Source: Deltaproteobacteria bacterium (GTDB lineage: Bacteria > Desulfobacterota > Binatia > JACPRU01). Taken from it: a stretch of DNA of 64,000 nucleotides. Each line of letters starts with the position of its first letter. Position 1 is the first letter of the stretch. Both the position numbers and the translations under genes were made by a program. Where the stretch lies: positions 8,253 to 72,252 of the forward strand of contig JACPRU010000033.1 in the NCBI GenBank assembly GCA_016189835.1, given 5' to 3'. The notes beneath the pieces are model-generated. The model had not been told where the DNA came from, made no database searches, and was given only the letters and a program-made list of their open reading frames with translations. Shown one piece after another: positions 1 through 64,000 of this stretch.

Positions 1-1
1 G

Positions 2-82
2 GTGGGCCTGGCTGCGACCGTCGGTGTCACGCTCTTCGTGACCCGTCTAGCGCGGCGAGCACTGGAGCAACGAATCACCTGA
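2..82 (+). CDS. 3' end of a gene cut by the window edge (hydrophobic tail ...VGLAATVGVTLFVTRLARRALEQRIT*)
   Basis: Open frame from the window edge to TGA at 80-82. Too short to assign a function. Confidence 0.25.
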   Translation: MGLAATVGVTLFVTRLARRALEQRIT

Positions 83-111
83 TCAGCGCGGGGCGTCTTG
101 CCGGGCCGCGG

Positions 112-900
112 TCAGGGTGTGGCCGGCGGTTTCGCTTCGAACGCGATGTCGCCGTACCAGGCGGTTGCCGCCTCACCGGTGTTGTCGCTGTCGGTCATGA
201 TCGCGACCGCCGAGGTCAGCGGCGGGTCGTCTCCGAAAGCGCTTCGGTAGTCTTCGAGAAGGTTCCGCTCCTCCGTGACCCACCGTCCGACCTTCCCGGC
301 CCCGCTCTCGACGACGACCATCTTCGAGCGGCTGCTGTAAGCGTTCGGGATGATCGTTCCGACCGGTTCACGGCTGTCCCAGATGTAGTCGATCGCGGCC
401 GTGGGCGGGTACTCGCCGTAGAAGAGTCGGGCAGCCTCGAACTGGGCCCGCTCGAGGAAGCCGAGCTTCTTCGCATCGTACTCGAAGGTGACGTAGACGC
501 GGGCCGGATAATCGTCCCCGGCCTTGGTATGCGAGTCCGCTTTCGCGATCAGGTTCTCGACCTTCCAACGCCACGTGATGACCGGGTAGGCCTTCGCGTC
601 GATCCGGATCGGCCTCACGAGCGCCGAAGCGGACCCATCGCTGATCGCCCGAATCACGACCTCGCTAGCCTCCTTCACCATCTCGTAGCGCGTGTGACGC
701 GGGATCTTGGGGAAGTCGAGCTCGCGCCACCCCACTGGAAACGCTCCGCCCGGCGCGGCGGAGGAGAAGGGGCCGACGTCGATAGCGGATTGGCCAACCA
801 CTACTGTCGCGCTCAGGCAAGCGACAGCAAGTGCCGCGGCCATGAGGCGCGGCCAACGACCGCTCCGAACACGAAGCCGGTTCACCCGGTACGCTCGCAT
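112..900 (-). CDS. DUF3047-family secreted protein
   Basis: 262 aa. Arg-rich N-region plus hydrophobic signal (LMAAALAVACLSATVVVG). The body matches my recollection of DUF3047 (PVITWRWKVENL..., DDYPARVYVTF, IDYIWD). Confidence 0.7.
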   Translation of the reverse strand: MRAYRVNRLRVRSGRWPRLMAAALAVACLSATVVVGQSAIDVGPFSSAAPGGAFPVGWRELDFPKIPRHTRYEMVKEASEVVIRAISDGSASALVRPIRIDAKAYPVITWRWKVENLIAKADSHTKAGDDYPARVYVTFEYDAKKLGFLERAQFEAARLFYGEYPPTAAIDYIWDSREPVGTIIPNAYSSRSKMVVVESGAGKVGRWVTEERNLLEDYRSAFGDDPPLTSAVAIMTDSDNTGEAATAWYGDIAFEAKPPATP

Positions 901-1018
901 GATTCTGCTTCTCGAGAAAAGGGCTCCGAACGATCATTGCCACGCTCATCTTGCTGAGAGAACGGCTGGCGTCATGGCCCTCGAGCAGCCGAGGCTTTGT
1001 TCTCGATCGTGAGCACGG

Positions 1019-1825
1019 TCAGCGTGTTCCCGGACTCGCTGACGGCGCCACTGGAGCTCTGTCACCCTCCGCGGCCTTCGGTTCGAAGTGTACGAGGAAA
1101 CGGCGCAGCGACAAGAAGTCGTACCGCTCGATCCACCGCGGGACCGCGAAGAAGAGGACGACGAAAACCGCGCCTGTTGCGATCGTCGCGAAGCGGTTCT
1201 CGACGACCGCCGCGCCGAAGACGTTGTAGGCGAACGTCAAAGGCAACATTCCTACCGCGGTGGCCAAGGTGAACCGCGCGAGCGACAGCTTGGTGAGGCC
1301 CGCGCCGTAGCTCACAACGTCGAAGGACACGAACGGCAGGAGGCGTGCGACGAGCACCATTCGCGTGAGCACTGGATCAGAGCACGAGGTGCAGAAGTTG
1401 GCGTGACCGCGGAGCACCCGCTCGACAAGCGAGCGACCGAAGGTGCGTGCGATGGAGAAGCTCAACACCGCCCCCACCGATGCCCCGAACACGCAGTAGA
1501 CGGTTCCGAGCATCGGCCCGAAGAGCCTTCCGGCGGCGGCGTCGAGCGGCAGGCTCGGGATCACCGGGAAAATCGCCGCCGTCATCATGAGGGCAACCAG
1601 AACGAGCGGCGCCCACGGTCCGGCTGTGCGCAGCTCGGCTTGGACGCGCTCGGGATCGAGGTAGGAGGTGATTCCGAGGCGGTGCGCTATCGCCAGCCCG
1701 GTGCCGAGGATGATGGCGACGCAGACCGTCACCAGGATCCGACGCCCTCGCCTGCGCTTGTCGGGAGTCACGCGGCCGATCTCGAAATCAGCGTGTCTCG
1801 GAGGATCGTGCAGGGGGCGGGTCAT
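1019..1825 (-). CDS. TVP38/TMEM64 (DedA/SNARE-associated) family membrane protein
   Basis: 268 aa with multiple TM helices. Motifs typical of the family: FPVIPSLPLDAAAGRLFG and VARLLPFVSFDVVSYGAGLT. Confidence 0.75.
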   Translation of the reverse strand: MTRPLHDPPRHADFEIGRVTPDKRRRGRRILVTVCVAIILGTGLAIAHRLGITSYLDPERVQAELRTAGPWAPLVLVALMMTAAIFPVIPSLPLDAAAGRLFGPMLGTVYCVFGASVGAVLSFSIARTFGRSLVERVLRGHANFCTSCSDPVLTRMVLVARLLPFVSFDVVSYGAGLTKLSLARFTLATAVGMLPLTFAYNVFGAAVVENRFATIATGAVFVVLFFAVPRWIERYDFLSLRRFLVHFEPKAAEGDRAPVAPSASPGTR

Positions 1826-2126
1826 CGCGCGCCTCGGCCTGGGTGAGTGCGTGCGCGGACGAGTACGAGGAGACGGAATAAGGGACCAGGAAGGTGAGGG
1901 CGATCTTCAGCAAAACCCGAGGGGAAAACTCGAGCGCGAAGACGGCTTCCGGCTGGTTGATCACCGTCAAGACCGGTCCGACGACTGCAGCGACGCCGAT
2001 GGCATGCTTCACCGTAGCGGGAAGGAACCAGTTGCGTAAAACCGTTCGCCAACGTGATCGCCTTCCCGGACTCGGACGGTCGATTCCATCGGGCTCTTTC
2101 ATCTCCACAGCACAGCGACTTGCCAC
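1788..2126 (-). CDS. Small membrane protein, NrtS-like (putative nitrate/nitrite transporter family)
   Basis: 112 aa. The pattern AIGVAAVVGPVLTVINQ ... LKIALTFLVPYSVSSYS resembles the NrtS family. It overlaps the start of the TVP38 gene by 38 nt. The true start may be the internal Met. Confidence 0.45.
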   Translation of the reverse strand: MASRCAVEMKEPDGIDRPSPGRRSRWRTVLRNWFLPATVKHAIGVAAVVGPVLTVINQPEAVFALEFSPRVLLKIALTFLVPYSVSSYSSAHALTQAEARDDPPPARSSETR

Positions 2127-2396
2127 CTTGGATGCTCGGGGGCTGCCGGTTGTCGCTAGTCCTCAAATAAGCGCGTGAGAGATCAGTTGCGATGGCAGTG
2201 AAACGGGAAAGTCCTCCGAGATGAGGTATAAGCCGCGCGCTCAGCGCCGGCACTCCAAGGGGCCGGAGCGCCAGGGGCGCACACCGAACTACCGCGGGAG
2301 AAAGCCGACGAACGAGGCTTTCGCAGGCTGCCCACGATCGGACAGTGGATCGGCGAGATTCCCTACCAGCCCCAGGGGCTCGACTCTCCCGGTCGG

Positions 2397-4085
2397 ATGA
2401 TCGTGCGGCGGGTCCTGATCGAGGAGAAGGACGGGCCCGATCGCCATCAACCGATTCCCTTGGCGCTTATTTCAGGGCTAGCTGAGAGCGAGATGGATCC
2501 CCGCGCGCGTGAGCAGCGCTGCACGGCCTCAGACGCCGCCCCGCCGGCCGCGAGCCCGAGCCGGCGGTTGGCGGGGCCGGTGTTCGTCGCGGCGGCCTGC
2601 TTCTATCTGCTGAGCGGCGGCGGCTACATCGACGGCCCCGACGGCACCGTCATGTTCCGCGCCACGCAGAGCTTCGCGCGCGGCTCGCTGGCCGTGGAGC
2701 CGCTCGCCTCGTGGCCCGAGCACGGCGGCGTGCCGGTGGACGGCGGCAAGCGATTCTACGCCTGGTTCGGCCCCGGCCTGTCCGCGGCCGCGCTGCCGGC
2801 CTATCTCCTCGGCCGGGCGCTGCTGCCCTGGACCGCGGCGCGCGAGCGCGGCCTGTTCGACGTCGAGCGCCGGCGCAGCGGCGGCGAGCCCGGGTTCCGA
2901 TTCCGCACCAGCTGGTACGAGACCGGCGAAGCGAACTTCGCCGAAGCGTTCACCGCGTTCACGACCGGCTGGACGAACGCCCTGGTGACCGCGGCGACGC
3001 TCGTCTTGCTGCTCGCGATCGCGGTCGATCTCGGCTTCGACGCCAGAACCTCGCTCGCCGTCGTCGCGCTCGCGGCGGTGGCCTCGCCGCTGTGGCCTTA
3101 TGCCAAGGGGTTCTTCGCCGAGGCGCTGGCGGCGCTCGGCCTCACCGGCTTCGTCCGCTTCGCGGTTCGCGCCCGGCGCGGGCAAGCCGCCGACTGGGCG
3201 GCGGCGGGAGCGCTGCTCGGCGTCACCATGACGACGCGGGTCACCCACGCCGTCCTCTTCCTGCCGGCGGCGATGCTCGTCCTGGCCGACTGTCGAGAAC
3301 GATCGGCTGGCGAGGCGCGGCGCCGCCTCGCCGGCTTCGCGGCAGGCGGCTCGCTCGGCCCGGCCGCCGTGGGGATCTACAACCTGGCGCGCTTCGGCGA
3401 TCCGCTGCAGACCGGCTACGGCAAGTACGCGCACGAATGGACGGCGCCGTTCCTGGAGGGGTTTGCCGGCCTGCTGGTCAGTCCCGGGCACGGGATCCTC
3501 CTCTACTGTCCGCTCGTCCTGCTGTCGGCGGCCGCCGCACGCCGCTTCGCCGAACGCGCGCCCCGCGAGCTCGCCTTCGTCGCCGCCAGCCTCGCGCTGC
3601 TCGTCGTCCTCTACTCCAAGTGGTTCCTGTGGGAGGGAGCTTGGTGCTGGGGCCCCCGCTTCCTGCTGCCGCTCGTGCCGCTGCTCGTCCTGCCCAGCGC
3701 GGCGTTGCTCGAGCGCTTCGGCCAGCTCGGGCGCGCCGCGCGCCTGGCGGTGCTCGCGGTGGTGGCGCTCGCGCTGGTGGTCACGGCCAGCGGGGTGGCG
3801 ATCAACTTCGTCGACTACCACGTCTGGGTGCGCGCGCACTTCGCCGAGAACCTCCCGCGGTACCGGAGCGAGGGGGCGGCGAACTACTACGCGCTGCTGC
3901 GCTGGGGCTGGCGGTTCGCGCCCCCACTCTACCTGACCTCGCTGCCGAGCCAGGCCTTCTTCCTGCCGCTCGCACTGGGGGCGCCGGGGGTGGTCCTCGG
4001 CTCGTTCGCCGTGTTTTCGGCGGGCCTGCTTGGCGGCTTGCTGTGGTTGCGCCTGAGACTTACGCGGCTGAACGACCGAGCGTAG
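2397..4085 (+). CDS. Polytopic membrane protein, GT-C fold (ArnT/PMT_2-like) glycosyltransferase candidate
   Basis: 562 aa with about 12 or more hydrophobic helices and a Trp/Tyr-rich periplasmic loop region. The topology resembles family-39/83 glycosyltransferases. ATG at 2397; an alternative Met lies at 2493. Confidence 0.5.
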   Translation: MIVRRVLIEEKDGPDRHQPIPLALISGLAESEMDPRAREQRCTASDAAPPAASPSRRLAGPVFVAAACFYLLSGGGYIDGPDGTVMFRATQSFARGSLAVEPLASWPEHGGVPVDGGKRFYAWFGPGLSAAALPAYLLGRALLPWTAARERGLFDVERRRSGGEPGFRFRTSWYETGEANFAEAFTAFTTGWTNALVTAATLVLLLAIAVDLGFDARTSLAVVALAAVASPLWPYAKGFFAEALAALGLTGFVRFAVRARRGQAADWAAAGALLGVTMTTRVTHAVLFLPAAMLVLADCRERSAGEARRRLAGFAAGGSLGPAAVGIYNLARFGDPLQTGYGKYAHEWTAPFLEGFAGLLVSPGHGILLYCPLVLLSAAAARRFAERAPRELAFVAASLALLVVLYSKWFLWEGAWCWGPRFLLPLVPLLVLPSAALLERFGQLGRAARLAVLAVVALALVVTASGVAINFVDYHVWVRAHFAENLPRYRSEGAANYYALLRWGWRFAPPLYLTSLPSQAFFLPLALGAPGVVLGSFAVFSAGLLGGLLWLRLRLTRLNDRA

Positions 4086-4090
4086 CCGAT

Positions 4091-4109
4091 CCGATACAAG
4101 TGTATTCGG
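4091..4109. promoter_or_regulatory. Near-perfect palindrome ccgATACAagTGTATtcgg, a candidate enhancer-binding-protein site or terminator remnant
   Basis: Read directly. It sits in an AT-richer intergenic stretch about 60 nt upstream of the sigma54 promoter. Confidence 0.3.
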
Positions 4110-4169
4110 TCGGATACGACAAGGCCGCGAATTTACATGATTTCTTCTCGATGATTCGGTGCTCGGCGC

Positions 4170-4184
4170 TGGCACGCCGATTGC
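4170..4184 (+). promoter_or_regulatory. Sigma54 (RpoN) -24/-12 promoter TGGCAC-N5-TTGC
   Basis: Sequence TGGCACgccgaTTGC is an exact match to the TGGCAC-N5-TTGC consensus. It lies 57 nt upstream of the flp ATG (4241). A GGAGG Shine-Dalgarno is at 4226-4230. Confidence 0.7.
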
Positions 4185-4240
4185 CTATCCAGCGGCATCG
4201 GCGCACGGTGCGTCGAGGTGACCACGGAGGTCGGCGAGAC

Positions 4241-4423
4241 ATGTTGACGAGAGTTCGCAGGTCGCTGCGCGACCAAAAGGGACAGGGTATGACGGAGTAC
4301 ATCATCATCGTCATCCTGATCGCCCTGGCGGTGCTCATCTTCACTCGCTTCCTCGGCCAGAAGGTCGGCCAGAAGACCAACGAGGCCGGCAACAAGGTCG
4401 GAAGCCTGACGATCCCTCCCTAA
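4241..4423 (+). CDS. flp: Flp-family type IVb prepilin (Flp1)
   Basis: 60 aa. Leader MLTRVRRSLRDQKGQG is followed by MTEYIIIVILIALAVLIF, the classic Flp G|xxxxEY motif plus hydrophobic helix. It is the only real part of the long 2711..4423 ORF. Confidence 0.9.
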   Translation: MLTRVRRSLRDQKGQGMTEYIIIVILIALAVLIFTRFLGQKVGQKTNEAGNKVGSLTIPP

Positions 4424-4438
4424 GGCTTAAAGCACCGG

Positions 4439-4470
4439 GGCTGGGCCGCCTCGGCCGGGGCGGCTCAGCC
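4439..4470 (+). terminator. GC-rich stem-loop after flp1 (possible attenuator or partial terminator)
   Basis: Arms ggctgggccgcc / ggcggctcagcc (11 of 12 bp) with an 8-nt loop, 16 nt after the flp1 stop. There is no U-tract, so it is at best a leaky or processing structure. Confidence 0.35.
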
Positions 4471-4475
4471 GGATC

Positions 4476-4943
4476 GTGCGAACGCCCGCGATGCGCCGCC
4501 GGAGCCCCTGTCGCACATCGGTCAGCGGTCAGCGTGGAGTCGGGACGACGGAGTACGTCGTCCTCATCGTTCTGGCGGGGCTGGCCGCGCTGTCCCTGTA
4601 CGCGCAGTTCGGCAGGTCCGTCGGTGGCAAGGTGGACGTGGCGGGCAAGCGGGTGGAGGCGCTCGGTCAAGACCGAGCAGCGACGGTCGGGGGTGCTGCG
4701 GGCGTCGGGGGTTCGGGCCGGGAAGGCGACTCCGGGGCAGCCGCCGGCGGTGGCGCGGCGGCTGCGAGCGCGGAGGTGTTGCCCGAACCGATCGACGGCA
4801 GTAACCAGACGGCGGGCGGAGGGGTCGACACGCGCATGATCGTGCTGCTCGGGATCCTCGTGGTGGCCGTCGGAGCGCTAATGATCCTGGCCGTCGCTCA
4901 GCGCGTCCGCAAGGACAAGAAGAAGGCAAAAGCAGCGAGATAG
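4476..4943 (+). CDS. Flp-like prepilin with Gly/Ala-rich extension and a C-terminal TM helix (Flp2, atypical)
   Basis: 155 aa. The N-terminus GQRGVG|TTEYVVLIVLAGLAALSLY is the Flp motif. The C-terminus is MIVLLGILVVAVGALMILAV followed by RVRKDKKKAKAAR. The start is GTG 4476 or ATG 4491. Confidence 0.75.
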   Translation: MRTPAMRRRSPCRTSVSGQRGVGTTEYVVLIVLAGLAALSLYAQFGRSVGGKVDVAGKRVEALGQDRAATVGGAAGVGGSGREGDSGAAAGGGAAAASAEVLPEPIDGSNQTAGGGVDTRMIVLLGILVVAVGALMILAVAQRVRKDKKKAKAAR

Positions 4944-4955
4944 GGTGGCGCGGCG

Positions 4956-5804
4956 GTGAAGCGACCAAGCAAACGCCCGCAGGCGGGCCAGGCGATGATC
5001 GAGTTCATCATCATCTTCTGGTTCGCGTTCAGCTTCCTCATGCTGATCATCCAGATCACGCTGATGTTCAACGCGCACAGCATGCTGAAGCTCGCGGCCT
5101 ACAACGCCGCGCGGGCGGCGATCGTCACCCGATCGGGAGACGGCCCGGAGAAGCCGGTCAAGCTCGGCGAGATGAAGGACGCGGCCCGCAAGGCCGCCTT
5201 CTTGACCATCCTGCCGGTGATCCCGGGCATGCACGGACGGCTGAACAGCTTCGGCGCCGTGCTGAGTCTGTTCACCGACCTGCCCGCGGACCTGAGCTCG
5301 GTCGGGCTCGGCGCGCTCAAGGGACACACGCGCGGGTTGATCGGAGTGGCCGTCGAGTACTTCGGCGGCGGGTTCGATCTGACGAATCAGGCGCAGAAAT
5401 TCTTCGACGTGAAGTTCGTCAATCCCACCAATCTCGACCAGGAGATCGATTCGATCCCCGGCCGGATCGAGTTCGACGACACCTCGAGGACCAGCCTCAC
5501 CAATCCGAATCAGAGCAATCTGATCAAGGTCGTGGTCACCTGGTACTATCCGCTGGTCATCCCGTTCGCCGATCAGATCATCTACGCGTACACCCACACG
5601 GCCGACGTGATCATGGGGTTGGCGCAGACCAGCCCATCGACGATCATCGACGTCGCGCTCGGCAGCTACCAGCGACGCCCGGTCTGGGAAGTCGGCTGGG
5701 TGTTTCGTTCGAGCGCGTTCACGTTCTCCAACCTGTTCGGGTTCCGCGTGCCGCTGCGCCAGAGCTACGTGATGCGCATGCAGTGGGATCGGGGCCCCGA
5801 CTGA
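4956..5804 (+). CDS. TadE-like pseudopilin
   Basis: 282 aa. The N-terminus RPQAGQA|MIEFIIIFWFAFSFLMLIIQITLMF is typical of the TadE/TadG N-terminal domain. Confidence 0.8.
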   Translation: MKRPSKRPQAGQAMIEFIIIFWFAFSFLMLIIQITLMFNAHSMLKLAAYNAARAAIVTRSGDGPEKPVKLGEMKDAARKAAFLTILPVIPGMHGRLNSFGAVLSLFTDLPADLSSVGLGALKGHTRGLIGVAVEYFGGGFDLTNQAQKFFDVKFVNPTNLDQEIDSIPGRIEFDDTSRTSLTNPNQSNLIKVVVTWYYPLVIPFADQIIYAYTHTADVIMGLAQTSPSTIIDVALGSYQRRPVWEVGWVFRSSAFTFSNLFGFRVPLRQSYVMRMQWDRGPD

Positions 5805-5807
5805 CGC

Positions 5808-7736
5808 ATGGGAAAGCGGACGATGGCGAAGAAGCCCGGCCCACGCCCGTTCCTGTCCGGCCCGCGCCGCTTCCTCGCGCCACGCGGAATGGGCGGCCAG
5901 ATCATCGTCTTCTACCTGGTCTTCATCATCCCGATGGCGATGCTGATGTTCTCGATCTACAACGTCGGCCAGCTCGCCACGGAGAAGATGAAGCTGCAGA
6001 ACGCGGCCGACAACGCCGCCTACTCCGCGGCCGTCTGGGAAGCGCGCTACATGAACCTCGACGCGTACATCGCCCGGGCGATGGTCGCGAACTACGACAC
6101 GATGGCGATGCTCTTGTCGATCTGGTCGGTCGCCGACTCGTGGGACGGGTTCATCGGCATCCTCAAGTTCGTCACGCAGTTCATTCCCTTCGGCATCGGC
6201 GCGGCGATCAAGGCGGTCCTCACGCCCATTCACATCGGGCTGCATCAAGCGAACCGGGGCCTCGCCAAGGCGATCGGCGGCGGCAAAGAGGGCCGGGCGA
6301 TGCTCTACGTGATGGAGATGTACGCGAAGATTCTCGGCTACGCGCAGGAAGCGCTGTACTTCCTGAACCAGGGCGGGCGGACCTCGGTGATCCAGTCGAT
6401 CGCCTGGGGGGTGGACCCCAAGATCCGCTACGTGGGGTTGGCGGAGGTCCTCAACGCGCTCAGCCTCAACTCGCGGATCAAGTGGGACAAGCTCGACTCG
6501 AGCAACGACTTCGACGAGGACAAGGCGCTGCGCCAGACGATCACCCGCTCGCTGAACGAGATCTCGCGCGGCAACAACTTCCGCGACGCCGGCAGCTCGC
6601 TGCTCAGCCCCATCAACGCGGTATTCTCGGTCTTCGATGCGGTGTGCAGCTTGATCACTCTCGGCAGCGGCGGCTTCAGCATCTCGATCGGGCCCGAGGG
6701 GTTCGACGTCAAGGACTTCGACGAGGTCACCGGGCAGATCGGCGGGCCGGGCGAGTGTAACTCGGGCTGCGACGAAGACCAGATCGTGCAGAACGACAAG
6801 CTCTACGAGCACGACTTCGCCGGCGTCGCACTGGAGCTCTGCGTCGTCACGGTCCGGGTGGGCCACCACAGCGACGACGCCTGGAACCTGGGCGGCAGCA
6901 AGGCGATCTCCATGAGCGGCATCAACGTCGCCCCGCCCCACCTGGTCGACGACGTGGAGACCACGGGCGACGACCACGGCGCGTTCCAGGACGTCAAGAA
7001 CTTCACCGACAACGGCATCGACTGCTCCTCGATCGGCACCGATCTCGGCGATGCGATCGGCGGGGGCAGCCTCGCCGACAACTGCCGCAGCAGCTCGTCG
7101 TCCACGTGCGGGTTCAGCGACCCGTTCCAGGCCATCACCCTGACGAACGCGCTCGAGAACGGCGACATCACGCCGGCGCAGTATCAATCGGCCTGCCGCT
7201 CGAGCCTGTGCAGCGGCGTCCCGGAGGGGTCGACCTGCGAGTCCGAGGTCCCCGATCTCGCCGACCGCCTGAACGCCGCCGACCGGTGCGGTTCGCTCTT
7301 GGCGCCGGGCGGCGAGTCGGCGGGAGGCTCCACGGACTTCGGCGGCACGAGCGCCGGCTCGGGCAGCGGCCCCTGCCAGACCGTGTACATGTTCGACACG
7401 CCGCTGAACGAAGTGCAGATGACCTGGTTCGTGCGCGACGACGACATCGACGACGCGCTCGATGGGCGCCGCGTGCAGGGGCCGACGGTCTTCGTCTACT
7501 TCGAGAAGCCGGCCGACAACCTGCCGCTCTTCCGCGGCCTCCACTACCCACAGCCGCTGACGCTCGGCGCCTACTCCTTCGCCAAGGTCTACTACACGCG
7601 CAAGCCCGGCGATACCGCGGCCTCGCCTGGCTCCGGGAACAAGCGCATCGAGGGTAAGGAGACGCTCTTCAACCCGTTCTGGGCGGCCCGGCTCGAGCTG
7701 CCGAAGATACTCGGCAGCAACATCCTCTTCCACTGA
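5808..7736 (+). CDS. TadG-like pilus assembly protein or large pseudopilin with a Cys-rich C-terminal region
   Basis: 642 aa. The N-terminus GGQIIVFYLVFIIPMAMLMFSIYNVGQLATEKMKLQNAADNAAYSAAV matches the Tad_N/TadG pattern. The C-terminal half has many Cys residues (GECNSGCDED, CRSSSSSTCG, CRSSLCSG..STCES). Confidence 0.75.
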   Translation: MGKRTMAKKPGPRPFLSGPRRFLAPRGMGGQIIVFYLVFIIPMAMLMFSIYNVGQLATEKMKLQNAADNAAYSAAVWEARYMNLDAYIARAMVANYDTMAMLLSIWSVADSWDGFIGILKFVTQFIPFGIGAAIKAVLTPIHIGLHQANRGLAKAIGGGKEGRAMLYVMEMYAKILGYAQEALYFLNQGGRTSVIQSIAWGVDPKIRYVGLAEVLNALSLNSRIKWDKLDSSNDFDEDKALRQTITRSLNEISRGNNFRDAGSSLLSPINAVFSVFDAVCSLITLGSGGFSISIGPEGFDVKDFDEVTGQIGGPGECNSGCDEDQIVQNDKLYEHDFAGVALELCVVTVRVGHHSDDAWNLGGSKAISMSGINVAPPHLVDDVETTGDDHGAFQDVKNFTDNGIDCSSIGTDLGDAIGGGSLADNCRSSSSSTCGFSDPFQAITLTNALENGDITPAQYQSACRSSLCSGVPEGSTCESEVPDLADRLNAADRCGSLLAPGGESAGGSTDFGGTSAGSGSGPCQTVYMFDTPLNEVQMTWFVRDDDIDDALDGRRVQGPTVFVYFEKPADNLPLFRGLHYPQPLTLGAYSFAKVYYTRKPGDTAASPGSGNKRIEGKETLFNPFWAARLELPKILGSNILFH

Positions 7737-7739
7737 GCG

Positions 7740-8852
7740 ATGGCTTCGCGACGATCATCGGCGAGCGCCCGCGATCACGGCCAGTCCCTGGTCGAGACGG
7801 TGATCTTCCTGCCCGTCCTGGTCATCATCTTCCTCGGCATGTTCTACCTGAAGGGCCTGCTCGACACCAAGATGCGGGCGGTCGAGGCGGCGCGCTACGT
7901 CACCTGGGAGAACACCTGGATCCCGCGCGAAGGGATCAACCTGAACGTCGCCGAGGACGGCCGCGCTCGCGGTCACAAGGGCAACGCGACGCTGCGCAAC
8001 GAGCTGATCCAGCTCGGCCTCGGAGCTTATCTCTGCAACTCTTGCCCCGCGCAGGGAGTCCAGGGCACGAAGCGCAAGGAGGGACTCGGCGACTACCTGA
8101 GCCGCGTCCAGCCGGGATCCGCGCCGATGACGACGACCATCCCCGCGGTGGTGACCCAGCTCTTCGGCGACCTCGCCGGCTTCGGCGGCGGCAGCACTTC
8201 GGCGTTCACGTCGAATCCCGACGGCCCGCCGAGCACCGGCGGCGGGTCGTCGAGCGGCAGCGGTGCGCTGTCGAGCCTCGATCTCGGCAGCGGCCTGAGC
8301 GACATCTTGAACATCGTCGGCGGAGCCGCCTTCACGGTCTACGGGGTCATGGGCCACCAGACCAAGTGGGGGACGGAGAGCGACGAGTCGGTGCTCACCT
8401 CCCAGGTCGTCTACAAGTACGACGCGGGGGGGACGACGATCTTCGTGCCGCGCTTCGTCTCCGAGCAGTCGAGCATCCTCTCCCACCCCTTCAACATCAA
8501 GCGCAGCAACGACAACGAGGAGCACCATCGCCTGGCGGGCGACGGCAGCTCGTGCACGGACACCAACAACCTCGGCCACATCTTCGATCTCTGGCTCTTC
8601 CCCTCGGGGCAGCCGACGGCGCTGCGCATTCCGAAATGCGCCTTCGCGGCGATCGCGACCGTCACCAATTTTCTCAGCGCCCTGAACCCGTTCTCGCCCA
8701 GCGTGCCGCTGCGGCTCCCGAACGGCACGCTCAAGGAGTACCCGGAGATGGATCTGCCGGCCAGCTCGGGGGTCGGCGGCGGCCCGTCGGGCTCGGGAGG
8801 CGGCACCGGCAGCGGCCTGGGCGGCGGCAGCTCGACGCCGCCGGGATCGTGA
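7740..8852 (+). CDS. TadE-like pseudopilin with a Gly/Ser-rich tail
   Basis: 370 aa. RDHGQS|LVETVIFLPVLVIIFLGMFYL is the TadE N-terminal motif. The C-terminus is GGGPSGSGGGTGSGLGGGSS. Confidence 0.75.
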   Translation: MASRRSSASARDHGQSLVETVIFLPVLVIIFLGMFYLKGLLDTKMRAVEAARYVTWENTWIPREGINLNVAEDGRARGHKGNATLRNELIQLGLGAYLCNSCPAQGVQGTKRKEGLGDYLSRVQPGSAPMTTTIPAVVTQLFGDLAGFGGGSTSAFTSNPDGPPSTGGGSSSGSGALSSLDLGSGLSDILNIVGGAAFTVYGVMGHQTKWGTESDESVLTSQVVYKYDAGGTTIFVPRFVSEQSSILSHPFNIKRSNDNEEHHRLAGDGSSCTDTNNLGHIFDLWLFPSGQPTALRIPKCAFAAIATVTNFLSALNPFSPSVPLRLPNGTLKEYPEMDLPASSGVGGGPSGSGGGTGSGLGGGSSTPPGS

Positions 8853-8863
8853 GGTCGCTATCG

Positions 8864-9658
8864 ATGAAGCGCAGAGTGCTGCCGTCGTGGGTTCACCTGG
8901 TCACCGCCGGGTTGATCGGCGCCCTGTTCCTGGCGTTCCTCATCGTGCGCAGCGGCGGCGTCGAGGCGCGCGCGCAGTCGTTCTTCGATCTGATCGCGCG
9001 GGGCACCGCGCCGATCCTGAATGTGGACTCGATGCTCGGCCGGCGAACCGCCGAGCCGGCGCAGGGCTCCTACGTGCTGAACGGCATGCACGTGAAGTAC
9101 TTCACGATGGGCGCGCCGCAGGGGGGCGGGAGGACGATCATCGAGCTCGAGAACCTGATGGCGCGGGCCGGCTACATCCACCGCATCATTCCGGTCCAGG
9201 GCGTGCCCACGCTGGTCGGCATCCATCCCGAGACCAAGATGCTGCTGACCGCGCGGCCGGGGCGCGACCGCCGGGGCGCTCCCGCCATTCGCTTCTCGCA
9301 GCAGAACCTCTCCGAGCTGCGCGAGGACTTCCCGGCGGAGATCCCCGGCGTGCCGGTCTATCCCGGGGCGAGCGGCAAGATGCTGATCTCGTCGGAGGGC
9401 GGCGCCAAGAGCGAGAGCCTGATGTACGCGGCCGGCGGCACGGCCGAGGACATCAGGCGCTACTACCTGGCGGAGATGCAGCTCGCGGGCTGGTCGCCGG
9501 TCGTCGCTCCGCCCGCGCCGGCCGGCCTCGCCGCCGGGGTGATGTTCTTCTCGAGGGGCGGGGAAGAGGCATCGGTGCTGCTGGCCGAAATCCCGCAAAC
9601 CGCCGCCGCGATGGTGCTGGTGACGGTCGGCGGCGCGCACGCGGCGGAGGCCGGATGA
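8864..9658 (+). CDS. N-terminally membrane-anchored hypothetical protein within the Tad operon
   Basis: 264 aa starting at the ATG inside ORF 8042..9658. It has one TM (VHLVTAGLIGALFLAFLIV). I recognise no family. Confidence 0.55.
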   Translation: MKRRVLPSWVHLVTAGLIGALFLAFLIVRSGGVEARAQSFFDLIARGTAPILNVDSMLGRRTAEPAQGSYVLNGMHVKYFTMGAPQGGGRTIIELENLMARAGYIHRIIPVQGVPTLVGIHPETKMLLTARPGRDRRGAPAIRFSQQNLSELREDFPAEIPGVPVYPGASGKMLISSEGGAKSESLMYAAGGTAEDIRRYYLAEMQLAGWSPVVAPPAPAGLAAGVMFFSRGGEEASVLLAEIPQTAAAMVLVTVGGAHAAEAG

Positions 9659-9698
9659 CGCCGCGCGCGACGCCCCGGCGATCCGCCGGCCGGCGAGG

Positions 9699-9728
9699 TT
9701 GTCAAATCACGACGCGGTGTCCTATAGG
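9699..9728 (+). promoter_or_regulatory. Candidate sigma70-type promoter (TTGTCA -N18- TATAGG) for flp3-cpaB
   Basis: -35 TTGTCA at 9699-9704 and -10 TATAGG at 9723-9728, followed by AGGAAG and ATG 9738. Motif match only. Confidence 0.35.
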
Positions 9729-9737
9729 AAGCTGGCC

Positions 9738-9914
9738 ATGAGCGAGTGCAAGCCCGCCTCACGACGTCGCGAGCGCGGTCAGGCGATGACGGAGTACGTC
9801 GTGCTTCTGTTCGGCTGCATGCTCGGGCTGCTGGCGATCCTGACGCCGATGGCCAACGCGATTCACAACTACATGAAGTCGATCTACTTCTGCGCGTCGC
9901 TGCCGTTCCCGTGA
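9738..9914 (+). CDS. Flp-family prepilin (Flp3)
   Basis: 58 aa. MSECKPASRRRERGQA|MTEYVVLLFGCMLGLLAIL is the Flp EY motif. I prefer the ATG with upstream AGGAAG over the TTG at 9699. Confidence 0.8.
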   Translation: MSECKPASRRRERGQAMTEYVVLLFGCMLGLLAILTPMANAIHNYMKSIYFCASLPFP

Positions 9915-9957
9915 GCCCGTCGAGCCTTCACGTCCCGAGGCGGTAGGGGAGGATGCC

Positions 9958-10785
9958 ATGCAGAGTCGTATGCCGATCGTCGTTGCGCTCGTGGTCGCGG
10001 TCGCGGCGATCATTCTCACCAATCTGTACATCGAGCAGATCCGCCGGGAGTCCGAGCCGGCCACGTCGACCGTGATGGTGGCGTCCCGCGACCTGACGCC
10101 GGGGACGATCCTCGCCAAGGAGGACATCGCGTTCGCCGTCCGCTACACCCAGGCGCTGCCGCGGTTCAACGTGCCGTACAACGAGAACACGCTGTATCTC
10201 GGTCAGGAGCTGACGATCGCCGTGACCAAGGACGACTACATCCTGTCGACCTACTTCGGCGGCGGCGCGCCCGGCGAGCGCAAGCTCTCGCAGAAGGTCG
10301 ACGCCAAGCTCAATCAGCGCGCGATGACGATCCCGGTCGACAACGAGCAGGGTCTCGAGGGCTCGATCCTGCCGGGCGACCGCATCGACCTGCTGCTCAG
10401 CTACCAGACCGCCGTGCCGACCGAAGCGGTCGCGGCGAGGCCGCCCGCGGGGGCCGCCGCCGCCCCGCCGCGGCGCGCCGAGTTCGTCACCGCGTCGCTG
10501 CTCGAGAACGTATACGTGCTCACCACCGGCCGGTACGGCTCCGCCAGCGAGACGCAAGGGCGCTACCGCTCGCTCACCATCCTCGTCAGCCCCGTCGAAG
10601 CGAAGCTGCTGATCTGGGCCATGAACCTCGGGAAGCTCTCGGTGCTGCTGCGCAATCCCAAGGACTTGCAGGCCACCGATCGCGCGGTCGCCTCGGGAAA
10701 CACCGACGATCTCAAAGGCCTCGGCCAGGTGCGCTTGAATATCCCGGAGGTCGTGGCCAAGAATCGGGCCAGCGGCGGCCAATGA
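9958..10785 (+). CDS. cpaB: Flp pilus assembly protein CpaB/RcpC
   Basis: 275 aa. N-terminal TM, then a SAF-like segment (VMVASRDLTPGTILAKEDI) and an RcpC-like segment (MTIPVDNEQGLEGSILPGDRIDLL). Confidence 0.85.
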   Translation: MQSRMPIVVALVVAVAAIILTNLYIEQIRRESEPATSTVMVASRDLTPGTILAKEDIAFAVRYTQALPRFNVPYNENTLYLGQELTIAVTKDDYILSTYFGGGAPGERKLSQKVDAKLNQRAMTIPVDNEQGLEGSILPGDRIDLLLSYQTAVPTEAVAARPPAGAAAAPPRRAEFVTASLLENVYVLTTGRYGSASETQGRYRSLTILVSPVEAKLLIWAMNLGKLSVLLRNPKDLQATDRAVASGNTDDLKGLGQVRLNIPEVVAKNRASGGQ

Positions 10786-10808
10786 GCGGCCCGGCCGCGT
10801 AGCTTGCG

Positions 10809-12434
10809 ATGATCTCGCTCAAGGTCCACGGCGAATCCCATCCCCAGTCCCGAGTCGAGCAGTTCGCCAAGGACGAGGTATCGATCGGGCGGGTGGCGGG
10901 GAACGACCTGGTCCTGGCCAACACCACGGTCTCCTCGCATCACGCGCGGATCTACCGGTCGAACGGCTCGTGGATGGTCGCCGACCAGGAAAGCACGAAC
11001 GGCACGTTCCTGAATGGGGAGCGGGTGGGCGGCCCGGCATCGCTGTCGGACGGCGACGAGATCGCGGTCGGCGAGTTCCGCATCCGCGTCGACCTCGGCC
11101 AGGAGGCGAGAGCGCCGGAGCCGGCGGGGGAGGCCGAGCCGGCGCACGCCGACGACGCCGCCGTGCGCGAGATCCGCCAGAAGATCCACAAGCGGCTGAT
11201 CGAGTTTCTCGATCTGCGCTGGGTGGATCTCAGCAAGCTAGGCGAGGACCAGATCCGCTCTCAGGCGCGCGGCGCGATCGAGAACATCCTGCGCGAGATG
11301 GCGTGGGAGATCCCGAAGGGGCTGAACCGCGACCGGCTCATCCAGGAAGTGCTCGACGAGGCCCTCGGCCTGGGGCCGCTCGAGGACCTGCTCGCCGACG
11401 ACGACGTCTCCGAGATCATGGTCAACCGCTTCGACCAGATCTACATCGAGCGCAAGGGCAAGCTGGTGCTCTCGGACAAGAAGTTCACCAGCAACCGCGC
11501 GGTGCTCGGCGCCATCGAGCGCATCGTCGCGCCAATCGGACGGCGCATCGACGAGAGCTCGCCGATGGTCGACGCGCGCCTCAAGGACGGATCGCGCGTC
11601 AACGCGATCGTCCCGCCGCTGGCGCTGAAGGGCCCGTCGATCACCATCCGCAAGTTCAACAAGACCCCGCTCACGGCCGACGACCTGGTGCGCTTCGGGG
11701 CCATGACCCGCGGCATGGCGAACTTCCTGAAGCTGTGCGTCGAGCTGCGCCAGAACATCGTGGTCTCCGGCGGTACCGGCTCGGGAAAGACCACCCTGCT
11801 CAACATGCTCTCGTCCTTCATCCCCGGCGACGAGCGCATCGTCACCGCCGAGGACTCGGCGGAGCTGAAGCTCCAGCAGGAGCACGTCGTCTCGCTCGAG
11901 ACCCGCCCGCCGAACCTCGAGGGAACCGGCGCGGTGACGATCCGCGACCTGGTGCGCAACTCGCTGCGCATGCGCCCCGACCGCATCGTGGTCGGCGAGT
12001 GCCGCGCGGGTGAGGCGCTCGACATGCTGCAGGCGATGAACACCGGTCACGACGGCTCGATGACCACCCTGCACGCGAACTCGCCGCGCGACGCCCTGGC
12101 GCGCATGGAGACCCTGGTGCTGATGGCCGGCATGGACCTGCCGGTGCGCGCGATCCGCGAGCAGATGGCCTCGGCGGTCAACATCATCCTGCAGCAGACG
12201 CGCTTCAGCGACGGCAGCCGCAAGGTGACCTCGATCTCGGAGGTCACCGGCCTCGACGGCGACCAGATCCAGGTCCAGGAGATCTTCTACTTCAAGCAGG
12301 ACGGTTACGACGCCAAGGGCAAGGTCGTCGGCCGCCACGTGCCGACCGGCTACATTCCGCGGTTCTACGAGCAGCTGCGCCAGCGCGGTCTAGCCGCCGA
12401 TCTGACGATCTTCCGCAGCGAGGAGGCGAGCTAA
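10809..12434 (+). CDS. FHA domain fused to a CpaF/TadA-type secretion ATPase (paralog 1)
   Basis: 541 aa. FHA signature IGRVAGNDLVL..SSHHARIY..STNGTFLNG. ATPase part: Walker [52 protein letters not shown]. Confidence 0.9.
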   Translation: MISLKVHGESHPQSRVEQFAKDEVSIGRVAGNDLVLANTTVSSHHARIYRSNGSWMVADQESTNGTFLNGERVGGPASLSDGDEIAVGEFRIRVDLGQEARAPEPAGEAEPAHADDAAVREIRQKIHKRLIEFLDLRWVDLSKLGEDQIRSQARGAIENILREMAWEIPKGLNRDRLIQEVLDEALGLGPLEDLLADDDVSEIMVNRFDQIYIERKGKLVLSDKKFTSNRAVLGAIERIVAPIGRRIDESSPMVDARLKDGSRVNAIVPPLALKGPSITIRKFNKTPLTADDLVRFGAMTRGMANFLKLCVELRQNIVVSGGTGSGKTTLLNMLSSFIPGDERIVTAEDSAELKLQQEHVVSLETRPPNLEGTGAVTIRDLVRNSLRMRPDRIVVGECRAGEALDMLQAMNTGHDGSMTTLHANSPRDALARMETLVLMAGMDLPVRAIREQMASAVNIILQQTRFSDGSRKVTSISEVTGLDGDQIQVQEIFYFKQDGYDAKGKVVGRHVPTGYIPRFYEQLRQRGLAADLTIFRSEEAS

Positions 12435-12436
12435 CG

Positions 12437-13300
12437 ATGTTCGGCACGGGACTTCCGGTCGGTCCGCTGCTGTCGCTGGTGCTCGCCACGGCGCTCGCGA
12501 CGATGTTCTACGGCGCGTGGACGATGCTGGAGGCGGCCTACGCCGATTACCGTAAGGCGTACGTCGCGGAGGCCGCGGTGTCGCTCGGCGACCTGTTTTC
12601 CACGATGAGCCCGGAGCGGGTCTTCAACCTAAGCCTGCTGTTCGCCGGGATCGCGTTCATGCTCTTCGCGGTGCTGATCAACGTGATCGCCGGCGCGTTC
12701 TTCGCGGTGGGCGCCTTCTTCTCGCCGCGCATGTACTTCAACCTCGCCCGCGACAAGCGCCGCCTGGTGTTCTCCGAGCAGCTCGTCGATGCCCTCGGCA
12801 TGATGGCGAATTCGCTGCGCGCGGGGTTGACGCTGCCGCAGGCGATGGAGCTGGTGCAGCGCGAGATGAAGCCGCCGATCACCCAGGAGGTCGGCCGGGT
12901 CCTGCAGGACTACCGCCTCGGCAAGGATTTCGACGAGGCGATGCTGTCGATGGCGAAGCGGGTCGGGAGCCGCGACCTCGACATCCTCGTCAACTCGGTG
13001 ATGATCACCCGGCGCAGCGGCGGCAACGTCGGCGAGATCTTCGGCAACATCGCCACCACGATCCGCGAGCGCTTCCGAGTCGAGCAGAAGCTGCGCGCCA
13101 TGGCGTCGACCGGCACCGCCCAGGCCTTGCTCATGTCGGCGATGCCGTTCATGTTGATGGGAGCGCTGTTCTTCGTCGAGAAGGAGTACGTGATCCTCTT
13201 GTTCTCGACCACCGTCGGCCTGATCGCGGTCGGCGTGGTCGTGTTCCTGGTGGTCGCCGCGTTCTTCTGGATCCGGCGCATCATGGACCTGGACATCTGA
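12437..13300 (+). CDS. tadB: TadB-like type II secretion system F-family platform protein
   Basis: 287 aa. The T2SSF domain pattern is LVDALGMMANSLRAGLTLPQAME...ITRRSGGNVGEIF, flanked by TM helices. Confidence 0.85.
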   Translation: MFGTGLPVGPLLSLVLATALATMFYGAWTMLEAAYADYRKAYVAEAAVSLGDLFSTMSPERVFNLSLLFAGIAFMLFAVLINVIAGAFFAVGAFFSPRMYFNLARDKRRLVFSEQLVDALGMMANSLRAGLTLPQAMELVQREMKPPITQEVGRVLQDYRLGKDFDEAMLSMAKRVGSRDLDILVNSVMITRRSGGNVGEIFGNIATTIRERFRVEQKLRAMASTGTAQALLMSAMPFMLMGALFFVEKEYVILLFSTTVGLIAVGVVVFLVVAAFFWIRRIMDLDI

Positions 13301-13301
13301 G

Positions 13302-14201
13302 GTGGCGATGGGCTTCGACGTGCTGACGTTCTACGCGATTCTCGGCTGCTGGGCGGTCGCCTCGTTCCTGCTCACCTACCTGATCATCATCAACCGCCCG
13401 GAGGCGATCGCGCGCCCGGAAGGCCGCGAGGAGCAGATCCCGAACGCGGTGATGCGCATCGCGCTGCCGATCGCCCGCATGCTCGCTCCATTGCACCGCA
13501 ACGCGGCGAACACGCCTCGCGGCCGCGACCTGAACCGCACGCTGGTACGCGCCGGGCGGCCCTTCGGCCTGACCGTCCCGGAGTTTCTCTGTCTGCGCTA
13601 CGTGGCGATCGTCGCCGGGGCGCTGTTCGGCTGGGCGATCGCCTTCGGCTTCACGGGGCGAGGCGATCCGGTCTACGTGGCGGGCGGCGTGGTGCTGTTC
13701 TTGATGCTGCCGGGGTCGCGCCTGAAGGGCATGGTGGAGTGGCGGCGCGTGCGGATCTTCCGCGACATGCCGTACGTGCTCGACCTGCTGGTGTTGTCGA
13801 CGGAAGCCGGCCTCGACTTCTCCTCGGCGATGAACACGGTGGTTGAGAAGGGTCCGAGCGGTCCGCTGGTCGACGAGTTTCGCGTCGCGCACCAAGAGGT
13901 GACGCTCGGCAAGTCGCGCGCGGACTCGCTGCGCGCCATGGCCGAGCGCATCGACCTCGCCGAGCTGACGAGCTTCATCCTGGCGCTGATCCAAGCCGAG
14001 CAGCTCGGTGCGAGCGTCGGCAAGATCCTGCGCATCATGTCCGAGCAGATGCGCATCAAGCGCTTCACGATCGCCGAGGAGATGGCCGGGAAGGTTCCGG
14101 TGAAGCTCATGGCGCCGCTCTTCGTTTGCATCTTCCCGGCCTCCTTCCTGGTCCTCGGCGTGCCGATCTATCTGAAGGCGAGCCTCGGCGGGCTGAGCTG
14201 A
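13302..14201 (+). CDS. tadC: TadC-like type II secretion system F-family platform protein
   Basis: 299 aa. MPYVLDLLVLSTEAGLDFSSAMNTVV...LIQAEQLGASVGKILR with C-terminal TM helices. Confidence 0.85.
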   Translation: MAMGFDVLTFYAILGCWAVASFLLTYLIIINRPEAIARPEGREEQIPNAVMRIALPIARMLAPLHRNAANTPRGRDLNRTLVRAGRPFGLTVPEFLCLRYVAIVAGALFGWAIAFGFTGRGDPVYVAGGVVLFLMLPGSRLKGMVEWRRVRIFRDMPYVLDLLVLSTEAGLDFSSAMNTVVEKGPSGPLVDEFRVAHQEVTLGKSRADSLRAMAERIDLAELTSFILALIQAEQLGASVGKILRIMSEQMRIKRFTIAEEMAGKVPVKLMAPLFVCIFPASFLVLGVPIYLKASLGGLS

Positions 14202-14214
14202 GATCCCGCTGCCT

Positions 14215-15639
14215 ATGAACGTTCGCCTCGAGGACGTCGAAGAGATCCGCTTCGTCGTGGTCCAGGGCGCCACCACCGGATCGCGGGTCACCTTCGCCCC
14301 CGAGCCCCGCACCGTGCGCATCGGCCGCGCGGTGGACAACGACATCGTGCTGAACGATCCGGCCGTGTCGCGGGCGCACGCCCGGGTCGACATTTCGGCC
14401 GACGGCGCGCGGATTCAGGACCTCGGCAGCGCGGGTGGAGTCGAGAAGATGGGGTTCCGGCTCGGCGCCGCTGCCGAGCCGCTGGTGAGCGGCGACGAGT
14501 TCAAGATCGGCGCGACGATCCTGCGCTACGAGCTGCTTCTCAAGAGGGGCGCCGTTCGCCGCGCCGCGAAGCCGGAGGAGGAGGCGGCGAAGAAGAAGGC
14601 CGCGCTGCCGGCGCCAAGGGAGCTGGTCGGCGCGGTGAGCAAGTCGTTGCGCCGATTCGGGCTGCGCACCCCGGCGAGCCAGATCCTCGCGCTCGCCGCC
14701 GTGGCCGCGCTCCTCGTCGTCGCCTTCTGGCCGTCGAAGCCCGGCCTGCCCCCGCAAGCCGGGGCCGAGCCGGCGCCGATCAACTTCGAAGCGGTGGTCG
14801 GCTACGTGCCGGGGGGCGACCAGAGCCATCTCGACGGCGCGGTCTTCGAGATCCCGACCGACGCCGACGCCCAGGCGATCTACTTCAAGGTGAACGCGCC
14901 GCACGGGATCGACGTGCGCGTCGGCAAGCAGGTGATCGTCTCGCAGAAGCCGTCCGGCGACTGGCGCGATCTCATGTTGCTGGTGATCCCGCGGGCGGTG
15001 TCCGGGGACGGCGCGCCGCAGTTCGTGCTCGACAACCTCGGCTACGCGCCGGCCGACGGCGGGGTAGACCCCGCGGCCGCTCCCGGCTGGGCGGTGGCGA
15101 GGATGTGGGCGGCACGGGTTGCGGCGGGCGCCACGCTGCAGGCGCAGGTCACCGCCGACGCCAAGATTCTCGAGACGCTGTCGACGGAAGTGGCGCAGGA
15201 TTCGCGAGAGCTCTACCGCTTGGTGGCCGGACTGCGCAGCCTCGCGGTGGGGCTCATGAAGCTCGCCGGCCGCCCGGTGATCGTCCTGCAGCTCGGCGGC
15301 ACGGCCCGGGGAGACCTGGTCACGCCCGCCCTGCGGTCGGCGCGCGAGGCGCTCGAGGGCGGCCAAAACGGGCCGGCGCTCGACCGCCTGACGCAGGCGC
15401 TCGGGGCGGCCGAGAGCCGGCTCGATCGCGAGTACCGCGAGCGCTTCAACGCGCTCCAGCTGCTGCAGAAGCGTGGCGCTGGCCAGGAGGTGGGGGCCTT
15501 GCTCGCCTCGCTCGAGCCCTGGATCCCGGAGCCCACCGATCCGCGTCATCGCGAGATCCTCAGCCAGAAGCAAAACCTTGATGCGGCGGCCCAATACGGC
15601 TACGACGAGGCCAAGAAGAAGGCCGAGCTCGAAGATTAG
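14215..15639 (+). CDS. Bitopic FHA-domain protein (cytoplasmic FHA, one TM, about 290-aa periplasmic region)
   Basis: 474 aa. FHA signature IGRAVDNDIVLNDPAVSRAHARVD...SGDEFKIG. TM helix ILALAAVAALLVVAFW. The C-terminal domain is unrecognised. Confidence 0.8.
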   Translation: MNVRLEDVEEIRFVVVQGATTGSRVTFAPEPRTVRIGRAVDNDIVLNDPAVSRAHARVDISADGARIQDLGSAGGVEKMGFRLGAAAEPLVSGDEFKIGATILRYELLLKRGAVRRAAKPEEEAAKKKAALPAPRELVGAVSKSLRRFGLRTPASQILALAAVAALLVVAFWPSKPGLPPQAGAEPAPINFEAVVGYVPGGDQSHLDGAVFEIPTDADAQAIYFKVNAPHGIDVRVGKQVIVSQKPSGDWRDLMLLVIPRAVSGDGAPQFVLDNLGYAPADGGVDPAAAPGWAVARMWAARVAAGATLQAQVTADAKILETLSTEVAQDSRELYRLVAGLRSLAVGLMKLAGRPVIVLQLGGTARGDLVTPALRSAREALEGGQNGPALDRLTQALGAAESRLDREYRERFNALQLLQKRGAGQEVGALLASLEPWIPEPTDPRHREILSQKQNLDAAAQYGYDEAKKKAELED

Positions 15640-15648
15640 GCCGGCAAG

Positions 15649-17193
15649 ATGATTCTCTCGGTTTCGCAAGCCGGAAACGGGTCGCCCCGGCGCCTCGATC
15701 TCCAGGGCGCGGAAGTCGTGCTCGGGAAGCATCCCGATTGCGACGTCGTGCTCGCCGACGCGAAAGTGTCCCGCCGCCACGCGCACATCGTGTCCCGCGC
15801 CGGAGCGCTGTTCATCAACGACCTCGGCAGCACCAACGGCACGAAGGTCAACGGCAAACGGCTCGACGGCGAGGCGCCGCTGCGCAGCGGCGACGTGATC
15901 GAGATCGCCGCGTTTCGCATCCAGGTCGACGAAGGCCCCGCCGGCGCCGCGCCCCGGCCGGCGCAGCGGGCGCCGGCGGAGCCGAAGCCGGCGGCGCCGA
16001 AGCTCGCGGAGAAGGCGGCGGAGGCGAAGGCCGAGGAGGAGAGCGAAGAGGCCAAGAAGGCGCGCATGTTCTGGGCCTCGATGGAGAGCTTCTTCCAGCC
16101 GATCTGGCAGTACATCGAGAACCCGTCGGTGTCGGAGATCATGGTGAACGGCCCGCGGGAGATCTTCTTCGAGAGGAAGGGGAAGCTCGAGCGGTCGCCG
16201 GCGACGTTCACCGAGGAGGGCGTCCGCGCGGCGATCATGAACGTGGCCCAGTTCATGGGCCGGCGCGTGAACGAGGAGAATCCCTATCTCGACGCCCGCC
16301 TGCCCGACGGCTCGCGCGTGGCCATCGTGCTGCCGCCGTGCTCGCGCAAGGGGCCGAGCATCGCCATCCGCAAGTTTTCGAAGGAGAAGCTGACGCTCCA
16401 GGACCTGATCCGCTTCGGGACGATGAGCGAGGAGATCGTCCAGTTTCTCGACATCGCCGTGAAGCTGCGCAAGAACATGATCGTCTCGGGCGGCACCAGC
16501 TCGGGAAAGACCAGTCTTCTGAACATCATCTCGGCGCTGATCCCGAACGAGCAGCGCATCCTCGTGATCGAGGACTCGGCCGAGCTGCAGCTCCAGCAGG
16601 AGCACGTGCTGCCGCTGGAATCGAAGCCGCCCGACAAGCACGGCAAGGGCGAGGTGACGCTGCGCGAGCTGGTTCGTGCCTCGCTGCGCCTGCGTCCCGA
16701 CCGGATCGTCGTCGGCGAGGTGCGCGGCGGCGAGGCGCTCGACCTGCTGCAGGCGATGAACACCGGACACTCCGGGTCGCTGGCGACGACCCACGCCTCC
16801 TCGCCGTTGCAGACGCTCTCTCGTCTCGAGACCCTGACGCTGTTCTCGGGCCTCGACCTGCCGATCATCGCCATCCGCGAGCAGGTCTCGACGGCGATCG
16901 ATCTCATCATCCAGGCCGCGCGGCTGCCCGACGGGTCGCGCAAGGTGACGCACATCTCGGAGGTCCTGTCGCTGACGCCGGAAGGCAAGTACCAGGTGCA
17001 GGACATCTACCGCTTCGTGCGCACCGGCATGGAGGGGGACCGCATCGTGGGCGAGCATCGAGCCGCCGGAAACCTTCCGTCGTTCCTCGACGAGATCGAG
17101 CTCGCGGGCTTCAAGCTTCCTCCCTCGCTGGCCGAGCTGGCGAGCCAGCCCGGGGCCCGAGAGAAGGTCGCGCGCAAGGCCGGCGCGCATTGA
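15649..17193 (+). CDS. FHA domain fused to a CpaF/TadA-type secretion ATPase (paralog 2)
   Basis: 514 aa. FHA signature LGKHPDCDVVLADAKVSRRHAHIV..STNGTKVNG. ATPase part: [51 protein letters not shown]. Confidence 0.9.
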   Translation: MILSVSQAGNGSPRRLDLQGAEVVLGKHPDCDVVLADAKVSRRHAHIVSRAGALFINDLGSTNGTKVNGKRLDGEAPLRSGDVIEIAAFRIQVDEGPAGAAPRPAQRAPAEPKPAAPKLAEKAAEAKAEEESEEAKKARMFWASMESFFQPIWQYIENPSVSEIMVNGPREIFFERKGKLERSPATFTEEGVRAAIMNVAQFMGRRVNEENPYLDARLPDGSRVAIVLPPCSRKGPSIAIRKFSKEKLTLQDLIRFGTMSEEIVQFLDIAVKLRKNMIVSGGTSSGKTSLLNIISALIPNEQRILVIEDSAELQLQQEHVLPLESKPPDKHGKGEVTLRELVRASLRLRPDRIVVGEVRGGEALDLLQAMNTGHSGSLATTHASSPLQTLSRLETLTLFSGLDLPIIAIREQVSTAIDLIIQAARLPDGSRKVTHISEVLSLTPEGKYQVQDIYRFVRTGMEGDRIVGEHRAAGNLPSFLDEIELAGFKLPPSLAELASQPGAREKVARKAGAH

Positions 17194-17220
17194 AGCCGCG
17201 GCGACGCGAGGGGAGGATCA

Positions 17221-18747
17221 GTGGCCGAAGAGAAGAAGCCGCCCGCGTTTGATCCGGACAAGACCGTCGTCGACGTGCGCCGCCGCGACGCTCCGCCGGC
17301 GGACGAGCGGACCATCGTCGCGCCCCGGCCGCCCGCCGAGCGGCCGGCGGCACCGGCGGCGGATGCCGAACGCACGGTGGTGATGACCCGCCGTCCGGCG
17401 GTGACGGAGGATCTCGACAAGACCCGCGTCGCCGCCGCGCCGGGCGCGGGCGCCGGGGCGATGGACCGGACGATGGTCACGCCGGTCGGAGCTCCGCCGG
17501 CGAGCGCCGCCGCCGCCCGCGGCGGGGATTTCTTTCTCGTGCTGCTCTCCGGATCGCAACGCGGACAGCGCTTCCCCCTCGGCCACGGCGACTTCTCGAT
17601 CGGCTCGGCCGCCGGCGCCCACGTGCGCCTGGCGACCGCCGAGCCGGCGCACGCGAAGCTCACTCGAGAGGACGACGGCTACGAGCTGCAGAACACCGGC
17701 AGCCGCGGCTCGGTGATCGCCCACGGTCGAGCGATCACGCGGTCGAAGCTGAGGACCGGCGACCTGTTCAAGGTCGGCGATCACGTGCTGCGACTGGTGA
17801 AGGTCGGTGACGTCTTCTCCTCGGATTACTCGGACTCGGACTTCGAAGCCCCGGGAGCCGGCCGCTTTCTCGACCCCGAGTACCTGCGCGAGCATCCCGC
17901 CCTGCTCGCCGTGGCGGGCGTCGTGGTCGTCGCCCTGGTGGTGTTCTTCTTCCGGCCGCAGTCCTCGGCGCCGCCCCCGACGCCGACCACCGCGACGGAC
18001 GACAACGCGCAGCGGGCCGAGCGAGCCAAAGAGGTGAGCGCGATGCTGCTCGCCGGCGAGGTGCTCTTCAATCAGGGTCGCTACGTGGCGCCGCCCGACC
18101 GGCCGGAGGAGGAAAACGCCTACGCGAAATTCAACCACGCCCTGGCACTCGATCCGGGCAACGACCAGGCGCGCGACTGGTTGAAGAAGATCGACGGCAA
18201 GCTCGACGAGTCACGCCGCGAGCGCGAGCAAGCCGAGCTCAAGCGCCTCGCGGCGGAGGAGGCCGCGCGGGAGGCGGAGCGCCGGCAGCTCGCCAAGCGG
18301 GTCGAGGCCATCCTGGTGGTCGGAGACCAGCTCTTCCAGGCCGGCAAGGTGGTCGAGCCGGCCGGAGACAACGCGCTCGTGCGCTACCGCGAGGCGCTGA
18401 AGGTCGACCCGGACAGCGTCGAGACCCAGGGGCGCATTCGGCGCGCGATCTACTCGCTGGTCGAGCAGGGGGACGGCTACCGCGACCGGAAGGACAACTG
18501 GCGAGCGCTGGAGCAGTACCGCAAGGCCGACCGTGCGGCCGCGCACAAGGATCCCGAGATCGTCGCCCGGCTCGATGAAACCGAGAAGATGTTGAAGTCG
18601 GGGATGGCGAGCACGCAGACGCGGATCGTCATCTACCGCGACGACAACGGCCAGCTCTACGTGCTCGACGAGATGGACAAGGTGCCCGCTCGATACCGAG
18701 ATCGAGCGATCGAGATCAATCCGGTCCAGAATCCGGCCCAACCCTGA
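17221..18747 (+). CDS. Bitopic protein: disordered Pro/Ala N-terminus, divergent FHA-like domain, one TM, TPR-like periplasmic region
   Basis: 508 aa. FHA-like segment FFLVLLSGSQRGQRFPLGHGDFSIGSAAGAHVRL...TGDLFKVGDHVLRLV. TM helix LLAVAGVVVVALVVFFF. TPR-like helices are (YAKFNHALALDPGNDQARDWL) and (RYREALKVDPDS). Confidence 0.7.
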   Translation: MAEEKKPPAFDPDKTVVDVRRRDAPPADERTIVAPRPPAERPAAPAADAERTVVMTRRPAVTEDLDKTRVAAAPGAGAGAMDRTMVTPVGAPPASAAAARGGDFFLVLLSGSQRGQRFPLGHGDFSIGSAAGAHVRLATAEPAHAKLTREDDGYELQNTGSRGSVIAHGRAITRSKLRTGDLFKVGDHVLRLVKVGDVFSSDYSDSDFEAPGAGRFLDPEYLREHPALLAVAGVVVVALVVFFFRPQSSAPPPTPTTATDDNAQRAERAKEVSAMLLAGEVLFNQGRYVAPPDRPEEENAYAKFNHALALDPGNDQARDWLKKIDGKLDESRREREQAELKRLAAEEAAREAERRQLAKRVEAILVVGDQLFQAGKVVEPAGDNALVRYREALKVDPDSVETQGRIRRAIYSLVEQGDGYRDRKDNWRALEQYRKADRAAAHKDPEIVARLDETEKMLKSGMASTQTRIVIYRDDNGQLYVLDEMDKVPARYRDRAIEINPVQNPAQP

Positions 18748-18816
18748 ATCGACGGGAGGTCCGAGGGGACGGAAGACACTCCGAGGTGCCGCACGGCAGC
18801 GGCGAGGGAGGGCGCG

Positions 18817-19392
18817 ATGGCGGAATACAGGCTGCTTTCGGTAACGTTGAAAACCCCCCACGGTATGCAGAGCTGGCTCAATCGGCTCGGGGCGGACGGC
18901 TGGCGCACCCGGGGGGCGACCGCGAGCTTCCTCCTGCTCGAGAAGTCCACGGTGGCGCGAGAAGCCGCGCTGGTGTCGATCACGCTGCGAGGCCCTGTGG
19001 GGATCCTCCGGCAGGTCGAGCGGTGCGCCGGCGAGGGATGGGAGCTGGGCGCGATGGGAGCGAGCTTCCTGTTCTTCGACCGCCCCCGCGACGGCGCGGG
19101 CCGCAAGCTCGACTACAAGATGGACTCGATCACGCTGCGCTCGCTGGCGGGCGTTCGCAAGCTCGCCGACGACTACGGCGAGCAGGGATGGCGGCTGCGA
19201 GGGTTCGGCCCGAGCCTGGCGATCTTCGAGCGCGAGGAAGAGACCCGCAGCACGTACCGGCACGAGTTCGAGAGCATCACGCTGCGAACGCCCGCGGGGA
19301 TCCAGGCGCTGCTCGCGGCACGCGGCGAGGCGGGCTGGGCTCTTTCCGACGCCTCGCGTAACCTAGCGGCGTTCTCCCAAGCGGTCGGCTGA
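18817..19392 (+). CDS. Protein made of four tandem ~45-50 aa repeats (DUF4177-like modules)
   Basis: 191 aa. The repeats are SVTLKTPHGMQSWLNRLGADGWRTRG..., SITLRGPVGILRQVERCAGEGWELGA..., SITLRSLAGVRKLADDYGEQGWRLRG... and SITLRTPAGIQALLAARGEAGWALSD.... Confidence 0.7.
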   Translation: MAEYRLLSVTLKTPHGMQSWLNRLGADGWRTRGATASFLLLEKSTVAREAALVSITLRGPVGILRQVERCAGEGWELGAMGASFLFFDRPRDGAGRKLDYKMDSITLRSLAGVRKLADDYGEQGWRLRGFGPSLAIFEREEETRSTYRHEFESITLRTPAGIQALLAARGEAGWALSDASRNLAAFSQAVG

Positions 19393-19415
19393 GGCGACGC
19401 TGCGGGGCGGTCAGG

Positions 19416-20921
19416 ATGCTGCTCTCGATCCAGCGCGAAGGCGCGCCGGCGCACGAGGTGAACATCCCCGGCGAGACCGCCGTGCTCGGCAAGCACGCCG
19501 ATTGCGAAGTCGTTCTCGACGACCCGCTGGTCTCGCGCCGCCACGCGCGCCTGCGTCTGGACGCCGGCCGCATCGTGCTCGAGGACCTCGGCAGCACGAA
19601 CGGCACGGAGCTCGCCGGACAGCCGGTGGAAGGACAGCGGGTCGTCGAGCCCGGCCAGGAGATCCGCATCGGCCCGTTCGCGATCTTCGCGTCACTGCCC
19701 GAAGTGACGCTCGTGCAGCACGCCCCGGCGCCCGCCGTCGCGGCGGGCTCAGCCGTGGGCGCCGGGATCTCGGCCGCGGACTCCGTGCAGCCCGCACCGG
19801 CCCCGGCCGCATCGGCGCCCGCCGCCGCACCGGCGCCTGCCGTCGCAGCGGCGCCCAACGTCGCGATGGCGGGCGTGGATTTCGGGCCGCTCGCGCCGTT
19901 GATGGCCGCCGACGAGGTGAGCGAGATCATGGTGAACGGCCCCGACGAGGTGTTCGTCGAGCGCGGCGGGCGGCTGGAGCTGACCGGCGCGTGCTTTTCC
20001 TCGGCGGATGCGCTGGGCGAGCTGATCCGCACGCTCGCCACCCAGGGCGGGCGATCGATCGACGAGCGCCGGCCGATGGTCGACGCGCGCATGCGCGACG
20101 GGTCCCGTCTGAACGCGATTCTCCCGCCGCTCGCGCTGCGGGGACCTTGCTTGACGATCCGGCGCTTTCCGCGCCAGCGGCTCTCGGCGGCGGATCTGGT
20201 GTCGGTCGGAGCGCTGAGCGAGCCGATGCTGGCCTTCCTGCGCCTCGCCATCCACGGCAAGCTGAGCCTGCTCGTGTCCGGGGGAACCGGCTCGGGGAAG
20301 ACCACGCTGCTGAACGCGCTGGCCAGCTTCGTCGGCGACGATCAGCGCATCATCACCATCGAGGACGCCGCCGAGCTGCGGCTGCCGCAACGGCACGTGT
20401 TGCCGCTCGAGGCCCGCCCGCCGGACCCGGACGGCGGCGGCCAGGTGACGATTCGCGAGCTGGTGCGCAACGCGCTGCGCATGCGTCCGGACCGGATCGT
20501 GGTCGGCGAAGTGCGGGGCGCCGAGGCGCTCGACATGCTCCAGGCGATGAACACGGGGCACGAGGGCAGCCTGTCGACGGTCCACGCGAATTCGCCTCGC
20601 GAAGCGCTGTCCCGCCTCGAGACGCTCGTGCTGTTCGCCGGTGCGGACCTGCCGCCGCGCGCGATTCGCGAGCAGATCCTCGGCGCCATCCGGCTGCTCG
20701 TTCACACCGCGCGGGGCGACGACGGCAAGCGGCGCGTGACCTCGATCACCGAGCTCTCCGGCATGGAAGGGGAGCAGTTCACGCTCGGCGAGATCTTCCG
20801 CTACGAGCCCGGCGCGGGGGGGACGGGCCAGTTCCGCGCCACCGGCTACGTGCCGCGGTGTCGCGACCGGCTCGCCGAGCGCGGATTCGCCGCCGACAAC
20901 GCCTGGTTCCAGCCGAGGTAG
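19416..20921 (+). CDS. FHA domain fused to a CpaF/TadA-type secretion ATPase (paralog 3)
   Basis: 501 aa. FHA signature [33 protein letters not shown]. ATPase part: [51 protein letters not shown]. Confidence 0.9.
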
Positions 20922-20930
20922 GCCGGCCGC

Positions 20931-22294
<1,364 letters not shown>

Positions 22295-22310
<16 letters not shown>

Positions 22311-23917
22311 GGGCGGTCCTCGGCGTCGGCCAGGGCGGCGGTGCGGAAATCGACGGGCAGCGCCACCGTGAAGGTGCTGCCTTGTCCCGGCGTGCTTTCC
22401 ACCGTCAGGCGTCCGCCGTGCATCTCGACGAGCTGGCGGCTGATCGCCAGTCCGAGGCCGCTGCCGGTGCGGCGGCCGCGCGCGCGTTGGACCTGATGGA
22501 ACTTGTCGAAGACCCGCTCGATCTCGACCGCCGGAATTCCCACCCCGGAGTCCCGTACCAGCAGCTTGACGATGCCGCGCTCGTCGACGACCCGCACGTC
22601 CACCCGTCCCCCGGCCGGGGTGAACTTGATGCCGTTGTGCAGCAGGTTGATCAGCACGCGCGAGATCTTGTCGCGATCGGCGCGGATGGTCAGCGCGGGC
22701 GGCTCGACCGCCGCCACCTGCACGCGGTGCTCCTCGGCGAGCGGCCTCAGGGTCTCGAGCGTCTCGCGGATCAGCGCGTCGAGCGGGAAGCGAGTCGCGA
22801 GCACTTCCTCCTTGCCGGCCTCGATCCGCGACAGATCGAGCAGCTCGTTGATGAGCCGCAGCAGCCGGTGGCTGTTGTCCTTGATGCGCACGAGATAGGA
22901 GCGAGGGCGCTCGTCGAGCGGGCCGGTGATGCCGTCGAGTAGGTTGTCCGCGGCGCCCATGATGGAGGTCAGCGGCGTGCGCAGCTCGTGGGACACCTTG
23001 GAGATGAACTCCGACTTCAACTCCGACAGCTCCTTCAGCCGCAGCGCGGCCTCGTGCTCGCGCTCGTAGGCGTCGGCCTGCAGCAGCGCCACGCCGAGCT
23101 CGGCGGCGATCTGCGAGAGCACCGCGACGTCCGAGGCCGAGAACGCGTCCTGCCTGCGGCTGCCGAGATGGAACGTTCCGATCGCCTGATCGCCGACCAC
23201 GAGCGGCAGCACCACCTCGCGGCGGCTCGCCGACAGGCTGAGCGTGTCCTCGTCGACGCCGCCGAGCGCGACGTCGTACACGGCGGGCTCGCGCCGCCTG
23301 ACGACGTCCGCCACGCGCGAGCCGGCGAGCGGGATGCGCTTTCCCTGCAGCCCCCCGGGATTTCCCGAGATCGCGAACACGGTGGCGGTCTGCGGATCGA
23401 CGACGCGGGTGATCGAAGCCTGATCGAAATCGACGAGGCGCCGAGTGCCGTCGACCACCGCCGCGAAGATGCGCTGGAAATCGAGGCTCGAATTGACCGC
23501 GTTGGTGACCTCGTGGATCAGCGAGAGCCGCTCGCTGGCCTCGCGTAGCGCTTCGGTGCGCTCCTCGACCTTGCGCTCGAGGTCACGGTTGAGCTCCTCG
23601 AGCTGGCGCACCTTGTCGCGAAGCTGCTCGCGCATGCGGTCGATCTCGGCGCCGAGCAAGCCGATCTCGTCGCCGGTCCGCGCCGGCACGGGGTCGTCGT
23701 AGTGGCCTTCGCCGATGCGGCGCGTCGCGCTGACCAGCTGGTCGAGGCTGCGCGCGATCGAACGACCGAGCACGGTGGCCAGCGCGATGGCGAACACGGC
23801 CAGCGCGGTCAGCCCCGCCTGCACCCACCAGTCCCAGGGCGGCATCGAGACCAGCAGGATCGCGGCGGTGACGATCTCGAGCGCGTAGATCAACAGCTTG
23901 CCGCGGATCGTGAACAC
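22295..23917 (-). CDS. Sensor histidine kinase (TM, HAMP, coiled coil, GAF, HisKA, HATPase_c)
   Basis: 540 aa. H-box SHELRTPLTSI, N-box LINLLHNGIKFT, G-boxes DSGVGI and GSGLGLAI. It overlaps the response-regulator start by 16 nt, which implies an operon. Confidence 0.9.
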
Positions 23918-24029
23918 GCGCGCCTTGTAACACAGCTCTCGCGACCGGCTCCAGGAGTCGCGGGCGTCGGCGGTCCGGCGCGGCGGGGCTCGCCCCGGGG
24001 GTCGGCGCCGGCGGGGTCGGTCGCGGCCG

Positions 24030-24446
24030 TCAGGCCGCGGCCGGGCGAAACTGCGGCAACGAGACCTCGGGGCCGCGCGCTTCGAACACGACTTCGACGG
24101 GCAGGCCGATGCGCAGCCGCTCGAGCGGGCAGTCGACCAGGTTGGCGATCATGCGCCCGCCGTCCTCGAGCTCGACGAGCACGACGGCGTAGGGCACCTC
24201 GGCGGCGAAGCCGGGATGGTAGACCTGGTGCATGACGTTGAAGCTGAAGATCGTTCCCCGGCCGGACGACGCGACCCAATCGGCCTGGCGGCCGAGGCAA
24301 TGGCTGCAGATCTCGCGCGGCGGAAAGCGCCGCCGGCCGCAGCCGCGGCATTGCTGGACGACGAGGCGACCCTCGCGCGCCGCGGCGAAGAACGGCCGCA
24401 GCTCGTCGGTGACCTCGGGGGTCGGCTTCGCCGCGGCGCTGGTCAC
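24030..24446 (-). CDS. Zn-ribbon/OB-fold protein (DUF35 family), thiolase partner
   Basis: C4 zinc ribbon CRGCGRRRFPPREICSHC, then an OB-fold segment. The GTG start overlaps the thiolase stop (GTGA). The upstream part of ORF 24030..24596 overlaps the thiolase and is rejected. Confidence 0.75.
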   Translation of the reverse strand: MTSAAAKPTPEVTDELRPFFAAAREGRLVVQQCRGCGRRRFPPREICSHCLGRQADWVASSGRGTIFSFNVMHQVYHPGFAAEVPYAVVLVELEDGGRMIANLVDCPLERLRIGLPVEVVFEARGPEVSLPQFRPAAA

Positions 24447-25621
24447 GACGGCAGCGGGCTCAGCACCAGGGTGGAATGCGTGGAGAGGATCCCGCCGTTG
24501 CCCGAAACCAGCACCACGTCGTGCTTCGGCGCCTGGCGGGCCGCGCCCTGGCCGCGCGCCTGGATGACGCCTTCCGAGACCGGCGTCATGCCCCACATGT
24601 AGAAGCTCGACAGCTGGCCGCCGCCGGTGTTGACCGGCAAGCGGCCGCCGGGGCCGATGCCGGCATCGGCGACGAACGCCCCGCCCTCGCCCTTCGCGCA
24701 GAAGCCGTAGTCCTCGAGCGTGACCAGCACGGTGAACGTGTAGCAGTCGTAGATCTCGGCGACGTCGACGTCCGCCACCTCGATGTCCGCCATCGCGAAG
24801 GCGGTCCGCTTGGCGAGCGGCGCGCCCGAGGTCAGCGTGTCGAGCGGGTCGCCGCCGGGATGGCCTTGCCCGAAGCCCCAGACGTAGACCGGAGGCTGGC
24901 GCAGGGCGCGCGCGCGCTCAGCGCTGGTGACGATCACGGCGGCGCCGCCGTTCGAGACCAGGCAGCAATCGAGCAGGTGGAACGGCTCGACGATCCAACG
25001 CGAGCGATGGTAGTCGGCGAGCGTCAGCGGCGCGTCGTGGAACTGCGCCGCCGGATTGCGGTTCGCCCAGGCGCGCTCGGCCACCGCCACGGCGCCGAGG
25101 TGATCGCCGGTCGTGCCGTAGCGATGCATGTGGCGGCGGGCGACCAGCGCGTAGAGCGCGTTGACGCCGAACTGGCCGTAGGCCGCGCTCAAGCCGCGCG
25201 CGAAGCCGTAGGCGGCGGCCGAGCCGCCCTGCTTCTTGCCGTCGTCGTCGGGCTTAGGCGGCTTCAGCGGAGCGTCGGAGAACACGCAGGCGACCGTGGT
25301 GCACAGCCCGGCCTCGATGGCGAGCGCGGCGTTTTGCACCATGGCGGCGGCGGTCGCGCCGCCGATGTTCATGGTCAGCGAATAGCCGAGGTTGGTGAGC
25401 CCGAGCGCCTGCTGCAGCGCGAAGGAACCCATCGCCGCGTCGGCCCAGGCGAGCCCGGGGTTCAGCATCAGCCCGTCGAGATTACGCCGCTCGAGGCCCG
25501 CGTCGGCCAGAGCCAGGCGCACGGCCTCGACGGCGAAGCCCATGGCCGAATCATACGCTCGCCCCATCGGCGTGAGGCCGAGTCCGGCGATCGCGTATTG
25601 TCCGCGAAGCGGGTGGGTCAT
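24443..25621 (-). CDS. Thiolase-family (SCP-x/acetyl-CoA acetyltransferase-like) protein
   Basis: 392 aa with the thiolase fold pattern, including LLDCCLVSNGGAAVIV and C-terminal NTGGGQLS. It is paired with the DUF35 gene. Confidence 0.8.
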   Translation of the reverse strand: MTHPLRGQYAIAGLGLTPMGRAYDSAMGFAVEAVRLALADAGLERRNLDGLMLNPGLAWADAAMGSFALQQALGLTNLGYSLTMNIGGATAAAMVQNAALAIEAGLCTTVACVFSDAPLKPPKPDDDGKKQGGSAAAYGFARGLSAAYGQFGVNALYALVARRHMHRYGTTGDHLGAVAVAERAWANRNPAAQFHDAPLTLADYHRSRWIVEPFHLLDCCLVSNGGAAVIVTSAERARALRQPPVYVWGFGQGHPGGDPLDTLTSGAPLAKRTAFAMADIEVADVDVAEIYDCYTFTVLVTLEDYGFCAKGEGGAFVADAGIGPGGRLPVNTGGGQLSSFYMWGMTPVSEGVIQARGQGAARQAPKHDVVLVSGNGGILSTHSTLVLSPLPS

Positions 25622-25655
25622 GGCACGGCGCAGCGCATCTTCCTATACTCGGCGG

Positions 25656-26255
25656 ATGACGCGTAGGGAAGAGTCACTCGCCGCGCTGCTCGCCGTCCAT
25701 TCCGTCTTCTACCGTCCGCGCAGGCCGTTCGTGCTCTCGTCGGGGAAGACCAGCGCGTTCTACTTCGACTGCCGGCGCACGACCATGCTGCCCGAGGCGA
25801 TGCCGCTGATCGGCCGGCTGGTGTTCGAGCGCATCCGCGGCGCCGTCGACGCGGTCGGAGGGCTCACCATGGGGGCCGACCCGATCGCCTGCGCCGTTGC
25901 CTACTACAGCCAGACGCGCGGCTCGCCGATCGTGGCGTTCTCGGTGCGCAAGGAGCCGAAGTCGCACGGCATGCAGCGCTGGGTGGAGGGCGCCGCGGAG
26001 CCCGAGGCGCGGGTCGCCGTCGTCGAGGACGTGGTGACCACCGGGGAATCGACGCTGCGCGCGATCACACGCTGCCGCGAGGAGGGATTTCGCGTCGAGC
26101 GCGTGGTGGCGCTCGTCGACCGCGAGGAGGGCGGCATGGCGCGGATCGCCGCCGCGGTCGGCGAAGACCGGGCGCTGGCGCTGTTCCGGCGCGCCGAGAT
26201 CGACGCCGTCTGGAAGCGGCTGCGGGTCAGTCGAGCAGCCGGAGCTTCCAGGTAG
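25656..26255 (+). CDS. pyrE: Orotate phosphoribosyltransferase
   Basis: 199 aa from the internal ATG. The SGKTSAFYFDCR motif and PRPP loop VAVVEDVVTTGEST are present. Confidence 0.85.
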   Translation: MTRREESLAALLAVHSVFYRPRRPFVLSSGKTSAFYFDCRRTTMLPEAMPLIGRLVFERIRGAVDAVGGLTMGADPIACAVAYYSQTRGSPIVAFSVRKEPKSHGMQRWVEGAAEPEARVAVVEDVVTTGESTLRAITRCREEGFRVERVVALVDREEGGMARIAAAVGEDRALALFRRAEIDAVWKRLRVSRAAGASR

Positions 26256-27129
26256 CGCCGATTTCGCGAACCACCACGCGGTCGGCTCCGGCTCCGGCGG
26301 CGGCAAGCAGCCGGCGCATGGAATCGCCGATCGGCTCCTTGCCGAGGCGGAACGTGTCCCAGTGAACCGGCACAAGGTATTCGGCGCCGCTGGCCGCGAA
26401 CGTCTGCCACGCCTGTTCGGGAGTCTGGTGATTCCACACCCAGGGATCGTAGGCGCCGATGCCGAGGATCACTACCTTCACACCGCGCTGCCTGGCGAGC
26501 TCGGCTAGCCCGGGGCTGTACGCCGTGTCGCCCGCGAACAGCACGCCGGTCGAGCCGCGCCGCAGCAGGTAGCCGTCGTAGCCCCGCCAGCTCTCCCACG
26601 GCCAGCGCCGGCCCCAGTGCTTGACCTCGACGCCCTCGATCGACACGCCGCCCGCCGTCGTCCGCTGACCCCAGGGAAGCTCGACGACTCTCGCGTAGCC
26701 GAGATCGTCGACCAGGTCGGCGGTGCGCTCGGGCACGACCAGCAAGGGCGTCGCGGCGAGCCGCGCGAGAGACCGCCGATCGAGGCTGTCCATGTGCGCG
26801 TGGCTCACCAGCACGGCATCGAGCGGCGGGATTTGCGCGGCACCCAGGGCGCTCGCCACCACCCGCTTGGGCCCGAACGTGATCGGGCCGACCGCCAGGC
26901 CGATCCGATGGTAGAGCGTCGGATCGGTGATCAGCAGTGTGCCGCCGAAGTCGATCAGTACCGAGGCGTGTCCGAGATATGCGACGGTGAGGTCGCGCTG
27001 CGACCAGGTCGAGGGATCCGGAGCTTGTGAGGCGGGCGGGGGCGCGCGAAACGCGCCGCTGCACGCGGCGGCAGCGAGCGCCACGGCGAGGGCGAGACTA
27101 TGAACGAATCTGCGCGTGGTCGTCGACAA
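26227..27129 (-). CDS. MBL-fold metallo-hydrolase, probable lipoprotein
   Basis: 300 aa. Signal plus lipobox-like LAAAACSG. Metallo-beta-lactamase motif VLVSHAHMDSLD, and HWDTF near the C-terminus. Confidence 0.75.
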   Translation of the reverse strand: MSTTTRRFVHSLALAVALAAAACSGAFRAPPPASQAPDPSTWSQRDLTVAYLGHASVLIDFGGTLLITDPTLYHRIGLAVGPITFGPKRVVASALGAAQIPPLDAVLVSHAHMDSLDRRSLARLAATPLLVVPERTADLVDDLGYARVVELPWGQRTTAGGVSIEGVEVKHWGRRWPWESWRGYDGYLLRRGSTGVLFAGDTAYSPGLAELARQRGVKVVILGIGAYDPWVWNHQTPEQAWQTFAASGAEYLVPVHWDTFRLGKEPIGDSMRRLLAAAGAGADRVVVREIGATWKLRLLD

Positions 27130-27229
27130 TCTACCAGGCCCTTCGCGAAATCGTCAGCCGATCCGCCTTTCGGTCGAGGCACCCCGTTTGCTATCGGATA
27201 GGAGGACCATGGGCCAGGGAGGGCGAGCC

Positions 27230-27757
27230 ATGAGCCTGTTCGGCCGCAAGAACGAAGATCGGCGCAAGGACTCCGGTCCGTCTCGGGACATTCTGCTGGA
27301 TACGACCCCGGCTGCGGCAACGGTATCCGCCCCCGAGGCTGGCGGCGAGGGCGCCGAGCAGGAGACGCAGCTCGGCCGGGACTGCCGCATTTTCGGCAAG
27401 CTCGGCATTGGCGGCAACTTCCGCATCGCCGGCGTGGTCGAAGGCGAGATCGACGGCGACGGCGTGGTCTCCGTGCAGGCGGGCGCCGTGGTCAACGCAC
27501 GCATCCGCGCTCGGATAGTCCTCATCGACGGCGAGGTGACCGCCGACATCGAGGCCAGCGAGCGCGTCGAGATCGGCCGGAGCGGCCGCTTGCGGGGAAA
27601 CGTCGCGGCCGCCGCCCTGGTGGTGCACGAGGGAGCGTGGTTCGAGGGCAACTGCTCGATGACCGGGAGCAGGCCGGCGGTCGCGCCGGCCCCCGCGGCC
27701 GACCCGGTGGAAAAGGCCGTCGTCGCGGCTAAGCTGACGGCGCTCCCCGCCCGCTGA
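27230..27757 (+). CDS. Bactofilin-family cytoskeletal protein
   Basis: 175 aa. The beta-helical repeat pattern is GKLGIGGNFRIAGVVEGEIDGDGVVSVQAGAVVNARIRARIVLIDGEVTADIEA. ATG 27230 has AGGGAGGG upstream; an alternative ATG is at 27209. Confidence 0.8.
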   Translation: MSLFGRKNEDRRKDSGPSRDILLDTTPAAATVSAPEAGGEGAEQETQLGRDCRIFGKLGIGGNFRIAGVVEGEIDGDGVVSVQAGAVVNARIRARIVLIDGEVTADIEASERVEIGRSGRLRGNVAAAALVVHEGAWFEGNCSMTGSRPAVAPAPAADPVEKAVVAAKLTALPAR

Positions 27758-27776
27758 GCCCGAACGCCACCGACTA

Positions 27777-27849
27777 GAAAAGGGGTCGGGAGTGTTTTTT
27801 GCGAAGCACCCTTCGGGTCGTTCCGGAAAAAGACTCCCGACCCCTTTTC
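27777..27849. terminator. Bidirectional intrinsic terminator between convergent genes
   Basis: The structure is gAAAA-GGGGTCGGGAGT ... ACTCCCGACCCC-TTTTc. A 12-bp GC stem is flanked by A- and T-tracts, with a nested imperfect hairpin (gaagcaccc ttc gggtcgttc) in the loop. Confidence 0.7.
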
Positions 27850-27861
27850 CCGCGCCGGCCG

Positions 27862-28227
27862 CTAGTTTCCCCCGTAGCGATCGTCGGCCTGCTTGATGAG
27901 GTGCTCGAGCAGCCGCTGCTCGACCGCGCGGTAGGCGATCTGCCGCATCATCTCCTGCCCCTGGTGGGCGAGCGGGATCGAGGCCAGCAGGCCGACCACC
28001 TCGGTCGGAGAGATGCGGTCGATGGCGCCTTCCATGTTGCGCAGAATCTCGTCGGGAACCTCGTCGATCCTCACCTGGTCCACCGCCTCGAGCAACGCGG
28101 CGAAGCGCTCCTCGAACTGCTTCTTGGCCTGCTCCTTGTCCTGCTCGGTGCACGAGACGCGCAGCTTGTGGGCGGCTCGGTCGAACAGCCGATCGAAGGC
28201 CTGCAGCATCGCTTCTCGTCCGGTCAT
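27862..28227 (-). CDS. Hypothetical helical protein
   Basis: 121 aa with normal composition and a clean ATG. It is bounded by the terminator. No family recognised. Confidence 0.55.
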   Translation of the reverse strand: MTGREAMLQAFDRLFDRAAHKLRVSCTEQDKEQAKKQFEERFAALLEAVDQVRIDEVPDEILRNMEGAIDRISPTEVVGLLASIPLAHQGQEMMRQIAYRAVEQRLLEHLIKQADDRYGGN

Positions 28228-28370
28228 GAGCCCTCCTCGAGTCCCGGCACGTGTCGCCGCGACGGAAGACCATTATGAGGCCGCTCCCGGAATCGGCAAG
28301 CACCCGGCGAGCGGCGGTCGGCGCAGGAACCGGTGCCGGCGGCCGCCCGACGCCGATCGACCTGGCGTTG

Positions 28371-29426
28371 TCATCGCCGGGCAGAAGCCGCGCCGGCCGC
28401 GCTCTCGAGCTCGAGGAGCCGGTCGGCGAGAGCCGCGGCGATCCGCCGGTAGCCGGCGTCGTTGGGGTGGATCGGGTCGTAATCGGGATCGCCGAACAGC
28501 GCCCGGCCGCCGGAGCGCTCGAAGTCGGCGGCGCCGTCGACGAGCGGCAGGCGCTCGCGCTCGGTGACCTCGACGACGATGCGATTGTAGGTACGCCTGA
28601 GCTGCGCGGCGCTGTCGCCCCGCGCCACGAAGCCTTGTCGCACCAGCCACTGCGGCGTGCGGTCGCCGTCGAATCCGGAAGGCGCGGTCAGATAGACGGG
28701 CTCGAATCCGCGCTCGCGCCCGAGGCGCGCGAAGCGCGCGAGCACGGCGCGGTACTGCTCCGGCGGCACCTGCAGCGACGACCTGCCGAAGGAGCTCTCG
28801 ACATAGGTCAGGCCGCGCGAGGCGGCCTCCCAGAGATAGCTCCGCAAGCGCGGCGCGGCCTCGCCCGCCACCCGGCGCTTGAACCAGGCGCGCACCGCCG
28901 AGTCCTTCTCCCGCCACATGTCGTTCCAGCCGAAGTACAGCGTGACCACGTCGGGCCGCAGCGGGGAGAGCTCGCGCTCGAACCATTCGAGGCCGTGCAG
29001 CGAGGTGTAGCCGATCACCCCGCCGTTCAGCACTTCGAATCGTCCCGGCGCGCGGGCGTCGAGGATCTGCTGCAGGATCTCCGGATAGGGATGGGCCGCT
29101 CCGAACGTGCAGGAGTCGCCGAGGCAGAGCACGCGCCGCACGCCGGGCGGCTTGGCGACCGCGACCTCCGGGCCGCGCAGGCCGAGCGAGTTGATGCGCA
29201 CGCCGGTATCGGGGAAGGACGCGCCGCGCCGGTTGCGGAACGTGAGCACCGGATCGTACTCGAGAAAACGGCCGACGACGTTGCCGCTGAAGTGGCCGTA
29301 GCGCACCTCGTACTTGACGCGCTCGAAGGGCACGAGGCGGAAGAAGGCCTCCCCGGCCACCAGACCGAGGCCCGTGCCCAGAGCTACGAGCGCTAGGCGG
29401 GCCGCCCACCCGGCGCGGGCGGGCAC
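28371..29426 (-). CDS. SGNH/GDSL-family hydrolase with N-terminal signal or anchor
   Basis: 351 aa. Block I is VLCLGDSCTFG, block III is YFGWNDMW, and the C-terminal DPIHPN carries the catalytic D-x-x-H. Confidence 0.8.
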   Translation of the reverse strand: MPARAGWAARLALVALGTGLGLVAGEAFFRLVPFERVKYEVRYGHFSGNVVGRFLEYDPVLTFRNRRGASFPDTGVRINSLGLRGPEVAVAKPPGVRRVLCLGDSCTFGAAHPYPEILQQILDARAPGRFEVLNGGVIGYTSLHGLEWFERELSPLRPDVVTLYFGWNDMWREKDSAVRAWFKRRVAGEAAPRLRSYLWEAASRGLTYVESSFGRSSLQVPPEQYRAVLARFARLGRERGFEPVYLTAPSGFDGDRTPQWLVRQGFVARGDSAAQLRRTYNRIVVEVTERERLPLVDGAADFERSGGRALFGDPDYDPIHPNDAGYRRIAAALADRLLELESAAGAASARR

Positions 29427-29473
29427 GGGTCGGGCGCCGCGGCCGGCCTCGAGCGCGGCGCGATCGGTCGCGC

Positions 29474-29842
29474 TCAGTACCCGAGCCTCTCGATCTCGTC
29501 GTCGTCGAGGCCGAGGAAGTGGGCGACCTCGTGAACGATGGTGCGGCGGATCTCCTCGCGGATCTCCGCGGGGCTGCGGAAGTGCTCGATCATCGGCCGG
29601 TAGAAGAGCGTGATGCGATCCGGAAGCTGCATGCCGAAGTCGTGCGGGCGCTCGTCGAGCGGCGAGCCCTCGTAGAGGCCGAACAGGGTGTCGAGACGCG
29701 GATCGAGACCGGTGCCGGCGATCTGCTCGTCGCTCGGCTCCTCCTCGATCGTCACCGTCACATTCTCCAGGCGCACGCGCACGGCGCCCGGCAAGGTATC
29801 GAGCGCCTCGGCGACCAGGCGCCGGAATTTCCGCCGGTCCAT
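29474..29842 (-). CDS. Zinc metallopeptidase-like protein (DUF1025/zincin family)
   Basis: 122 aa from the internal ATG. It has an HEVAHF zinc-binding motif near the C-terminus. Confidence 0.7.
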   Translation of the reverse strand: MDRRKFRRLVAEALDTLPGAVRVRLENVTVTIEEEPSDEQIAGTGLDPRLDTLFGLYEGSPLDERPHDFGMQLPDRITLFYRPMIEHFRSPAEIREEIRRTIVHEVAHFLGLDDDEIERLGY

Positions 29843-29942
29843 ACGCCCATTCCTGCCTTTGCGCCGCGCACTGTCAAGCGCGGCCTGCCGGGCGTTGAGT
29901 CGACGGCCGCGGTCCTCTACGGTCGCTGCCGGAGGCTCGAAG

Positions 29943-30314
29943 ATGACGGCAGAGCAGGTAACCGCGCTGGCCCGCCACTGGATCGACTCCTGGAACGAGC
30001 GCGACCTCGAGGCCGTGCTCGGGCATTTCGACGACGCGGCGCGCTTCACCAGCCCCAAGGCCGTGCCGGTGATGGGGCGCGCGACCGTGGAGGGCAAGGA
30101 GGAGCTGCGGCGCTACTGGCAAGGACGGCTCGCCCTCATCCGGCATCTACGCTGCACGCTCGACCGCGTGCTCTGGGATGGCGCGGAGCGTGCGCTGACG
30201 ATCGTCTACGTCGCCGAGATCGACGACCGGAAGACCCGCGCCTGCGAGTTTCTGCGCCTCGGCGATTCGGGGCTCGCGGTCGAAGGCGAGGCGATGTACG
30301 GGGCGGCAGCCTGA
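29943..30314 (+). CDS. SnoaL/NTF2-like fold protein
   Basis: 123 aa. The N-terminal WIDSWNERDLEAVLGHFDDAARFTSP pattern is typical of SnoaL-like domains. Confidence 0.65.
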   Translation: MTAEQVTALARHWIDSWNERDLEAVLGHFDDAARFTSPKAVPVMGRATVEGKEELRRYWQGRLALIRHLRCTLDRVLWDGAERALTIVYVAEIDDRKTRACEFLRLGDSGLAVEGEAMYGAAA

Positions 30315-30396
30315 CCGAGGGCGGGCCCGTCACGGCATGCGGCGCCGCGCGCCAGACGCTGCGCCGCGTGCCGGACGACGAAGTCGGACGCAGAGG

Positions 30397-31140
30397 TCAC
30401 GACTTGGCGCCGTCGAGCGTGTGAAACGGCTTCTTGTCCCGCCGCTCGCGGCGTAACAGCACGTACATCGCTCCGCTCCCCCCGTCGTAGGGTCGCGCCG
30501 AGGAGAAGGCCAGCACTCGCCGGCCGAGCTCGCCTCGGGTCAGCCATCGCTTCAAGCCGTCCTTCAAGACCGGGCGCTGGTCGGGCGAGTTGCGGCCGCG
30601 GCCGTGGACCACCAGCACGCAGCGGTGGCCGGCGGTCATCGCGCGCCGCACGAACGCGGTGACCTCCTGCTTGGCCTCGTCGGCGGTGAGACCGTGGAGA
30701 TCGACGTGCGCCTGGTAGGCGAGCTCTCCGGCACGCAGGCGGCGCAGGACGCGCGGGTCGAGCCCGACCACCATGCCCTCGACGTGCTCGTCGGTGTCGC
30801 TGACGTCGAACGCGGCGATGCCGTTGACGAGATCGCTGAGCTCGGCGAGCGCGGCCTCCTCTTCGCTGCGCGCGAAGCGCGCGCCGCGCGGAGCCGGCGC
30901 GGCGCGGCCCGCGCGGTCGTCGCGAGGCAGCGGAACGATGCCGCGCACCGCGTCGCGGAAGAGCGCGGTCTCGTCTTCGATGGGAGGCGCCGGGGCGGAG
31001 GAGCGAGGTGCCGGCGCGACTCGCGGGCGCGACGGCGGGGCGCTCGGCAGCGGCCCGAGCCGCTTGGCGAGGTCGCGAAACGGGTTGTTGAATCCGGAGG
31101 CCCGCCGGGCATCGTCGTCCGGCCGGTCGCGGCGCGACAT
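30397..31140 (-). CDS. Smr (MutS2-related) domain protein
   Basis: 247 aa. Disordered N-terminal half, then a C-terminal Smr domain VDLHGLTADEAKQEVTAFV...VVHGRGRNS...LKDGLKRWL. Confidence 0.8.
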   Translation of the reverse strand: MSRRDRPDDDARRASGFNNPFRDLAKRLGPLPSAPPSRPRVAPAPRSSAPAPPIEDETALFRDAVRGIVPLPRDDRAGRAAPAPRGARFARSEEEAALAELSDLVNGIAAFDVSDTDEHVEGMVVGLDPRVLRRLRAGELAYQAHVDLHGLTADEAKQEVTAFVRRAMTAGHRCVLVVHGRGRNSPDQRPVLKDGLKRWLTRGELGRRVLAFSSARPYDGGSGAMYVLLRRERRDKKPFHTLDGAKS

Positions 31141-31205
31141 GACGTCATGCTACGAGCCGCCGCGCAAAAGACAAGCGCGTCGGCATCGGCTACTCTCGGC
31201 CTGCC

Positions 31206-31808
31206 GTGTACGAGCGAAAGGACGCATTCTACCGGGAGGCCAAGGCGAGAGGCCTGCGCTCGCGCGCGGCCTTCAAGCTCGAGGACCTCGACCGGCGCGT
31301 GCTGCGGCCCGGGGATCGCGTCGTCGACCTCGGCTGCTGGCCGGGAGGATGGCTGCAGGTGGCGGCCCGGCGGGTGGGCGACCGGGGTCGCGTGGTCGGC
31401 GTCGACCTGCGGCGGCTCGACCCGCTCGGTCTCGCGGCGGTTCGCGTGATTCAGGGAGACGTCGCCGACCCAGCGACGCTCGCGCGCGTCGCCGAGGCGC
31501 TCGAAGGGCCGGCGGACGTGGTGCTCTCCGACCTGTCGCCGCAGCTCTCCGGGATCCGCGAGCGCGACGAAGCGCGAGCGACCGAGCTGGTGCGGCTGGC
31601 TCTGTCGTTCGTCGGCCGGCTGCTCCGGCCGGGCGGCAGCCTGGTGTGCAAGATCTTCATGAACGCGGACTACCCGGCGCTGCTTGCCGAAACGCGAAGC
31701 CGCTTCGGCGAAGTCACCACGGCGCGTTCTCAGGCGACGCGCAAGGGCTCGGCGGAGCTCTACCTGATCGCCCGCGGTTTGCGCGCCGCGCCGCTCAACT
31801 CGTCTTGA
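31206..31808 (+). CDS. rlmE: 23S rRNA 2'-O-ribose methyltransferase RlmE (FtsJ)
   Basis: 200 aa. RSRAAFKLEDLD and the SAM motif VVDLGCWPGGW, then VLSDLSP and KIF. GTG start. Confidence 0.85.
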   Translation: MYERKDAFYREAKARGLRSRAAFKLEDLDRRVLRPGDRVVDLGCWPGGWLQVAARRVGDRGRVVGVDLRRLDPLGLAAVRVIQGDVADPATLARVAEALEGPADVVLSDLSPQLSGIRERDEARATELVRLALSFVGRLLRPGGSLVCKIFMNADYPALLAETRSRFGEVTTARSQATRKGSAELYLIARGLRAAPLNSS

Positions 31809-32127
31809 GCTGTTGCTTCCACTCGAGGACGCGCGCCTGGTTCGCCGCCGCCTCGGCCTCGGCGATCCGACCGCTGCGCTGATAGAGCATCGACAGGCTG
31901 GTGTAGCCGAGCGGATCGTCGGGCGCGGCCGCGGTGATGCGCTTGGCGGCTTCGACCGCGGCGTCCAGCTCGCCCTTCTCGGCGTGGGCCATCGCCAGCC
32001 CGTGCATCGCGTCGATCAAGCCGCCGTCGAGATCCAGCGCCTGCCGGTAGGCGGCGATCGCCTCGTCGTAGGCACCCTCGGCAAAGAGGTCCACGCCTCG
32101 GTCGCAAAGCTCTTCGGCAGTCGCCAT
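31795..32127 (-). CDS. TPR-repeat protein
   Basis: 110 aa with three TPR-like units (YDEAIAAYRQALDLD, LDAAVEAAKRITAAAPDD, IAEAEAAANQARVLE). Confidence 0.7.
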   Translation of the reverse strand: MATAEELCDRGVDLFAEGAYDEAIAAYRQALDLDGGLIDAMHGLAMAHAEKGELDAAVEAAKRITAAAPDDPLGYTSLSMLYQRSGRIAEAEAAANQARVLEWKQQLKTS

Positions 32128-32348
32128 CGTCGCCGCCTACGCGTCTACGCGACCGGCCCTTGCGCCGCAAGCCGCCCATGGGCTAGGGACGTCCCTCTCG
32201 GGCCGGGCCGGGGGGGGGTATGCCCAACTTGGAACAGTCCGCGCAGCTTTTCGTACACCGGAGCGCCGCCAAGCTCTGGATAACCACAGCAATGTCGGCG
32301 ACGACCAAGGTCTCGCCGCGGGCCCGGGAATTGCTCCGGGAGAGCCCG

Positions 32349-33056
32349 ATGGCATCTCGGCGCGTGCTCGTGGCGGCGGTCGTGGCGGGGTTGCTGGCCG
32401 CCGCGGCCGCGCCGGCCGAGATCCTGGTCCTGAAGAACGGCGGCGGCGACCTGTTGATCACCAACCGCGGCGAGCGCTCGGGCTACAAGGTCATCTCTCG
32501 CCACCGCGAGTTCTTCGGCAGCTCGGGGATGGGGCTCGGCGGCGCGCTCGGCGGCGACCCCGCGAAATACGAGCAAACCGTGCGGCGCCTGGCGCTGCAG
32601 TATTCGCTCGAGGCTTCGCTGGTCAAGGCGGTGATCCGAGCGGAATCGAACTTCGACCCGATGGCGATCTCGCCGAAGGGAGCGATGGGCCTCATGCAGC
32701 TGATGCCGGACACGGCACGCATGCACGAGGTGCGCAATGCCTTCGACCCGTCCGAAAACATTCACGGCGGCATCCGTCACCTGCGTTACCTCATGGATCG
32801 CTACGGCGGAAACCTCGACCTGGTGCTCGCCGCGTACAATGCCGGCACCAAGCCGGTCGACCTGGCGCGCGGGATCCCCCGCATTCCCGAGACCCAGGAG
32901 TACGTCCGCCGCGTTCGTCTGTTCCACGCCGTCTATCGCAACGACCGGGCTACGGTCGCCGCGGGCGCGCCGCTGATCGCACGCGCCGGGTTGGCGGCCC
33001 AGACGATCGCGCAGGCGTATCGCGTGTCGGTCGTGGCGCGCGAGCGCGCCGACTAA
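32349..33056 (+). CDS. Lytic transglycosylase (SLT domain), secreted
   Basis: The signal peptide MASRRVLVAAVVAGLLAAAAAPA begins at ATG 32349. SLT motifs are AVIRAESNFDP, GAMGLMQLMP and AAYNAG. The upstream alternative start at 32220 is less likely. Confidence 0.8.
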   Translation: MASRRVLVAAVVAGLLAAAAAPAEILVLKNGGGDLLITNRGERSGYKVISRHREFFGSSGMGLGGALGGDPAKYEQTVRRLALQYSLEASLVKAVIRAESNFDPMAISPKGAMGLMQLMPDTARMHEVRNAFDPSENIHGGIRHLRYLMDRYGGNLDLVLAAYNAGTKPVDLARGIPRIPETQEYVRRVRLFHAVYRNDRATVAAGAPLIARAGLAAQTIAQAYRVSVVARERAD

Positions 33057-33189
33057 CCCGTCTCACCCCTCGGGCCGAGAGGCTCCCCTCGGTGGTGCGT
33101 TCCGCAGGGCCCGTCGCGCGCCGCGGGCCGGCGCCACCCACGGCGCGGAAGCGCGTGAGCGCGCGGCAACGCCTCGACGACGATCGCTG

Positions 33190-34266
33190 CTAGACCAGCC
33201 CTTGCTGGTAGAGGTACTCGGCGACCAGCACGGCACCCTTGGCGGCGCCCATCTTGGTGTTGTGGGAGACCAGCACGAACTTGATGCCGTTGTCGAGCAC
33301 GGGGTCGGGACGGATGCGGCCGACGGAGGTGGCCATGCCGCCCTCGGCGTCGCGGTCGATGCGCGGCTGCGGCCGGAACGGATCGTCGTGAACGATGATC
33401 CAGCGACGCGGCGCGGACGGCAGGCCGCTGCCGCCGTCGAAGGCGCGCAGCGCGGCGACGATCTGCTCCGGGCTCGCCGGCTGCTCGGTCGAGACCGACA
33501 CCGACTCGGTGTGGCCCTCCAGAACCGAGGCGCGCGTGCAGGTGGCGCTGACCAGGAAATCCGCGTCGCGCAGCCCGCCCTCGCCGAGTGAGGCGAAGAT
33601 CTTCCTGGTCTCGCGGGCGACCTTCTCCTCTTCCTTGGGGATGAACGGCACGATGTTGTCGACGACGTCGAGCGCGACGACGCCGGGCGAGCGGCCGGCT
33701 CCCGACACGCTCTGCATCGAGGTGAGCAGGACCTTGCTCACGCCGAACGCGTCGTGAATGGGCTTCAGCGCGATGGCCAGTCCGGTCGTCGTGCAATTGG
33801 GGATCGGCGTGAGGTATCCTTGCCAGCCGCGCCGCTGGCGCTGCAGCGGCAGCAGGCGGGCGTGGTCCCAGTTGACGCCCGGCACGAGGATCGGCACGTC
33901 GTCCTCGTAGCGGAACGCCGAGGCGGTGCTGACCACGGGCTTCGATCGCGCCAGGCGGGGTTCGATCTCCCGGGCGACGTCGGCCTCGACCGCCGAGAAC
34001 ACCAGATCGACGCCGTCGGCGGAGAAATCGCGGCTGTGCTCCACCTCCAGAGCGAGCACCGCGGCGGGCGGCTCAACGTCGCACCACCAGCGCCGTGCTC
34101 CCGTCCTGGGGTCGCACAGCGCGTCGCCGTAGCTCTTCCCGGCCGAGCGCTCCGAGCCGACCAGCCGCGCGAGCTCGAACCACGGGTGCTCGGCGAGCGC
34201 GGCGACGAACTGCTGGCCGGCGATGCCGGTGGCGCCGACCAGCGCGATCTTCTTCTTGGCGGCCAT
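33190..34266 (-). CDS. asd: Aspartate-semialdehyde dehydrogenase
   Basis: 358 aa from MAAKKKIALVGATGIAGQQF (Rossmann motif). The active-site region is IPNCTTTGL. The N-terminal 254 aa of ORF 33190..35028 overlap the next gene and are rejected. Confidence 0.85.
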   Translation of the reverse strand: MAAKKKIALVGATGIAGQQFVAALAEHPWFELARLVGSERSAGKSYGDALCDPRTGARRWWCDVEPPAAVLALEVEHSRDFSADGVDLVFSAVEADVAREIEPRLARSKPVVSTASAFRYEDDVPILVPGVNWDHARLLPLQRQRRGWQGYLTPIPNCTTTGLAIALKPIHDAFGVSKVLLTSMQSVSGAGRSPGVVALDVVDNIVPFIPKEEEKVARETRKIFASLGEGGLRDADFLVSATCTRASVLEGHTESVSVSTEQPASPEQIVAALRAFDGGSGLPSAPRRWIIVHDDPFRPQPRIDRDAEGGMATSVGRIRPDPVLDNGIKFVLVSHNTKMGAAKGAVLVAEYLYQQGLV

Positions 34267-34301
34267 CTGGCGGCTCACTGTAAAGCGGTCGAGCGGGCCG
34301 C

Positions 34302-35327
34302 TCAAGAGCGCGGCCGCGGGCCGTCCCGCCCCTGCTGCGCCTCGGCGGGCCCGGGGTCCGGGTGACGAAGCAGCGGCCGGCCCTGTGAGACCGCGGTCGG
34401 CATGCCGGCCCGGCTCTGCAACGCCTCGGCGAGGCGCCCCCGGTCCACCAAGCTCTCCCAGCCCTTGCGGCGCAGTATCGACCGCGCCGCCTCCAGGTAG
34501 TCGAGGCCGGTGGAATAGATGTCCTGGTGTGCCTCCACGTAGATCTCGCCGTCGCGCGCACCGATCTTCACCGGCTGGTAGAGGATCTCGCCGGGGGAGC
34601 CGACCGGGACGATCGCGAACAGGCGCTCGATGTCCTCCGGATAGAGTCGGATGCAGCCGTGGCTGACCTCCATACCGACGCCCCACGGGATATTGGTGCC
34701 GTGGATGCCGTAGAGCGGCAGCGAAAGACGCATACGATAGTGCCCGAGCGGGTTGGCAGGATCCCCGCCGGGGATGACCTTGCGCGGGTCGCCGCGCTCG
34801 CGCAGGTGCTCGTCGCGGATGCTGTCGGGGATCACCCAGGTGGGATCGACGGTCTTCTCGGTGACCCGGAATTTCCCGGTCGGCGTCCGCCAGTCGTCGC
34901 GGCCGAGCCCCACGGGATACGTGATGACGGTGCGCGGGCCGCGCGGTGCGCTGGACGGAAAGTAGTAGAGCCGCATCTCCGGGATGTTCACCACCACTCC
35001 CTGGGCGTCGCTCTCCGGCAGCACCCACCAGGTGGGGAACGGCACGCTCTCGCCCTCGGGGGGAATCCAGCGGTCGAGATCGGGATAGGCGTCGGTGACC
35101 TCGTTGATGCCGAGGCCGAGATGGCGCGCCACGTCATAGAGCGTGTCGCCCTTGGCGAACGTGTAGCCCTTCGGGTTGCCGACCACCGTGCTGGGGTCGG
35201 CGGCGTCGAGCTCGAACAGGTAAGCGACGACCGGGCGGGGGGGAAAGTCCGACTCCTGCCAGGCGAAGGCGTTGCCGCTCGCCATCGCGAGCAGGAGCAG
35301 GAGCGGGAATGGATTCCGATGGTGCAT
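34302..35327 (-). CDS. L,D-transpeptidase (YkuD) with a LysM domain
   Basis: 341 aa from MHHRNPFPLLLLLAMASGNAFA (signal). LysM segment YTFAKGDTLYDVARHLGLGINEV. YkuD catalytic motif HGTN...SHGCIRL. Confidence 0.85.
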   Translation of the reverse strand: MHHRNPFPLLLLLAMASGNAFAWQESDFPPRPVVAYLFELDAADPSTVVGNPKGYTFAKGDTLYDVARHLGLGINEVTDAYPDLDRWIPPEGESVPFPTWWVLPESDAQGVVVNIPEMRLYYFPSSAPRGPRTVITYPVGLGRDDWRTPTGKFRVTEKTVDPTWVIPDSIRDEHLRERGDPRKVIPGGDPANPLGHYRMRLSLPLYGIHGTNIPWGVGMEVSHGCIRLYPEDIERLFAIVPVGSPGEILYQPVKIGARDGEIYVEAHQDIYSTGLDYLEAARSILRRKGWESLVDRGRLAEALQSRAGMPTAVSQGRPLLRHPDPGPAEAQQGRDGPRPRS

Positions 35328-35445
35328 TTCTCGGCCGGCGCGAAATCCCGTGACGCTGCCGGCCACTCCACTGGAACACAAGCGACCTGCTAAGAAAACC
35401 GTCGCGAAGAAAACTATTTGTGATTCGAGGCGGGAGCGCTTTAAG

Positions 35446-36351
35446 ATGCGAGTCGCCGCGACCGCAAGGGCCGGCGTCGCGGGCCACTCGAGACCCGGAG
35501 TGCCGGCGGCCGACGGCGGGAAGACGAAGGCGACGATGGAGGCAGAGCCAGCGCAGGTCCGGCTGATCGCGGCGGGATCGCTCACCCGGGGGCGCCGCAC
35601 GCTGGTCACGGCGTTGCCGCTCGACCACATCCGGCCGAATCCCGACCAGCCGCGCCGTCACTTCGACGAGCAGAGCCTGACGGAGCTCTGCGAGTCGATC
35701 CGTGAGCGCGGCTTGCTGCAGCCGGTGATCGTCAGGCGCGAGCCCGACGGCGGCTACCTGCTGCTCGCCGGCGAGCGGCGCTACCGCGCCTCGCGGATGG
35801 CCGGGCTGACGGCGATTCCCGCTTTGGTGCGCGACGACCATCCGCTGGAGATCGCCATGATCGAGAACCTGCAGCGCGAAGACCTGACGCCTCTCGAAGA
35901 GGCGCGGGGCATCGCCGGGCTCATCGAGGCGCAAGGCTACACGCACGCCGAAGTGGCCGACCTGCTGCACAAGAGCCGCCCGCACGTCAGCAACACGCTG
36001 GCTCTGACTCGTCTGCCGAAGGCCGTCCAGGACGAGTACAATGCCGAGCCGACGGTCTCGCGGGACATCCTGATCAGCGTCGCGCGGCAGAAAGACGAGC
36101 AGGCGATGCTCGCGCTGTGGCGGCGGGCGAAGCTCGAGCGGCTGTCGGTGAAGAGCTTTCGCGAGGAGCTGGCGCCGAGGACCGACGGCGATCCCGCGGT
36201 TCGGCGGGCGATCAATTCGGCGCGGCGGCTCGGCCGGCGGCTGGCGGCGCTGCCCGAGCAGCTTCCCGAAGAGGCCCGCGGCCGCCTGCAGCGAACGCTG
36301 CGCCGCCTGCGGCGCAAGATCGAGCGCTTCCTCGGTGAACGCAGCGCTTGA
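35446..36351 (+). CDS. ParB/Spo0J-family protein (orphan, no adjacent parA)
   Basis: ParB box IRPNPDQPRRHF, CTP-binding box LLAGERRYRASRMAG, and HTH THAEVADLLHKSRPHVSNTLAL. The start is ATG 35446 or 35536. Confidence 0.8.
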   Translation: MRVAATARAGVAGHSRPGVPAADGGKTKATMEAEPAQVRLIAAGSLTRGRRTLVTALPLDHIRPNPDQPRRHFDEQSLTELCESIRERGLLQPVIVRREPDGGYLLLAGERRYRASRMAGLTAIPALVRDDHPLEIAMIENLQREDLTPLEEARGIAGLIEAQGYTHAEVADLLHKSRPHVSNTLALTRLPKAVQDEYNAEPTVSRDILISVARQKDEQAMLALWRRAKLERLSVKSFREELAPRTDGDPAVRRAINSARRLGRRLAALPEQLPEEARGRLQRTLRRLRRKIERFLGERSA

Positions 36352-36485
36352 TCCGCGCGCCGGGACCGGCCGGGAAACCCTCGTTGCCTCCCCGCGGCGA
36401 AGCAGGTAAGCAGCGAGTCAGGCGTTGCGCCGACGCCGAGGGACGGATGCCGAAGGAGCTCACGAGCCGGCAGCGGATCGTCTCG

Positions 36486-37331
36486 ATGCGGGTATCTTTA
36501 TGGACCGTGCTGCTGCTCGCGGCGCTCGGAGCGCCGCCGGCGTGGCCGGGCTTCCGGCTCGTCGACAGCGAAGGCCAGGAGACGCTGGTCTCGAAGGGGA
36601 GGGTGAAGGAGCTCTCCGGGAACGGCGACGGGCCGCAGGCGGTCTTCGATCTGGGCGCCGCTCGGGCGTGGATGTCGAATCCGCGGCGGAGCGTCTACTG
36701 GGAAGGCACGATCGACGAGCTGTGCGCGACGATCCGCGATGCCGCGCAGTCGCTGGCCAAGGCGATGGAGCAGCAGGTCGAGGCGCAGCTCTCGAAGCTG
36801 AGACCCGACCAGCGAGCGCAGGTCGAAGGGTTGCGCCGGGCTCTGGCGGAGAAGCGCGCCGCGGGTGAGCGCGAGGCGGCGGCCAAGCCGGCGCTCATCA
36901 AGGTGGAGCGCACCGACGAGACCGCGACGATCGCCGGCCAGCCGACCCGCAAGTATCGCGTCCTCGTCGACGGCGAGCTGTATCAGGAAGACTGGCTCAG
37001 CACCGACCCGGCGCTCGGCAAGGAGTTCGCGCTCGACAAGGCCTCGGCGCTGATGAGCCGCGTCTCGTCCTGCGCGGGATCCGGCGACCCGATGCCGGAC
37101 CGGGCGAAGGGGGTCGACGAGGGAGAGGTCTACCGCGAGCTCTACGCGCACGGTTGGCCGCTGAAGGCGGTCTCCCGCGCGGGGGGCAAGGTGGCTCCCA
37201 AGAGCGAGATCCGCGCGATCGAAAAGCGCGACATCCCCGACCAGGAGTTCCGGCCGCCGCCGGGCTATCGCCGGGCGTCGCTCGCCGAGGTGATGTTCTC
37301 CGCTGCGGGCGGCGGTCCCCCCGGGAATTGA
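36486..37331 (+). CDS. Secreted hypothetical protein
   Basis: Signal MRVSLWTVLLLAALGAPPAWPG from ATG 36486 (alternative 36447). Normal composition. No family recognised with confidence. Confidence 0.55.
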   Translation: MRVSLWTVLLLAALGAPPAWPGFRLVDSEGQETLVSKGRVKELSGNGDGPQAVFDLGAARAWMSNPRRSVYWEGTIDELCATIRDAAQSLAKAMEQQVEAQLSKLRPDQRAQVEGLRRALAEKRAAGEREAAAKPALIKVERTDETATIAGQPTRKYRVLVDGELYQEDWLSTDPALGKEFALDKASALMSRVSSCAGSGDPMPDRAKGVDEGEVYRELYAHGWPLKAVSRAGGKVAPKSEIRAIEKRDIPDQEFRPPPGYRRASLAEVMFSAAGGGPPGN

Positions 37332-37407
37332 CCGCGGCGCCAGGGCCCCTGCGGGCGGGCGAGGGGCCCTGGTTGGGCAACGACCCAAGTTCGGATATTG
37401 ATGCGGG

Positions 37408-38091
37408 ATGACCCCGCGGGGGTACCTGTTCGACTACGGAGGCACGCTCGACGGCGAAGGCTGGCACTGGTTCGACCGCACCGTCTACCTCTACCGCAGA
37501 GCGGGATGCGGCGCCGCCACGCCGCTGCTGAAGCGCGCCTTCTACACGGCCGAGCGGATCATCGCCGAGGAGGCGCCGCGCGACCGCTATCGCTTGCGAC
37601 CGCTGATCGAGCGCCACGTCGAGCTGCAGATGGCGGTGCTCGGCGCCGGTGCCCGCCGCGTCGCCCCCGCAGTCGTCGCGGGCTTCTGTGCCATCACCGA
37701 GGACGGCTGGCGGCGCGCGCGCGCGACGCTCCGCCGCCTGGGCGGCGCGGCCCGCCTCGGCGTCGTCTCCAACTTCTACGGCAACCTGCGAGTACTGCTC
37801 GAGGAGGGCGGCCTCTCCCCGCTGCTCGACGCCGTGGTCGAATCCGCCCACGTCGGCGTCGAGAAACCCGATCCGGCGATCTATCGGCTGGCGGCCGAGC
37901 GCCTCGGCCTGCCGCCGGCCGACATCCTCATGGTGGGCGACAGCTTCGAGCGCGACGTGCGCGCGGCGCGCGCGGCGGGAATGCGCGCGATCTGGCTGCG
38001 CCGCGGCGTCGCCGCCGCACCCGAGGCGGGCGTCGCCGAGCGCGTGGTCGCCGCGCTCAGCGAGGTCGGCGAGCCGGCGGCCGGGCGATGA
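37408..38091 (+). CDS. HAD-superfamily (subfamily IA-like) hydrolase
   Basis: 227 aa. Motif I is YLFDYGGTLD, motif II VVSNF, motif III/IV VEKPDPAIY...MVGDSFERDV. Confidence 0.8.
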   Translation: MTPRGYLFDYGGTLDGEGWHWFDRTVYLYRRAGCGAATPLLKRAFYTAERIIAEEAPRDRYRLRPLIERHVELQMAVLGAGARRVAPAVVAGFCAITEDGWRRARATLRRLGGAARLGVVSNFYGNLRVLLEEGGLSPLLDAVVESAHVGVEKPDPAIYRLAAERLGLPPADILMVGDSFERDVRAARAAGMRAIWLRRGVAAAPEAGVAERVVAALSEVGEPAAGR

Positions 38092-38789
38092 AGGCGGGTA
38101 TCATCGCCGCCGGGCTCGGCGAGCGGCTGCGCGGCGCGGGCATCGCCACGCCGAAGCCGCTGTTGGTGGTCGGCGGCAAGACGCTTCTCGAGCGGACGAT
38201 CGAGTCGGCGGCCGAGGCGGGCGCCGAGGAGGTGGCGCTGATCATCAACGGCGAGTCGCCGGAGGTGGCGCGCTACGTGAAGGAGCGGCGCTGGCCGGTG
38301 CCGGTGCGGCTCACCGAGAAGACGACCCCGAGCTCGATGGAGAGCTTCTTCACGCTCGAGCCCGAGCTGCGAGACTCCCCGTTCCTGCTCGCCACCGTCG
38401 ATTCGATCGGCGCGCGGGGAACGCTCGCCCGGCTGGCCGAGGCGGGACGGTCGGCGGGGCCGAGCGGGACGCTGGCGATCACGCGGCTCGTCGACGACGA
38501 AAAGCCGCTGTGGGTCCGGCTCGGCGACGACGCGATGAAGATCGTCGAGATCGGCGCCGGCGCGGCCGGCAGCGGCTGGGTGACGAGCGGGGGCTACTTC
38601 TTTTTCCCCGAGGTGTACCGGCACGTCGCCGAGGCGCGCCGCCGCGGCCTCACCGCGCTTCGCCACTTTCTCGCCCTGCTGCTCGAAGAGGGGTGCCGGC
38701 TGCACGGCTTCCCCGCCGGGGACTCGATCGACGTCGACCGCCCCGAGGACATCGCGGCCGCGGAGAGGTTTCTCGCCGCTCGTGGCTGA
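38088..38789 (+). CDS. Nucleotidyltransferase (NTP_transferase/cytidylyltransferase-like)
   Basis: 233 aa. It has the N-terminal MKAGIIAAGLGERLRG...PKPLL signature. Its ATG overlaps the HAD stop (ATGA). Confidence 0.8.
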   Translation: MKAGIIAAGLGERLRGAGIATPKPLLVVGGKTLLERTIESAAEAGAEEVALIINGESPEVARYVKERRWPVPVRLTEKTTPSSMESFFTLEPELRDSPFLLATVDSIGARGTLARLAEAGRSAGPSGTLAITRLVDDEKPLWVRLGDDAMKIVEIGAGAAGSGWVTSGGYFFFPEVYRHVAEARRRGLTALRHFLALLLEEGCRLHGFPAGDSIDVDRPEDIAAAERFLAARG

Positions 38790-39558
38790 GCGCGTCGCCA
38801 TCGGCGTCTACCGCGAAGCGCGGTTCTCGCCCGGCAAGATCGAGGACGATCGGGCGATCCTCGACCGGACCGCCGCCGAGCTGCGCCGCGCCGGTGTCGC
38901 GGTGGAGATGGTCGACGGCGATCGCTTGCCCTCGCTCGAGCCCGCGCCGGCGCTGGTCTTCGCCATGTGCCAGGGGGAGCGGGCACTCGCTTGGCTGGAC
39001 GAAGCGGCCAAGCGCTCCCCGGTGGTGAACCATCCCGACGCGATCCGCGTCTGCTACCGCGTGAACCTCGTCGAACGCCTCGCCCGCCGTGGCGTGTCCC
39101 AGCCGCGCTGGGCGATCGCCGGCGAGCACTTTCCCGAAGACCTCGGCGTCGGGCCCTGGTTGAAACGCGGGGACGTGCATGCCATGGAGGCGGGTGACGT
39201 GCGGCGGGTGTTCACGGCCGAGGAGTGGACGGGGATCGCCGCCGATTTCCAGCGCAGGGGGATCGGTCGAGCCATCGTGCAGCAGCACGCGGAGGGATCC
39301 GTGTACAAGTTCTACGGCGTGAGGGGCGGATTCTTTCGCGCCTTCGGGCTGCCGGCGGGGCAGGAGGAGGCCGCGGCGGCGCTCGCCGAGCGGGCGGGCG
39401 ACGCGCTCGGGCTCGACGTCTACGGCGGCGACGGCGCCGCCGGCCCCTCGCTCGCGCTGATCGACGTCAACGACTGGCCGAGCTTCTCGCGCTGCCGCGA
39501 CGAGGCCGCCGCGGCGATCGGCCGGCGCTTGCTCGCGCGGATGGAGAATCGGGAGTGA
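38782..39558 (+). CDS. ATP-grasp fold protein (RimK/ITPK-like ligase or kinase)
   Basis: 258 aa. Lys/Gly-containing segments (PWLKRGDVHA, VQQHAEGSVYKFYGV) and a C-terminal LIDVNDWPSF motif are typical of ATP-grasp enzymes. The GTG start overlaps the upstream gene by 8 nt. Confidence 0.55.
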   Translation: MAERVAIGVYREARFSPGKIEDDRAILDRTAAELRRAGVAVEMVDGDRLPSLEPAPALVFAMCQGERALAWLDEAAKRSPVVNHPDAIRVCYRVNLVERLARRGVSQPRWAIAGEHFPEDLGVGPWLKRGDVHAMEAGDVRRVFTAEEWTGIAADFQRRGIGRAIVQQHAEGSVYKFYGVRGGFFRAFGLPAGQEEAAAALAERAGDALGLDVYGGDGAAGPSLALIDVNDWPSFSRCRDEAAAAIGRRLLARMENRE

Positions 39559-39559
39559 C

Positions 39560-40909
39560 ATGAAGGTCGAGAAGAACAGCGGGCCGCCGGCGAGCGTTCC
39601 CGGGCCGCGGTCGAGACGGATCCACGCCGAGGAGCAGAAGGTGATCGCGCCGGGCCTACAGCGCATCGCGCTGCTCTCCGAGCTCACGCTCACCTCCGGA
39701 CGCGGAGCCACCGTCGAGGACGCCGACGGCAACCGCTACGTGGACTTCTTCGCCGGCGTGGCGGTGGCGAGCCTCGGCCACTCGCACCCGCACTGGGTGT
39801 CGCGGATGGAGGAGCAGATCCGCAAGATCTCGGTCGGCAGCTTCACCACCGAGAATCGCCTGCGCTTTCTCCAGAAGCTCGCCGAGGTCACCCCCGGAAG
39901 CCTCGACCGCGCGCAGCTCTACAGCGGCGGCGCCGAGGCGGTCGAGGCGGCGATCCGCCTCGCCAAGTCCTACACCAAGAACTACGAGGTCGTCGGCTTC
40001 TGGGGCGGGTTCCACGGCAAGACCACCGGCGTCGTCGGGCTGATGGGCGACGAGGGCAAGCACGGCTGGGGCCCGCTGCCCGGCGGGCGCTTCCTCACCC
40101 CCTACGCCGATTGCTACCGCTGCCCGATCGGCCTCGATTACCCGAGCTGCGGCGTGGCCTGCGCGGAGTTCGCGCGCAAGACGATCAAGAACGCGACCTC
40201 GGGTGCGGTGGCGGCGGTGCTGATCGAGCCCATGCAGGGCACGGCCGGCAACGTGGTGCCGCCGCCGGAGTTCCTGCCCGCCATCCGCGACATCGCCCAC
40301 GAGGCCGGAGCGCTGCTCATCGCCGATGAAATGATCACCGGCTTCGCCCGCACCGGCACGATGTTCGGCGTGGAGCACTCGGGAGTGGTCCCGGACATCA
40401 TGACCACCGGCAAGGGAATGGCCAGCGGCTATCCGGTGACGGCGGTGATCTCCACCGACGAAATCAGCCGCGCCGAGCCGTGGGCCAAGCCCTCGGGTGC
40501 TTCGTCGAGCTATGGCGGCAACCCGCTGGCGGCGACCGCCGCGCTCGCCACGCTCGAAACCGTGCTCGAAGAGAAGCTCGCCGAGCGCTCCCGCGATCTC
40601 GGCGCGGAGATGAAGCGGCGCTTGCTCGCGCTGCAGGAGAAGTACGAGTTCATCGGCGACGTGCGCGGCGTCGGCCTGCTGATCGGCGTCGATCTGGTGC
40701 GCGACCGCAAGACCAAGGAGCCGCTCGCCAGGAAGGTCACCGAGCGCATCTTCCTCGAATGTCTGCGTCGCGGCCTCTTGCTCATGGGCTACATGCCGCG
40801 CGTGCGCATCAACCCGCCGCTCACCGTCACGCGGGAAGAGATGGAGCGTGGGCTCGGCGTGCTCGACGAGGTCTTCGCCGAGATCGCCCGCGACCGCAGC
40901 TACCGGTGA
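39560..40909 (+). CDS. Class III pyridoxal-phosphate aminotransferase
   Basis: 449 aa. Motifs SGGAEAVEAAIRLAK, LIADEMITGFARTG and the PLP lysine motif TTGKGMASGYP. Confidence 0.85.
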   Translation: MKVEKNSGPPASVPGPRSRRIHAEEQKVIAPGLQRIALLSELTLTSGRGATVEDADGNRYVDFFAGVAVASLGHSHPHWVSRMEEQIRKISVGSFTTENRLRFLQKLAEVTPGSLDRAQLYSGGAEAVEAAIRLAKSYTKNYEVVGFWGGFHGKTTGVVGLMGDEGKHGWGPLPGGRFLTPYADCYRCPIGLDYPSCGVACAEFARKTIKNATSGAVAAVLIEPMQGTAGNVVPPPEFLPAIRDIAHEAGALLIADEMITGFARTGTMFGVEHSGVVPDIMTTGKGMASGYPVTAVISTDEISRAEPWAKPSGASSSYGGNPLAATAALATLETVLEEKLAERSRDLGAEMKRRLLALQEKYEFIGDVRGVGLLIGVDLVRDRKTKEPLARKVTERIFLECLRRGLLLMGYMPRVRINPPLTVTREEMERGLGVLDEVFAEIARDRSYR

Positions 40910-41925
40910 AGAAGCACCGAGGCGCGATCGCCGGCTTCGGCAAGGTGGCCGCCGAAGCGCACTTCCCCGGCTTTCGCCAAGCGTCGGGCTTCGAGATCGC
41001 CGCGGTGGTCGATCCCTCCGAGAAGCGGCGCGCGGCAGCGCTGGCCGCGCTCCCCGGAGTGCGCGTCTACGCCGACCTCGCCGCGGCGCTCGCGGCCGAG
41101 GGACGGCTCGACTTCGTCGACGTGGCGACGCCGCCGCGGCTGCACGCGCCGACCTGCCTGCAGGCGCTCGCGCGCGGCCTGCACGTGCTCTGCGAGAAGC
41201 CGCTGGCGCTCGATCTCGCCGAGATCGCCGAGTTGCGGCGCGCGGTTCGCCGCAGCGGCCGCACGCTGTTCACGGTGCACAACTGGAAGTACGCCCCGCT
41301 GGTTCGCCGCCTGCACGGCCTGCTGCGCGCCGGCACGATCGGCGAGACCCGCGAGATCGACTGGGAGGTGTTGCGGCCGAGCCCGCCGCAGGGCGCGGCC
41401 GAGGCCGGCTGGCGCCTCGACCCCGGGCAGGCGGGCGGCGGCATCCTCGTGGATCACGGCTGGCACGCGTTCTATCTGATGCTGTTTCTGATCGGGCTGC
41501 CGCCGCGATCGATCGTCGCGCGGCGGAGCACCGCGCTCGGTTTCGGCGTCGAGGACGGAGCGGAATGCGAGCTCGACTTCGGCGACGCGCTCGCGCGCAT
41601 CCGGCTGCGCTGGGGCGCCGCCGAGCGCCGCGCCGGCGGCGTCGTGCGCGGCTCGCTCGGCGAGATCCGCATCGAAGACGATCGACTGACGGTGGCGCCG
41701 AGCGATCGTTCGACGCAGGTCACCCGCTTCTCGCCCGCGCTCTCCGCCAGCTCCTACCACCCGGAATGGTTCCCGGCGCTGCTCGAGGACTTCCGCGCCG
41801 AGATGCAGCACCCCGACCAGCGCGGCCGCAGCTTCGTCGAGGCCGTGCGGGTGGCCGAGATGATGGCTGCGGCCTACCGCTCCGAGGGGCGAATGATCTC
41901 GCTCGCGGCCGCGGAGCGCGCCTGA
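40906..41925 (+). CDS. Gfo/Idh/MocA-family NAD(P)-dependent oxidoreductase
   Basis: 339 aa from a GTG that overlaps the upstream stop (GTGA). Rossmann segment [12 protein letters not shown]; CEKPLA motif. Confidence 0.8.
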
Positions 41926-43085
41926 TGGCGCTCGACCTGAGCGGCGGCCTCGCCGAGAGGCTGCCGGGGAGCCGGATCGTCGTCTGGTGCGGCGCGCAGG
42001 GTGCGCGAGTGGCGGGCGTCGAAGGGTGGCGGCGTGCGGTCTACACGGCCTGCCGCGCGGGCTTCGAGAGCCTGCTCGTCGTCGTCGAAGGCGATGCCGA
42101 GCGCGTGCGGCGCGAGCTGTCGGCCGATCCCCGGCTCGCCGGACGGCGCTGGGAGGTGGCACACGCGCGCGAGGCGTGGGCTGTGCGGGTCGCCGAGGCC
42201 GGCGGCCGGTGGGTGTCGCTCGACGATCGCTGGGTCGTCGACGCGGCGCACCTGCGGCAGCTCGCCGAAGGCCGCGGTGCGCTGGTCTCGGCTGCTCCGG
42301 ACGGCCCCCTGGCCGCCGACGCGGCGGAGCTCGCGGCGCTGGCGGCCGCAGGCTGGACGCCCCGCTTGCGCCGGCCGTCCGCCGGGCGGCCGATCGACCC
42401 GCCGGCGGTCTACGTGCGCGTCGAATCCGCCGCCGACGTGGCCGCCGCCGAGGACGCGCTGTTCCGGAGCCTCGCCCGCAACGCCACGACCTTCTTCGCG
42501 CGCCACGTCGATCGAGCGCTGTCGCGGGCGATCTCGCGGCGGCTCGCGCCTCATCCGGTGACGCCCGACCAGATCACGATCTTCTCGATCGGGCTGGGCG
42601 TGGTCGGGGCGCTCTGCCTGCTACGGCCGAGCTACGGCTTCGGGCTGCTCGGTTCGTTCCTGTTCCTCGCCTCGACGGTGATCGACGGCTGCGACGGCGA
42701 GATCGCTCGGCTCAAGTTCCAGGAGTCGGCGCGCGGCGCCAGGCTCGACGTCATCGGCGACAACGTCGTCCACGCGTTCCTCTTCCCCTGCGTCGCGCTG
42801 CACGCCCACTTCGGCGATCCGACTGGCCCCTATCTCTGGCTCGGCACGGCCGCGCTGGCCGGCGTGCTGGTCACCTGGGCCGTCGTCTACGCGCTGATCG
42901 TGCGCGGCCGGCCGTCGGGGCGGCTGCTCGGTTTCTTCGAGCTGTTCGGCAACCGCGAGTTCGCCTACCTGTTCTTCGTTCTCGGGCTGATCGGCAAGCT
43001 GCACTGGTTCGTGTGGGGGATGGCGGTCGGGCTGTGGGTGTTCCCGCTCGGCCTCGTCGTCCTGCGCTGGCTGGAGCCCCGATGA
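41925..43085 (+). CDS. Two-domain protein: unknown N-terminal domain plus CDP-alcohol phosphatidyltransferase
   Basis: 386 aa. The signature is [30 protein letters not shown] (D-G-x2-A-R-x8-G-x3-D-x3-D) inside a polytopic C-terminal half. The start overlaps the upstream stop (TGATG). Confidence 0.8.
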
Positions 43086-43309
43086 GGCTCGACTTTTCCT
43101 ACCCGCCCCGGCATGGGAGCGGTGAGGTGAGCGTCCCCGACACCGTCCGTTGCCCGACCTGCCGCCGCGTCGGCCCCTGGGCGGGAAACCCCCATCGGCC
43201 GTTCTGCTCGCAGCGCTGCAAGCTCGCCGATCTCGGCAACTGGGCGAGCGAGCGCTATCGCATCGCCGCGGAGCGCGTCCCCGTCGACGAGGAGGAGAGC
43301 GAGGAATGA
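43082..43309 (+). CDS. yacG: YacG-like zinc-finger protein (DNA gyrase inhibitor family)
   Basis: 75 aa. CPTC...[21 protein letters not shown] is the YacG signature. ATGA overlaps occur at both ends. Confidence 0.75.
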
Positions 43310-44103
43310 TTCATCCGACCGCGATCGTCGACCCGCGGGCGGAGATCGACCCCACCGCGGAGATCGGCGCGTACGCGGTGATCGAGGGTCCGGCGCGCAT
43401 CGGCGTGCGCACCCGGGTGATGGCCCGGGCGGTCGTCACCGGGGGCGCGGCGCTCGGCGCCGACAACGTCGTGCACTACGGGGCGGTGCTCGGCGACGTG
43501 CCGCAGGACCTCGCCTTCGCCGGCGCGGAATCCTTCCTGCGGATCGGCGACGGCAACGTGTTCCGCGAGCACTCGACGGTTCATCGAGGCACCCGGCCGG
43601 GCAGCGCGACCGTGATCGGCAACCGCAACTACTTCATGCAGAACAGCCACGTCGCGCACAACTGCGCGATCGGCGACGACGCCATCGTCGCCGGCGGCGC
43701 GCTGCTCTCGGGCTACGTCGAGCTCGGCGACCGGGGCTTCGTCTCGGGAAACTGCGTGGTGCATCAGTTCGTTCGCATCGGCCGCCTGGCGCTGCTGCGC
43801 GGCCTGTCGCGCACCAGCCGCGACGTGCCGCCGTTCTGCATCATGGACGGCACGCACACGGTGAGAGCCGTCAACCGGGTGGGCTTGCACCGCGCCGGGT
43901 TCTCCGCCGAGGCCCTGCGGGCGCTGCGCAACGCCTTCAAGGCCCTGTTCCTGCGGCCGCGAAATCTCCGGCAGGCGCTCGCCGAGGTCGAGGCCGAGCC
44001 GATGACCGCGGAGGTGAAGGAGCTGGTCGACTTCATCCGCGCTTCCAAGCGCGGCGTCTGCTTCGGGCCCCGGGCCGACGGGCCGGACGCCGAGGCCGGC
44101 TAG
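43306..44103 (+). CDS. lpxA: Acyl-ACP--UDP-N-acetylglucosamine O-acyltransferase
   Basis: 265 aa. It starts [14 protein letters not shown] and has left-handed beta-helix hexapeptide repeats. The [10 protein letters not shown] catalytic region and a C-terminal helical domain are present. Confidence 0.85.
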
Positions 44104-45255
44104 CTAAGCGGCGGGAAGGCCGAGCCCGCGCAGCGCGAGAATGTTGCGCAGGATCGTCGAGGTGCCGCCCATGATCGTGTAGCCGGGAGCGAAAGCGACG
44201 GCGCGCGCCACGCGGCCGGCGAGCCGCGCCGCGGGGGAGCCGGGCAGCAGCAGCGCGTGCGGGCCGAGGGCCTGCGCGGCCAGCTCGGCGATCTCCTGCT
44301 CGAGCTCGGTCGCGAACGCCTTGGTGAGCGCGGATTCCTTGTTGGGAACGATGCCCTGCGACAACAGCCAGGCGACGCGGTAGATGAGCCAGCGGCCGAT
44401 CGTCACGCGGGTGAGCACGCTCGCCAGCCGATCGCGCCACAGCGGATCCTCGGCGAGGCCCGTCTCGCGGGCGTGAGCGCGCACGTCTTCGAGAACGCGG
44501 GCGTTCGACAGCAACCGCTCGATGCCGCTGCGCTCGTAGTCGAGCTGCGCGGCGATCTGGTACCAGCCGCGGTTCTCCTCGCCGACCAGCCAGCGGCGCT
44601 CGACGCGAACGCCCTCGAAGAAGATTTCGTTGAAATGATGTTCGCCGGCCATGTCGATGATCGGCCGCACGGTGATGCCCGGGGTGCGCATGTCGACGAG
44701 CAGCTCGCTCAAGCCGCGGTGCTTGGCGGCGTGCGGGTCGGTGCGGGCGACGAGATAGCAGTAGTCGGCCTCGTGGGCATTCGTGGTCCAGATCTTGTGG
44801 CCGTCGACGACGTAGTGGTCGCCGTCGGCGACCGCCCGCGTGCGCAGCGCGGCGAGGTCGGAGCCGGCGTTCGGCTCGCTCATGCCGACGCAGAACACCA
44901 GCTCGCCGCGCACGATCCTCGGCAGCAGCTCGCGGCGCTGCTCCTCGCTGCCGTGCGCCAGCAGCGCCGGGCCGATCTGGCGATCGGCCATCCAGTGGGC
45001 CGCAACCGGGGCGCCCGCCCGCAGCAGCTCCTCGGTGATGATCAGCCGCTCGAGATAGCTCCCCTCGCTGCCGCCGTAGCGCTTCGGCCAGGTGTAGCCG
45101 ATCCAGCCGCGCTCGCCGAGGGCTCGGGAGAATTCGCGGGAGAAGCCGACGATCCAGCCATCGTCCCGCGCGTCAGCGGGAGCGAGGCGCTCGCGAAGGA
45201 ACGCTCGCACCTCCTCTCGCAGCCGCTCTTCGGCCGGCGTCGGTGCGAAGTCCAA
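44104..45255 (-). CDS. Acyl-CoA dehydrogenase
   Basis: 383 aa with ACAD N/M/C patterns (GMSEPNAGSDLA, HKIWTTNA, C-terminal GGTSTILRNI). Confidence 0.85.
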   Translation of the reverse strand: MDFAPTPAEERLREEVRAFLRERLAPADARDDGWIVGFSREFSRALGERGWIGYTWPKRYGGSEGSYLERLIITEELLRAGAPVAAHWMADRQIGPALLAHGSEEQRRELLPRIVRGELVFCVGMSEPNAGSDLAALRTRAVADGDHYVVDGHKIWTTNAHEADYCYLVARTDPHAAKHRGLSELLVDMRTPGITVRPIIDMAGEHHFNEIFFEGVRVERRWLVGEENRGWYQIAAQLDYERSGIERLLSNARVLEDVRAHARETGLAEDPLWRDRLASVLTRVTIGRWLIYRVAWLLSQGIVPNKESALTKAFATELEQEIAELAAQALGPHALLLPGSPAARLAGRVARAVAFAPGYTIMGGTSTILRNILALRGLGLPAA

Positions 45256-45258
45256 GGC

Positions 45259-45873
45259 TTACTTCCCGGCGCTCACCACGCGCATCGACCGGATGACCAC
45301 GGCGTCGACCGGCACGTCCTCGTACATGCCCCGGGTGTCGGTCTGCACGGCCTCGATCTTCTGCACGACCTTCAGGCCTTCGATCACCTTGCCGAACACG
45401 CAGTATCCGAAGCCCTGGATCGTGTCGTCCTTGTGGTTCAGGAAGTCGTTGTCCTTGACGTTGATGAAGAACTGCGCGGTGGCGCTGTCGACGTCCGGCG
45501 TGCGCGCCATGGCGAGCGTGCCGGTCTCGTTCTTCAAGCCGTTGCCGGCCTCGTTCTTGATCGGCGCCTTGGTCGGCTTCTGTTTCATGTCGGGCATGAA
45601 GCCGCCGCCCTGGATCATGAAACGCGGGATCACGCGGTGGAAGACCGTCCCGTCGTAGAACTTGTCGTTCACGTAGCCGAGGAAGTTCTCGACCGTCTTC
45701 GGCGCCTTGTCCTGGAAGAGCTCGATCTTCACGTCGCCCATCGACGTCGACATCAGCACGATCGGGTCGTTCGGGTTCTGCGGCTTGCCGTCTTCGGCCA
45801 TGGTGCACCCCACGCTGAGCGCCCCGATGGCGAATGTGAGCACGGCCACGAGGGTTCCGAGTCGTCGAATCAT
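45259..45873 (-). CDS. Cyclophilin-type peptidyl-prolyl cis-trans isomerase, exported or lipoprotein
   Basis: Signal [23 protein letters not shown] from the internal ATG. Cyclophilin motifs are [22 protein letters not shown] and SQFFIN-like TAQFFIN. Confidence 0.85.
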
Positions 45874-45959
45874 CGCCGGCGGTTTCTCAAATCGGCCGGT
45901 GGAAATCAATCCGATTGAAATCGTCGCCCGCTTCGGCAATGGGATGGCGTAACGCGGTC

Positions 45960-47351
45960 ATGCGATTCGACGAGCGGGTGAAGGACCTTCTCTCCCGGGA
46001 GAGCGCGGGGGGCAGCGTCACCGTGCGCGGCTGGCTGAAGACCGCGCGCCACGGCAAGGAGATCTCGTTCCTCGAGGTCTCCGACGGCTCCTGCTTCGCC
46101 GGCATCCAGGCGGTCGCCGAGACGGCGCTCGCGAACTACGAGAGCGAGGTGAAGCACCTGCAGGCGGGTTGTGCGGTGCGGGTCACCGGAGATCTCGTCG
46201 ATTCGCCGGGCAAGGAGCAGCGCTTCGAGATCCGCGCCTCGCGGGTCGAGGTGATGGGCGGGGTGGGCGCGGACTATCCGCTGCAGAAGAAGCGGCACTC
46301 CTTCGAGTTCCTGCGCACGATCGCCCACCTGCGCCCGCGCACCAACACGTTCGGCGCCGTGCTACGGGTGCGCAACGCCGCCGCGCGCGCCATCCACGAG
46401 TTCTTCCAGAGCCGCGGCTTCGTCCAGCTGCACGCGCCGATCATCACCGCCTCGGACTGCGAGGGCGCGGGCGAGATGTTCCGGGTATCGACGCTCGACG
46501 CGGCATCGCCGCCGCGCGACGGCGCCGGGCGGGTCGATTTCTCTCAGGATTTCTTCGGCCGCGAGGCGCATCTCACGGTCTCGGGGCAGCTCGAGGCCGA
46601 GACGGTCGCGCTCGCGCTCTCCAAGGTCTACACGTTCGGGCCGACGTTCCGCGCCGAGAACTCCAACACCAGCCGCCACCTCGCCGAGTTCTGGATGGTC
46701 GAGCCGGAAATGGCCTTCTGCGACCTCGAAGGCGACATGGAGATCGCCGAGGCGTTCCTGAAGCATCTCTTCCGCGCCGTTCTCGAGGCCTGCCCCGACG
46801 ACATGCGCTTCTTCGCCGAGCGCATCGACAAGGGCGTGATCGACACGCTCGAGCACATCGTCGCCGCCTCCTTCGAGCGGCTCACCTACTCGCAGGCCGT
46901 GGACATCCTGCGGAAGTGCGGCAAGAGCTTCGAGTTCCCGGTCGAGTGGGGCAAGGACCTGCAGAGCGAGCACGAGCGCTATCTCACCGAGGAGCACCTT
47001 CGCAAACCGGTGATCGTCACCGACTATCCGAAGGAGATCAAAGCCTTCTACATGTACGTGAACGACGACGGGGAGACCGTGCGGGCGATGGACGTGCTGG
47101 TGCCGCGCATCGGCGAGATCATCGGCGGCTCGCAGCGCGAGGACCGCATGGAGGTGCTGCAGCGGCGCATCGCCGAGAGCGGCCTGCGCGCGGCGGACTA
47201 CTGGTGGTACCTCGATCTGCGCCGGCACGGCTCGGTGCCGCACGCGGGCTTCGGGCTCGGCTTCGAGCGCGCCGTGCAGTTCATTACCGGCATGCAGAAC
47301 ATCCGCGACGTGATCCCGTTCCCGCGCGTGCCGGGATACATCGAGTTCTGA
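45960..47351 (+). CDS. asnS: Asparagine--tRNA ligase
   Basis: 463 aa from [10 protein letters not shown]. It has an OB anticodon domain and class IIb motifs ([48 protein letters not shown]). Confidence 0.85.
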
Positions 47352-47376
47352 CTCTGCGCCGCGGAGGACCCTCGAC

Positions 47377-48900
47377 ATGGCCGATCCGATCCTGGTCGCC
47401 AAGGGCGAGCACGATCTCTTCCTGCTGCCCTCGATGGTGAACCGCCACGGCCTGATCGCCGGGGCGACGGGCACGGGCAAGACCGTCACGCTGCAGGTGC
47501 TGGCCGAAGGGCTGTCGCGGATCGGCGTGCCGGTGTTCCTCACCGACGTGAAGGGAGACCTGTCGGGCATCGCCGCGGCCGGCGGCGACCGTCCGCAGGT
47601 CGCCGAGCGGGTGAAGCAGATGGGGATCGCGGGGTTCGAGCCCGCCGCGTCGCCGGTGGTCTTCTGGGACGTGTTCGGCGAGCAGGGGCATCCGGCGCGC
47701 ACGACGATCTCGGAGATGGGGCCGCTGTTTCTCGGCCGCCTGCTTCATCTCAACGACACCCAGGCCGCGGTCCTCACGCTGGTCTTCAAGGTCGCCGACG
47801 ACGGCGGGCTCCTGCTGCTCGACTTGAAGGACCTGCGGGCGATGGTGCAGCACGTCGGCGACCACGCCAAGGCGTTCACCGCCGAATACGGCAACGTCTC
47901 GGCCGCCTCGATCGGCGCCATCCAGCGCGGGCTGCTGGCGCTCGAGCAGGATGCGGGGGAGCGCCTGTTCGGCGAGCCCGCGCTCGACGTGGAGGACCTG
48001 CTGCAGACCGACGCGGCGGGGCGCGGCGTGGTGAACGTACTGGCGGCAGACCGGCTCTTCCGGCACCCGAAGATGTACGCCGCGTTTCTCCTGTGGCTGC
48101 TCGCCGAGCTGTTCGAGCGGCTGCCGGAGGTCGGCGACCTCGATCGGCCGAAGCTCGTGCTGTTCTTCGACGAGGCCCACCTGCTGTTCGGCGACGCGCC
48201 GCAGGCGCTCGAGCAGAAGATCGAGCAGGTCGTGCGCCTGGTTCGCTCCAAGGGCGTGGGCGTCTACTTCGTCACGCAGAATCCGCTCGACGTGCCGGAT
48301 CTCGTGCTCGGCCAGCTCGGCAACCGCGTGCAGCACGCGCTGCGCGCCTTCACGCCGCGCGACCAGAAGGCGGTGAGAGCCGCCGCCGAGACCTTGCGCC
48401 GCAATCCCGCGCTCGACGTCGAGCGGGCGATCGCCGAGCTCGGCGTCGGCGAGGCGCTGGTATCGCTGCTCGACGACCACGGCCGCCCCGGCGTGGTCGA
48501 GCGGGCGAAGATCTGTCCGCCGCGCAGCCGCGTCGGCCCGATCTCCGCCGGCGAGCGACGGGCGATCATCGACCAGTCGGTGCTCTACGGCCACTACGAG
48601 CAGACCGCCGACCGCGAGTCGGCCTACGAGAAGCTGCGCGGTCGCGCCGAGAGCCGCGCGGCCGGTCAAGCGCCGGATGCTGCGGCCGAGCCCCCGCCGC
48701 GGGGCTCGCGGGTCCAAACCGCCGCCGAATCCAGCGTCCTGCGCGACGTGCTGCTCGGCTCCACGGGCCCGCGCGGCGGCCGGCGCGAAGGCGTGGTCGA
48801 GGCCGCGGCCAAGAGCGCGGCCCGCGCCGTCGGCAGCCAGATCGGCCGCCAGATCCTGCGCGGCCTGTTCGGCTCGCTTCTCGGCGGCTCGCGGCGCTGA
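47377..48900 (+). CDS. HerA-like/DUF853 (YjgR-family) P-loop ATPase
   Basis: 507 aa. Walker A is [11 protein letters not shown] and Walker [13 protein letters not shown], followed by a basic Gly-rich C-terminal tail. Confidence 0.8.
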
Positions 48901-48954
48901 GCTACTGGGAGCTGGCTTGACTTTGTCCCGAGTCGGGAACTAAACAACCCGCCG

Positions 48955-49150
48955 ACATAGCGGTCGGGTTGACCGTGCGCGATTCGCTGGGAATCGCGCC
49001 GGTAGAAGAGGGAAGCCGGTGAGAGACCGGCGCTGCCCCGCAACTGTGAGGGCGGACGAGGCGAGCACGAACGGTCACTGTCCCGCGCGCGGGATGGGAA
49101 GGCCGCTCGTCCTCGGATGATGCCCGAGCCAGGAGACCTGCCCGACCGAC
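48955..49150 (+). promoter_or_regulatory. Cobalamin (adenosylcobalamin) riboswitch
   Basis: Conserved core read directly: GGGAAGCCGGTGAGAGACCGGCGCTGCCCCGCAACTGTGA, GGTCACTG...GGGAAGGCC and the B12 box GAGCCAGGAGACCTGCCC. It lies upstream of a TonB-dependent receptor. The boundaries are approximate. Confidence 0.85.
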
Positions 49151-49335
49151 GCTGCCGAGAGCCCGCCGGCGAATCTCGTCGCCGGCAGGCCCGGGAAGCC
49201 TTCCGAAGGGGAGGGGGCAGATGGTGATTCGGAAACCTCCGACGCGGCCGCAACGCGGACGCGGCCCTCGCCCGCTGGTCGCCGTCGCGCGACGCTCCTG
49301 GCTTCCGCTCTCGGCACACGACCCGAGGGGGAAAC

Positions 49336-51282
49336 ATGCAGCGAAGGGCAAGAATCGGTGGGGCGAGCTTCGCCGCGGCACTGTGGGTGGCCGCGGTCGC
49401 GGCGCAGGAGCCGGCGCAGCGGCCGCCGGCCGAGATGACGATGGACACGATGGTCGTATCGCCGACGCGCTCCGAGCAACCGATCTCGGTGGTGCCGTCG
49501 GCGATCACGGTAATCACCGGCCAGGATCTCGAGCGCAAGCAGGTGCCTTCGGTGGCCGACGCGCTGCGCGAAGTGCCGGGCCTCGAGATCCATGAAAGCG
49601 GCTCCCGCGGGGCGAACGTCTCGGTCCTGATGCGCGGCGCCGACGCCGATCAGGTGCTGGTGCTGATCGACGGCGTGCGGGTGAACAGCACCACGCTCGG
49701 CTCATTCGACTTCGCGGGCCTCACGCCGGAAAACATCGACCGGATCGAGGTGCTGCGCGGCTCGGGCGGCACGCTGTACGGCTCGGAGGCGGTGGGCGGG
49801 GTGATCCAGATCTTCACCCGCAAAGGCTCGGGGCCGCCGCGCGGCTCGATCTCGGTCTCGGGCGGCAACGCCGCAACCGACCGGGAGGTGGCGGAGGTCT
49901 CCGGAGAGAGCGGAATCGTCTCGTTCTCCGGCAGCGTCTCGCACATCCATACCGACGGCTTCAAGCCGCAGAACGACGACTACGAGAATACCGTCGTCTC
50001 CGGGCGACTCGACGTCCGGGTCGTGCCCGACGGCACGGTGCGGCTGATCTTCCGCGTCGGCGATTCGGAGTTCGGCAACTTCTTCAACAACAACTTCCTC
50101 GCCGCGCCCGACCCGGACGCGCGACAGAAGGACCAGGTCGACTTCACACGCGCGGAGTGGGGCCACGCGCTCGGCTCCGCGCTGCGCTACCGGATCGGCT
50201 TCTCCTACGCGCGCGCGGACCAGCAGTTCGACGACCTGCCCGACGCCGCGGAATCGAGCGCCCTCCACTCCGACTTCCTCTCCCAGACCTTCACCGGCGA
50301 CGCCAACGCGATCCTCGTCTGGTGGCAGAAGCGGGTCGAGAGCATCGCCGGCTTCGAATACGAGGTGCAAGCAGGAGACGCCGACTCGCTCAGCCTGGAC
50401 CCGACGTTCGGCGACTGGCGCACGACGTTCGATCGCGACGTGCGCAACCTCGCCGGCTACACGCTCCATCAGCTGTTCCTCGACGAGCGGCGGCTGGTGC
50501 TGAACGCCGGGGTCCGCGCCGACGGCAACCAGCGTTTCGGACGCGCCGTCAGCCCGTCCGGCGGAGCGAGCTACGCCGTGGCGGCGACCGGTACGCGGCT
50601 GCGGGCGACCTACGCCGAGGCGTTCAAGGCGCCGACGCTGAACCAGCTGTTCTTTCCCGGCTTCGGCAATCCGGTGCTCGACGCCGAGCACAGCTGGGAG
50701 GTCGACGCCGGCTTCGATCAGTCGCTGCTCGGCGAGCGGGCGCTGGTCTCGGCCAACTATTTCCACCGGCGGGTGAGCGATCTGATCGCCGGAGTGCCGC
50801 AGGACGACGGCCTGTTTCTCGCCGAGAACGTCGGCCGCTCGACGGTCGACGGCGCCGAGGCCGCGCTCGACGTCGAGATCGTGAGCGGCGTGCGCGCGGG
50901 CGGCGAGTACACCTACCTCGACGTCGACGCCAGTCTCAACGGCCGCGTGCGCCGGCCGAAGCACGCCGGATCGCTGCACGTGGCGGCCGAGCATGCGTCG
51001 CTCTTCCGGCACGGAGACCGTCTCTCCGCCGACGTGAGCTTGCTGCTGGTCGGAGACCGGCTGGACTTCGATCCGCTGGCGGGGTTCGCGGCGCGGCGCA
51101 ACCGCGCCTACCAGCGAGCCGACCTCGCGGCCGCGTACTCGTGGCCGTTGCCGGGCGCGTTCGTCCAGCGGCTGAAGGTCTTCGCCCGCGTCGAGAACCT
51201 CTTCGATCGCCACTATCAACAGGTGCTCGGCTTCGGCGCGCGGCCGCTGAACTTCCTGGCCGGAGTGGGCGGGGAGTTCTGA
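49336..51282 (+). CDS. btuB: TonB-dependent outer-membrane receptor, probable cobalamin receptor
   Basis: 648 aa. Signal peptide, TonB box/plug (DTMVVSPTR...ITVITGQDLER...VLIDGVRVNS), and a beta-barrel ending in a terminal aromatic (GGEF). The context is a B12 riboswitch plus btuFCD. Confidence 0.85.
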   Translation: MQRRARIGGASFAAALWVAAVAAQEPAQRPPAEMTMDTMVVSPTRSEQPISVVPSAITVITGQDLERKQVPSVADALREVPGLEIHESGSRGANVSVLMRGADADQVLVLIDGVRVNSTTLGSFDFAGLTPENIDRIEVLRGSGGTLYGSEAVGGVIQIFTRKGSGPPRGSISVSGGNAATDREVAEVSGESGIVSFSGSVSHIHTDGFKPQNDDYENTVVSGRLDVRVVPDGTVRLIFRVGDSEFGNFFNNNFLAAPDPDARQKDQVDFTRAEWGHALGSALRYRIGFSYARADQQFDDLPDAAESSALHSDFLSQTFTGDANAILVWWQKRVESIAGFEYEVQAGDADSLSLDPTFGDWRTTFDRDVRNLAGYTLHQLFLDERRLVLNAGVRADGNQRFGRAVSPSGGASYAVAATGTRLRATYAEAFKAPTLNQLFFPGFGNPVLDAEHSWEVDAGFDQSLLGERALVSANYFHRRVSDLIAGVPQDDGLFLAENVGRSTVDGAEAALDVEIVSGVRAGGEYTYLDVDASLNGRVRRPKHAGSLHVAAEHASLFRHGDRLSADVSLLLVGDRLDFDPLAGFAARRNRAYQRADLAAAYSWPLPGAFVQRLKVFARVENLFDRHYQQVLGFGARPLNFLAGVGGEF

Positions 51283-51288
51283 GCGCGG

Positions 51289-52254
51289 ATGCGGATGGAG
51301 CCGACGGGCCAGCGAGCGAGCCGTCTCGAGGCGGGGGTCTCGAGTCGGAGCGATGGGAGGATCGGAGAGTCGAGTCCTGCGCATCGGCACGCCGGCGCGT
51401 GGATCGCGCTCGCCTGGTGGATCTTCGGCCCGGCCGGTGCACCCGATGCCGCGGCCATGCGCATCGTCTCGCTCGCACCCTCGATCACCGAGACGCTGTT
51501 CGCCGTCGGCGCGGGCGCCGAGGTGGTCGCCGTGTCCGACCTCTCCGACTTCCCGCCCGAGGCTCGCTCGATCGAGCGCGTCGGGTCGTACATGAAGCCG
51601 AACGTCGAAGCCGTGATCGCCCACCGGCCCGACCTGGTGATCGCGGTGCCGAGCCCGGGGAATCGCGAAGCCGTCGAGGGGTTGATGGCGCTCGGCCTGC
51701 GCGTCTTGGTGGTGGAGGAGGGTCCGACGATCGGCGACATTCTCGGCGCGATCGGCCGCATCGCCGACGAGTGCGAGCGTCACGACGCCGGCCGCGTGCT
51801 CGTCGAGCGGCTGCGCGAGCGGGTGGCCGCGGTGCGCCGGCGGGTGGCTCCGCTGCCGCGCCCGCGCGTGCTGATGGTCGTCGGCGAGAACCCGCTGGTC
51901 GCCGTCGGCGACGACAACCTACTGGCCGAGCTGCTGCGCGAGGCCGGTGCCGACAACGTGGCGTCGGGTCTCGGCCGCTGGCCGCGGCTGTCGGTCGAGT
52001 TCGTGGTGAAGAGCGCCCCGCAAGTGGTGATCGACTCGAGCATGGGCGACGAGGCATCCGCGGACCTGTCGTTCTACGCAGGGCTCGGGATCGAGGCCGT
52101 CCGGCGGGGCCGGCTCCACGCGGTCCGCCTCGACGAGGTGCTGCGGCCGGGGCCGCGGATCGGCGAAGGGCTCGAGAAGCTCGCGCGGCTGCTTCACCCG
52201 CGAGCGTTCGGCGAGCCCGCGCCGGCGGCCCGGCCCGCGGGAGCGCCGCGTTGA
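51289..52254 (+). CDS. btuF: Periplasmic cobalamin/siderophore-type ABC substrate-binding protein
   Basis: The core RIVSLAPSITETLFAVGAGAEVVAVSD...KPNVEAVIAHRPDLVI is typical of BtuF/FecB-like binding proteins. The exact start is uncertain. Confidence 0.75.
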   Translation: MRMEPTGQRASRLEAGVSSRSDGRIGESSPAHRHAGAWIALAWWIFGPAGAPDAAAMRIVSLAPSITETLFAVGAGAEVVAVSDLSDFPPEARSIERVGSYMKPNVEAVIAHRPDLVIAVPSPGNREAVEGLMALGLRVLVVEEGPTIGDILGAIGRIADECERHDAGRVLVERLRERVAAVRRRVAPLPRPRVLMVVGENPLVAVGDDNLLAELLREAGADNVASGLGRWPRLSVEFVVKSAPQVVIDSSMGDEASADLSFYAGLGIEAVRRGRLHAVRLDEVLRPGPRIGEGLEKLARLLHPRAFGEPAPAARPAGAPR

Positions 52255-53276
52255 GGCCCGCCGCACGGCAGCCGCGGCTCACCCGCGAGCGGGCGCGAGC
52301 CGTGCTCGCCGGCCTGGCGGTGCTGCTCGGCGCGAGCCTGGTGCTCGCGGCGATCATCGGCGGCGTGCGCATCGACTTCTCCCGCGCGCTCGATTTCGCC
52401 CATCCCGACAGCCCCGACTTCGTGATCCTGTTTCGCGCGAGATTGCCCCGCGTGCTGCTCGGGGCGACGGTGGGCGGCGGGCTCGGCGCCGCCGGCGCGG
52501 CGCTGCAGGCGCTCTTGCGCAATCCCCTGGCGAGCCCCGACGTGATCGGCATCTCGGGCGGCGCGTCGATCGGCGCGATCCTGGTGCTCGCGCTCGGGGT
52601 CGGCGGGCCGGCCTGGATTCTGGTGCCGGCGGCGGCATTCGCCGCCTCGCTGGCGACGCTCGGCGCGATCGTCCGGCTGTCGACCGTGCACGGGCGGCTG
52701 AATCCCTATTCTCTGCTGCTGGTCGGCGTGATCGCCAACACGATCGCCGCGGCGCTGATCATGCTGGTGACCGCGATGGTCGACTCGCTGCGCGCGCAGG
52801 GGGTGCTGGTCTGGCTGACGGGGAGCCTGGCGCAGCGGCCCTATTCGCTGGTCGCCACCGTCTTCGTCTTCACCGTCCTGCCGGCGCTCGCGCTGTGGGC
52901 TCAGGCGCGCAGCCTGAACCTGCTCGCGCTCGGCGAGGAGACCGCCGTGCAGCTCGGCACCGACGTCGCCCGCGTGCGCCGGACGAGCTTTCTCGCCTCG
53001 GCCCTGCTGGTCGGCGCCTCCGTGTCGGTGAGCGGCGTGATCGGTTTCGTCGGGCTGATCGTGCCGCACTGTCTGCGCCTGGCGATCGGCTCCGACCAGC
53101 GGCTGTTGATCCCGGCTTCGTTCCTCGGCGGCGCCGTCTTCCTGGTCTGGGCGGACACCGTGGCGCGCACGCTGCTGGCGCCGACCGAGATCCCCGTCGG
53201 CGTGCTGACCGCGCTGTGCGGCGGCCCCTTCTTCATCTTCCTGCTGCGCCGACAGGAGGAGGGGCGCGGGATATGA
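52251..53276 (+). CDS. btuC: FecCD-family ABC permease
   Basis: 341 aa from a TTG that overlaps the btuF stop (TTGA). Motifs RLPRVLLGATVGGGLGAAGAALQALLRNPLASPDVIGISGGAS and a C-terminal GGPFFIFLL. The upstream 2.1 kb of ORF 50157..53276 is spurious. Confidence 0.8.
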   Translation: MRPAARQPRLTRERARAVLAGLAVLLGASLVLAAIIGGVRIDFSRALDFAHPDSPDFVILFRARLPRVLLGATVGGGLGAAGAALQALLRNPLASPDVIGISGGASIGAILVLALGVGGPAWILVPAAAFAASLATLGAIVRLSTVHGRLNPYSLLLVGVIANTIAAALIMLVTAMVDSLRAQGVLVWLTGSLAQRPYSLVATVFVFTVLPALALWAQARSLNLLALGEETAVQLGTDVARVRRTSFLASALLVGASVSVSGVIGFVGLIVPHCLRLAIGSDQRLLIPASFLGGAVFLVWADTVARTLLAPTEIPVGVLTALCGGPFFIFLLRRQEEGRGI

Positions 53277-54082
53277 GTCGCGAGCCGGTCGTGCGACTCG
53301 AGGACGTGCGTTTCGCCTATCGCGACCGCTCGGTGCTGGACGGCGTCTCGTTCGAAGTCGAGCGCGGCGAGCGTTTCGGTCTGCTCGGCCCGACCGGCTC
53401 GGGGAAATCCACGCTGGTGCGGCTGCTCTCGGGGGTGCTGCGCCCGTCGGCGGGACGCATCTCGGTCGGCGGCCGCGATCTCGGCGGCTACCCGCCGGCC
53501 GAGCTCGCCCGGCGGGTGGCCGTGGTGCCGCAGGAGACCGCGCTCGACTTCCCGTTCTCCGTGCTCGAGGTCGTGCTGATGGGACGGGCCCCGCATCTCG
53601 GCGGCTTCGGCTTCGAGGGCGACCGCGACGTCGAGGCCGCCGAGAGCGCGATGACGCGGACGGGCGTGGCCGACCTCGCCGGCCGCTTCTTCCACGAGCT
53701 GTCCGGCGGCGAGAAGCAGCGCGTGGTGATCGCCCGCGCGCTCGCGCAGGAGCCCGAGGTCCTGCTGCTCGATGAGCCGACGACGTCCCTCGACATCCGC
53801 CACGTGGTGGAGATCTTCGAGCTGCTCTCGGCGCTGTCGCGGGAGCGGGGTATGACGCTGGTCGTGGTGCTGCACGATCTGAACCTCGCGGCGCTGTACT
53901 TGCAGCGTCTGGCGTTCCTGAAGCACGGGCGGCTCTACGCCTGCGGCCCGCCCGAGGAGGTGATGACCTACCGGACGATCCGCGACGTCTACGAGACCGA
54001 CGTCTACGTGCATCGCAACGACCTCACCGGCAGGCTGAACGTTCTGCCGCTCGGCAGCGTGACGGCGGGCTCGCGGACGTGA
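53273..54082 (+). CDS. btuD: ABC transporter ATP-binding protein (BtuD/FepC-like)
   Basis: 269 aa. Walker A GPTGSGKST, signature LSGGEKQR, Walker B LLLDEPT. ATGA overlap with btuC. Confidence 0.85.
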   Translation: MSREPVVRLEDVRFAYRDRSVLDGVSFEVERGERFGLLGPTGSGKSTLVRLLSGVLRPSAGRISVGGRDLGGYPPAELARRVAVVPQETALDFPFSVLEVVLMGRAPHLGGFGFEGDRDVEAAESAMTRTGVADLAGRFFHELSGGEKQRVVIARALAQEPEVLLLDEPTTSLDIRHVVEIFELLSALSRERGMTLVVVLHDLNLAALYLQRLAFLKHGRLYACGPPEEVMTYRTIRDVYETDVYVHRNDLTGRLNVLPLGSVTAGSRT

Positions 54083-54816
54083 TCGGCGCGGCTGACGTCG
54101 GCGCCGCGCTGCGCTTTCTCACCCGCCTGCCGCTGCCGGCGCGCGGCGGCGGCGCCGCGGACGGCGCGGTCCGCTTCGGCGCCGCCGCGTTTCCGCTGGT
54201 CGGCCTGCTGCTCGGCGCCGCGGCCGTCGCCGGCGACGCGCTGGCGGACGCGCTGCCCGAGACCCTGCGCAACGTCGGCATCCTCGCCGGCTGGGCGGCG
54301 CTGACCGGGGCGCTGCACTACGACGCCCTCGCCGATACGCTGGACGCGCTCGGCGGCCGCGGGGTGCCGGAGCGGCTGCGCATCATGCGCGACGGCGCGC
54401 TGGGGTCGTACGCCGTGCTGGGGCTCGTGCTGGTGGTGGCCGGCGAGCTCTCGGCGCTGTCGCTGCTCCACGGCGAGACGCGGCTCCGGGCGCTCGCCGT
54501 CGCTCCGGCGATCGGCCGGTGGACGATGCTGCTGGCGGCGTTCCGCGCACCGCCCGCTCGGCCGGACGGCCTCGGCGCGGCGTTCGCGCGCGGCCTCGGC
54601 GCCGCGGAGCTGGCGGCGGCGACGGCGACCGCCGCGGCCGCGCTCGCGCTGCTCGCCGGCCCCTCGGGATGGATCGCCGCCCTGCTCGCCGCCGCGCTCG
54701 CGCTCGGCGTGCGGCGGCTGGCGGTGGCCTCCTTCGGCGGCATCACCGGCGACGTGCTCGGCGCCGCCGGCAAGCTCGGCGAGCTCGTGACGCTGGGGGT
54801 GCTGGCGTCGCGATGA
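54079..54816 (+). CDS. cobS: Adenosylcobinamide-GDP ribazoletransferase (cobalamin synthase)
   Basis: 245 aa polytopic protein. The N-terminal ALRFLTRLPLP motif is characteristic of CobS. GTGA overlap with btuD. Confidence 0.8.
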   Translation: MIGAADVGAALRFLTRLPLPARGGGAADGAVRFGAAAFPLVGLLLGAAAVAGDALADALPETLRNVGILAGWAALTGALHYDALADTLDALGGRGVPERLRIMRDGALGSYAVLGLVLVVAGELSALSLLHGETRLRALAVAPAIGRWTMLLAAFRAPPARPDGLGAAFARGLGAAELAAATATAAAALALLAGPSGWIAALLAAALALGVRRLAVASFGGITGDVLGAAGKLGELVTLGVLASR

Positions 54817-55337
54817 GCGCGGATCCCTCGCTGCCGATCGTGCTGGTGCTCGGCGGAGCGCGCTCCGGGAAGAGCCGCTTCGCGCTCGCCCGCGCCGCGG
54901 CGTTGCCCCCGCCGCGGGTGTTTCTCGCCACCGCCGAGGCGCTCGACGAGGAGATGGCGGCGCGCATCGACCGGCACCGCGCCGAGCGCGGCGGCGAGTG
55001 GCGGACGATCGAGGAGCCGTTCGAGGTCGCCGGGGTCCTGGCGCGACAGACGGGCGGCGTCGTGCTGATCGACTGCCTGACGCTGTGGCTCGCCAACCGT
55101 ATGGGCGCCCCGCCGGGCGCCGACGTCGGGCCGGCGGTCGGCGCGCTGCTCGAGGCCGTCGCGTCCCGGCACTGCGCGGTCGTCGCCGTCAGCAACGAGG
55201 TCGGCCTCGGCATCGTTCCCGACAATCCCCTGGCGCGCGCCTTTCGCGACGCGGCGGGGGCGATGAACCGGGCGTTTGCGGAGGCGGCCGACGAGGTGCA
55301 CCTGCTGGTCGCCGGCCAGGCGCTGCGCATTCGCTGA
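54813..55337 (+). CDS. cobU: Bifunctional adenosylcobinamide kinase / adenosylcobinamide-phosphate guanylyltransferase
   Basis: 174 aa. P-loop LGGARSGKSRFA, plus IDCLTLWLAN and VSNEVGLGIVP. ATGA overlap with cobS. Confidence 0.85.
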   Translation: MSADPSLPIVLVLGGARSGKSRFALARAAALPPPRVFLATAEALDEEMAARIDRHRAERGGEWRTIEEPFEVAGVLARQTGGVVLIDCLTLWLANRMGAPPGADVGPAVGALLEAVASRHCAVVAVSNEVGLGIVPDNPLARAFRDAAGAMNRAFAEAADEVHLLVAGQALRIR

Positions 55338-55358
55338 GGTACTGGACTGGCGCGCGAC

Positions 55359-55532
55359 TTCGCCGTCTTGCACGAAGATATGCGATACGAGGCTTCGCTA
55401 CGCGCCCACCGTCGGCTGGTGGCCGTGCGGCACTGAGCGACCCGGGCAGGAGTTCGCCGTTTTGCACGAAGACATGAGATACGAGGCTTCGGTACGCGAC
55501 CACCATTCGGTCGCGGCCGTGCAGCACTGAGC
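55359..55532 (+). repeat. Tandem pair of ~80-nt imperfect direct repeats (55359-55438 and 55453-55532), each holding an 18-codon mini-ORF
   Basis: Read directly: ttcgccgtCttgcacgaagaTatgCgatacgaggcttcg... versus ttcgccgtTttgcacgaagaCatgAgatacgaggcttcg.... The copies are roughly 85 percent identical by eye, with a period of 94 nt. Confidence 0.8.
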
Positions 55533-55536
55533 CGCC

Positions 55537-56598
55537 GTGGACATGCATCTCGACGAGCTGGTGTCGCGAATCGGCGAGGTCGACGCGCGGGTCGCCGAGG
55601 CGGCGCGGAAGGAGATCGACGGCAAGACCAAGCCGCAGGGGAGCCTCGGGCGGATCGAGGCGATCGCCGTGCGGCTGGCCTCGATCTACGGCGAGGTGGC
55701 GTTCGACACGATGCCGCGCGCGGTGGTGGTGCTCGCCGCGGACCACGGGGTGGCGCGGCGCGGCGTGAGCGCCTACCCCTCGGCCGTCACCGCGCAGATG
55801 GTGCACAACTTCGCCGCCGGCGGAGCGGCGGTCAACGTGCTGGCGCGGCAGATGGCGGCGCGCACGGTGATCGTCGACATGGGGGTCGCGGGCGAGCACC
55901 GCTGGCCGCCGAGCGTGCGGCGCTGCGCGCTCGGCGCGGGCACGGAGGACCTCGCCGCCGGCCCGGCGATGAGCGAGGCGCAGGCCCTCGAGGCGATCGG
56001 CACCGGCGCGGCGATCGTCGCCGAGCTGGTGCGCGACGGCTGCCGCCTGATGCTGACCGGCGAAATGGGCATCGGCAACTCGACCGCCGGCGCGGCGCTG
56101 ACGGCGGCGTTCACCGGCCGCGGCGCCGCCGAGGTGACGGGCCGCGGCACCGGCGTCGCCGACGCGGCGCTGGCGCGGAAGATCGAGGTCGTCGCGCACG
56201 CGCTCGCGCGCCATGCCCCGTCCGCCGAGCGCCCGCTCGCCACGCTCGCCGCGCTCGGCGGCTTCGAGATCGCCGGCCTGGTCGGCGTCGTGCTGGGCGC
56301 CGCCGCCGAGCGTATTCCCGTGGTGCTCGACGGCTTCATCGCCGGCGCCGCGGCGCTGGCGGCCGTGGCGCTGGCTCCGCGGGCGCGTGCGTTCCTGTTC
56401 GCGGGACACCGTTCGGCCGAGCGCGGCCACGATGCGGCGCTGGCGTCGCTCGGTCTCGAGCCGATTCTCGATCTCGGTCTGCGCCTCGGCGAAGGCAGCG
56501 GCGCGCTGCTCGCCCTGCCGGTGCTCGACGCCGCGGCGCGCATCCTGCGCGAAATGGCCTCGTTCGCTTCCGCCGGCGTGAGCGGGCCGAGCGGCTGA
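55537..56598 (+). CDS. cobT: Nicotinate-nucleotide--dimethylbenzimidazole phosphoribosyltransferase
   Basis: 353 aa. Motifs GKTKPQGSLGRIE, GEMGIGNSTAGAAL and LGEGSGA. The start is GTG 55537 or ATG 55543. Confidence 0.85.
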   Translation: MDMHLDELVSRIGEVDARVAEAARKEIDGKTKPQGSLGRIEAIAVRLASIYGEVAFDTMPRAVVVLAADHGVARRGVSAYPSAVTAQMVHNFAAGGAAVNVLARQMAARTVIVDMGVAGEHRWPPSVRRCALGAGTEDLAAGPAMSEAQALEAIGTGAAIVAELVRDGCRLMLTGEMGIGNSTAGAALTAAFTGRGAAEVTGRGTGVADAALARKIEVVAHALARHAPSAERPLATLAALGGFEIAGLVGVVLGAAAERIPVVLDGFIAGAAALAAVALAPRARAFLFAGHRSAERGHDAALASLGLEPILDLGLRLGEGSGALLALPVLDAAARILREMASFASAGVSGPSG

Positions 56599-56647
56599 GG
56601 GCGTCGTCGTTCTCCGCGCCGCGATCTACGGCTATCCTCCGCGACCC

Positions 56648-58096
56648 ATGGATCTCGGCCCGCGACAGAGCCTCGAGTACCTCTCGCCGGAGATCGCGCT
56701 CGGCGTCGCCGCGCTCGCGGTCTGGTGGCTCGGGCGTTTCGACCGCCTGGATCGCACCGGGCTCGGCGAGATCGCCATCCTCGGCGCCGCACTGTCGGTG
56801 TTCCTCGCCGCCCGGTTGTCGGGTTGGGGGGAGGTCTGGCTGCTCGAGCGTCTGTTCCTGGTCGACGGCCTCGCCGTGTTCTTCAAGATCCTCGTCGGCC
56901 TGGCCGCCGTCGCCGTGCTGTGGATCTGGCTCGAATCGGCCACGGTCGCCCGCGAAGGCGAGGTCTGCGCGCTCGTGCTGTCGGCGGCCGTGGCGCTCGA
57001 CCTGATGGCCTCGGCGGCGAATCTCGCCAGCGCCTACCTCTGCGTCGAGCTGGCGAGCGCGGCGCTGTGGGGGCTGACCCACCGCGCCGGCCCGGGGGAC
57101 TCGCGCGTTCGCGCCGCGAGAGCCGTGGCCGCCGCGGTATCGCTGCTCATGCTCGGCGCCGCCTGCTGGCTGGCCGGCTTCGCCGGCTCGCCGGACTACG
57201 AGCGCATCCACCGAGCGATCTTCGATCTCGCTCCCCATTCGCCGTTCGCCGTCGCTTGCGCGGCGATGGCGATCGTGATCGCGCTCCCGGCCCGCCTGTG
57301 GATCGCCACCGCGACGCGCGGCGCTCACGTGCGCGCCGCGCTCGCCGCGTTCGCGGCGCTGGCGTTCGCCGCGGGCGGACTGGCGCTGTGCATGCGCCTG
57401 CTCTTCGCCGTGCTGTCCTCGCCGGGGGCCGACGGCGGCTGGATGGGCCCGCCGGGCCTCGACTGGAGACCGCCGCTGACGGCCGCCGCGGTCGTGGCGA
57501 TGACGCTCGGCAATCTCGCCGGCCTGCGCGAGCGCTCGCTGCCGCGTCTGCTCGCCGTCTGCTCGATCGCCCAGGTGGGATACGCGCTGCTCGGCCTGGC
57601 GGCGGCCACCCGGGCCGGCCTGGAAGCGACCCTGCTCTACCTGGCGGCCACGGCGCCGGCGAGCCTCGGCGCGTTCCACGCGTCGGCGCTGATCACCCGC
57701 GCGGCCGGCCGGGAAGAGATCGAATCCTGCCGCGGCCTGCTGCGCGTTGCGGGAAGCTCGGCCGGGCTGGCGCTCGCCGTCTCCCTGCTGTCGCTGTCCG
57801 GGCTGCCGCCGCTCGCGGGCTTCGTCGGCCGCCGCCGTCTGCTCGGCGCGCTGCTGGAACGCGGCTTCGAGGGAGTGGCGGCGATCGCCGCCGTCAACAG
57901 CGTGCTCTCGCTCTGCGTCTACGGCAGAGTCCTGCGATCGCTGTGCGCGCCGGCGCCGGGCGCGCCGGTGCCGCGCTGGCGCCTCTACGACGCATCGTTC
58001 GCCGGCCTGCTCGCCGCGGCGACGGTCGGGCTCGGCGTTCACCCGCGGCCGCTCCTCGAGTTGGCCGCGCGGTCGGTGCAGTGGCTCCCGCGCTGA
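56648..58096 (+). CDS. NuoN/ND2-like (proton-antiporter family) polytopic membrane protein, orphan and apparently degenerate
   Basis: 482 aa with about 13 TM helices. Family-like segments are DGLAVFFKILV, GEVCALVLSAAVALDLMASAANLASAYLCVELAS, GNLAGLRERSLPRLLAVCSIAQVGY and LSGLPPLAGFVGRR. Confidence 0.6.
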   Translation: MDLGPRQSLEYLSPEIALGVAALAVWWLGRFDRLDRTGLGEIAILGAALSVFLAARLSGWGEVWLLERLFLVDGLAVFFKILVGLAAVAVLWIWLESATVAREGEVCALVLSAAVALDLMASAANLASAYLCVELASAALWGLTHRAGPGDSRVRAARAVAAAVSLLMLGAACWLAGFAGSPDYERIHRAIFDLAPHSPFAVACAAMAIVIALPARLWIATATRGAHVRAALAAFAALAFAAGGLALCMRLLFAVLSSPGADGGWMGPPGLDWRPPLTAAAVVAMTLGNLAGLRERSLPRLLAVCSIAQVGYALLGLAAATRAGLEATLLYLAATAPASLGAFHASALITRAAGREEIESCRGLLRVAGSSAGLALAVSLLSLSGLPPLAGFVGRRRLLGALLERGFEGVAAIAAVNSVLSLCVYGRVLRSLCAPAPGAPVPRWRLYDASFAGLLAAATVGLGVHPRPLLELAARSVQWLPR

Positions 58097-58100
58097 CGCC

Positions 58101-58853
58101 TCAACCGGGCAGATACAGCCCGCCGTTCACGTGCAGGGTCTGCCCGGTGATGTAGCTCGCCCCCGTCGAGAGCAGGAAGGCGGCGGTGTGGGCGATCTCC
58201 TCCGGGTGCCCGAGCCGGCCGGCGGGGATTTGGGCGCGGGTGCGCTCGACCTCCTCTTCGGGAAGCACGCCCTGCAGCCGCTCGTGCCAGATCAGCCCCG
58301 GGACGATCGCGTTGACGGTGACGCCGTGGCGAGCGAGGTCGACGGCCGTCGAATGCGTGTAGCCGATGACGCCGGCCTTGGCGGCCGCGTAGGGACCCTG
58401 GCCAGGCCCGGGATGGTAGGCATAGACGGACGAGAGGTTGACGATGCGCCCGAAGCCGCGCTCGACCATCGGGCGACTGAAGGCGCGGGTCATGTAGAAG
58501 GTGCCGTGCAGGCTGACGCGCAACACGACCTCCCAGACGCGCGACGGCATCTCCCACACCGGTGCCGCGCCCTGGACGCCGGCATTGTTGACCAGCCGAT
58601 CCACGTGCTGGCGCGTGTCGCGCAGCTCGTCGGCGAGCGCCGAGACTTCCTGCTCGCGGGTCACGTCGAGGGCGTGGAACGCGATGCGGCTGCGCTCGGC
58701 GGGCGAGAAATCGCCGAGCCAGGGATCCACATCGCCGCCGCGCCGGTCGCAGGCGACGACCGAATGCCCGTCGGCGAGCAGGCGCCGGACGATGGCGGTG
58801 CCGAGGCCGCCGAGTGCCCCGGTGACGAGGGTCGCGGTTCGTTCGTTGGCCAT
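58101..58853 (-). CDS. Short-chain dehydrogenase/reductase (FabG-like)
   Basis: 250 aa. Cofactor motif TGALGGLGTAI, then NNAG and the catalytic YAAAKAG. Confidence 0.85.
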   Translation of the reverse strand: MANERTATLVTGALGGLGTAIVRRLLADGHSVVACDRRGGDVDPWLGDFSPAERSRIAFHALDVTREQEVSALADELRDTRQHVDRLVNNAGVQGAAPVWEMPSRVWEVVLRVSLHGTFYMTRAFSRPMVERGFGRIVNLSSVYAYHPGPGQGPYAAAKAGVIGYTHSTAVDLARHGVTVNAIVPGLIWHERLQGVLPEEEVERTRAQIPAGRLGHPEEIAHTAAFLLSTGASYITGQTLHVNGGLYLPG

Positions 58854-58883
58854 GGCGCGTTGTCGGGCACGGCGTGCGCCGGG

Positions 58884-59597
58884 TCAATCCTCCTTTCGGC
58901 CGACGGTCAGCGTGGCGAGAAACTCGAGGACGCTGCGGCGGTGCTCGCGCGCGCCGACTGCCGTCATGTGGTCCTTGCCCGCCAGGCGCACCAGGCGGGC
59001 ACCGGCAATCGAGCGCGCCAGCGGCTCGACATCGCCCGCCACCAGATCCCGTTCGCCGACCACCAGCAACGTCGGGGCGGCGATCGCGGCGAGGTCGTGA
59101 GGCTCGACGACGCGGATCGGCCGCCGCCAGCAAGCCGCCAGCGCGCAGCGATCCTGCCGGGTCTCCTCGGCGAAATCGCGGTAGAAGCGCGCGGCGGCCG
59201 GAAAGACGCTCGGATCCTCGGCCTCGAGCGCGCGGGCGACCGTCTCGCGGTCGCCGCGCGCGCTGCCGAAGTCGCGAAAGCCGCTGCCGATGCCGCCGAG
59301 CGCGAGCCCGAGGACGCGCGCCGGATGGGTGATCGCCACCTCGAGCGCAATCCGCGCGCCCATCGAGTACCCCATCAGCACCGCGCGCTGCGCCCGGGCG
59401 GCGTCGAGCACCGCCAGAGCGTCGGCGACCAGCCGCTCGGGAGCATAGTCTGCCGGGTGGTAGCGCTTCTCGCTGTGGCCGTGGCCGCGCTGGTCGTAGG
59501 CGAGGGCTCGCCAGCGGGCCCGGGCGATCGCCTCCATCCAGCCGGTGCCGAGCCAGTTGCGCTCGAACGTCGAGGCGAAGCCGTGGATCAACAGCAC
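58884..59597 (-). CDS. Alpha/beta-fold hydrolase (start uncertain)
   Basis: HGF oxyanion motif, nucleophile elbow GYSMGA, and a C-terminal His region (GKDHM). Family-like N-terminal sequence continues upstream of the first canonical start. See findings. Confidence 0.7.
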   Translation of the reverse strand: MLLIHGFASTFERNWLGTGWMEAIARARWRALAYDQRGHGHSEKRYHPADYAPERLVADALAVLDAARAQRAVLMGYSMGARIALEVAITHPARVLGLALGGIGSGFRDFGSARGDRETVARALEAEDPSVFPAAARFYRDFAEETRQDRCALAACWRRPIRVVEPHDLAAIAAPTLLVVGERDLVAGDVEPLARSIAGARLVRLAGKDHMTAVGAREHRRSVLEFLATLTVGRKED

Positions 59598-59815
59598 CGC
59601 CGGCCCCGATCCCAGCTCGGTCCAGTGGATGAGACAGCCGTCTCGGCTGCGGGCGGTGGTGGGTCTCGGTCGAAGCGCGCTGCGTGACGGGATCGTCGTT
59701 CGGAAGCCCCCTGACTACGGTCAGTTACCCTCGATCCGGCGTCCGTGTAAACGGCTGCGCCGGCGCCGTCGTCGAAGCCGATGCAACGAAAATTCACCCC
59801 GGGCAGAAGCCACCG

Positions 59816-59972
59816 ATGACGAACCTCACGAAGCTGACCCTCAGTGTGGCGCTGCTGGCGGCGGCTCTCGCCCGAGGAGCGTCGCGAGTTGCGCGAGCGC
59901 TGGAACCGCATGAGCCCCGAGCAGCGCCGCCTTACCCGCGATCGCCAGGAGCAGGATGACGCCGGGCGCTGA
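59816..59972 (+). pseudogene. Possible frameshifted small secreted protein (signal peptide in one frame, SPEERRELRERWNRMSPEQRR repeat in the +1 frame)
   Basis: The frame from ATG 59816 reads MTNLTKLTLSVALLAAALA and then junk to TGA 59959. The +1 frame from about 59868 reads SPEERRELRERWNRMSPEQRRLTRDRQEQDDAGR and ends at TGA 59970-59972. Confidence 0.3.
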
Positions 59973-60159
59973 GATCCGACGTCGGTAAAATCCTTCAGCT
60001 CGCGGTGGCTGTTGGCGCGAGAAGCGGCTCTCGGGGAAGCGTCCGCCGTCCAAATTGTAACTCTGGGTGACGTGTTTTGCTCGCTTCCCGCGCCGCGGGT
60101 CGCTTCCGACCGAAGAAAATCGAGGGCGCGAAATTTGCTTCTCTCGGGTGGAGGTCGGC

Positions 60160-61554
60160 ATGGTCGAGCCGCATCATCGGCATCCGTTCGAGGACCCCGT
60201 GGCGAGAAGGCGGAACCTTCTCTTGCTGCGCTGGGTCAACATCATCGCCACCAGCAGCCTGCTGCTGTTCTCGCAGCCCACCTGGGATCACCCTGCGGCG
60301 CGCTTCCTGGTGTTGGCGCTGCTCGCCTCCAACGCCTTGCTTCACGCCCTGCCGACCGCATGGCTGTTCGGGGAGCGAACGCTCTCCGGGGTCGTCATCT
60401 TCGACAGCGCGATCACCCTCGGCGTCGTGCTCGGCTTCGGCGAGATCGAGAAGCACATCCTGGTGCTCTACTTCTTCGTCATCCTGCTGGCCGCCGTCGG
60501 TCGTTCCTTCCGGGAGACCATGCTGGCGGCCGCGGCGACCTCGGGCCTGGCGCTCGTCCTGCGCCGCAAGGGGCTGGAGCAGCTGTGGGAGAGCAGCGTG
60601 CTGCTCGGCGCGCCGTTCATCTTCTGCTCGGGCATGTTCTACGCCTATCTGTCGTCTCAGCTGCGCCAGGATCGCGAGAGCGAGCTCGAGCAGGCGCGCG
60701 ACGCGGCGCTCGAGGCCTCGCGCCTGAAGAGCGCCTTCCTCGCCAACATGAGCCACGAGATCCGCACGCCGCTGAACGTGATCCTGGGCTACACGGAGGT
60801 CATTCGGGATCGCCTGGAGGAGGCGGGCGCCGAGGATCGGCTGACGCTGCTCGAGCCGATCACCCGCGCCAGCATGCGCCTCCTGGAAACGATCGACGGG
60901 ATCCTCGACCTCTCGAAGATGGAAATCGGCGCCTTTGTGTTGCGGCCGAGCGCGCTGCCGGTGGCGGGAGTGATCCGTCGCTGCGTCGACGACCTGAAGC
61001 TGCTCGCGGAGAAGAAGGGGCTCTCGCTCGATTGCCGGATCGACGAGCCGCAGGCGGTCATCCGCTTCGACGAGTACTGCCTGTCGCGCTCGCTGCGCAA
61101 CCTGCTCTCGAACGCGATCAAGTTCACGCACCGGGGTGGCGTCACGGTGCGGCTCGCCCGGGGAGCGAGCGGCCGGCTCGAGCTGTCGGTGGCCGACACC
61201 GGCATCGGCATGGCCGCCGAGTACCTGCCGCGGCTGTTCCAGGCGTTCTCGCAGGAGGACGCGGGCCACAGCCGCCGGTTCGAGGGTTCGGGACTGGGGC
61301 TGGCGCTGGTCAAGCGCTACGTGGAGATGAACGGCGCGGCGGTGCGAGCCGAATCGAGCAAGGGACGCGGCTCGACCTTCGTCATCGAGTTCCCGGCCGA
61401 TGGCGAGCTTCTTGCCGAGGACGGCGCGGAGCCGTCCGAGTCGCACCCCGCGTCGCCCGAGGCCGCGGCCGACGCGGCTCTCGCGTGCGGCGAACGACCT
61501 GCCGACGGCGGGTACGAGACCGCTCACGACGCCGGGCTCCCGCCGGGCCGCTGA
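60160..61554 (+). CDS. Membrane-bound sensor histidine kinase
   Basis: 464 aa from the internal ATG. It has about 5 N-terminal TM helices. H-box SHEIRTPLNVI, N-box LLSNAIKFT, G-boxes DTGIGM and GSGLGLAL. There is no adjacent response regulator. Confidence 0.85.
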   Translation: MVEPHHRHPFEDPVARRRNLLLLRWVNIIATSSLLLFSQPTWDHPAARFLVLALLASNALLHALPTAWLFGERTLSGVVIFDSAITLGVVLGFGEIEKHILVLYFFVILLAAVGRSFRETMLAAAATSGLALVLRRKGLEQLWESSVLLGAPFIFCSGMFYAYLSSQLRQDRESELEQARDAALEASRLKSAFLANMSHEIRTPLNVILGYTEVIRDRLEEAGAEDRLTLLEPITRASMRLLETIDGILDLSKMEIGAFVLRPSALPVAGVIRRCVDDLKLLAEKKGLSLDCRIDEPQAVIRFDEYCLSRSLRNLLSNAIKFTHRGGVTVRLARGASGRLELSVADTGIGMAAEYLPRLFQAFSQEDAGHSRRFEGSGLGLALVKRYVEMNGAAVRAESSKGRGSTFVIEFPADGELLAEDGAEPSESHPASPEAAADAALACGERPADGGYETAHDAGLPPGR

Positions 61555-62477
61555 CGGTGCCGCGCGACCTCGGCGGCGAAGTCGGCGGGCGGCGGGCTCT
61601 CGATCGTCAGCGGCGCGCCGCCGATCGGGTGCGGCAGCTCGAGGCGCGAAGCGTGGAGCATCAGACGCGAGGCCGGGGTGGGGCCGGCGGGCGCGCCGTC
61701 GCCGTACTTCGCGTCGCCGAGGACCGGATGGCCGATGGCCGCGAGGTGCACCCGTAGCTGGTGCATGCGGCCGGTCGTCGGCTGTAGCTCGACGAGCGCC
61801 GCGTCGCCGAGCGCCTCGAGGACCCGGTAGCGGCTGAGCGCCTCCTTGCCGAGCGCCGACGGTTCGGCTCGCAGATGTCGCTCGGCGAGCGGCAGGCGGA
61901 TCTCGCCGAGTGCCGGCGACGGAACGCCGGCGACGAGCGCGAGGTAGCGCTTGGCCACGCGACGGCGCGCGAAGCTCCGGTTGACGGCGCGGGCGGCGGC
62001 CTGGGTCTTGGCGAACAGCAGCACGCCGGAGGTTGCGCTGTCGAGACGGTGGAGCGGCCAGAGCGGCACCTTGGCGCCTGCATTGCGCCCTCGCAGCATC
62101 GTCTCGGCGACCTGCAGCGCGGTGCCGAGCGCGCGGGCGAACGTGGGGTGCGAGGGCATGCCGCTCGGCTTGTCGAGCGCGAGCAGCGCCGCGTCCTCGT
62201 GGAGGATCGGCAGGGGTTCGACGGCCTGCGGCCGGGGGAAGCGAAACGACTGGAGGTGATAGACGACCTCCTGTCCGGCCCGCACCGGACGCGACCGGAC
62301 GAGCACACGCCGGGCGTCGACCGATACCGCCCCGGCGGAGATCAGCACGCGAGCGCGGCGGCGCGAGAGCTCGGGGACGCGCTCGGCGAGCACGAGATCG
62401 AGCCGCTTGCCGGAGTGCTCGGCCGGCACCACGAAGCGATGGGTCGCGACCGGGCTCGTTGTCTTTTCTGCATCCAT
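61524..62477 (-). CDS. RluA-family pseudouridine synthase (RluD-like, with an S4 domain)
   Basis: 317 aa from MDAEKTT. S4-like segment GKRLDLVLAE...ISAGAVSVD. Catalytic motif HRLDSATSGVLLFAK, and HQLRVH near the C-terminus. Confidence 0.85.
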   Translation of the reverse strand: MDAEKTTSPVATHRFVVPAEHSGKRLDLVLAERVPELSRRRARVLISAGAVSVDARRVLVRSRPVRAGQEVVYHLQSFRFPRPQAVEPLPILHEDAALLALDKPSGMPSHPTFARALGTALQVAETMLRGRNAGAKVPLWPLHRLDSATSGVLLFAKTQAAARAVNRSFARRRVAKRYLALVAGVPSPALGEIRLPLAERHLRAEPSALGKEALSRYRVLEALGDAALVELQPTTGRMHQLRVHLAAIGHPVLGDAKYGDGAPAGPTPASRLMLHASRLELPHPIGGAPLTIESPPPADFAAEVARHRQRPGGSPAS

Positions 62478-62686
62478 GCGAAACAATCGCCGGCCGCGAG
62501 TATGCCAGAAGGGAAGTTCAGCGTCGTCGCCGCCCTGCTCTCGCCGCGAGCCGGTGGAGCCGGGACGAGCCTCGTTCGCGGGCATTCCGGCCCATCGGCC
62601 GCGTGCCGGGCGGCGTTCGACCGGGCGCCGCTTCTGCTCGGTCCTACGACCGACGTCGCGATGGCGGCTGCGGGGCGGCGCTAGGG

Positions 62687-63403
62687 GTGCCGTCGCCGGT
62701 GCGGGAGCGGGGCGTCCTCTACGTGGTGGCGACGCCGATCGGTAACCTCGAGGACGTGAGCGAGCGGGCGCTGCGCGTGCTGCGCGAGGTCGACCGGGTG
62801 GCGGCCGAGGACACGCGCCGCACCGGCCGGCTGCTCGCGCACTACGGCATCGACAAACCGCTTGTCAGCTACCACGACGCGGTCGAGAGGCGGAAAGCGC
62901 CCGAGCTGGTCGAGCAGCTGCTCGCCGGCGCGAGCCTGGCGCTGGTCTCCGACGCCGGCACCCCGCTCCTCTCCGACCCCGGCTACCGGCTGGTGCGGGG
63001 GGCGCTGGACGCGGGGATCTCCGTGGTGCCGATCCCGGGGGCGAGCGCCGCCACGGCGCTGCTGTCGGTGTGCGGCCTACCCACCGACCGGTTCGTGTTC
63101 GAGGGCTTTCTGCCGCAGCGAGAGGGCCGCCGCCGGCGGCGTCTCGAGGAGCTGCGCGGCGAGCCGCGCACGATCGTGATCTACGAATCTCCGCACCACA
63201 TCGAACGCACGCTCGGCGAGATCGAGGAGGTCGTCGGCGACCGCGAGGTCGTCGTCGGGCGCGAGCTCACCAAGCTCTTCGAGGAGATCCTGCGCGGGCG
63301 GGTCTCCGCGGTGCGCCGGGCGCTCGCCGCGCGGCCGCCGCGCGGCGAGTACACGGTCGTGTTGGCGGGGGGACGTTCTTCTCTTTTGTCTCCTTCGTCT
63401 TGA
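62687..63403 (+). CDS. rsmI: 16S rRNA (cytidine1402-2'-O)-methyltransferase
   Basis: Motifs LYVVATPIGNLEDVS, AEDTRRTG, SDAGTPLLSDPG, IPGASA and ESPHH. The start is GTG 62687 (or 62699). The long upstream part of ORF 62033..63403 overlaps the rluA-family gene and is rejected. Confidence 0.85.
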   Translation: MPSPVRERGVLYVVATPIGNLEDVSERALRVLREVDRVAAEDTRRTGRLLAHYGIDKPLVSYHDAVERRKAPELVEQLLAGASLALVSDAGTPLLSDPGYRLVRGALDAGISVVPIPGASAATALLSVCGLPTDRFVFEGFLPQREGRRRRRLEELRGEPRTIVIYESPHHIERTLGEIEEVVGDREVVVGRELTKLFEEILRGRVSAVRRALAARPPRGEYTVVLAGGRSSLLSPSS

Positions 63404-63437
63404 TGCAAAAGGAGACAAAAGAGAAGAACGTCCCCCC
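63367..63437. repeat. Perfect 29-bp inverted repeat (stem-loop) spanning the rsmI stop codon
   Basis: The arms are ggggggacgttcttctcttttgtctcctt (63367-63395) and aaggagacaaaagagaagaacgtcccccc (63409-63437), with a 13-nt loop that contains the TGA. It is conspicuously AT-richer than its surroundings. Confidence 0.85.
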
Positions 63438-63459
63438 AGCGGAGGAGGCTGCGAGTCGC

Positions 63460-64000
63460 ATGACCGACATGTCCTACGAAACACTGCTCTACGAGACCCG
63501 CGGGCGGATCGCGACGATCACGTTGAACCGTCCCGAGAAGCTGAACGCGATCCGACCGCCGATGCCCGAGGAGCTCGAACGGGCGGTGGCGGCGGCCAAC
63601 GCCGACCGGGCGATCCGGGTCATCGTCCTTCGGGGAGCCGGTGAAGGGTTCTGCGCCGGCTTCGATTTCTCCGGAGGGCTCGAGCACTTCGCCGGCTGGG
63701 GAGGGCAGGCGGCGGCCGAAGCGTGGGACCCGGGGAACGACCTCGTGCTGTCGACCAGCCCATTCGTCGCGCCGGTGCCGAAGTTCATGAGCCTGTGGCG
63801 AAGCCCGAAGCCGGTGATCGCCCAGATCCACGGATGGTGCGTCGGCGGGGCCTCGGACATGGCGCTGTGCGCCGACGTCGTCATCGCCGCCGAGGACGCG
63901 CAGATCGGCACGCCGTACTCGCGGGTGTGGGGCTGCTACCTGACCGGCATGTGGATCTATCGCCTCGGGCTGACGCGCGCCAAGCTCCACGCGCTGACCG
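63460..64000 (+). CDS. Enoyl-CoA hydratase/isomerase (crotonase) family protein, 3'-truncated by the window edge
   Basis: My own translation gives MTDMSYETLLYETRGRIATITLNRPEKLNAI...VIVLRGAGEGFCAGFDF...IAQIHGWCVGGASDMAL. GGAGGAGG lies 12 nt upstream. The frame stays open to the window end. Confidence 0.8.
   Translation, partial: MTDMSYETLLYETRGRIATITLNRPEKLNAIRPPMPEELERAVAAANADRAIRVIVLRGAGEGFCAGFDFSGGLEHFAGWGGQAAAEAWDPGNDLVLSTSPFVAPVPKFMSLWRSPKPVIAQIHGWCVGGASDMALCADVVIAAEDAQIGTPYSRVWGCYLTGMWIYRLGLTRAKLHALT

Follow-up and report, generated by a model that had tools for sequence, protein, structure and literature searches.

The window analysed here is a stretch of 64 kb, in which positions 4170-20921 are filled by 16 tightly spaced genes that lie 1-69 nt apart on the same (+) strand. 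A sequence-only reading of this DNA had described a Tad/Flp-like pilus locus of about seventeen genes forming one apparent super-operon; the common strand and the tight spacing stand, and the gene calls correct the count to 16. For the last five genes the calls agree with consecutive NCBI accessions (MBI2962994-MBI2962998). The locus is a single unit: it has one TadB/TadC platform pair and one CpaB, and internal terminators do not exceed background. Its Tad/Flp-like identity and parts list are borne out by profile matches and prepilin motifs.

Promoter and adjacent regulators

The start originally assigned to the locus, 4170, is the first base of a perfect sigma-54 (-24/-12) promoter element (TGGCACGCCGATTGC, 4170..4184, + strand), located 57 nt upstream of flp1 and the sole occurrence of the perfect form TGGCAC-N5-TTGC in the 64 kb. 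The related contig L081 carries an equivalent element (TGGCATGTAGGCTGC) 67 nt upstream of its own flp1. The first gene after the promoter, flp1, is followed by a strong GC-rich hairpin with a 14-bp stem (4439..4470, +; -36.7 kcal/mol, z -2.2), which is probably an attenuator or mRNA stabiliser; a similar hairpin occurs 3' of flp1 in L081. Directly beyond the locus, on the opposite (-) strand, Pfam scans identify an NtrC-type sigma-54 activator (REC-AAA-HTH_8, 20931..22310) paired with a HAMP-GAF-HisKA-HATPase sensor kinase (22295..23917). The activator, which is probably the regulator of the pilus operon, is kept beside the locus in L081, L083, L085, L087 and the P0009 contig (67-78% identity), and the kinase is conserved in the same relatives.

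Pilin-like proteins, tip components and platform

Three Flp-like pilins are encoded, as the sequence-only reading had proposed together with a triplication of the motors, of which three are indeed present. The 60-residue Flp1 (4241..4423) carries the prepilin motif G14|QGMTEY and matches Flp_Fap with 21 bits (E 3e-4), which is short of the 32.2-bit cutoff; it is the probable major pilin, with a KilP-like role. The atypical Flp2 (4476..4943, 155 residues) combines a prepilin N-terminus (G21|VGTTEY), a Gly/Ala-rich middle, a C-terminal transmembrane segment and a Lys-rich tail, and has two hydrophobic segments in all; Pfam and NCBIfam searches returned no match, and its length in relatives ranges from 68 to 194 residues. 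Flp3 (9699..9914; G27|QAMTEY), which had no match in Pfam, is kept in L081, L082, L083 and L092 and occupies the place of KilK, the adapter pilin of the Kil system (PMC12075869).

Between flp2 and flp3 lie the genes of a TadE-TadG-TadE tip set and one further protein. TadE1 (4956..5804; PF07811, 29.8 bits against a cutoff of 22.9; G11|QAMIEF) resembles the tip subunits KilL/M of Kil, and the large minor pilin TadG (5808..7736; PF13400, 37.2 bits against a cutoff of 22.3) resembles the tip backbone KilN. The C-terminal region of TadG is Cys-rich, and its orthologues in L081, L082 and L092 are 40-54% identical. A second TadE-like minor pilin, TadE2 (7740..8852; G14|QSLVET), scores 22.6 bits for PF07811, just under the cutoff of 22.9. 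The 264-residue product of the next gene (8864..9658) begins with a transmembrane or signal segment and is anchored or secreted; it matches no family in Pfam or NCBIfam and is present in every relative at the same position (33-47% identity). CpaB/RcpC (9958..10785) is recognized by RcpC (E 1e-15), SAF and TIGR03177 (99.6 bits, cutoff 71), and the platform proteins TadB (12437..13300; E 1e-18) and TadC (13302..14201; E 1e-14) by T2SSF.

Three FHA-containing CpaF ATPases

All three ATPases consist of an FHA domain and a T2SSE-type core (E 1e-55 to 1e-62), each core retaining an intact Walker A motif, Asp box, Walker B Glu and His box. CpaF1 (10809..12434) is a complete class-III motor ATPase (FHA-IDR-3HB-NTD-CAD). 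Its alignment to Caulobacter crescentus CpaF begins at residue 92, inside the three-helix bundle of the latter, and those of CpaF2 (15649..17193) and CpaF3 (19416..20921) begin at residues 150 and 146, respectively. CpaF2 and CpaF3 thus keep all catalytic motifs and are without the N1 three-helix bundle, a part of the minimum CpaF architecture for which contact with the platform is predicted (PMC12019362). In the AlphaFold2 model of CpaF3 (pLDDT 86.9) the FHA domain is followed by disordered residues 97-149 and then the NTD, with no helical bundle; among CpaF2 orthologues the corresponding linker is variable, except for one conserved short helix. CpaF3, for which about 60 orthologue clusters were found, has catalytic motifs that are invariant across 45 orthologues, and it retains the equivalents of the retraction-critical P386 and R387 of C. 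crescentus, together with the C-terminal motifs. The R387 equivalent in CpaF2 is Leu, and either Leu or Ala throughout the CpaF2 clade.

Among themselves, the three paralogues share only 43-55% identity. Each has 1:1 orthologues in the relatives (57-88% identity) and forms its own clade in the tree with a bootstrap value of 100. Separate orthologues thus exist for every ATPase, so the triplication is both ancient and conserved. The CpaF2 clade groups with the second, minimal ATPases found in the Tad loci of Myxococcota, again with a bootstrap value of 100.

FHA membrane proteins and the repeat protein

Each accessory ATPase gene lies directly 3' of a gene for an FHA membrane protein, in the arrangements fhaTM-cpaF2 and fhaTPR-(rep4)-cpaF3. 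The FHA-TM protein (14215..15639) matches FHA and Yop-YscD_cpl, and its AlphaFold2 model (pLDDT 85) comprises a cytoplasmic FHA domain, one transmembrane helix, and a periplasmic β-sandwich with a helical bundle. Comparison of the model with the PDB retrieved FHA structures only, the periplasmic fold having no structural match there, and about 27 homologue clusters were found among 5.8 billion proteins. The second protein (17221..18747) has an FHA-like domain (Yop-YscD_cpl, 43.5 bits), one transmembrane segment (residues 226-244) and a TPR region that is weakly matched in the window copy (TPR_11, E 0.003). Five FHA or FHA-like domains are therefore present, three in the ATPases and two in the membrane proteins, the number given in the sequence-only reading.

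The residues that bind phospho-threonine (G[RK]/SxxH/STNG) are kept in the FHA domains of all three ATPases, with the canonical FHA Arg replaced by Lys in CpaF2 and CpaF3. The FHA-TM-TPR protein of the window has a disordered N-terminal tail with five [DE][KR]T-x-[VI] motifs. Such Thr motifs are kept in the tails of all eight orthologues, which hold 2-5 copies each by the strict pattern [DE][KR]T-x-[VIL], near-matches bringing most to 4-5. The first motif, FDPDKT.VD, is near-invariant, and the stretches that separate the motifs are otherwise not conserved. In the distant relative L101, a Ser/Thr kinase domain is fused to the equivalent of the FHA-TM-TPR protein; MXAN_4648 of Myxococcus is listed as a kinase-like/FHA/TPR protein (Seef et al. 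2021).

The cytoplasmic protein encoded between fhaTPR and cpaF3 (18817..19392) gave weak Pfam matches (DUF4177/DUF2812-like), and its four repeats are borne out by alignment. It is an accessory component of only some relatives, occurring in L087 and the P0009 contig and missing from L081, L083 and L085.

Conservation in relatives and missing components

Gene-neighbourhood comparison revealed the same gene order on nine or more independent contigs from metagenomes (the P0009 contig, L081, L082, L083/L084, L085, L086, L087, L090 and L092), which probably come from Binatota; for the host of the window, too, Binatota are more probable than Myxococcota. Tad relatives with two ATPases are common in Myxococcota. 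We found no description of a three-ATPase locus in the literature searched; the order is conserved, yet uncharacterised and unnamed there.

Pfam scans of the other sizeable open reading frames in the 64 kb detected no Secretin, Peptidase_A24, CpaE/ParA-type ATPase, Ser/Thr kinase or PP2C, and a related Tad secretin, used as tblastn query against the same DNA, gave no match even at E<=10. The reported absence of a secretin, a prepilin peptidase and TadZ/CpaE from the window is thereby upheld, and with a single unit and no secretin in the 64 kb, the ATPases do not derive from separate systems with their own secretins. Close relatives contain no kinase or phosphatase gene within ±10 kb of the locus. 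LpxA (43150-44103) and a TonB-dependent receptor (49336-51282) support a diderm host, as previously proposed. All five pilin-like proteins carry prepilin-peptidase sites, so the peptidase would have to be supplied from elsewhere.

A proposed single machine with exchangeable motors

We favour, at a probability of roughly 0.55, one Kil-like Tad (type IVc) machine in which motors are exchanged on one platform by FHA/phospho-threonine docking. The sigma-54 promoter that precedes flp1, the major pilin gene, would drive the operon under the control of the adjacent histidine kinase and NtrC-type activator. Flp1 would build the filament, for which a TadE-TadG-TadE tip complex, with Flp3 as a small Flp adapter, would serve as primer, and assembly would proceed on the single TadB/TadC platform below the CpaB ring. 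This platform would be shared by three hexameric FHA-CpaF ATPases. It has been proposed that extension acts through the motor's N-terminal face and retraction through its C-terminal face (bioRxiv 10.64898/2026.02.24.707734). CpaF1 is the complete, KilF-type motor, whose N1 bundle would face the platform in extension, and CpaF2 and CpaF3 may be alternative motors with specialised tasks, of which retraction or a second mode is the most likely. CpaF2 fits neither template cleanly, because it has neither N1 nor the R387 equivalent. Exchange may occur by phospho-threonine-dependent FHA docking to the two FHA membrane scaffolds, especially to the Thr-motif tail of the FHA-TM-TPR protein. In favour of the model are the phospho-threonine-binding residues kept in the ATPases, the conserved Thr motifs, the kinase domain fused in L101 and the kinase-like MXAN_4648; against it count the Lys in place of the FHA Arg in CpaF2 and CpaF3, the absence of a Ser/Thr kinase or phosphatase gene from the window and of such genes near the locus in close relatives, and the unmatched periplasmic fold of the FHA-TM protein. 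The secretin, we assume, is probably also supplied in trans.

It is possible, though a good deal less probable, that all three ATPases serve extension, as alternative motors selected by phospho-signal or by pilin/tip cargo (Flp1, Flp2, Flp3), so that different filaments or secreted substrates are produced on demand instead of extension and retraction being divided. Three Flp-like pilins match three motors, every motor has an FHA domain, the scaffold tail offers several Thr motifs, cpaF2 and cpaF3 each follow their own FHA membrane gene, and alternative tips serve to functionalise Kil pili (PMC12075869). Yet there is one set of tip genes and one platform pair, Flp2 is highly variable in length and is no typical pilin, the two ATPases of L101 and of the Myxococcota relatives are not matched by the number of pilins, and two of the motors are without N1, the predicted extension-face contact.

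The absence of TadZ/CpaE from the window, the missing platform-contacting N1 of the accessory ATPases, the loss of the R387 equivalent in CpaF2 and the pairing of both with FHA scaffolds would also suit an unlikely reading in which CpaF2 and CpaF3 are regulatory or assembly ATPases that replace TadZ/CpaE, for example by localising or gating CpaF1 or by forming mixed rings, and are not platform motors. Against this, the catalytic and hexamer-interface motifs, arginine fingers included, are strictly conserved, the CpaF2 core is conserved to the same degree as that of CpaF1 (distances 0.09-0.13), and the C-terminal-face motifs that touch the platform in the inversion model are kept. We know of no precedent for PilT/VirB11-type ATPases as pure localisation factors.

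A further reading competes solely with the trans-encoded secretin: the channel may have been lost, leaving a filament that is confined to the periplasm or otherwise independent of a secretin. Related FHA-CpaF loci have a short secretin 3' of cpaB, before the first ATPase (L047, L038, L021 and L013 of Myxococcota; also L008, L019 and L064), no member of the three-ATPase family has one in the sequence available for it, and in the window, where none was detected, the gap between cpaB and cpaF1 is just 23 nt. This we consider improbable, as all characterised diderm type IV filament systems use a secretin (PMC12075869), CpaB/RcpC, the secretin-associated periplasmic ring, is still present, the Kil genes of Myxococcus are likewise divided between two distant clusters, and the prepilin peptidase, though demonstrably needed, is missing as well, which requires that some parts are encoded in trans.

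Artefact or decay (misassembly, recent tandem duplication or pseudogenised copies from separate systems), which might be suspected of a metagenome-assembled contig, is effectively refuted by the recurrence of the order on independent contigs that differ in sample and assembler, some of 282-684 kb, by intact frames and conserved catalytic residues, and by the divergence, 1:1 orthology and fully supported clades of the paralogues.

Comparison with Kil and other systems

The closest kin of the locus is the Myxococcus "Kil" contact-killing pilus; unusually, the locus has three motors and no gene for an outer-membrane channel. The resemblance, which the sequence-only reading had pointed out, is now supported by the 64% identity of CpaF1 to M. 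xanthus KilF over 232 residues, the best among the references compared, and by gene order. The latter parallels kil cluster II, which encodes a TadE/G/E tip, an Flp adapter, CpaB, two platform proteins, and FHA and FHA-TPR proteins (Seef et al. 2021). The architecture of the FHA-TM protein resembles those of MXAN_4649 and SctD. Binatota are not known as predators, and a Kil-like killing function therefore cannot be assumed. Unlike the two-ATPase Tad loci of Myxococcota, the three-ATPase family has no secretin gene between cpaB and the first ATPase. With its three motors and no channel gene, the locus is a natural test case for how Tad pili are extended and retracted. PilT-type motors are without N1 (bioRxiv 10.64898/2026.02.24.707734), and CpaF2 and CpaF3 are without it just as PilT and PilU are without the N1 domain of PilB.

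Composition of the pilus locus

The window is about 70% G+C, and genes were therefore chosen by third-position GC, with their starts inspected by eye. This yields 16 plus-strand genes at 4241-20921, separated by 1-69 nt; the sequence-only reading had described about seventeen same-strand, tightly spaced genes, and the arrangement stands, whereas the number does not. The parts list of that reading was confirmed by HMM scans of the locus ORFs. The CpaF/TadA ATPase, the two T2SSF platform proteins and the CpaB/RcpC protein of a Tad type IVc system are all present, the last of these scoring above the NCBIfam equivalog cutoff of TIGR03177. Three small proteins are Flp-like; of these, flp1 alone gives a Flp_Fap hit, at 21 bits and thus below the cutoff of 32.2. 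A prepilin-peptidase site, G|xxxxE[YFT], is found in all five pilin-like proteins (flp1, flp2, flp3, tadE1 and tadE2). One TadE-type minor pilin exceeds the PF07811 cutoff with 29.8 bits and the second lies at 22.6 against the cutoff of 22.9; TadG scores 37.2 bits with PF13400, above its cutoff.

The anchored protein (8864-9658; 264 aa) matched no family in the HMM scans, and PF27226 (AF_1845) is precomputed for its orthologues. The FHA-TM protein (14215-15639) consists of an FHA domain plus one TM helix; a fold search with its model returned FHA domains only, with no match for the periplasmic beta-sandwich plus helical bundle. The FHA-TM-TPR protein (17221-18747) combines a YscD-type FHA-like domain, one TM helix and a weak TPR match, and a 191-aa protein (18817-19392) is composed of four repeats of about 48 aa.

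Pfam searches also identified LpxA and a TonB-dependent receptor in the window, so the host should possess an outer membrane, as had been supposed.

Operon structure and control

The locus had been regarded as a single unit. Its one TadB/TadC pair (T2SSF) is the only platform pair, there is one CpaB, and no terminator-like signal within the locus rises above background, all of which agrees with that view. Internal promoters or terminators that would split the locus were rejected, the pattern matches being at background level and within coding sequence.

A sigma-54 -24/-12 element, TGGCACGCCGATTGC, is located at 4170-4184, 57 nt upstream of flp1, and is the only perfect one in the window. A 14-bp GC hairpin lies 3' of flp1. 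Next to the downstream end of the locus, the opposite strand encodes an NtrC-type sigma-54 activator and a HAMP-GAF histidine kinase. L081, a metagenomic relative, likewise has a sigma-54-like element 67 nt before flp1, a hairpin after flp1 and the regulator pair close by. The gene layout corresponds to a pilin operon controlled by sigma-54 and a two-component system, from which the major pilin would be transcribed in excess.

Directly upstream of the sigma-54 promoter is a gene for a 562-aa polytopic protein (2397-4085, plus strand) with weak GT-C matches (PMT_2, E 0.003; Glyco_transf_22, E 0.035). This membrane protein was rejected as the pilin glycosyltransferase of the system, because it is not conserved upstream of the locus in L081.

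The three CpaF-type ATPases

Three CpaF motors had been recognized from the sequence, and indeed three genes encode an N-terminal FHA domain followed by T2SSE (E 1e-55 to 1e-62): CpaF1 (10809-12434), CpaF2 (15649-17193) and CpaF3 (19416-20921). By their profile scores, all three are assigned to the CpaF/TadA family and not to the PilT family (282-325 bits with the TadA-family model; 47-57 bits with the PilT-family model TIGR01420, against a cutoff of 319). The best PDB match in each case is C. crescentus CpaF (E 1e-93 to 1e-128). The Walker A motif, Asp box, Walker B glutamate, His box and arginines are kept in all three, and these positions are invariant across 45 CpaF3 orthologues.

In their cores the three proteins are 43-55% identical to one another, whereas the identity of each to its 1:1 orthologues in the relatives is 57-88%; each paralogue clade receives a bootstrap value of 100 in a neighbor-joining tree of 99 sequences. 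The orthology and the clade support together indicate that the triplication is older than the divergence of these genomes.

The major distinction among the three is N-terminal. Only CpaF1 has the three-helix bundle (3HB, or N1) of a class III CpaF (FHA-IDR-3HB-NTD-CAD), and its alignment to C. crescentus CpaF (chain 9e24) begins at residue 92, inside the bundle. It is identical to M. xanthus KilF at 149 of 232 positions (64%), over the 3HB, the NTD and part of the ATPase domain; this alignment begins at the first column of the published Kil alignment. Among the references taken from that alignment, KilF is more similar to CpaF1 than are the Bdellovibrio, Desulfo- and Caulobacter sequences. Its clade-mates are Myxococcota and Bdellovibrionota FHA-CpaFs.

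CpaF2 and CpaF3 align to CpaF from residues 150 and 146, respectively, i.e., after the bundle. In the orthologues of CpaF2 the linker is variable and of low complexity, and a single short helix, KKA[KR]MFWASMESFFQPIW, is conserved immediately ahead of the NTD; CpaF2 is thus predicted from its sequence to lack the bundle. The same is predicted for CpaF3 from its AF2 model (pLDDT 86.9), which contains the FHA domain, a disordered segment (97-149) and then the NTD. Yen et al. 2025 (PMC12019362) consider 3HB-NTD-CAD to be the minimum CpaF architecture, with the 3HB predicted to contact the platform N-termini; CpaF2 and CpaF3 lie outside their three architecture classes and contradict the claim of a minimum. 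In C. crescentus CpaF, R387 is required for retraction (bioRxiv 10.64898/2026.02.24.707734). The equivalent residue is Arg in 83 of the 99 CpaFs, including the CpaF1 and CpaF3 clades, and Leu or Ala throughout the CpaF2 clade.

The searches also returned 'CpaF' proteins of Chloroflexota (Caldilineaceae, Herpetosiphonaceae, Roseiflexaceae and Ardenticatenaceae), many of them 775-860 aa in length. With a query of 500 aa these score >700 bits, suggesting that the ATPase module is duplicated or in tandem within one polypeptide.

Components absent from the locus

Pfam scans of all other sizeable ORFs in the 64 kb detected no secretin, A24 peptidase, CpaE/TadZ, Ser/Thr kinase or PP2C, in agreement with the absence of a secretin, a prepilin peptidase and TadZ/CpaE noted by the sequence-only reading. 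Peptidase_A24 and CpaE/ParA-type matches are also missing within 10 kb on either side of the locus in the relatives, and kinase genes were not found near the locus in the close relatives. A related secretin, from a Myxococcota locus, served as a tblastn query; neither the window nor the other loci of the three-ATPase family gave a match at E<=10. In the Myxococcota loci and in several proteobacterial FHA-CpaF loci the query detected secretins, placed after cpaB and ahead of the first ATPase, which argues that absence of the gene from the locus is a derived trait specific to the three-ATPase family.

Distribution of the three-ATPase locus

The FHA-TM protein corresponds to NCBI MBI2962994.1 (100% match; 'MAG: Deltaproteobacteria bacterium'), encoded on a 76.5-kb contig. 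A search of 5.8 billion proteins gave about 27 clusters of homologues for it, every one metagenomic. Comparison of gene neighborhoods, as advised by the sequence-only reading, showed that the order in the window recurs on nine or more metagenomic contigs: the P0009 contig, L081, L082, L083/L084 (673-684 kb), L085 (282 kb), L086, L087, L090 and L092. All three FHA-ATPases are present wherever the contig of a relative extends that far, and the relatives share a flanking synteny of regulators, thiolase, MBL hydrolase and bactofilin. The bactofilin gene, at 27116-27757 in the window, keeps its synteny with the pilus genes in L085. The closest named homologues of CpaF3 belong to Candidatus Binatia, which makes Binatota a more probable lineage than Myxococcota for the three-ATPase locus.

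A tblastn search of plasmids with CpaF1 gave generic CpaFs only, and a search of genome contigs with CpaF2 gave mostly generic CpaFs at <=55% identity, reflecting the universal LQAMNTGH pattern; the latter search retrieved no Binatota genomes, and the Myxococcota two-ATPase loci described below came from it.

L101, a distant relative (51% G+C), keeps the gene order up to CpaF2 and has no CpaF3. In the slot of the FHA-TM-TPR protein it encodes an 810-aa protein (12957-15389), in which an N-terminal Ser/Thr kinase domain is fused to the FHA-like and TPR parts; genes for a PAP2 protein and a 475-aa uncharacterised protein come next. Other neighbors vary among the relatives. A 466-aa Rce1-like (CPBP) intramembrane protease lies directly 3' of cpaF3 in L083 (11418-12818). 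The variable regions of L081 (1-286 and 16019-17103) include, after cpaF3 on the opposite strand, an additional Flp-like gene and a gene for a 281-aa Gly-rich protein. A DUF192 gene adjoins the locus in both L081 and L101 (19662-20054 in the latter).

Myxococcota loci with two ATPases

CpaF2 groups with the second ATPases of the Myxococcota MAG loci L013, L021, L038 and L047 (bootstrap 100). The latter are minimal: at 370-390 aa they contain neither an FHA domain nor a 3HB, and their starting helix is homologous to the conserved helix of CpaF2. Such minimal proteins form hundreds of metagenomic clusters, assigned to Polyangiaceae or Myxococcales where named and carrying no annotation beyond 'CpaF family protein'. 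On a 5.69-Mb contig, one such locus has the order RcpC, a short secretin, FHA-CpaF, TadB, TadC, two accessory proteins and the minimal ATPase; in the Tad/Kil-like loci, L166/L167 (2816-11140) among them, the second ATPase is downstream of the platform genes. The secretin of the Myxococcota loci, between RcpC and FHA-CpaF, is short (442 aa).

The Myxococcota loci share with the window the core order CpaB, FHA-CpaF, TadB, TadC, accessory proteins and a second, N1-less CpaF. They differ in that they have no third ATPase, their second ATPase is devoid of FHA, a secretin is present and the accessory proteins are others. Tad loci with more than one ATPase are frequent among the metagenomes of Myxococcota, and we found no published description of these two-ATPase loci.

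FHA-type domains and a possible docking site

The FHA domains of the three ATPases keep the pThr-binding signature (G[RK], SxxH, STNG), most of which is also retained by the FHA-TM protein. In the FHA-TM-TPR protein the FHA-like domain is degenerate, as in YscD; the five FHA-type domains originally counted in the locus are borne out if this one is included. Over its first ~100 residues the FHA-TM-TPR protein is rich in Pro and Ala, and conservation there is confined to repeated [DE][KR]T-x-[VIL] motifs. By the strict pattern, each of the eight orthologues (8/8) contains 2-5 copies, and with near-matches most contain 4-5; the first motif, FDPDKT.VD, is near-invariant. In this regard, MXAN_4648 is annotated as kinase-like/FHA/TPR (PMC8460266, Supplementary file 1). 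Taken with this annotation and the fused kinase of L101, the motifs make it plausible that the tail is a candidate multi-phospho-threonine docking site for the FHA-bearing motors.

Other features of the window

A cobalamin riboswitch (RF00174, 89.7 bits) is located at 48952-49159 on the plus strand, upstream of the TonB-dependent receptor gene (49336-51282), which is followed by genes for a BtuF-like periplasmic binding protein, CobS and CobT; together these look like a B12 uptake and salvage regulon. A stretch of ~2.2 kb (40910-43149) contains no confidently called gene, and its ORFs are atypical in codon-position GC, with a second-position GC of 0.8-0.93; the one ORF scanned (40910-41479) had no Pfam match. 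A ParB-like gene (35272-36351; ParB_N plus HTH_ParB) has no adjacent ParA. The 92-nt tRNA-Val(GAC) called by ARAGORN at 43971-44062 is probably a false positive, as it is inside the 3' end of lpxA.

Proposed mechanism and significance

The locus encodes one platform, one CpaB ring and a set of tip, adapter and major pilin as worked out for Kil (PMC12075869), together with three conserved CpaF paralogues that are catalytically intact by their motifs, only one of which has N1. CpaF1 would be the KilF-like, extension-competent motor. CpaF2 and CpaF3 may be specialised alternative motors, since PilT and PilU lack the N1 of PilB and since CpaF has been proposed to retract by presenting its C-terminal face (bioRxiv 10.64898/2026.02.24.707734); CpaF2 would fit this retraction template imperfectly, because its R387 equivalent is missing. 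The motors may be exchanged under the control of FHA/pThr docking on the two FHA-membrane scaffolds. The prepilin peptidase, we infer, is certainly supplied in trans; the secretin probably is too, by analogy with the split kil clusters of Myxococcus.

A bolder reading, to which we give roughly one chance in three, is that a Tad lineage gave up the single bifunctional CpaF in favor of a KilF-like extension motor and two N1-less FHA-CpaFs, serving retraction or a second mode, which would act on one platform and be swapped by pThr docking on FHA-membrane scaffolds. Such a system would be an independent, CpaF-family counterpart of PilB/PilT/PilU, and it may run without a locus-encoded secretin.

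How a single CpaF achieves both extension and retraction is debated, with allosteric switching, a rotary mechanism and hexamer inversion all under discussion (PMC6920026, PMC11300603, PMC12019362, bioRxiv 10.64898/2026.02.24.707734). Two paralogues without N1, the proposed extension-face domain, offer separable proteins for testing inversion and division of labour. In addition, Kil-like machines are extended beyond known predators, and the unexplained FHA domains of Kil are linked to a candidate docking tail and, in L101, to a fused Ser/Thr kinase. The significance lies in the field of pilus motors; the host is uncultured, and the functional statements are all inferential.

Comparison with known systems

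The closest characterised system is the Kil apparatus of M. xanthus (clusters I and II; Seef et al. 2021, PMC8460266; Herrou et al. 2025, PMC12075869). Both systems have an FHA-fused CpaF motor, an over-representation of FHA domains and no TadZ, and in both the parts are not all at one site. Kil cluster II also shares a TadE/TadG/TadE-like tip, a small Flp adapter, unknown proteins, CpaB, two platform proteins, an FHA protein and an FHA-TPR protein. The match in order to cluster II (PMC8460266, Supplementary file 1) is by domain architecture only, including that of the FHA-membrane proteins to MXAN_4648/MXAN_4649. The resemblance to Kil that the sequence-only reading had suggested is thus substantiated, both by this order and by the 64% identity of CpaF1 to KilF.

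The Kil papers (including PMC8460266) describe a single ATPase and kil genes split over two clusters. The window locus, by contrast, has three ATPases, two of them without the three-helix bundle, and they are encoded within the platform cluster. The short, N0-less secretin KilC and the peptidase KilA have no counterpart within 64 kb, and sigma-54/two-component control is encoded alongside. Kil mediates contact-dependent prey killing with a needle-less T3SS, whereas the host of the window is probably a member of the Binatota and not a known predator; no T3SS genes were seen in the Pfam scans of the window. By its sequence, the locus is accordingly described as a Kil/Tad-like machine that departs from the single ATPase, the KilC secretin and the KilA peptidase of Kil.

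Canonical Tad systems have one bifunctional CpaF plus a secretin (RcpA/CpaC), TadV/CpaA and TadZ/CpaE. The Cpa system of C. crescentus and the Tad system of Aggregatibacter share with the window locus Flp-type pilins, TadE/TadG, CpaB/RcpC, TadB/TadC and a CpaF-family ATPase. Unlike them, the locus is devoid of the secretin, TadV/CpaA and TadZ/CpaE, and it contains three CpaF paralogues and two FHA-membrane proteins. Recent papers on CpaF (including PMC12019362 and bioRxiv 10.64898/2026.02.24.707734) emphasise one bifunctional motor. In open-access full texts we found no description of multi-CpaF Tad/Kil loci, N1-less CpaFs or Binatota pili, consistent with the earlier impression that a three-ATPase version is undescribed.

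With the type IVa motors PilB/PilT/PilU the locus shares the use of several hexameric ATPases on one platform, with accessory motors that lack the N1 of the extension motor, an analogy also employed in bioRxiv 10.64898/2026.02.24.707734. Unlike PilB, PilT and PilU, the ATPases of the window are of the CpaF/TadA family, and all three carry an FHA domain.

Follow-up and report, generated by a model that had tools for sequence, protein, structure and literature searches.

Three FHA-containing CpaF-family ATPases in a Kil-like Tad pilus operon of an uncultured Binatia-type bacterium

A Tad pilus operon with three ATPase genes

The 64-kb stretch of DNA that we analysed (the window) contains, at about 4.2-20.9 kb, one operon that includes three genes coding for CpaF-family ATPases, here called A1, A2 and A3. 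The features of the operon and of the adjacent two-component pair are as follows.

4170..4184, + strand: match to the sigma-54 type -24/-12 promoter consensus (TGGCAC-N5-TTGC); the first Flp gene lies ~57 nt downstream
4241..4423, + strand: Flp-type prepilin, 60 aa (translation: motif ...KGQG/MTEYIIIVILIALAVLIF)
4476..4943, + strand: 155-aa protein with an Flp-like N-terminus (GTTEYVVLIV; translation)
4956..5804, + strand: TadE-like minor pilin, KilL/M-like (Pfam TadE, E 6.6e-7)
5808..7736, + strand: TadG-like pilus tip protein (Pfam Tad, PF13400, E 3.6e-9)
7740..8852, + strand: TadE-like minor pilin (Pfam TadE, E 1.1e-4, slightly under the gathering cutoff)
8864..9658, + strand: conserved protein with no assigned function (orthologs at the same position in L001-L004)
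9699..9914, + strand: Flp-like prepilin (…RGQA/MTEYVVLLFGCMLGLLAIL; translation, start codon uncertain)
9958..10785, + strand: CpaB/RcpC, KilB-like (Pfam RcpC, E 1e-15, and SAF)
10809..12434, + strand: A1, with FHA domain, short linker, three-helix bundle (3HB), NTD and CAD; KilF-type (class III) CpaF
12437..13300, + strand: TadB/CpaG-like platform protein, KilG-like (Pfam T2SSF, E 1.3e-18)
13302..14201, + strand: TadC/CpaH-like platform protein, KilH-like (Pfam T2SSF, E 1.3e-14)
14215..15639, + strand: MXAN_4649-like protein of SctD/PrgH-like topology, with FHA domain, one TM and large C-terminal domain (Pfam)
15649..17193, + strand: A2, with FHA domain, disordered linker, remnant helix, NTD, CAD and extra C-terminal helices; no 3HB
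17221..18747, + strand: KilD/MXAN_4648-like protein, with N-terminal Thr-motif array, FHA-like domain, one TM and TPR/coiled-coil C-terminus
18817..19392, + strand: 191-aa protein with four tandem ~45-aa repeats (SITLR.P.G…GW.L; sequence)
19416..20921, + strand: A3, with FHA domain, ~55-aa disordered Ala/Pro linker, NTD and CAD; no 3HB
20931..22310, - strand: NtrC-type sigma-54-dependent response regulator (Pfam Response_reg, Sigma54_activat, HTH_8)
22295..23917, - strand: HAMP-GAF histidine kinase, partner of the response regulator (Pfam HAMP, GAF_2, HisKA, HATPase_c)

In the same-strand cluster around A1-A3, the gaps between genes measure 1-69 nt. Besides the three ATPases, which would be hexameric, the operon codes for Flp pilins, a TadE/TadG/TadE tip set, CpaB and one TadB/TadC platform, together with two membrane proteins, an SctD-like one with FHA and a KilD-like one with FHA/TPR. 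Its order matches cluster 2 of the Kil (Tad-like) system of Myxococcus xanthus gene by gene, and in this uncultured Binatia-type bacterium it specifies a pilus machine of the Kil-like Tad (type IVc) kind. In Myxococcus the ATPase gene adjoins the secretin gene, apart from the platform genes; here the ATPase genes sit in the platform operon. No secretin or prepilin peptidase was found among the window ORFs scanned, so completeness of the machine is an assumption.

The product of 4241..4423 has a hydrophobic helix after a G/xxxEY Flp-like processing motif. That of 4476..4943, which had no match in a Pfam search, has a second, C-terminal hydrophobic segment. A homologous small ORF occupies the position of 9699..9914 in L003, and every related locus has small genes called at that place. 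The TadG-like gene is syntenic in L002, L087 and the JGI 67.5-kb contig, and the position of the second TadE-like gene is conserved in related loci. The protein encoded by 8864..9658, for which the start codon was picked by eye (MKRRVLPSW...), has a hydrophobic segment close to its N-terminus. The 191-aa repeat protein gave sub-threshold Pfam matches only (DUF4177/DUF2812); a 193-aa gene takes the equivalent position in the JGI 67.5-kb contig, and the gene is missing at this position in L001, L002 and L086.

The promoter sequence upstream of the first Flp gene is the sole exact match to TGGCAC-N5-TTGC in the window (~0.1 expected by chance, estimated from base composition), and window matches with up to two mismatches were not enriched. 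The response regulator gene is convergent with the operon end, and the two-component pair is syntenic in L002, L086 and the JGI 67.5-kb contig. Transcription of the operon is probably sigma-54 dependent via this adjacent NtrC-type pair.

Domain architecture and age of the paralogs

The three ORFs lie on the plus strand exactly where the original prediction had placed them and code for proteins of 541 (A1), 514 (A2) and 501 (A3) aa, identical (100%, equal length) to the NCBI-annotated MAG proteins P0237, P0001 and P0121, respectively. Pfam FHA (E 7e-20, 9e-21 and 5e-17 for A1, A2 and A3) and T2SSE (E 1e-61, 1e-54 and 3e-57) match all three, and the best solved relative of each is Caulobacter crescentus CpaF (E 1e-128, 4e-93 and 9e-101). 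The Walker A, Asp-box and post-Asp-box strings reported earlier are correct in all three translations; the Walker B/His-box pattern holds for A2 and A3, and A1 departs from it slightly, with GECRAGEALD in place of RG.EALD. In CpaF numbering, used for all conservation counts, K287, E308, D309, E312, E357, H374 and H382 are 100% conserved among 49+61 A2, 55 A3 and 9 A1-type sequences, as are the arginine fingers R217, R223 and R347, except for R217 in A3 orthologs (52/55); K287 and E357 were additionally checked in 48 Binatia A1 and 72 KilF-like proteins. Loss of the catalytic Glu or of Arg fingers was looked for, and both are retained in A1, A2 and A3. All three ATPases are thus predicted to be catalytically intact, in agreement with the earlier view that none is a dead paralog.

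The single architecture first proposed holds for the FHA domain, linker and CpaF-type ATPase common to all three proteins, but not for the 3HB, which is found in A1 alone. The linkers are rich in Pro/Ala/Glu and predicted to be disordered at residues 99-127 of A2 and 98-149 of A3. Alignment to CpaF begins at CpaF residue 92 for A1, which therefore includes the 3HB, and at residues 150 and 146 for A2 and A3, respectively. A 3HB profile built from A1 sequences matched 48/48 A1 orthologs and 71/72 KilF-like proteins, compared to 0/110 A2-family and 1/56 A3-family proteins. In AlphaFold2 models, a single remnant helix (residues 133-145) lies between the FHA domain and the NTD of A2, and no helix does in A3. 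In C. crescentus the 3HB is part of the minimal CpaF and contacts the N-termini of CpaG/H, and its removal abolishes CpaF expression (PMC12019362). In lacking the N1/3HB domain, A2 and A3 resemble PilT, which lacks the N1 domain of PilB.

The paralogs share only 48% identity pairwise overall and 49-56% in the ATPase core; they are old, and the triplication noted earlier is not a recent one. Core identity of A1 is 56% with C. crescentus CpaF, 51% with A2 and 55.5% with A3. In the NJ tree, the deep, 3HB-less A2-type clade, which spans at least four phyla, and the A3 clade each received 100% bootstrap. Confined to Binatia, the A3 family is narrow: among 1.84 billion representatives it amounts to essentially a single cluster at 50% identity. 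For every paralog there are dozens of orthologs (55-89% identical), and A1, A2 and A3 form three separately conserved families of orthologs. The nearest A1 relatives outside Binatia are Myxococcota KilF orthologs such as P0320, whose gene sits in a kilA-kilC-kilF-kilD locus, and A1 is the KilF-type canonical motor. The FHA-linker-CpaF fusion itself is already known, as class III CpaF (PMC12019362) and as M. xanthus KilF (PMC8460266).

The three-ATPase order was found in 5/5 related contigs inspected (L001, L002, L086, L087 and the JGI 67.5-kb contig), with six Binatia-type contigs strictly keeping the order TadB-TadC-FHA-A2-KilD-like-A3. A frameshift in L087, perhaps through assembly error or decay, splits the A3 gene over three reading frames. 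A two-ATPase version occurs in L003 and L004 (Bdellovibrionota) and in L018, which is labelled uncultured Myxococcia; two ATPases are also present in L050 (Phycisphaeraceae) and L071 (Polyangia). The A1...A2 part is conserved in Bdellovibrionota at ~50% identity. Some A2-clade genes of Myxococcales, "short" members among them, lie outside any Tad locus; one in Archangium is flanked by kinases and a toxin-like gene.

Redundancy after recent duplication, or decay into pseudo-ATPases, as the split gene of L087 might suggest, is scarcely credible given the catalytic residues conserved in every family, the numerous orthologs of each paralog and the phylum-level spread of the A2 clade; for the window genes, this candidate is refuted by the 48% identity, the conserved catalytic residues and the tree.

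Platform-docking motifs and candidate roles of the three ATPases

The paradigm of a single CpaF per Tad system had been quoted correctly (PMC12019362; bioRxiv 10.64898/2026.02.24.707734). In CpaF, G204/R205/R206/D208 of loop 8 and E331/G334 of the pore loop touch the platform (PMC12019362). The N-face serves extension and the C-face retraction; the R387A mutant of Caulobacter CpaF does not retract, and in the retraction orientation the N1 domain clashes with the platform N-termini (bioRxiv 10.64898/2026.02.24.707734). A1 of the window retains G204, R205, R206, D208, E331, G334, P386 and R387 besides the 3HB, and the same contact residues are present in 48/48 Binatia A1 orthologs except for E331 (47/48); both published platform-docking faces are intact in A1. 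Among 150 positions at least 90% conserved across canonical, A1 and KilF-like CpaFs, A2 differs at 37 and A3 at 21, with clusters at residues 198-210 and 326-331. A2 has L/A for R387 (Arg in 0/49), N for D208 and H for E331, and carries a C-terminal extension; A3 orthologs keep R387 (55/55), have R206 in 0/55 and are variable at E331. Both retain G332 and G334 of the pore loop. On the N-terminal (extension) face, A2 and A3 are thus substituted in both the alpha5-loop 8 and the pore-loop motifs. Since this face is altered in both, the pattern is not a clean reciprocal loss.

The division of labour put forward in the original prediction finds circumstantial support in the absence of N1/3HB from A2 and A3, in their altered contact motifs and in R387 being present in A3 and not in A2. 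One machine with specialised, exchangeable motors is the reading that we tentatively favour, at somewhat short of even chances; extension by A1 and retraction by A3 would be a transfer of single-residue and domain data from C. crescentus CpaF.

The other option first raised, one motor per pilin, would have each ATPase assemble a different Flp pilin or tip set via shared envelope components. Three Flp-like ORFs (4241-4423, 4476-4943, 9699-9914) do face three ATPases, and M. xanthus has several interchangeable tip complexes (PMC12075869), but this option fits poorly with the single TadB/TadC pair and single CpaB, with the two ATPases of L003 and L004, with the canonical extension face being confined to A1 and with current models, in which the ATPase touches the platform and not pilins (PMC12019362). 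We regard it as very improbable.

Alternatively, A2 and A3 would not be pilus motors and A1 would be the sole bifunctional motor, like Myxococcus KilF. A2 and A3 would then be ATP-driven accessory or regulatory hexamers, acting as checkpoint or assembly factors on the SctD-/KilD-like FHA scaffolds or driving delivery of effectors or the tip complex. This reading, somewhat unlikely in our estimation, draws on the full canonical docking set (3HB, loop 8, pore loop, R387) being found in A1 alone, on M. xanthus functioning with the single ATPase KilF (PMC8460266) and on the SctD-like FHA gene, which always lies directly upstream of the A2-type ATPase gene (in Binatia, Bdellovibrionota and one Myxococcia MAG). 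"Short" A2-clade members lack both R206 and R387; because of this loss and of the orphan genes away from Tad loci, a TadB/C platform may not be what the A2 clade acts on. The rcpA2-tadA2 module of Bdellovibrio bacteriovorus is dispensable for predation (10.64898/2026.07.08.737194), which would add to this reading if its tadA2 belongs to the A2 clade. However, A2 and A3 retain the whole NTD-CAD motor fold, the pore-loop glycines and the arginine fingers, the retraction-face Arg is invariant in A3, and both genes stand close together with those of the platform within one operon.

It is also improbable that A2 and/or A3 are merely co-located with the operon and serve a second machine encoded elsewhere, be it a cluster with the missing secretin and peptidase (the counterpart of kil cluster 1) or a different platform. 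The lack of secretin and peptidase genes among the scanned ORFs, the Myxococcus ATPase gene next to the secretin and the A2-clade genes outside Tad loci would fit, but the strict gene order in six contigs and the A1...A2 part kept in Bdellovibrionota argue against it.

FHA domains, scaffold proteins and a proposed model of motor exchange

The N-terminal domains are genuine FHA folds, as claimed: besides the Pfam matches, the A2 model resembles the FHA domains of GarA, OdhI and EmbR (target-normalised TM ~0.8). That the motors are gated by a phospho-signal is unproven. The canonical phosphate-binding FHA Arg is Lys in A2 and A3 (Gly-Lys for Gly-Arg; invariant in A3) and no Ser/Thr kinase or phosphatase was found among the window ORFs scanned, for which reasons phospho-dependence is uncertain. 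The SctD-like protein matches Pfam FHA (E 2e-11) and Yop-YscD_cpl (E 5e-12) and has its TM at residues 150-168. The KilD-like protein matches Yop-YscD_cpl (E 4e-11) and, weakly, TPR, and its N-terminus holds an array of five [DE][KR]T.[VIL] motifs, with repeats conserved in L002; in its homologues in L003 and L004, an N-terminal Ser/Thr kinase domain replaces the array.

In the favoured reading of exchangeable motors on a single TadB/TadC platform, A1 would dock via its N-face and 3HB and polymerise the pilus, and may still be bifunctional. A3, N1-less like PilT and with an intact C-face, would dock in the retraction orientation and depolymerise the pilus. A2, with its own strongly conserved surface, would work with the SctD-like scaffold in a third step, which might be priming, stalling, tip loading or an accessory role like that of PilU. 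Through its FHA domain, each motor would be held at phospho-Thr (or mimicking) sites of scaffold proteins, for which the five-fold [DE][KR]T.V array of the KilD-like protein is the best candidate. Motor recruitment would therefore be signal-dependent, just as Kil assembly is contact-dependent in Myxococcus. Because two of three apparently intact motors lack the canonical platform-docking part, the cluster may represent a naturally occurring division of extension and retraction between motors.

Three co-operonic CpaF paralogs in a Kil-like Tad locus

Open reading frames of the window were chosen with GC3 guidance and then subjected to domain searches. All three ORFs of the original prediction, A1, A2 and A3, were recovered on the + strand, and their products are 100% identical over their full length to NCBI-annotated proteins of a metagenome-assembled genome (MAG) labelled 'Deltaproteobacteria bacterium', while their close orthologs carry the labels Candidatus Binatia or Binatota. 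The genes lie in one tightly packed operon (gene gaps of 1-69 nt). It opens with a pair of Flp-like genes, followed by a TadE-like, a TadG-like and another TadE-like gene, a conserved unknown, one more Flp-like gene and CpaB/RcpC; then come A1, two T2SSF genes, an FHA-TM gene of SctD/PrgH topology, A2, an FHA-TM-TPR gene, a four-repeat unknown and A3. The ATPases are thus co-encoded with a TadB/TadC platform, CpaB/RcpC and Flp genes, a CpaF/TadA-type context.

Features of the pilus locus
4170-4184, + strand: sigma-54 -24/-12 consensus TGGCAC-N5-TTGC, the sole exact match in the window
4424-4475: G+C-rich inverted repeat (GGGGCTGGGCCGCC…GGCCGGGGCGGCTCAGCC) immediately 3' of the first Flp gene
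10809-12434, + strand: A1, FHA-linker-CpaF/TadA-type ATPase
14215-15639: SctD-like FHA protein
15649-17193, + strand: A2, FHA-linker-CpaF/TadA-type ATPase
17221-18747: KilD-like protein
18817-19392: 191-aa protein of four tandem repeats of ~45 aa
19416-20921, + strand: A3, FHA-linker-CpaF/TadA-type ATPase
20931-23917, - strand: sigma-54-dependent response regulator and HAMP-GAF histidine kinase, convergent with the operon end

The first Flp gene starts ~57 nt downstream of the exact sigma-54 consensus, and the response regulator/histidine kinase pair is syntenic in related contigs. The position of the consensus at one end of the operon and of the syntenic regulator pair at the other suggests that sigma-54 and this two-component pair control the pilus genes. 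With mismatches allowed, the pattern showed no enrichment over the whole window (37 matches vs 47 expected). The spot after the first Flp gene, occupied here by the inverted repeat, is where one usually finds a partial terminator, which lifts major-pilin transcript levels relative to the genes downstream. The 191-aa protein (repeat pattern …SITLR.P.G……G..GW.L…) shows similarity to DUF4177/DUF2812 below threshold only; its gene, between the KilD-like gene and A3, occurs in the window and one related contig and is missing in three others. Elsewhere in the window, a HerA-like ATPase (47377-48900; Pfam HerA_C, E 4.5e-224) lies amid housekeeping genes (class II tRNA synthetase, TonB-dependent receptor, CobT-like phosphoribosyltransferase) and has no relation to the pilus locus.

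Apart from the inserted ATPases, the operon matches Myxococcus xanthus kil cluster 2 gene for gene (MXAN_4648-4661; PMC8460266), sharing the order minor pilins/TadG, pilin, CpaB, two T2SSF, PrgH-like FHA and FHA-TPR, and the two systems also have in common an FHA-fused ATPase (KilF) and an over-representation of FHA proteins. Whereas Kil has a single ATPase, encoded beside the secretin in a separate cluster, three are found both in the window and in five related contigs, and those of the window are interleaved with platform and scaffold genes. The candidate ORFs scanned in the window, a selection, include no secretin, prepilin peptidase (Peptidase_A24), Ser/Thr kinase or PP2C phosphatase, so that neither the short Kil secretin, which lacks N0, nor the peptidase KilA has a counterpart among them. 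Since none was found there, these components must presumably be encoded elsewhere in the genome, as in Myxococcus kil cluster 1. That A2 and A3 instead work for another machine, encoded outside this locus, is an alternative that we consider improbable. Kil mediates contact-dependent prey killing; the host of the present locus belongs to an uncultured, Binatia-type MAG lineage.

Pfam detects FHA (E 5e-17 to 9e-21) and T2SSE (E 1e-54 to 1e-61, far above cutoff) in each of the three proteins, and Caulobacter crescentus CpaF is the top solved relative of all three. The best NCBIfam model is TIGR03819, conjugal-transfer-associated TadA (A1 325, A2 282 and A3 325 bits; cutoff 373); no NCBIfam equivalog threshold was reached by any of them. 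Membership of the PilT/PilU clade was considered and rejected: all three proteins belong to the CpaF clade. Scores against pilT_fam were 47-57 bits for a cutoff of 319, and in Foldseek searches with the A2 and A3 models PilT, PilU and PilB ranked far below CpaF and FlaI; archaeal GspE, too, came well ahead of PilT and PilB. Any retraction role in A1-A3 would be analogous to that of PilT, not homologous.

The motif strings originally quoted for these proteins were right except for a trivial deviation in the Walker B block of A1. In C. crescentus CpaF numbering, K287, E308, D309, E312, E357, H374 and H382, covering the Walker A Lys, the Asp box, the Walker B Glu and both His-box histidines, occur in all three window proteins and in 100% of their ortholog families. 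The arginine fingers R217 and R223 of the ATPase core domain NTD and R347 of the core domain CAD, whose functions are described in PMC12019362, are likewise found in A1, A2 and A3; R223 and R347 are 100% conserved in every family, as is R217 except in A3 orthologs (52/55). The catalytic losses expected of pseudo-ATPases are absent, which bears out the claim that none is a dead paralog, and from their sequences A1, A2 and A3 look catalytically competent.

Ancestry and distribution of the paralogs

Comparison of genomic contexts built on ortholog contigs found the order with three FHA-ATPases in 5/5 related Binatia-type contigs inspected (L001, L002, L086, L087 and a JGI contig of 67.5 kb), and contigs of matching length among the hits of A1, A2 and A3 suggest more such cases. 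In L087, the A3 gene (12716-14343) is broken across three frames (FHA, core start and core remainder), reflecting either assembly indel errors or decay in that lineage. Such a split is what redundant or decaying copies might look like; with the catalytic residues intact in every family, that explanation has next to no probability. Two Bdellovibrionota contigs (L003, L004) have the same order with A1 and A2 only, and there the product of the gene after A2 is a Ser/Thr kinase domain fused to an FHA part. In a Myxococcia-labelled MAG (L018), A1-TadB-TadC-FHA precedes a short ATPase of A2 type that carries no FHA domain. A contig profile scan supplied, among the matches listed, a broad CpaF background and the 'short' members of the A2 clade; the relatives among those matches had at most 56% identity, and none was a close Binatia ortholog.

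Overall identity among A1, A2 and A3 is 48%, and the ATPase core of A1 is 56% identical to that of C. crescentus CpaF, 55.5% to A3 and 51% to A2. Trees were inferred by neighbour-joining with 200 bootstraps and midpoint rooting, no outgroup being used. They recovered a deep 'A2-type' clade (100% bootstrap) that includes the FHA-bearing A2 proteins of Binatia and Bdellovibrionota as well as short ATPases of Myxococcota, Planctomycetota and Bdellovibrionales without FHA and without the three-helix bundle (3HB) of CpaF. The A3 clade also received 100%, the group of A1 and other FHA+3HB proteins within canonical CpaFs 80%, and the placement of A3 as sister of the A2 clade versus canonical CpaF 39.5%. 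A1, A2 and A3 are ancient paralogs.

Outside Binatia, the nearest relatives of A1 are Myxococcota FHA-CpaFs, KilF orthologs with 55-67% identity. One of them, P0320 from Archangium gephyra, is encoded in an FHA-peptidase-secretin-ATPase-FHA/FHA locus; since this locus is identical to kil cluster 1 (kilA-kilC-kilF-kilD), P0320 is a KilF ortholog, and in this verified context it served as our KilF reference, standing in for M. xanthus KilF. A3 is narrowly distributed, with one full-length representative (815 bits) among 1.84 billion 50%-identity representatives and the next full-length single-stretch match in the same library at 556 bits. Proteins with two to four CpaF-like stretches each (P0357, 1156 aa; P0358, 1605 aa; P0361, 1356 aa) score better against the A3 profile than single-domain ones, and Chloroflexota 'CpaF family' proteins of about 800 aa show the same multi-stretch pattern; either tandem fusion of ATPases or merged gene calls could explain such proteins.

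An orphan A2-clade ATPase of A. gephyra without FHA and 3HB (contig L006, 4977-16245) is a 704-aa ORF translation, ~245 aa of which lie outside the ATPase core. Genes for two Ser/Thr kinases and for a Tox-REase-5 toxin-domain protein flank it, and the neighbourhood examined has no Tad genes. As a lead to a known system, the Myxococcales orphans proved uninformative. The A2 clade may include members with non-pilus roles.

Domain architecture, docking faces and FHA domains

The three proteins had been predicted to share one architecture. This stands for the FHA domain, linker and ATPase, and fails for the 3HB, which is confined to A1. Alignment to CpaF begins at residue 92 in A1, thereby including the 3HB, and at 150 in A2 and 146 in A3. 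A profile of the 3HB derived from A1 proteins detected the bundle in 48/48 Binatia A1 and 71/72 KilF-like Myxococcota proteins, compared to 0/110 A2-family and 1/56 A3-family proteins. AlphaFold2 models A2 (mean pLDDT 77.8) as FHA, a disordered stretch (99-127) and a helix (133-145), then the NTD; this helix is what is left of the bundle's third. In the model of A3 (mean pLDDT 86.0), the NTD directly follows FHA and a disordered stretch (98-149). CpaF is the closest PDB structure to both models. Yen et al. described 3HB-NTD-CAD as the minimal CpaF architecture and found that removal of the 3HB abolished CpaF expression (PMC12019362). A1 has this minimal architecture and the complete FHA-IDR-3HB-NTD-CAD of class III; A2 and A3 depart from the minimal architecture. 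Because they have the FHA domain and disordered region of class III and the 3HB is missing, A2 and A3 form a distinct sub-architecture.

Published work places the platform-contacting N-face of CpaF in loop 8 (G204, R205, R206, D208), the pore loop (E331, G334) and the 3HB (PMC12019362), and the C-face needed for retraction in R387, the beta13-beta14 turn and a C-terminal motif (bioRxiv 10.64898/2026.02.24.707734). According to the latter study, an R387A mutant does not retract, and in the retraction orientation N1/3HB clashes with the platform N-termini.

Table. Docking elements in the three families (A1 with KilF-like proteins; A2; A3)
3HB: A1 and KilF-like, present; A2 (Binatia), absent; A3, absent
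R206: A1 48/48, KilF-like 72/72; A2 47/49; A3 0/55, lost
D208: A1 48/48, KilF-like 72/72; A2, replaced by N; A3 53/55
E331: A1 47/48, KilF-like 72/72; A2, replaced by H (K in distant members); A3, variable
R387: A1 48/48, KilF-like 72/72; A2 0/49, lost; A3 55/55
C-terminus: A1 and KilF-like, canonical; A2, extra helices; A3, canonical

As a guard against cherry-picking, we systematically scanned the 150 positions whose conservation reaches 90% or more across canonical, A1 and KilF-like CpaFs. A2 replaces 37 of these and A3 21, 15 being common to both. Since the replacements concentrate at 198-210 and 326-331, the N-face is remodelled in both A2 and A3, and of the two only A3 has kept the retraction-face Arg. 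A clean reciprocal loss, in which A2 would keep the N-face and A3 the C-face, was rejected, both N-faces being altered in the scan. A reading of A2 and A3 as hexamers with accessory or regulatory duties, and not as motors, would accord with their altered N-faces and missing 3HB, and less readily with their intact arginine fingers and the retraction-face Arg of A3; we judge it rather unlikely.

Confident model folds and the Pfam matches agree that the N-terminal domains are FHA domains, as predicted; their pLDDT is about 84-98 in the A2 and A3 models, and the A2 model aligns with the FHA domains of GarA, OdhI and EmbR with target-normalised TM of about 0.8. The phosphopeptide motifs read IGR...SSHH...STNGT in A1 and LGK...SRRH...STNGT in A2 and A3, so that Ser-x-x-His and Ser-Thr-Asn-Gly are retained in all three, and the canonical Gly-Arg of A1 is Gly-Lys in A2 (45/48 Binatia orthologs) and A3 (46/46 sequences); distant A2 proteins mostly have Arg at this position. 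The view that the motors are phospho-signal-gated thus lost ground, with no kinase or phosphatase among the window ORFs scanned and Lys in place of the phosphate-binding Arg in A2 and A3. The same two points set the locus apart from FHA control in T6SS (Fha1/PpkA/PppA) and T3SS (SctD/YscD), which it resembles in the cytoplasmic FHA domains that a membrane nanomachine carries or has beside it, in the SctD-like FHA-TM topology of the 14215-15639 protein and, as regards Thr-phosphorylation, in the Ser/Thr kinase domain of the Bdellovibrionota KilD-like homologs. YscD-type FHA domains are known to function independently of phospho-Thr.

The Pro/Ala-rich, disordered N-terminus of the KilD-like protein (17221-17480) contains five evenly spaced [DE][KR]T.[VIL] motifs (DKTVV, ERTIV, ERTVV, DKTRV and DRTMV), an array also found in L002 (11675-11960); Bdellovibrionota KilD-like homologs have their kinase domain at that end instead. 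The array could be a candidate phospho-Thr docking site and, together with the five FHA-type domains of the locus, would be compatible with phospho-dependent motor tethering, short of proof.

Motor roles and significance

The CpaF paralogs of the Kil-like Tad operon are thus three in number, all conserved and catalytically intact and separated by an ancient divergence; only A1 is canonical. We tentatively infer that specialised motors take turns on a single platform. Extension would be the task of A1, which might still be bifunctional, and retraction that of A3, a PilT-like specialist docking by its C-face; A2 would fill a third role together with the SctD-like scaffold, and the motors would be recruited via their FHA domains. 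The original prediction had also offered one motor per pilin; three Flp-like genes do accompany the three ATPases, next to one pair of T2SSF platform genes, and we hold this option to be highly improbable.

Three further published systems offer comparisons. A1-A3 share their catalytic residues and arginine fingers with C. crescentus CpaF and the 'class III' CpaF orthologs (Yen et al. 2025, PMC12019362), and A1 has the full class III domain set; unlike those proteins, A2 and A3 lack the 3HB and have substituted loop 8 and pore-loop contacts. Type IVa PilB/PilT/PilU, the class I motors (Whitfield et al. 2026 preprint), are likewise several paralogous hexameric ATPases on one platform, with differentiated docking faces and a proposed retraction paralog without the variable N1 domain; in contrast, A1-A3 belong to the CpaF clade, every motor bears an FHA domain, and their functional split is only deduced. 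The Tad system of Bdellovibrio bacteriovorus, from a related 'delta-proteobacterial' lineage, also has three TadA paralogs and adjoining FHA/TPR regulators (bioRxiv 10.64898/2026.07.08.737194). However, its paralogs (TadZA, tadA2 and tadA3) are dispersed over three loci and the main ATPase is fused to TadZ, whereas those of the window are all co-operonic and FHA-fused. The rcpA2-tadA2 module of B. bacteriovorus is dispensable for predation (same preprint).

FHA-CpaF fusions (PMC12019362, PMC8460266), FHA-rich Kil systems (PMC8460266) and the three dispersed tadA paralogs of Bdellovibrio (10.64898/2026.07.08.737194) have already been published. In the open-access library searched, we came across no account of a Tad system with several CpaF genes in one operon, of CpaF paralogs devoid of the 3HB, or of a Tad/Kil system from Binatota. 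For a single ATPase that both extends and retracts a filament, Tad pili are the textbook example; nucleotide-switch, platform-rotation and ATPase-inversion models compete to explain how it does so. As the operon shows, the 'minimal' 3HB-NTD-CAD architecture is not obligatory, and an unnamed deep clade of 3HB-less CpaF paralogs is spread across several phyla. Kil-like machinery now extends to Binatota, beyond the predatory Myxococcota, Bdellovibrionota and Bradymonadales known so far; we know of no described predatory or pilus biology in Binatota.

The three proteins are natural variants, A1 with every published docking element, A3 with the retraction-face Arg only and A2 without Arg and 3HB, that let surfaces be matched to pilus direction. 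It is possible, if doubtful, that a multi-motor 'class I' (PilB/PilT-like) set re-evolved in a branch of the Tad/Kil lineage from the single inverting CpaF, in which A1 would extend, the 3HB-less, C-face A3 retract and A2 take a third role, the motors being swapped on one TadB/TadC by FHA phospho-tethering to a multi-Thr scaffold. If so, A1-A3 would amount to naturally occurring separation-of-function alleles that bear on the ATPase-inversion model of how Tad pili retract.

Follow-up and report, generated by a model that had tools for sequence, protein, structure and literature searches.

In Myxococcus xanthus, cluster 2 of the Kil system has the gene order KilG-KilH-MXAN_4649-MXAN_4648, and no ATPase is encoded in this cluster, in which KilG/KilH are followed by MXAN_4649/MXAN_4648 (Seef et al. 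2021, PMC8460266). MXAN_4649 contains an FHA domain and is PrgH-like by HHpred; MXAN_4648 combines a part that is protein-kinase-like by HHpred with FHA and TPR domains (PMC8460266). The same study marks Kil-type systems by a clade in the KilF/G/H/B supermatrix and by a short secretin lacking N0, and it draws the analogy between Kil and switches based on threonine phosphorylation and FHA domains (PMC8460266). The FHA proteins of Kil-type systems have repeatedly been named as the likely link of prey contact, machine assembly, and motility arrest; in the reviews, they are still uncharacterised candidates. Other envelope machines contain proteins of a similar build: in the M. xanthus gliding machine Agl-Glt, the inner-membrane protein GltG is bitopic, with a periplasmic extension and one or more cytoplasmic FHA domains, one of them beside the TM helix; it links the motor to the periplasmic parts, and its FHA is predicted to dock to multiple sites of a TPR scaffold (PMC11761067). 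In the SctD proteins of type III secretion systems, an N-terminal cytoplasmic domain of FHA fold, which is often degenerate for phosphothreonine binding, is followed by a single TM helix and a periplasmic region. The bitopic inner-membrane proteins GspL/GspM/GspC and PilM/N/O/P hold the ATPase with their cytoplasmic part and reach the secretin with their periplasmic part. Finally, in the PpkA-Fha1 (TagH) pair of the type VI secretion system, in MviN-FhaA of M. tuberculosis and in DgcB of Bdellovibrio, an FHA domain reads phosphothreonine in a disordered tail or pseudokinase and controls an envelope machine.

The DNA analysed here (the window) is a stretch of 64,000 nucleotides from an uncultured Binatia bacterium, and it carries a Tad-type pilus operon with the order CpaB, FHA-CpaF1, TadB, TadC, protA, FHA-CpaF2, protB, a gene with internal repeats, and FHA-CpaF3 (Table 1). 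The neighbourhood is thus as described in the initial annotation: CpaB precedes CpaF1, protA lies directly before CpaF2, and the repeat gene separates protB from CpaF3. Two FHA proteins of this operon, protA and protB, are the subject of this work, and both are real conserved parts of it. The gaps to their neighbouring genes are only 9-69 nt, indicating a tight operon, and GC3 values of 0.91 (protA) and 0.89 (protB) mark both as real genes of the plus strand; the long antisense ORFs over them are shadow ORFs that encode R/L-rich products and have a GC1 of about 0.9. All seven Binatia loci that are long enough to show it share the order CpaB-CpaF1-TadB-TadC-protA-CpaF2-protB-CpaF3; five of these loci were retrieved through TadC and thus independently of protA and protB. 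Moreover, protA adjoins TadB/TadC in 14 of 14 related loci examined. The repeat gene, which has only weak matches to DUF2812 and DUF4177, is missing from four Binatia loci (L001, L003, L005, L007) and is no conserved part of the pilus system. All three ATPases have an N-terminal FHA domain (9e-21 to 5e-17) in addition to T2SSE. The FHA residues read GR/SSHH/STNGT in CpaF1 and GK/SRRH/STNGT in CpaF2 and CpaF3, with Lys where the canonical Arg is expected. Neither the operon nor the called genes of the window include a TadZ/ParA-type gene; a secretin was found neither among these called genes nor in the Pfam lists precomputed for two relatives, and the window holds no Ser/Thr kinase or PP2C phosphatase. 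Just downstream of the operon, two conserved genes encode a response regulator of the σ54 type and a histidine kinase with HAMP and GAF domains.

Table 1. Features of the Tad-type pilus operon, with positions counted from the first nucleotide of the window.
Feature	Position	Strand	Description and basis
CpaB/RcpC and FHA-CpaF paralogue 1	9958..12434	+	CpaB/RcpC with N-terminal TM; Pfam, hydropathy
TadB and TadC	12437..14201	+	platform genes (T2SSF), directly upstream of protA; Pfam
protA	14215..15639	+	474 aa; FHA, TM, predicted periplasmic β-sandwich and helical domain; Pfam, AF2 pLDDT 85
protA cytoplasmic FHA domain (aa 15-104)	14257..14526	+	GR (R38) and SRxH (S52, R53, H55) kept
protA TM helix (about aa 153-172)	14671..14730	+	hydropathy, AF2; invariant PPQ motif right after
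protA predicted extracytoplasmic region (aa 176-474)	14740..15636	+	β-sandwich 194-302, helical bundle 309-473
FHA-CpaF paralogue 2	15649..17193	+	between protA and protB; Pfam
protB	17221..18747	+	508 aa; Thr-motif tail, degenerate FHA, TM, predicted periplasmic region with TPR-like, coiled-coil and β parts
protB disordered N-terminal tail (aa 1-101)	17221..17523	+	pLDDT below 50; five Thr motifs
protB FHA-like domain (aa 104-194)	17530..17802	+	Pfam, alignment, Foldseek
protB TM helix (about aa 226-244)	17896..17952	+	hydropathy, AF2
protB predicted extracytoplasmic region	17968..18744	+	TPR-like repeats, 59-residue helix, C-terminal β module
Accessory gene	18817..19392	+	191 aa, four internal repeats; weak DUF matches
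FHA-CpaF paralogue 3	19416..20921	+	Pfam, synteny, clade placement

Pfam, hydropathy and AF2 agree on the architecture that had been proposed for the two proteins, i.e. an FHA or FHA-like domain, one TM helix and a large extracytoplasmic region. Each protein has one hydrophobic segment (KD peak 2.24 in protA, 2.86 in protB), and a single TM peak is present in 27 of 27 members of the protA family and in 28 of 28 members of the protB family. Neither of the two findings that the initial annotation had named as fatal to its proposal, a missing TM helix or a lack of the genes in syntenic relatives, was thus made. We infer an N-in/C-out orientation, with the C-terminal ~260-300 aa expected to be extracytoplasmic, because the FHA domains are of the cytoplasmic type, an N-terminal signal sequence is absent, and K+R is higher on the N-terminal side of the TM helix (26/27 protA-type proteins, and 17/28 protB-type proteins, a weak positive-inside bias for the latter). 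The two FHA modules differ in quality: protA passes the PF00498 threshold (Pfam FHA 2.1e-11), and its GR and SRAH residues, already seen in the initial annotation, are invariant across its family, with 'GSAGGVEKMGF' in place of STNGT and thus SAGG at the STNG position. In contrast, protB is unreported for PF00498 at E values up to 0.01, and its FHA-like domain lacks the canonical Arg (GS for GR), the Ser (EPAH for SxxH), and STNGT (SRGSV), in line with its first description as divergent.

The AF2 model of protA places the FHA domain at aa 8-109 and the TM helix at aa 153-170; nine β-strands, which form the sandwich, are then followed by helices. For the C-terminal 299 aa, which had been called unrecognised, Pfam, NCBIfam and PDB sequence searches returned no match, and a DPR motif is conserved near the C-terminus. 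A profile built from this part alone retrieved 75 proteins, mostly of ~440-485 aa and with matches starting at about aa 165, and these homologues retain the FHA-TM architecture. In total, 26 full-length homologues of protA were found; an NCBI MAG protein named 'FHA domain-containing protein [Deltaproteobacteria bacterium]' is identical to it, and profile searches with protA and protB returned unnamed metagenomic and MAG proteins only. In the AF2 model of protB (pLDDT 76), the disordered tail (aa 1-101) and the FHA fold (aa 104-194) are followed by the TM helix (aa 226-243), a helical region (aa 261-460) that includes the 59-residue helix (aa 315-373), and a small β domain (aa 469-499); the predicted periplasmic part is nearly all helical with a terminal β hairpin. 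Two TPR-like repeats of the type 'xPxGxNAxxxYxxxLxxDPxN' lie on either side of the long helix, and the C-terminal β module (aa ~465-500) has the invariant pattern Y..D..G.....D...K.P.RY.DRA. The periplasmic region of protB is TPR-like as suggested, with the qualification that the best Pfam match, TPR_11, reaches 22.4 bits and stays below the cutoff of 26.8; the helical-hairpin repeats are visible only in the AF2 model and as the conserved motif.

More distant loci shed light on the origin of the pair. There, a protA-type gene always follows TadC, sometimes with a DUF192 gene in between, and in most cases the very next gene encodes an FHA(n)-TM-TPR protein of the protB type; otherwise one ATPase gene comes between the two. 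The pair is contiguous in loci L009 to L013; L009 and L013 have one ATPase, L010 and L012 one ATPase plus a short FHA-less one, and L008 and L014 two ATPases. The clade of CpaF2 is shared with L008 and with the short ATPase of L010. Such post-TadC genes occur in Tad loci of other lineages, e.g. Desulfosarcinaceae and Desulfobacterales MAGs, and the synteny is still seen where the periplasmic domain is only ~20% identical to that of the window protein. The protB-type proteins of L008 and L014 carry an N-terminal domain of the Pkinase family, and hhalign matches protB with the kinase-like-FHA-TM-repeat protein of L008 (prob 99.4, E 1.7e-21). Read from their sequences, these kinase-like domains lack GxGxxG, the catalytic-loop K/N, and the DFG Asp; they may be pseudokinases, a point against a model based on phosphorylation. 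Based on the order in the distant loci and on the ATPase-less cluster of M. xanthus, we conclude that protA and protB form an ancestral pair that goes with the TadB/C platform, and that the extra ATPases were interleaved later.

With these features, protA and protB resemble the two FHA proteins of "Kil", the killing pilus of Myxococcus, more than a set of adaptors with one for each motor. As with MXAN_4649/MXAN_4648, they come directly after two T2SSF platform genes; the FHA protein is first and the protein with FHA and TPR second, with CpaF2 between them in the window. Moreover, FHA-fused CpaF ATPases and the lack of TadZ are common to Kil and to the genes of the window, and the kinase-like N-terminus of the protB homologues in L008 and L014 recalls MXAN_4648. 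This equivalence is drawn from gene order and the published domain table. There are also differences: Kil has one ATPase that is encoded in another cluster, whereas here three are interleaved with the pair; protB has the Thr-motif tail where MXAN_4648 has the kinase-like domain; and the host is a member of the Binatia. To our knowledge, Binatia are not known as predators.

A new detail is the tail of protB. It contains five D/E-K/R-T-hydrophobic-V motifs (D[KR]T[VMI]V; T15, T31, T52, T68, T84), and 2-6 copies are present in 28 of 28 family members, with the motif Thr near-invariant within an otherwise variable and indel-rich tail. The strict motif has four copies in protB and is absent from the remaining ~16,000 aa of window proteins that were scanned, and similar acidic-x-T-[VIL] motifs are found in the cytoplasmic linkers of the protB-type proteins of L008-L011 and L014. 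The +3 position, which is usually decisive for FHA binding, is variable. The Foldseek matches of both FHA domains include DgcB of Bdellovibrio (6hc1), in which the FHA domain is bound to its own phosphorylated N-terminal tail, and 3oun, in which the FHA domain of FhaA is bound to the pseudokinase domain of MviN. From these motifs and from the kinase-like domain that distant homologues have at this place, we infer that the tail could recruit the ATPases through their FHA domains, as a scaffold based on phosphothreonine. In contrast to the known switches, there would be several repeated motifs and up to four FHA readers per operon. The variable +3 position, the Lys of CpaF2 and CpaF3 and the absence of a Ser/Thr kinase gene from the window speak against such docking.

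On balance, we think it probable, by a modest degree, that protA and protB belong to a Kil-type Tad (type IVc) pilus machine, as a conserved couple of bitopic accessory subunits (N-in, C-out) that act as follows: At the TadB/C platform, the pair would be a unit that spans the membrane and serves both as a scaffold and in signalling. The Thr motifs in the tail of protB would be phosphorylated by a kinase encoded elsewhere, after which CpaF1-3 and protA could dock there with their canonical-looking FHA domains, and this docking would decide which motor, or how many, sit on the platform. The periplasmic domains would join this cytoplasmic hub to CpaB, the secretin or the cell wall, or would detect cues from the envelope or from contact. 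The pair would thus stand in for TadZ and for GspL/PilMNO-type anchors, which are absent from the operon; the replacement of TadZ/alignment functions, which had been suggested from the start, is plausible.

Alternatively, both proteins might be mainly transmembrane sensors or regulators that receive a periplasmic cue and relay it via their FHA domains to the ATPases or to the adjoining σ54 two-component system. This fits with the proposal that the FHA proteins of the kil clusters are signalling candidates, with the kinase-like module in the L008 and L014 homologues and with the conservation of the two-component system. However, sequence data alone do not separate a sensor from a scaffold, and the strict position after TadB/C and the co-transcription with structural genes fit a stoichiometric component equally well. 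We therefore regard a mainly sensory role as possible but unlikely.

The idea of three dedicated modules, CpaB-CpaF1, protA-CpaF2 and protB-CpaF3, with each adaptor joining one ATPase to a periplasmic partner of its own, came with the initial annotation, and it stands only in part. The exact adjacency is conserved within the Binatia, each ATPase paralogue has its own orthologue set, and an FHA-CpaF directly follows protA in L008 and L014 as well. Not all of the more distant loci show this pairing: the protA-type gene follows TadC without an ATPase next to it in L009, L010, L012 and L013, the second ATPase of L010 and L012 comes after the whole pair, and cluster 2 of M. xanthus, which has no ATPase, contains the pair as well. 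Moreover, CpaB precedes the ATPase also in ordinary cpa/tad operons with a single ATPase. One adaptor for each motor seems improbable to us.

It is doubtful to a greater degree that protA and protB belong to the SctD (YscD/PrgH/EscD) class and assemble into a large oligomeric ring that surrounds the platform in the inner membrane. The likeness to YscD/EscD that had been noted holds for the topology, i.e. the order of an N-terminal FHA fold, one TM helix and a periplasmic region, and the degenerate FHA fold of protB is in keeping with many SctD proteins. Both proteins match Yop-YscD_cpl (4.7e-12 for aa 15-104 of protA, 3.9e-11 for aa 108-194 of protB), the cytoplasmic domains of YscD and PscD are among the Foldseek matches (for protB, FHA matches at E ~1e-7 with YscD 4a0e among them), and MXAN_4649 had its PrgH match. 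But Yop-YscD_cpl matches the three ATPases, in their FHA domains, with equal or higher scores, and the top structural matches are ordinary FHA domains (for protA, GarA/OdhI with E 3.5e-8 and TMt 0.86). TIGR02500, the NCBIfam model of SctD, gives 19 bits on protA against a cutoff of 86, in the FHA and TM part only, and no match on protB. The predicted folds, a nine-stranded β-sandwich with a helical bundle and TPR-like helices, differ from the three αββαβ ring-building motifs, and the surrounding genes are all of the Tad type, with none from a T3SS in the vicinity. That the two genes are passengers without relation to the pilus is hardly credible: the only point in favour is that the periplasmic parts lack a functional annotation, and the synteny across lineages stands against it.

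Two other groups of bitopic proteins are similar in part. The NCBIfam GltG model (NF033760) reaches 42 bits on the FHA region only, against a cutoff of 650, and GltG differs by its TonB-C-like end and by its TolQR-like motor, which is not a pilus ATPase. By analogy, protA and protB could take a GspL/PilMNOP-like role in a TadZ-less Tad system; yet the cytoplasmic modules of those anchors are actin-like instead of FHA, and neither similarity in sequence nor a demonstrated one in fold was found, with FHA matches filling the Foldseek output.

This work defines two protein families: the protA type, FHA-TM-'GLPPQ'-β-sandwich-helical, and the protB type, in which FHA(n) or a kinase-like module is followed by a TM helix and TPR-like repeats. 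They form a conserved pair that is bound to TadB/C in several lineages, among them the non-predatory Binatia and MAGs of Desulfobacterota, and that is compatible with one to three ATPases; this spread questions the restriction of such systems to predators. The five conserved Thr motifs are a concrete, mutable feature, and the families and motifs provide testable handles on motor recruitment, and perhaps switching, in TadZ-less Tad/Kil machines. In its boldest form, which we consider a long shot, the tail of protB would be a multi-site phosphothreonine landing strip, where the phosphorylation pattern picks which of the three CpaF motors engages TadB/C while the signal crosses the membrane via protA and protB. 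If true, this would be a phosphorylation-gated exchange of motors in a Tad pilus, e.g. for extension, retraction or secretion, and it would take place in a lineage, the Binatia, that does not belong to the predators to which Kil-like systems had been thought to be limited.

Two FHA proteins of the window, here called protA (474 aa) and protB (508 aa), are genuine, conserved, envelope-spanning components of a Tad-type pilus machine. Their genes belong to a single tight operon on the plus strand, which extends from ~4.5 to 20.9 kb and in which the intergenic gaps from tadC to the third ATPase gene are only 9-69 nt long. The G+C content of the window is ~70%, and the operon genes have a GC3 of ~0.9. 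Coding by the long antisense ORFs on the minus strand was rejected: they are shadow ORFs with a mirror-image composition (GC1 ~0.9, rich in arginine and leucine), and the same applies to the 1027-aa ORF that spans protA and cpaF2 (GC1 0.91, GC3 0.70, 17% Arg). The product of the first operon gene is unusually long (155 aa), with hydrophobic segments at residues ~21-47 and ~113-145 and no Pfam match. The 255-aa gene is real, with homologues of 263-271 aa in the Binatia loci L001 and L002 (tblastn, 2e-45 and 6e-72), and its product matches neither Pfam nor NCBIfam. A gene for a σ54-dependent response regulator is convergent with the operon end in the window, in L001, L003 and L005 (also Binatia) and on the related P0009 contig; in the window, L001 and P0009 it is adjoined by a HAMP-GAF-HisKA histidine kinase gene. 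The two proteins probably regulate the pilus operon.

Features of the Tad-type pilus operon and its surroundings
Feature	Coordinates	Strand	Remarks
Flp-like gene	4476-4943	+	First operon gene; Flp-like by position only
TadE-, TadG- and TadE-like pseudopilins	4956-8852	+	
255-aa gene	8864-9628	+	Inside longer listed ORF 8042-9658
71-aa gene	9699-9914	+	Conserved; after 255-aa gene, just upstream of cpaB
CpaB/RcpC	9958-10785	+	
FHA-CpaF1	10809-12434	+	
TadB and TadC	12437-14201	+	
protA	14215-15639	+	
FHA-CpaF2	15649-17193	+	
protB	17221-18747	+	
191-aa protein	18817-19392	+	Four internal repeats; between protB and CpaF3
FHA-CpaF3	19416-20921	+	
σ54-dependent response regulator	20931-22310	-	
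HAMP-GAF-HisKA histidine kinase	22295-23917	-	
1027-aa antisense ORF	14107-17190	-	Shadow ORF

The initial annotation had described protA and protB as proteins with an FHA or FHA-like domain, one transmembrane helix and a large periplasmic region, and this description holds. Pfam recognizes FHA (2.1e-11) and Yop-YscD_cpl (4.7e-12) at residues 15-104 of protA and Yop-YscD_cpl (3.9e-11) at residues 108-194 of protB. Strong hydrophobicity is confined to a single segment in each protein (residues ~153-172 and ~226-244, respectively), and this single peak is kept in 27/27 members of the protA family and 28/28 of the protB family. The positive-inside bias, clear in the protA family (26/27), is weaker in the protB family (17/28). 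AlphaFold models built from the family alignments agree in their layout with the sequence-based domain and transmembrane assignment of both proteins: the protA model (pLDDT 85) consists of an FHA domain (8-109), a transmembrane helix (153-170), a β-sandwich (194-302) and a helical bundle (309-473), and the protB model (pLDDT 76) of a disordered segment (1-101), an FHA fold (104-194), a transmembrane helix (226-243), a helical region with a 59-residue helix (261-460) and a small β module (469-499). Both FHA folds were confirmed by Foldseek against the PDB (GarA/OdhI, DgcB, FhaA, YscD and PscD, E ~1e-7 to 1e-8). From the domain, transmembrane, charge-bias and model features, we infer an N-in, C-out orientation for both proteins. 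All of the 50 matches listed by Foldseek for the full-length models concerned the FHA domains. A profile of the protA periplasmic part found nothing below E=0.45 among PDB sequences, Pfam on the periplasmic parts returned nothing for protA and only a sub-threshold TPR match for protB, and NCBIfam matched the FHA regions only. By hhalign, the protA periplasmic part showed no relationship to CpaB (probability 0.1), and a DUF4124-like nature of the protB β module, suggested by eye, had no Pfam support.

Both proteins are identical to entries of an NCBI MAG labelled 'Deltaproteobacteria bacterium', and their relatives bear the names Candidatus Binatia or Binatota. Each family comprises ~27-30 full-length homologues with 37-82% identity, all derived from metagenomes or MAGs. 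We compared seven related loci, two found via protA homologues and five by a TadC-based scan with one genome per species, which returned only Binatia or 'uncultured delta proteobacterium' MAGs and no Myxococcus. The order CpaB-CpaF1-TadB-TadC-protA-CpaF2-protB-CpaF3 is present in every locus of sufficient length, and each CpaF paralogue has its own orthologue in the Binatia loci. The two genes are therefore not passengers; absence from syntenic relatives would have pointed to passengers. Apart from the window, only one close relative has the 191-aa repeat gene between protB and CpaF3. The gene is missing from L001, L003, L005 and L007 and is thus accessory, and its product has only weak DUF2812/DUF4177 matches.

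The pair extends beyond the Binatia. A search of 1.84 billion representative proteins with an HMM that covered only the periplasmic part of protA matched 75 proteins, including a second tier outside the Binatia group (E 1e-22 to 1e-7, 440-485 aa, match beginning near residue 165). In these proteins the FHA domain contains a distinctive loop, G-S-x-x-G-x-x-x-M-G-F, and the transmembrane segment precedes [GA][LF]P[PKA]Q; FDN and W[AG]V motifs mark a β-rich region, and the helical C-terminus ends in P-[DE]-x-x-D-[PY]-R. A further search with a mixed-profile alignment (A5) added one protein, P0137, and no named homologues; the names in the clusters of distant homologues are limited to 'Deltaproteobacteria', 'Desulfosarcinaceae' and 'Desulfobacterales' MAGs. 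In the distant neighbourhoods examined, the protA-type gene always follows tadC, either directly or, in some loci, after an intervening DUF192 gene. L008 and L014 have the order CpaB-FHA.CpaF-TadB-TadC-protA type-FHA.CpaF2 followed by a ~800-aa protein with Pkinase, FHA-like, transmembrane and repeat regions; L009, with a single ATPase, has FHA.CpaF-TadB-TadC-protA type, an 802-aa protein (three FHA domains, TM, TPR) and a TPR protein; L010 and L012, from Desulfosarcinaceae and Desulfobacterales MAGs, have CpaB-secretin-ATPase-TadB-TadC-DUF192-protA type, a protein with two FHA domains, TM and TPR, a short FHA-less ATPase and a TPR protein; and L013 has an FHA-less CpaF-TadB-TadC-protA type and a 684-aa protein. 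By BLASTP (1e-14) and hhalign (probability 99.4%, E 1.7e-21), protB is homologous to the kinase-like protein of L008 over the FHA-like domain, the transmembrane segment and the periplasmic repeats.

The locus had initially been read as three modules, each composed of an envelope-spanning adaptor and a motor. The envelope-spanning components of this reading stand, but one adaptor per motor is not demonstrable: the constant feature across the loci is the pair of protA-type and protB-type genes attached to tadB and tadC, whereas the number of ATPases (1-3) and their placement vary. This pattern speaks for a pair that belongs to the platform and acquired ATPase paralogues around it later, and against a separate adaptor for each motor. 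All three window ATPases have intact Walker A, Asp-box, Walker B and His-box motifs, as judged by eye. In a neighbour-joining tree CpaF2 groups with the second ATPases of L008 and L010, and CpaF3 forms a Binatia-only branch.

What kind of proteins are protA and protB? The proposed resemblance to YscD/EscD (SctD, PrgH) of type III secretion is limited to topology. The Yop-YscD_cpl model belongs with FHA and gives equal or higher scores for the ATPase FHA domains, the SctD equivalog model remains far below its threshold, and the predicted periplasmic parts do not contain the ring-building αββαβ modules. GltG of the M. xanthus gliding machine likewise has FHA domains, a transmembrane segment and an extension into the periplasm; its FHA domain has been predicted to bind a TPR scaffold at multiple sites. 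The closest parallel is the Kil system of M. xanthus, a Tad-like machine in which the ATPase (KilF) is fused to FHA, TadZ is missing and FHA proteins are over-represented (Seef et al., eLife 2021). Its cluster 2 reads KilB-KilG-KilH-MXAN_4649-MXAN_4648; MXAN_4649 has an FHA domain and an HHpred match to PrgH, and MXAN_4648 has an HHpred match to protein kinase G as well as FHA and TPR (Seef et al., eLife 2021). The order and domain content from KilG to MXAN_4648 equal those of TadB-TadC-protA type-protB type, and the kinase-like N-terminus of MXAN_4648 recurs in the protB types of L008 and L014. Synteny and domain composition thus suggest that protA and protB are homologous to MXAN_4649 and MXAN_4648, respectively. 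The called genes of the window include no secretin, prepilin peptidase, TadZ/ParA, Hanks kinase or PP2C, and in two Binatia relatives (L001 and the P0009 contig) no secretin was found within ±10 kb; in the Desulfobacterota relatives its gene lies between those of CpaB and the ATPase. The genes for the parts not found in the window must lie at other sites, as they do in M. xanthus with its split kil clusters. Kil-like systems were reported only from Myxococcales, Bdellovibrionales and Bradymonadales (Seef et al., eLife 2021), our literature searches found nothing on such a system in Binatota, and the Kil FHA proteins were still described as uncharacterised signalling candidates in a Nat Commun 2025 paper and a 2025 review.

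When the five FHA domains encoded by the operon are aligned, their key residues differ: CpaF1 has GR/SxxH/STNGT, CpaF2 and CpaF3 have GK/SRRH/STNGT with GK in place of the canonical GR, protA has GR/SRAH, invariant in its family, and SAGG where STNG is expected, and the FHA-like domain of protB has lost the Arg, Ser and Asn. In addition, protB carries a disordered N-terminal tail of ~100 residues with five copies of a D/E-K/R-T-[VMI]-V motif (T15, T31, T52, T68 and T84). Two to six copies are found in 28/28 family members, and the near-invariant threonines stand out in a tail of otherwise variable sequence with many indels. Outside this tail, ~16,000 residues of window proteins contain no copy of the strict motif. 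Comparable acidic-x-T-[VIL] motifs are present in cytoplasmic linkers of distant protB-type proteins, in L008 and L014 between the kinase-like and FHA-like domains. We propose from these sequence features that the tail may recruit the motors in a phospho-dependent manner: the threonines would serve as phospho-acceptors, and the phosphorylated tail would attract the ATPases and protA to the platform through their FHA domains. The periplasmic domains of the pair would connect this assembly with components in the periplasm or outer membrane, or detect a cue. Two complexes among the structural neighbours, DgcB tail-FHA and MviN-FhaA, are precedents, as is the T6SS PpkA-Fha1 pathway, which Seef et al. 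(eLife 2021) cite. Three observations weaken this proposal: the called genes of the window include no Ser/Thr kinase or PP2C phosphatase, the motif varies at its +3 position, and the Pkinase-family domains with which the protB types of L008 (13061-15466) and L014 (10876-13257) begin have 'HGHLDSR' and 'LAGY' at the places of HRDxKxxN and DFG and no glycine-rich loop. By these motifs, the latter look like a conserved, catalytically dead pseudokinase fused to FHA-TM-TPR.

ProtA and protB probably represent a variant of the uncharacterised FHA pair that is known from Kil-type Tad systems. They are set apart by the three interleaved FHA-ATPases, by the multi-threonine tail at the protB N-terminus in place of a kinase-like or FHA module, and by their host lineage.
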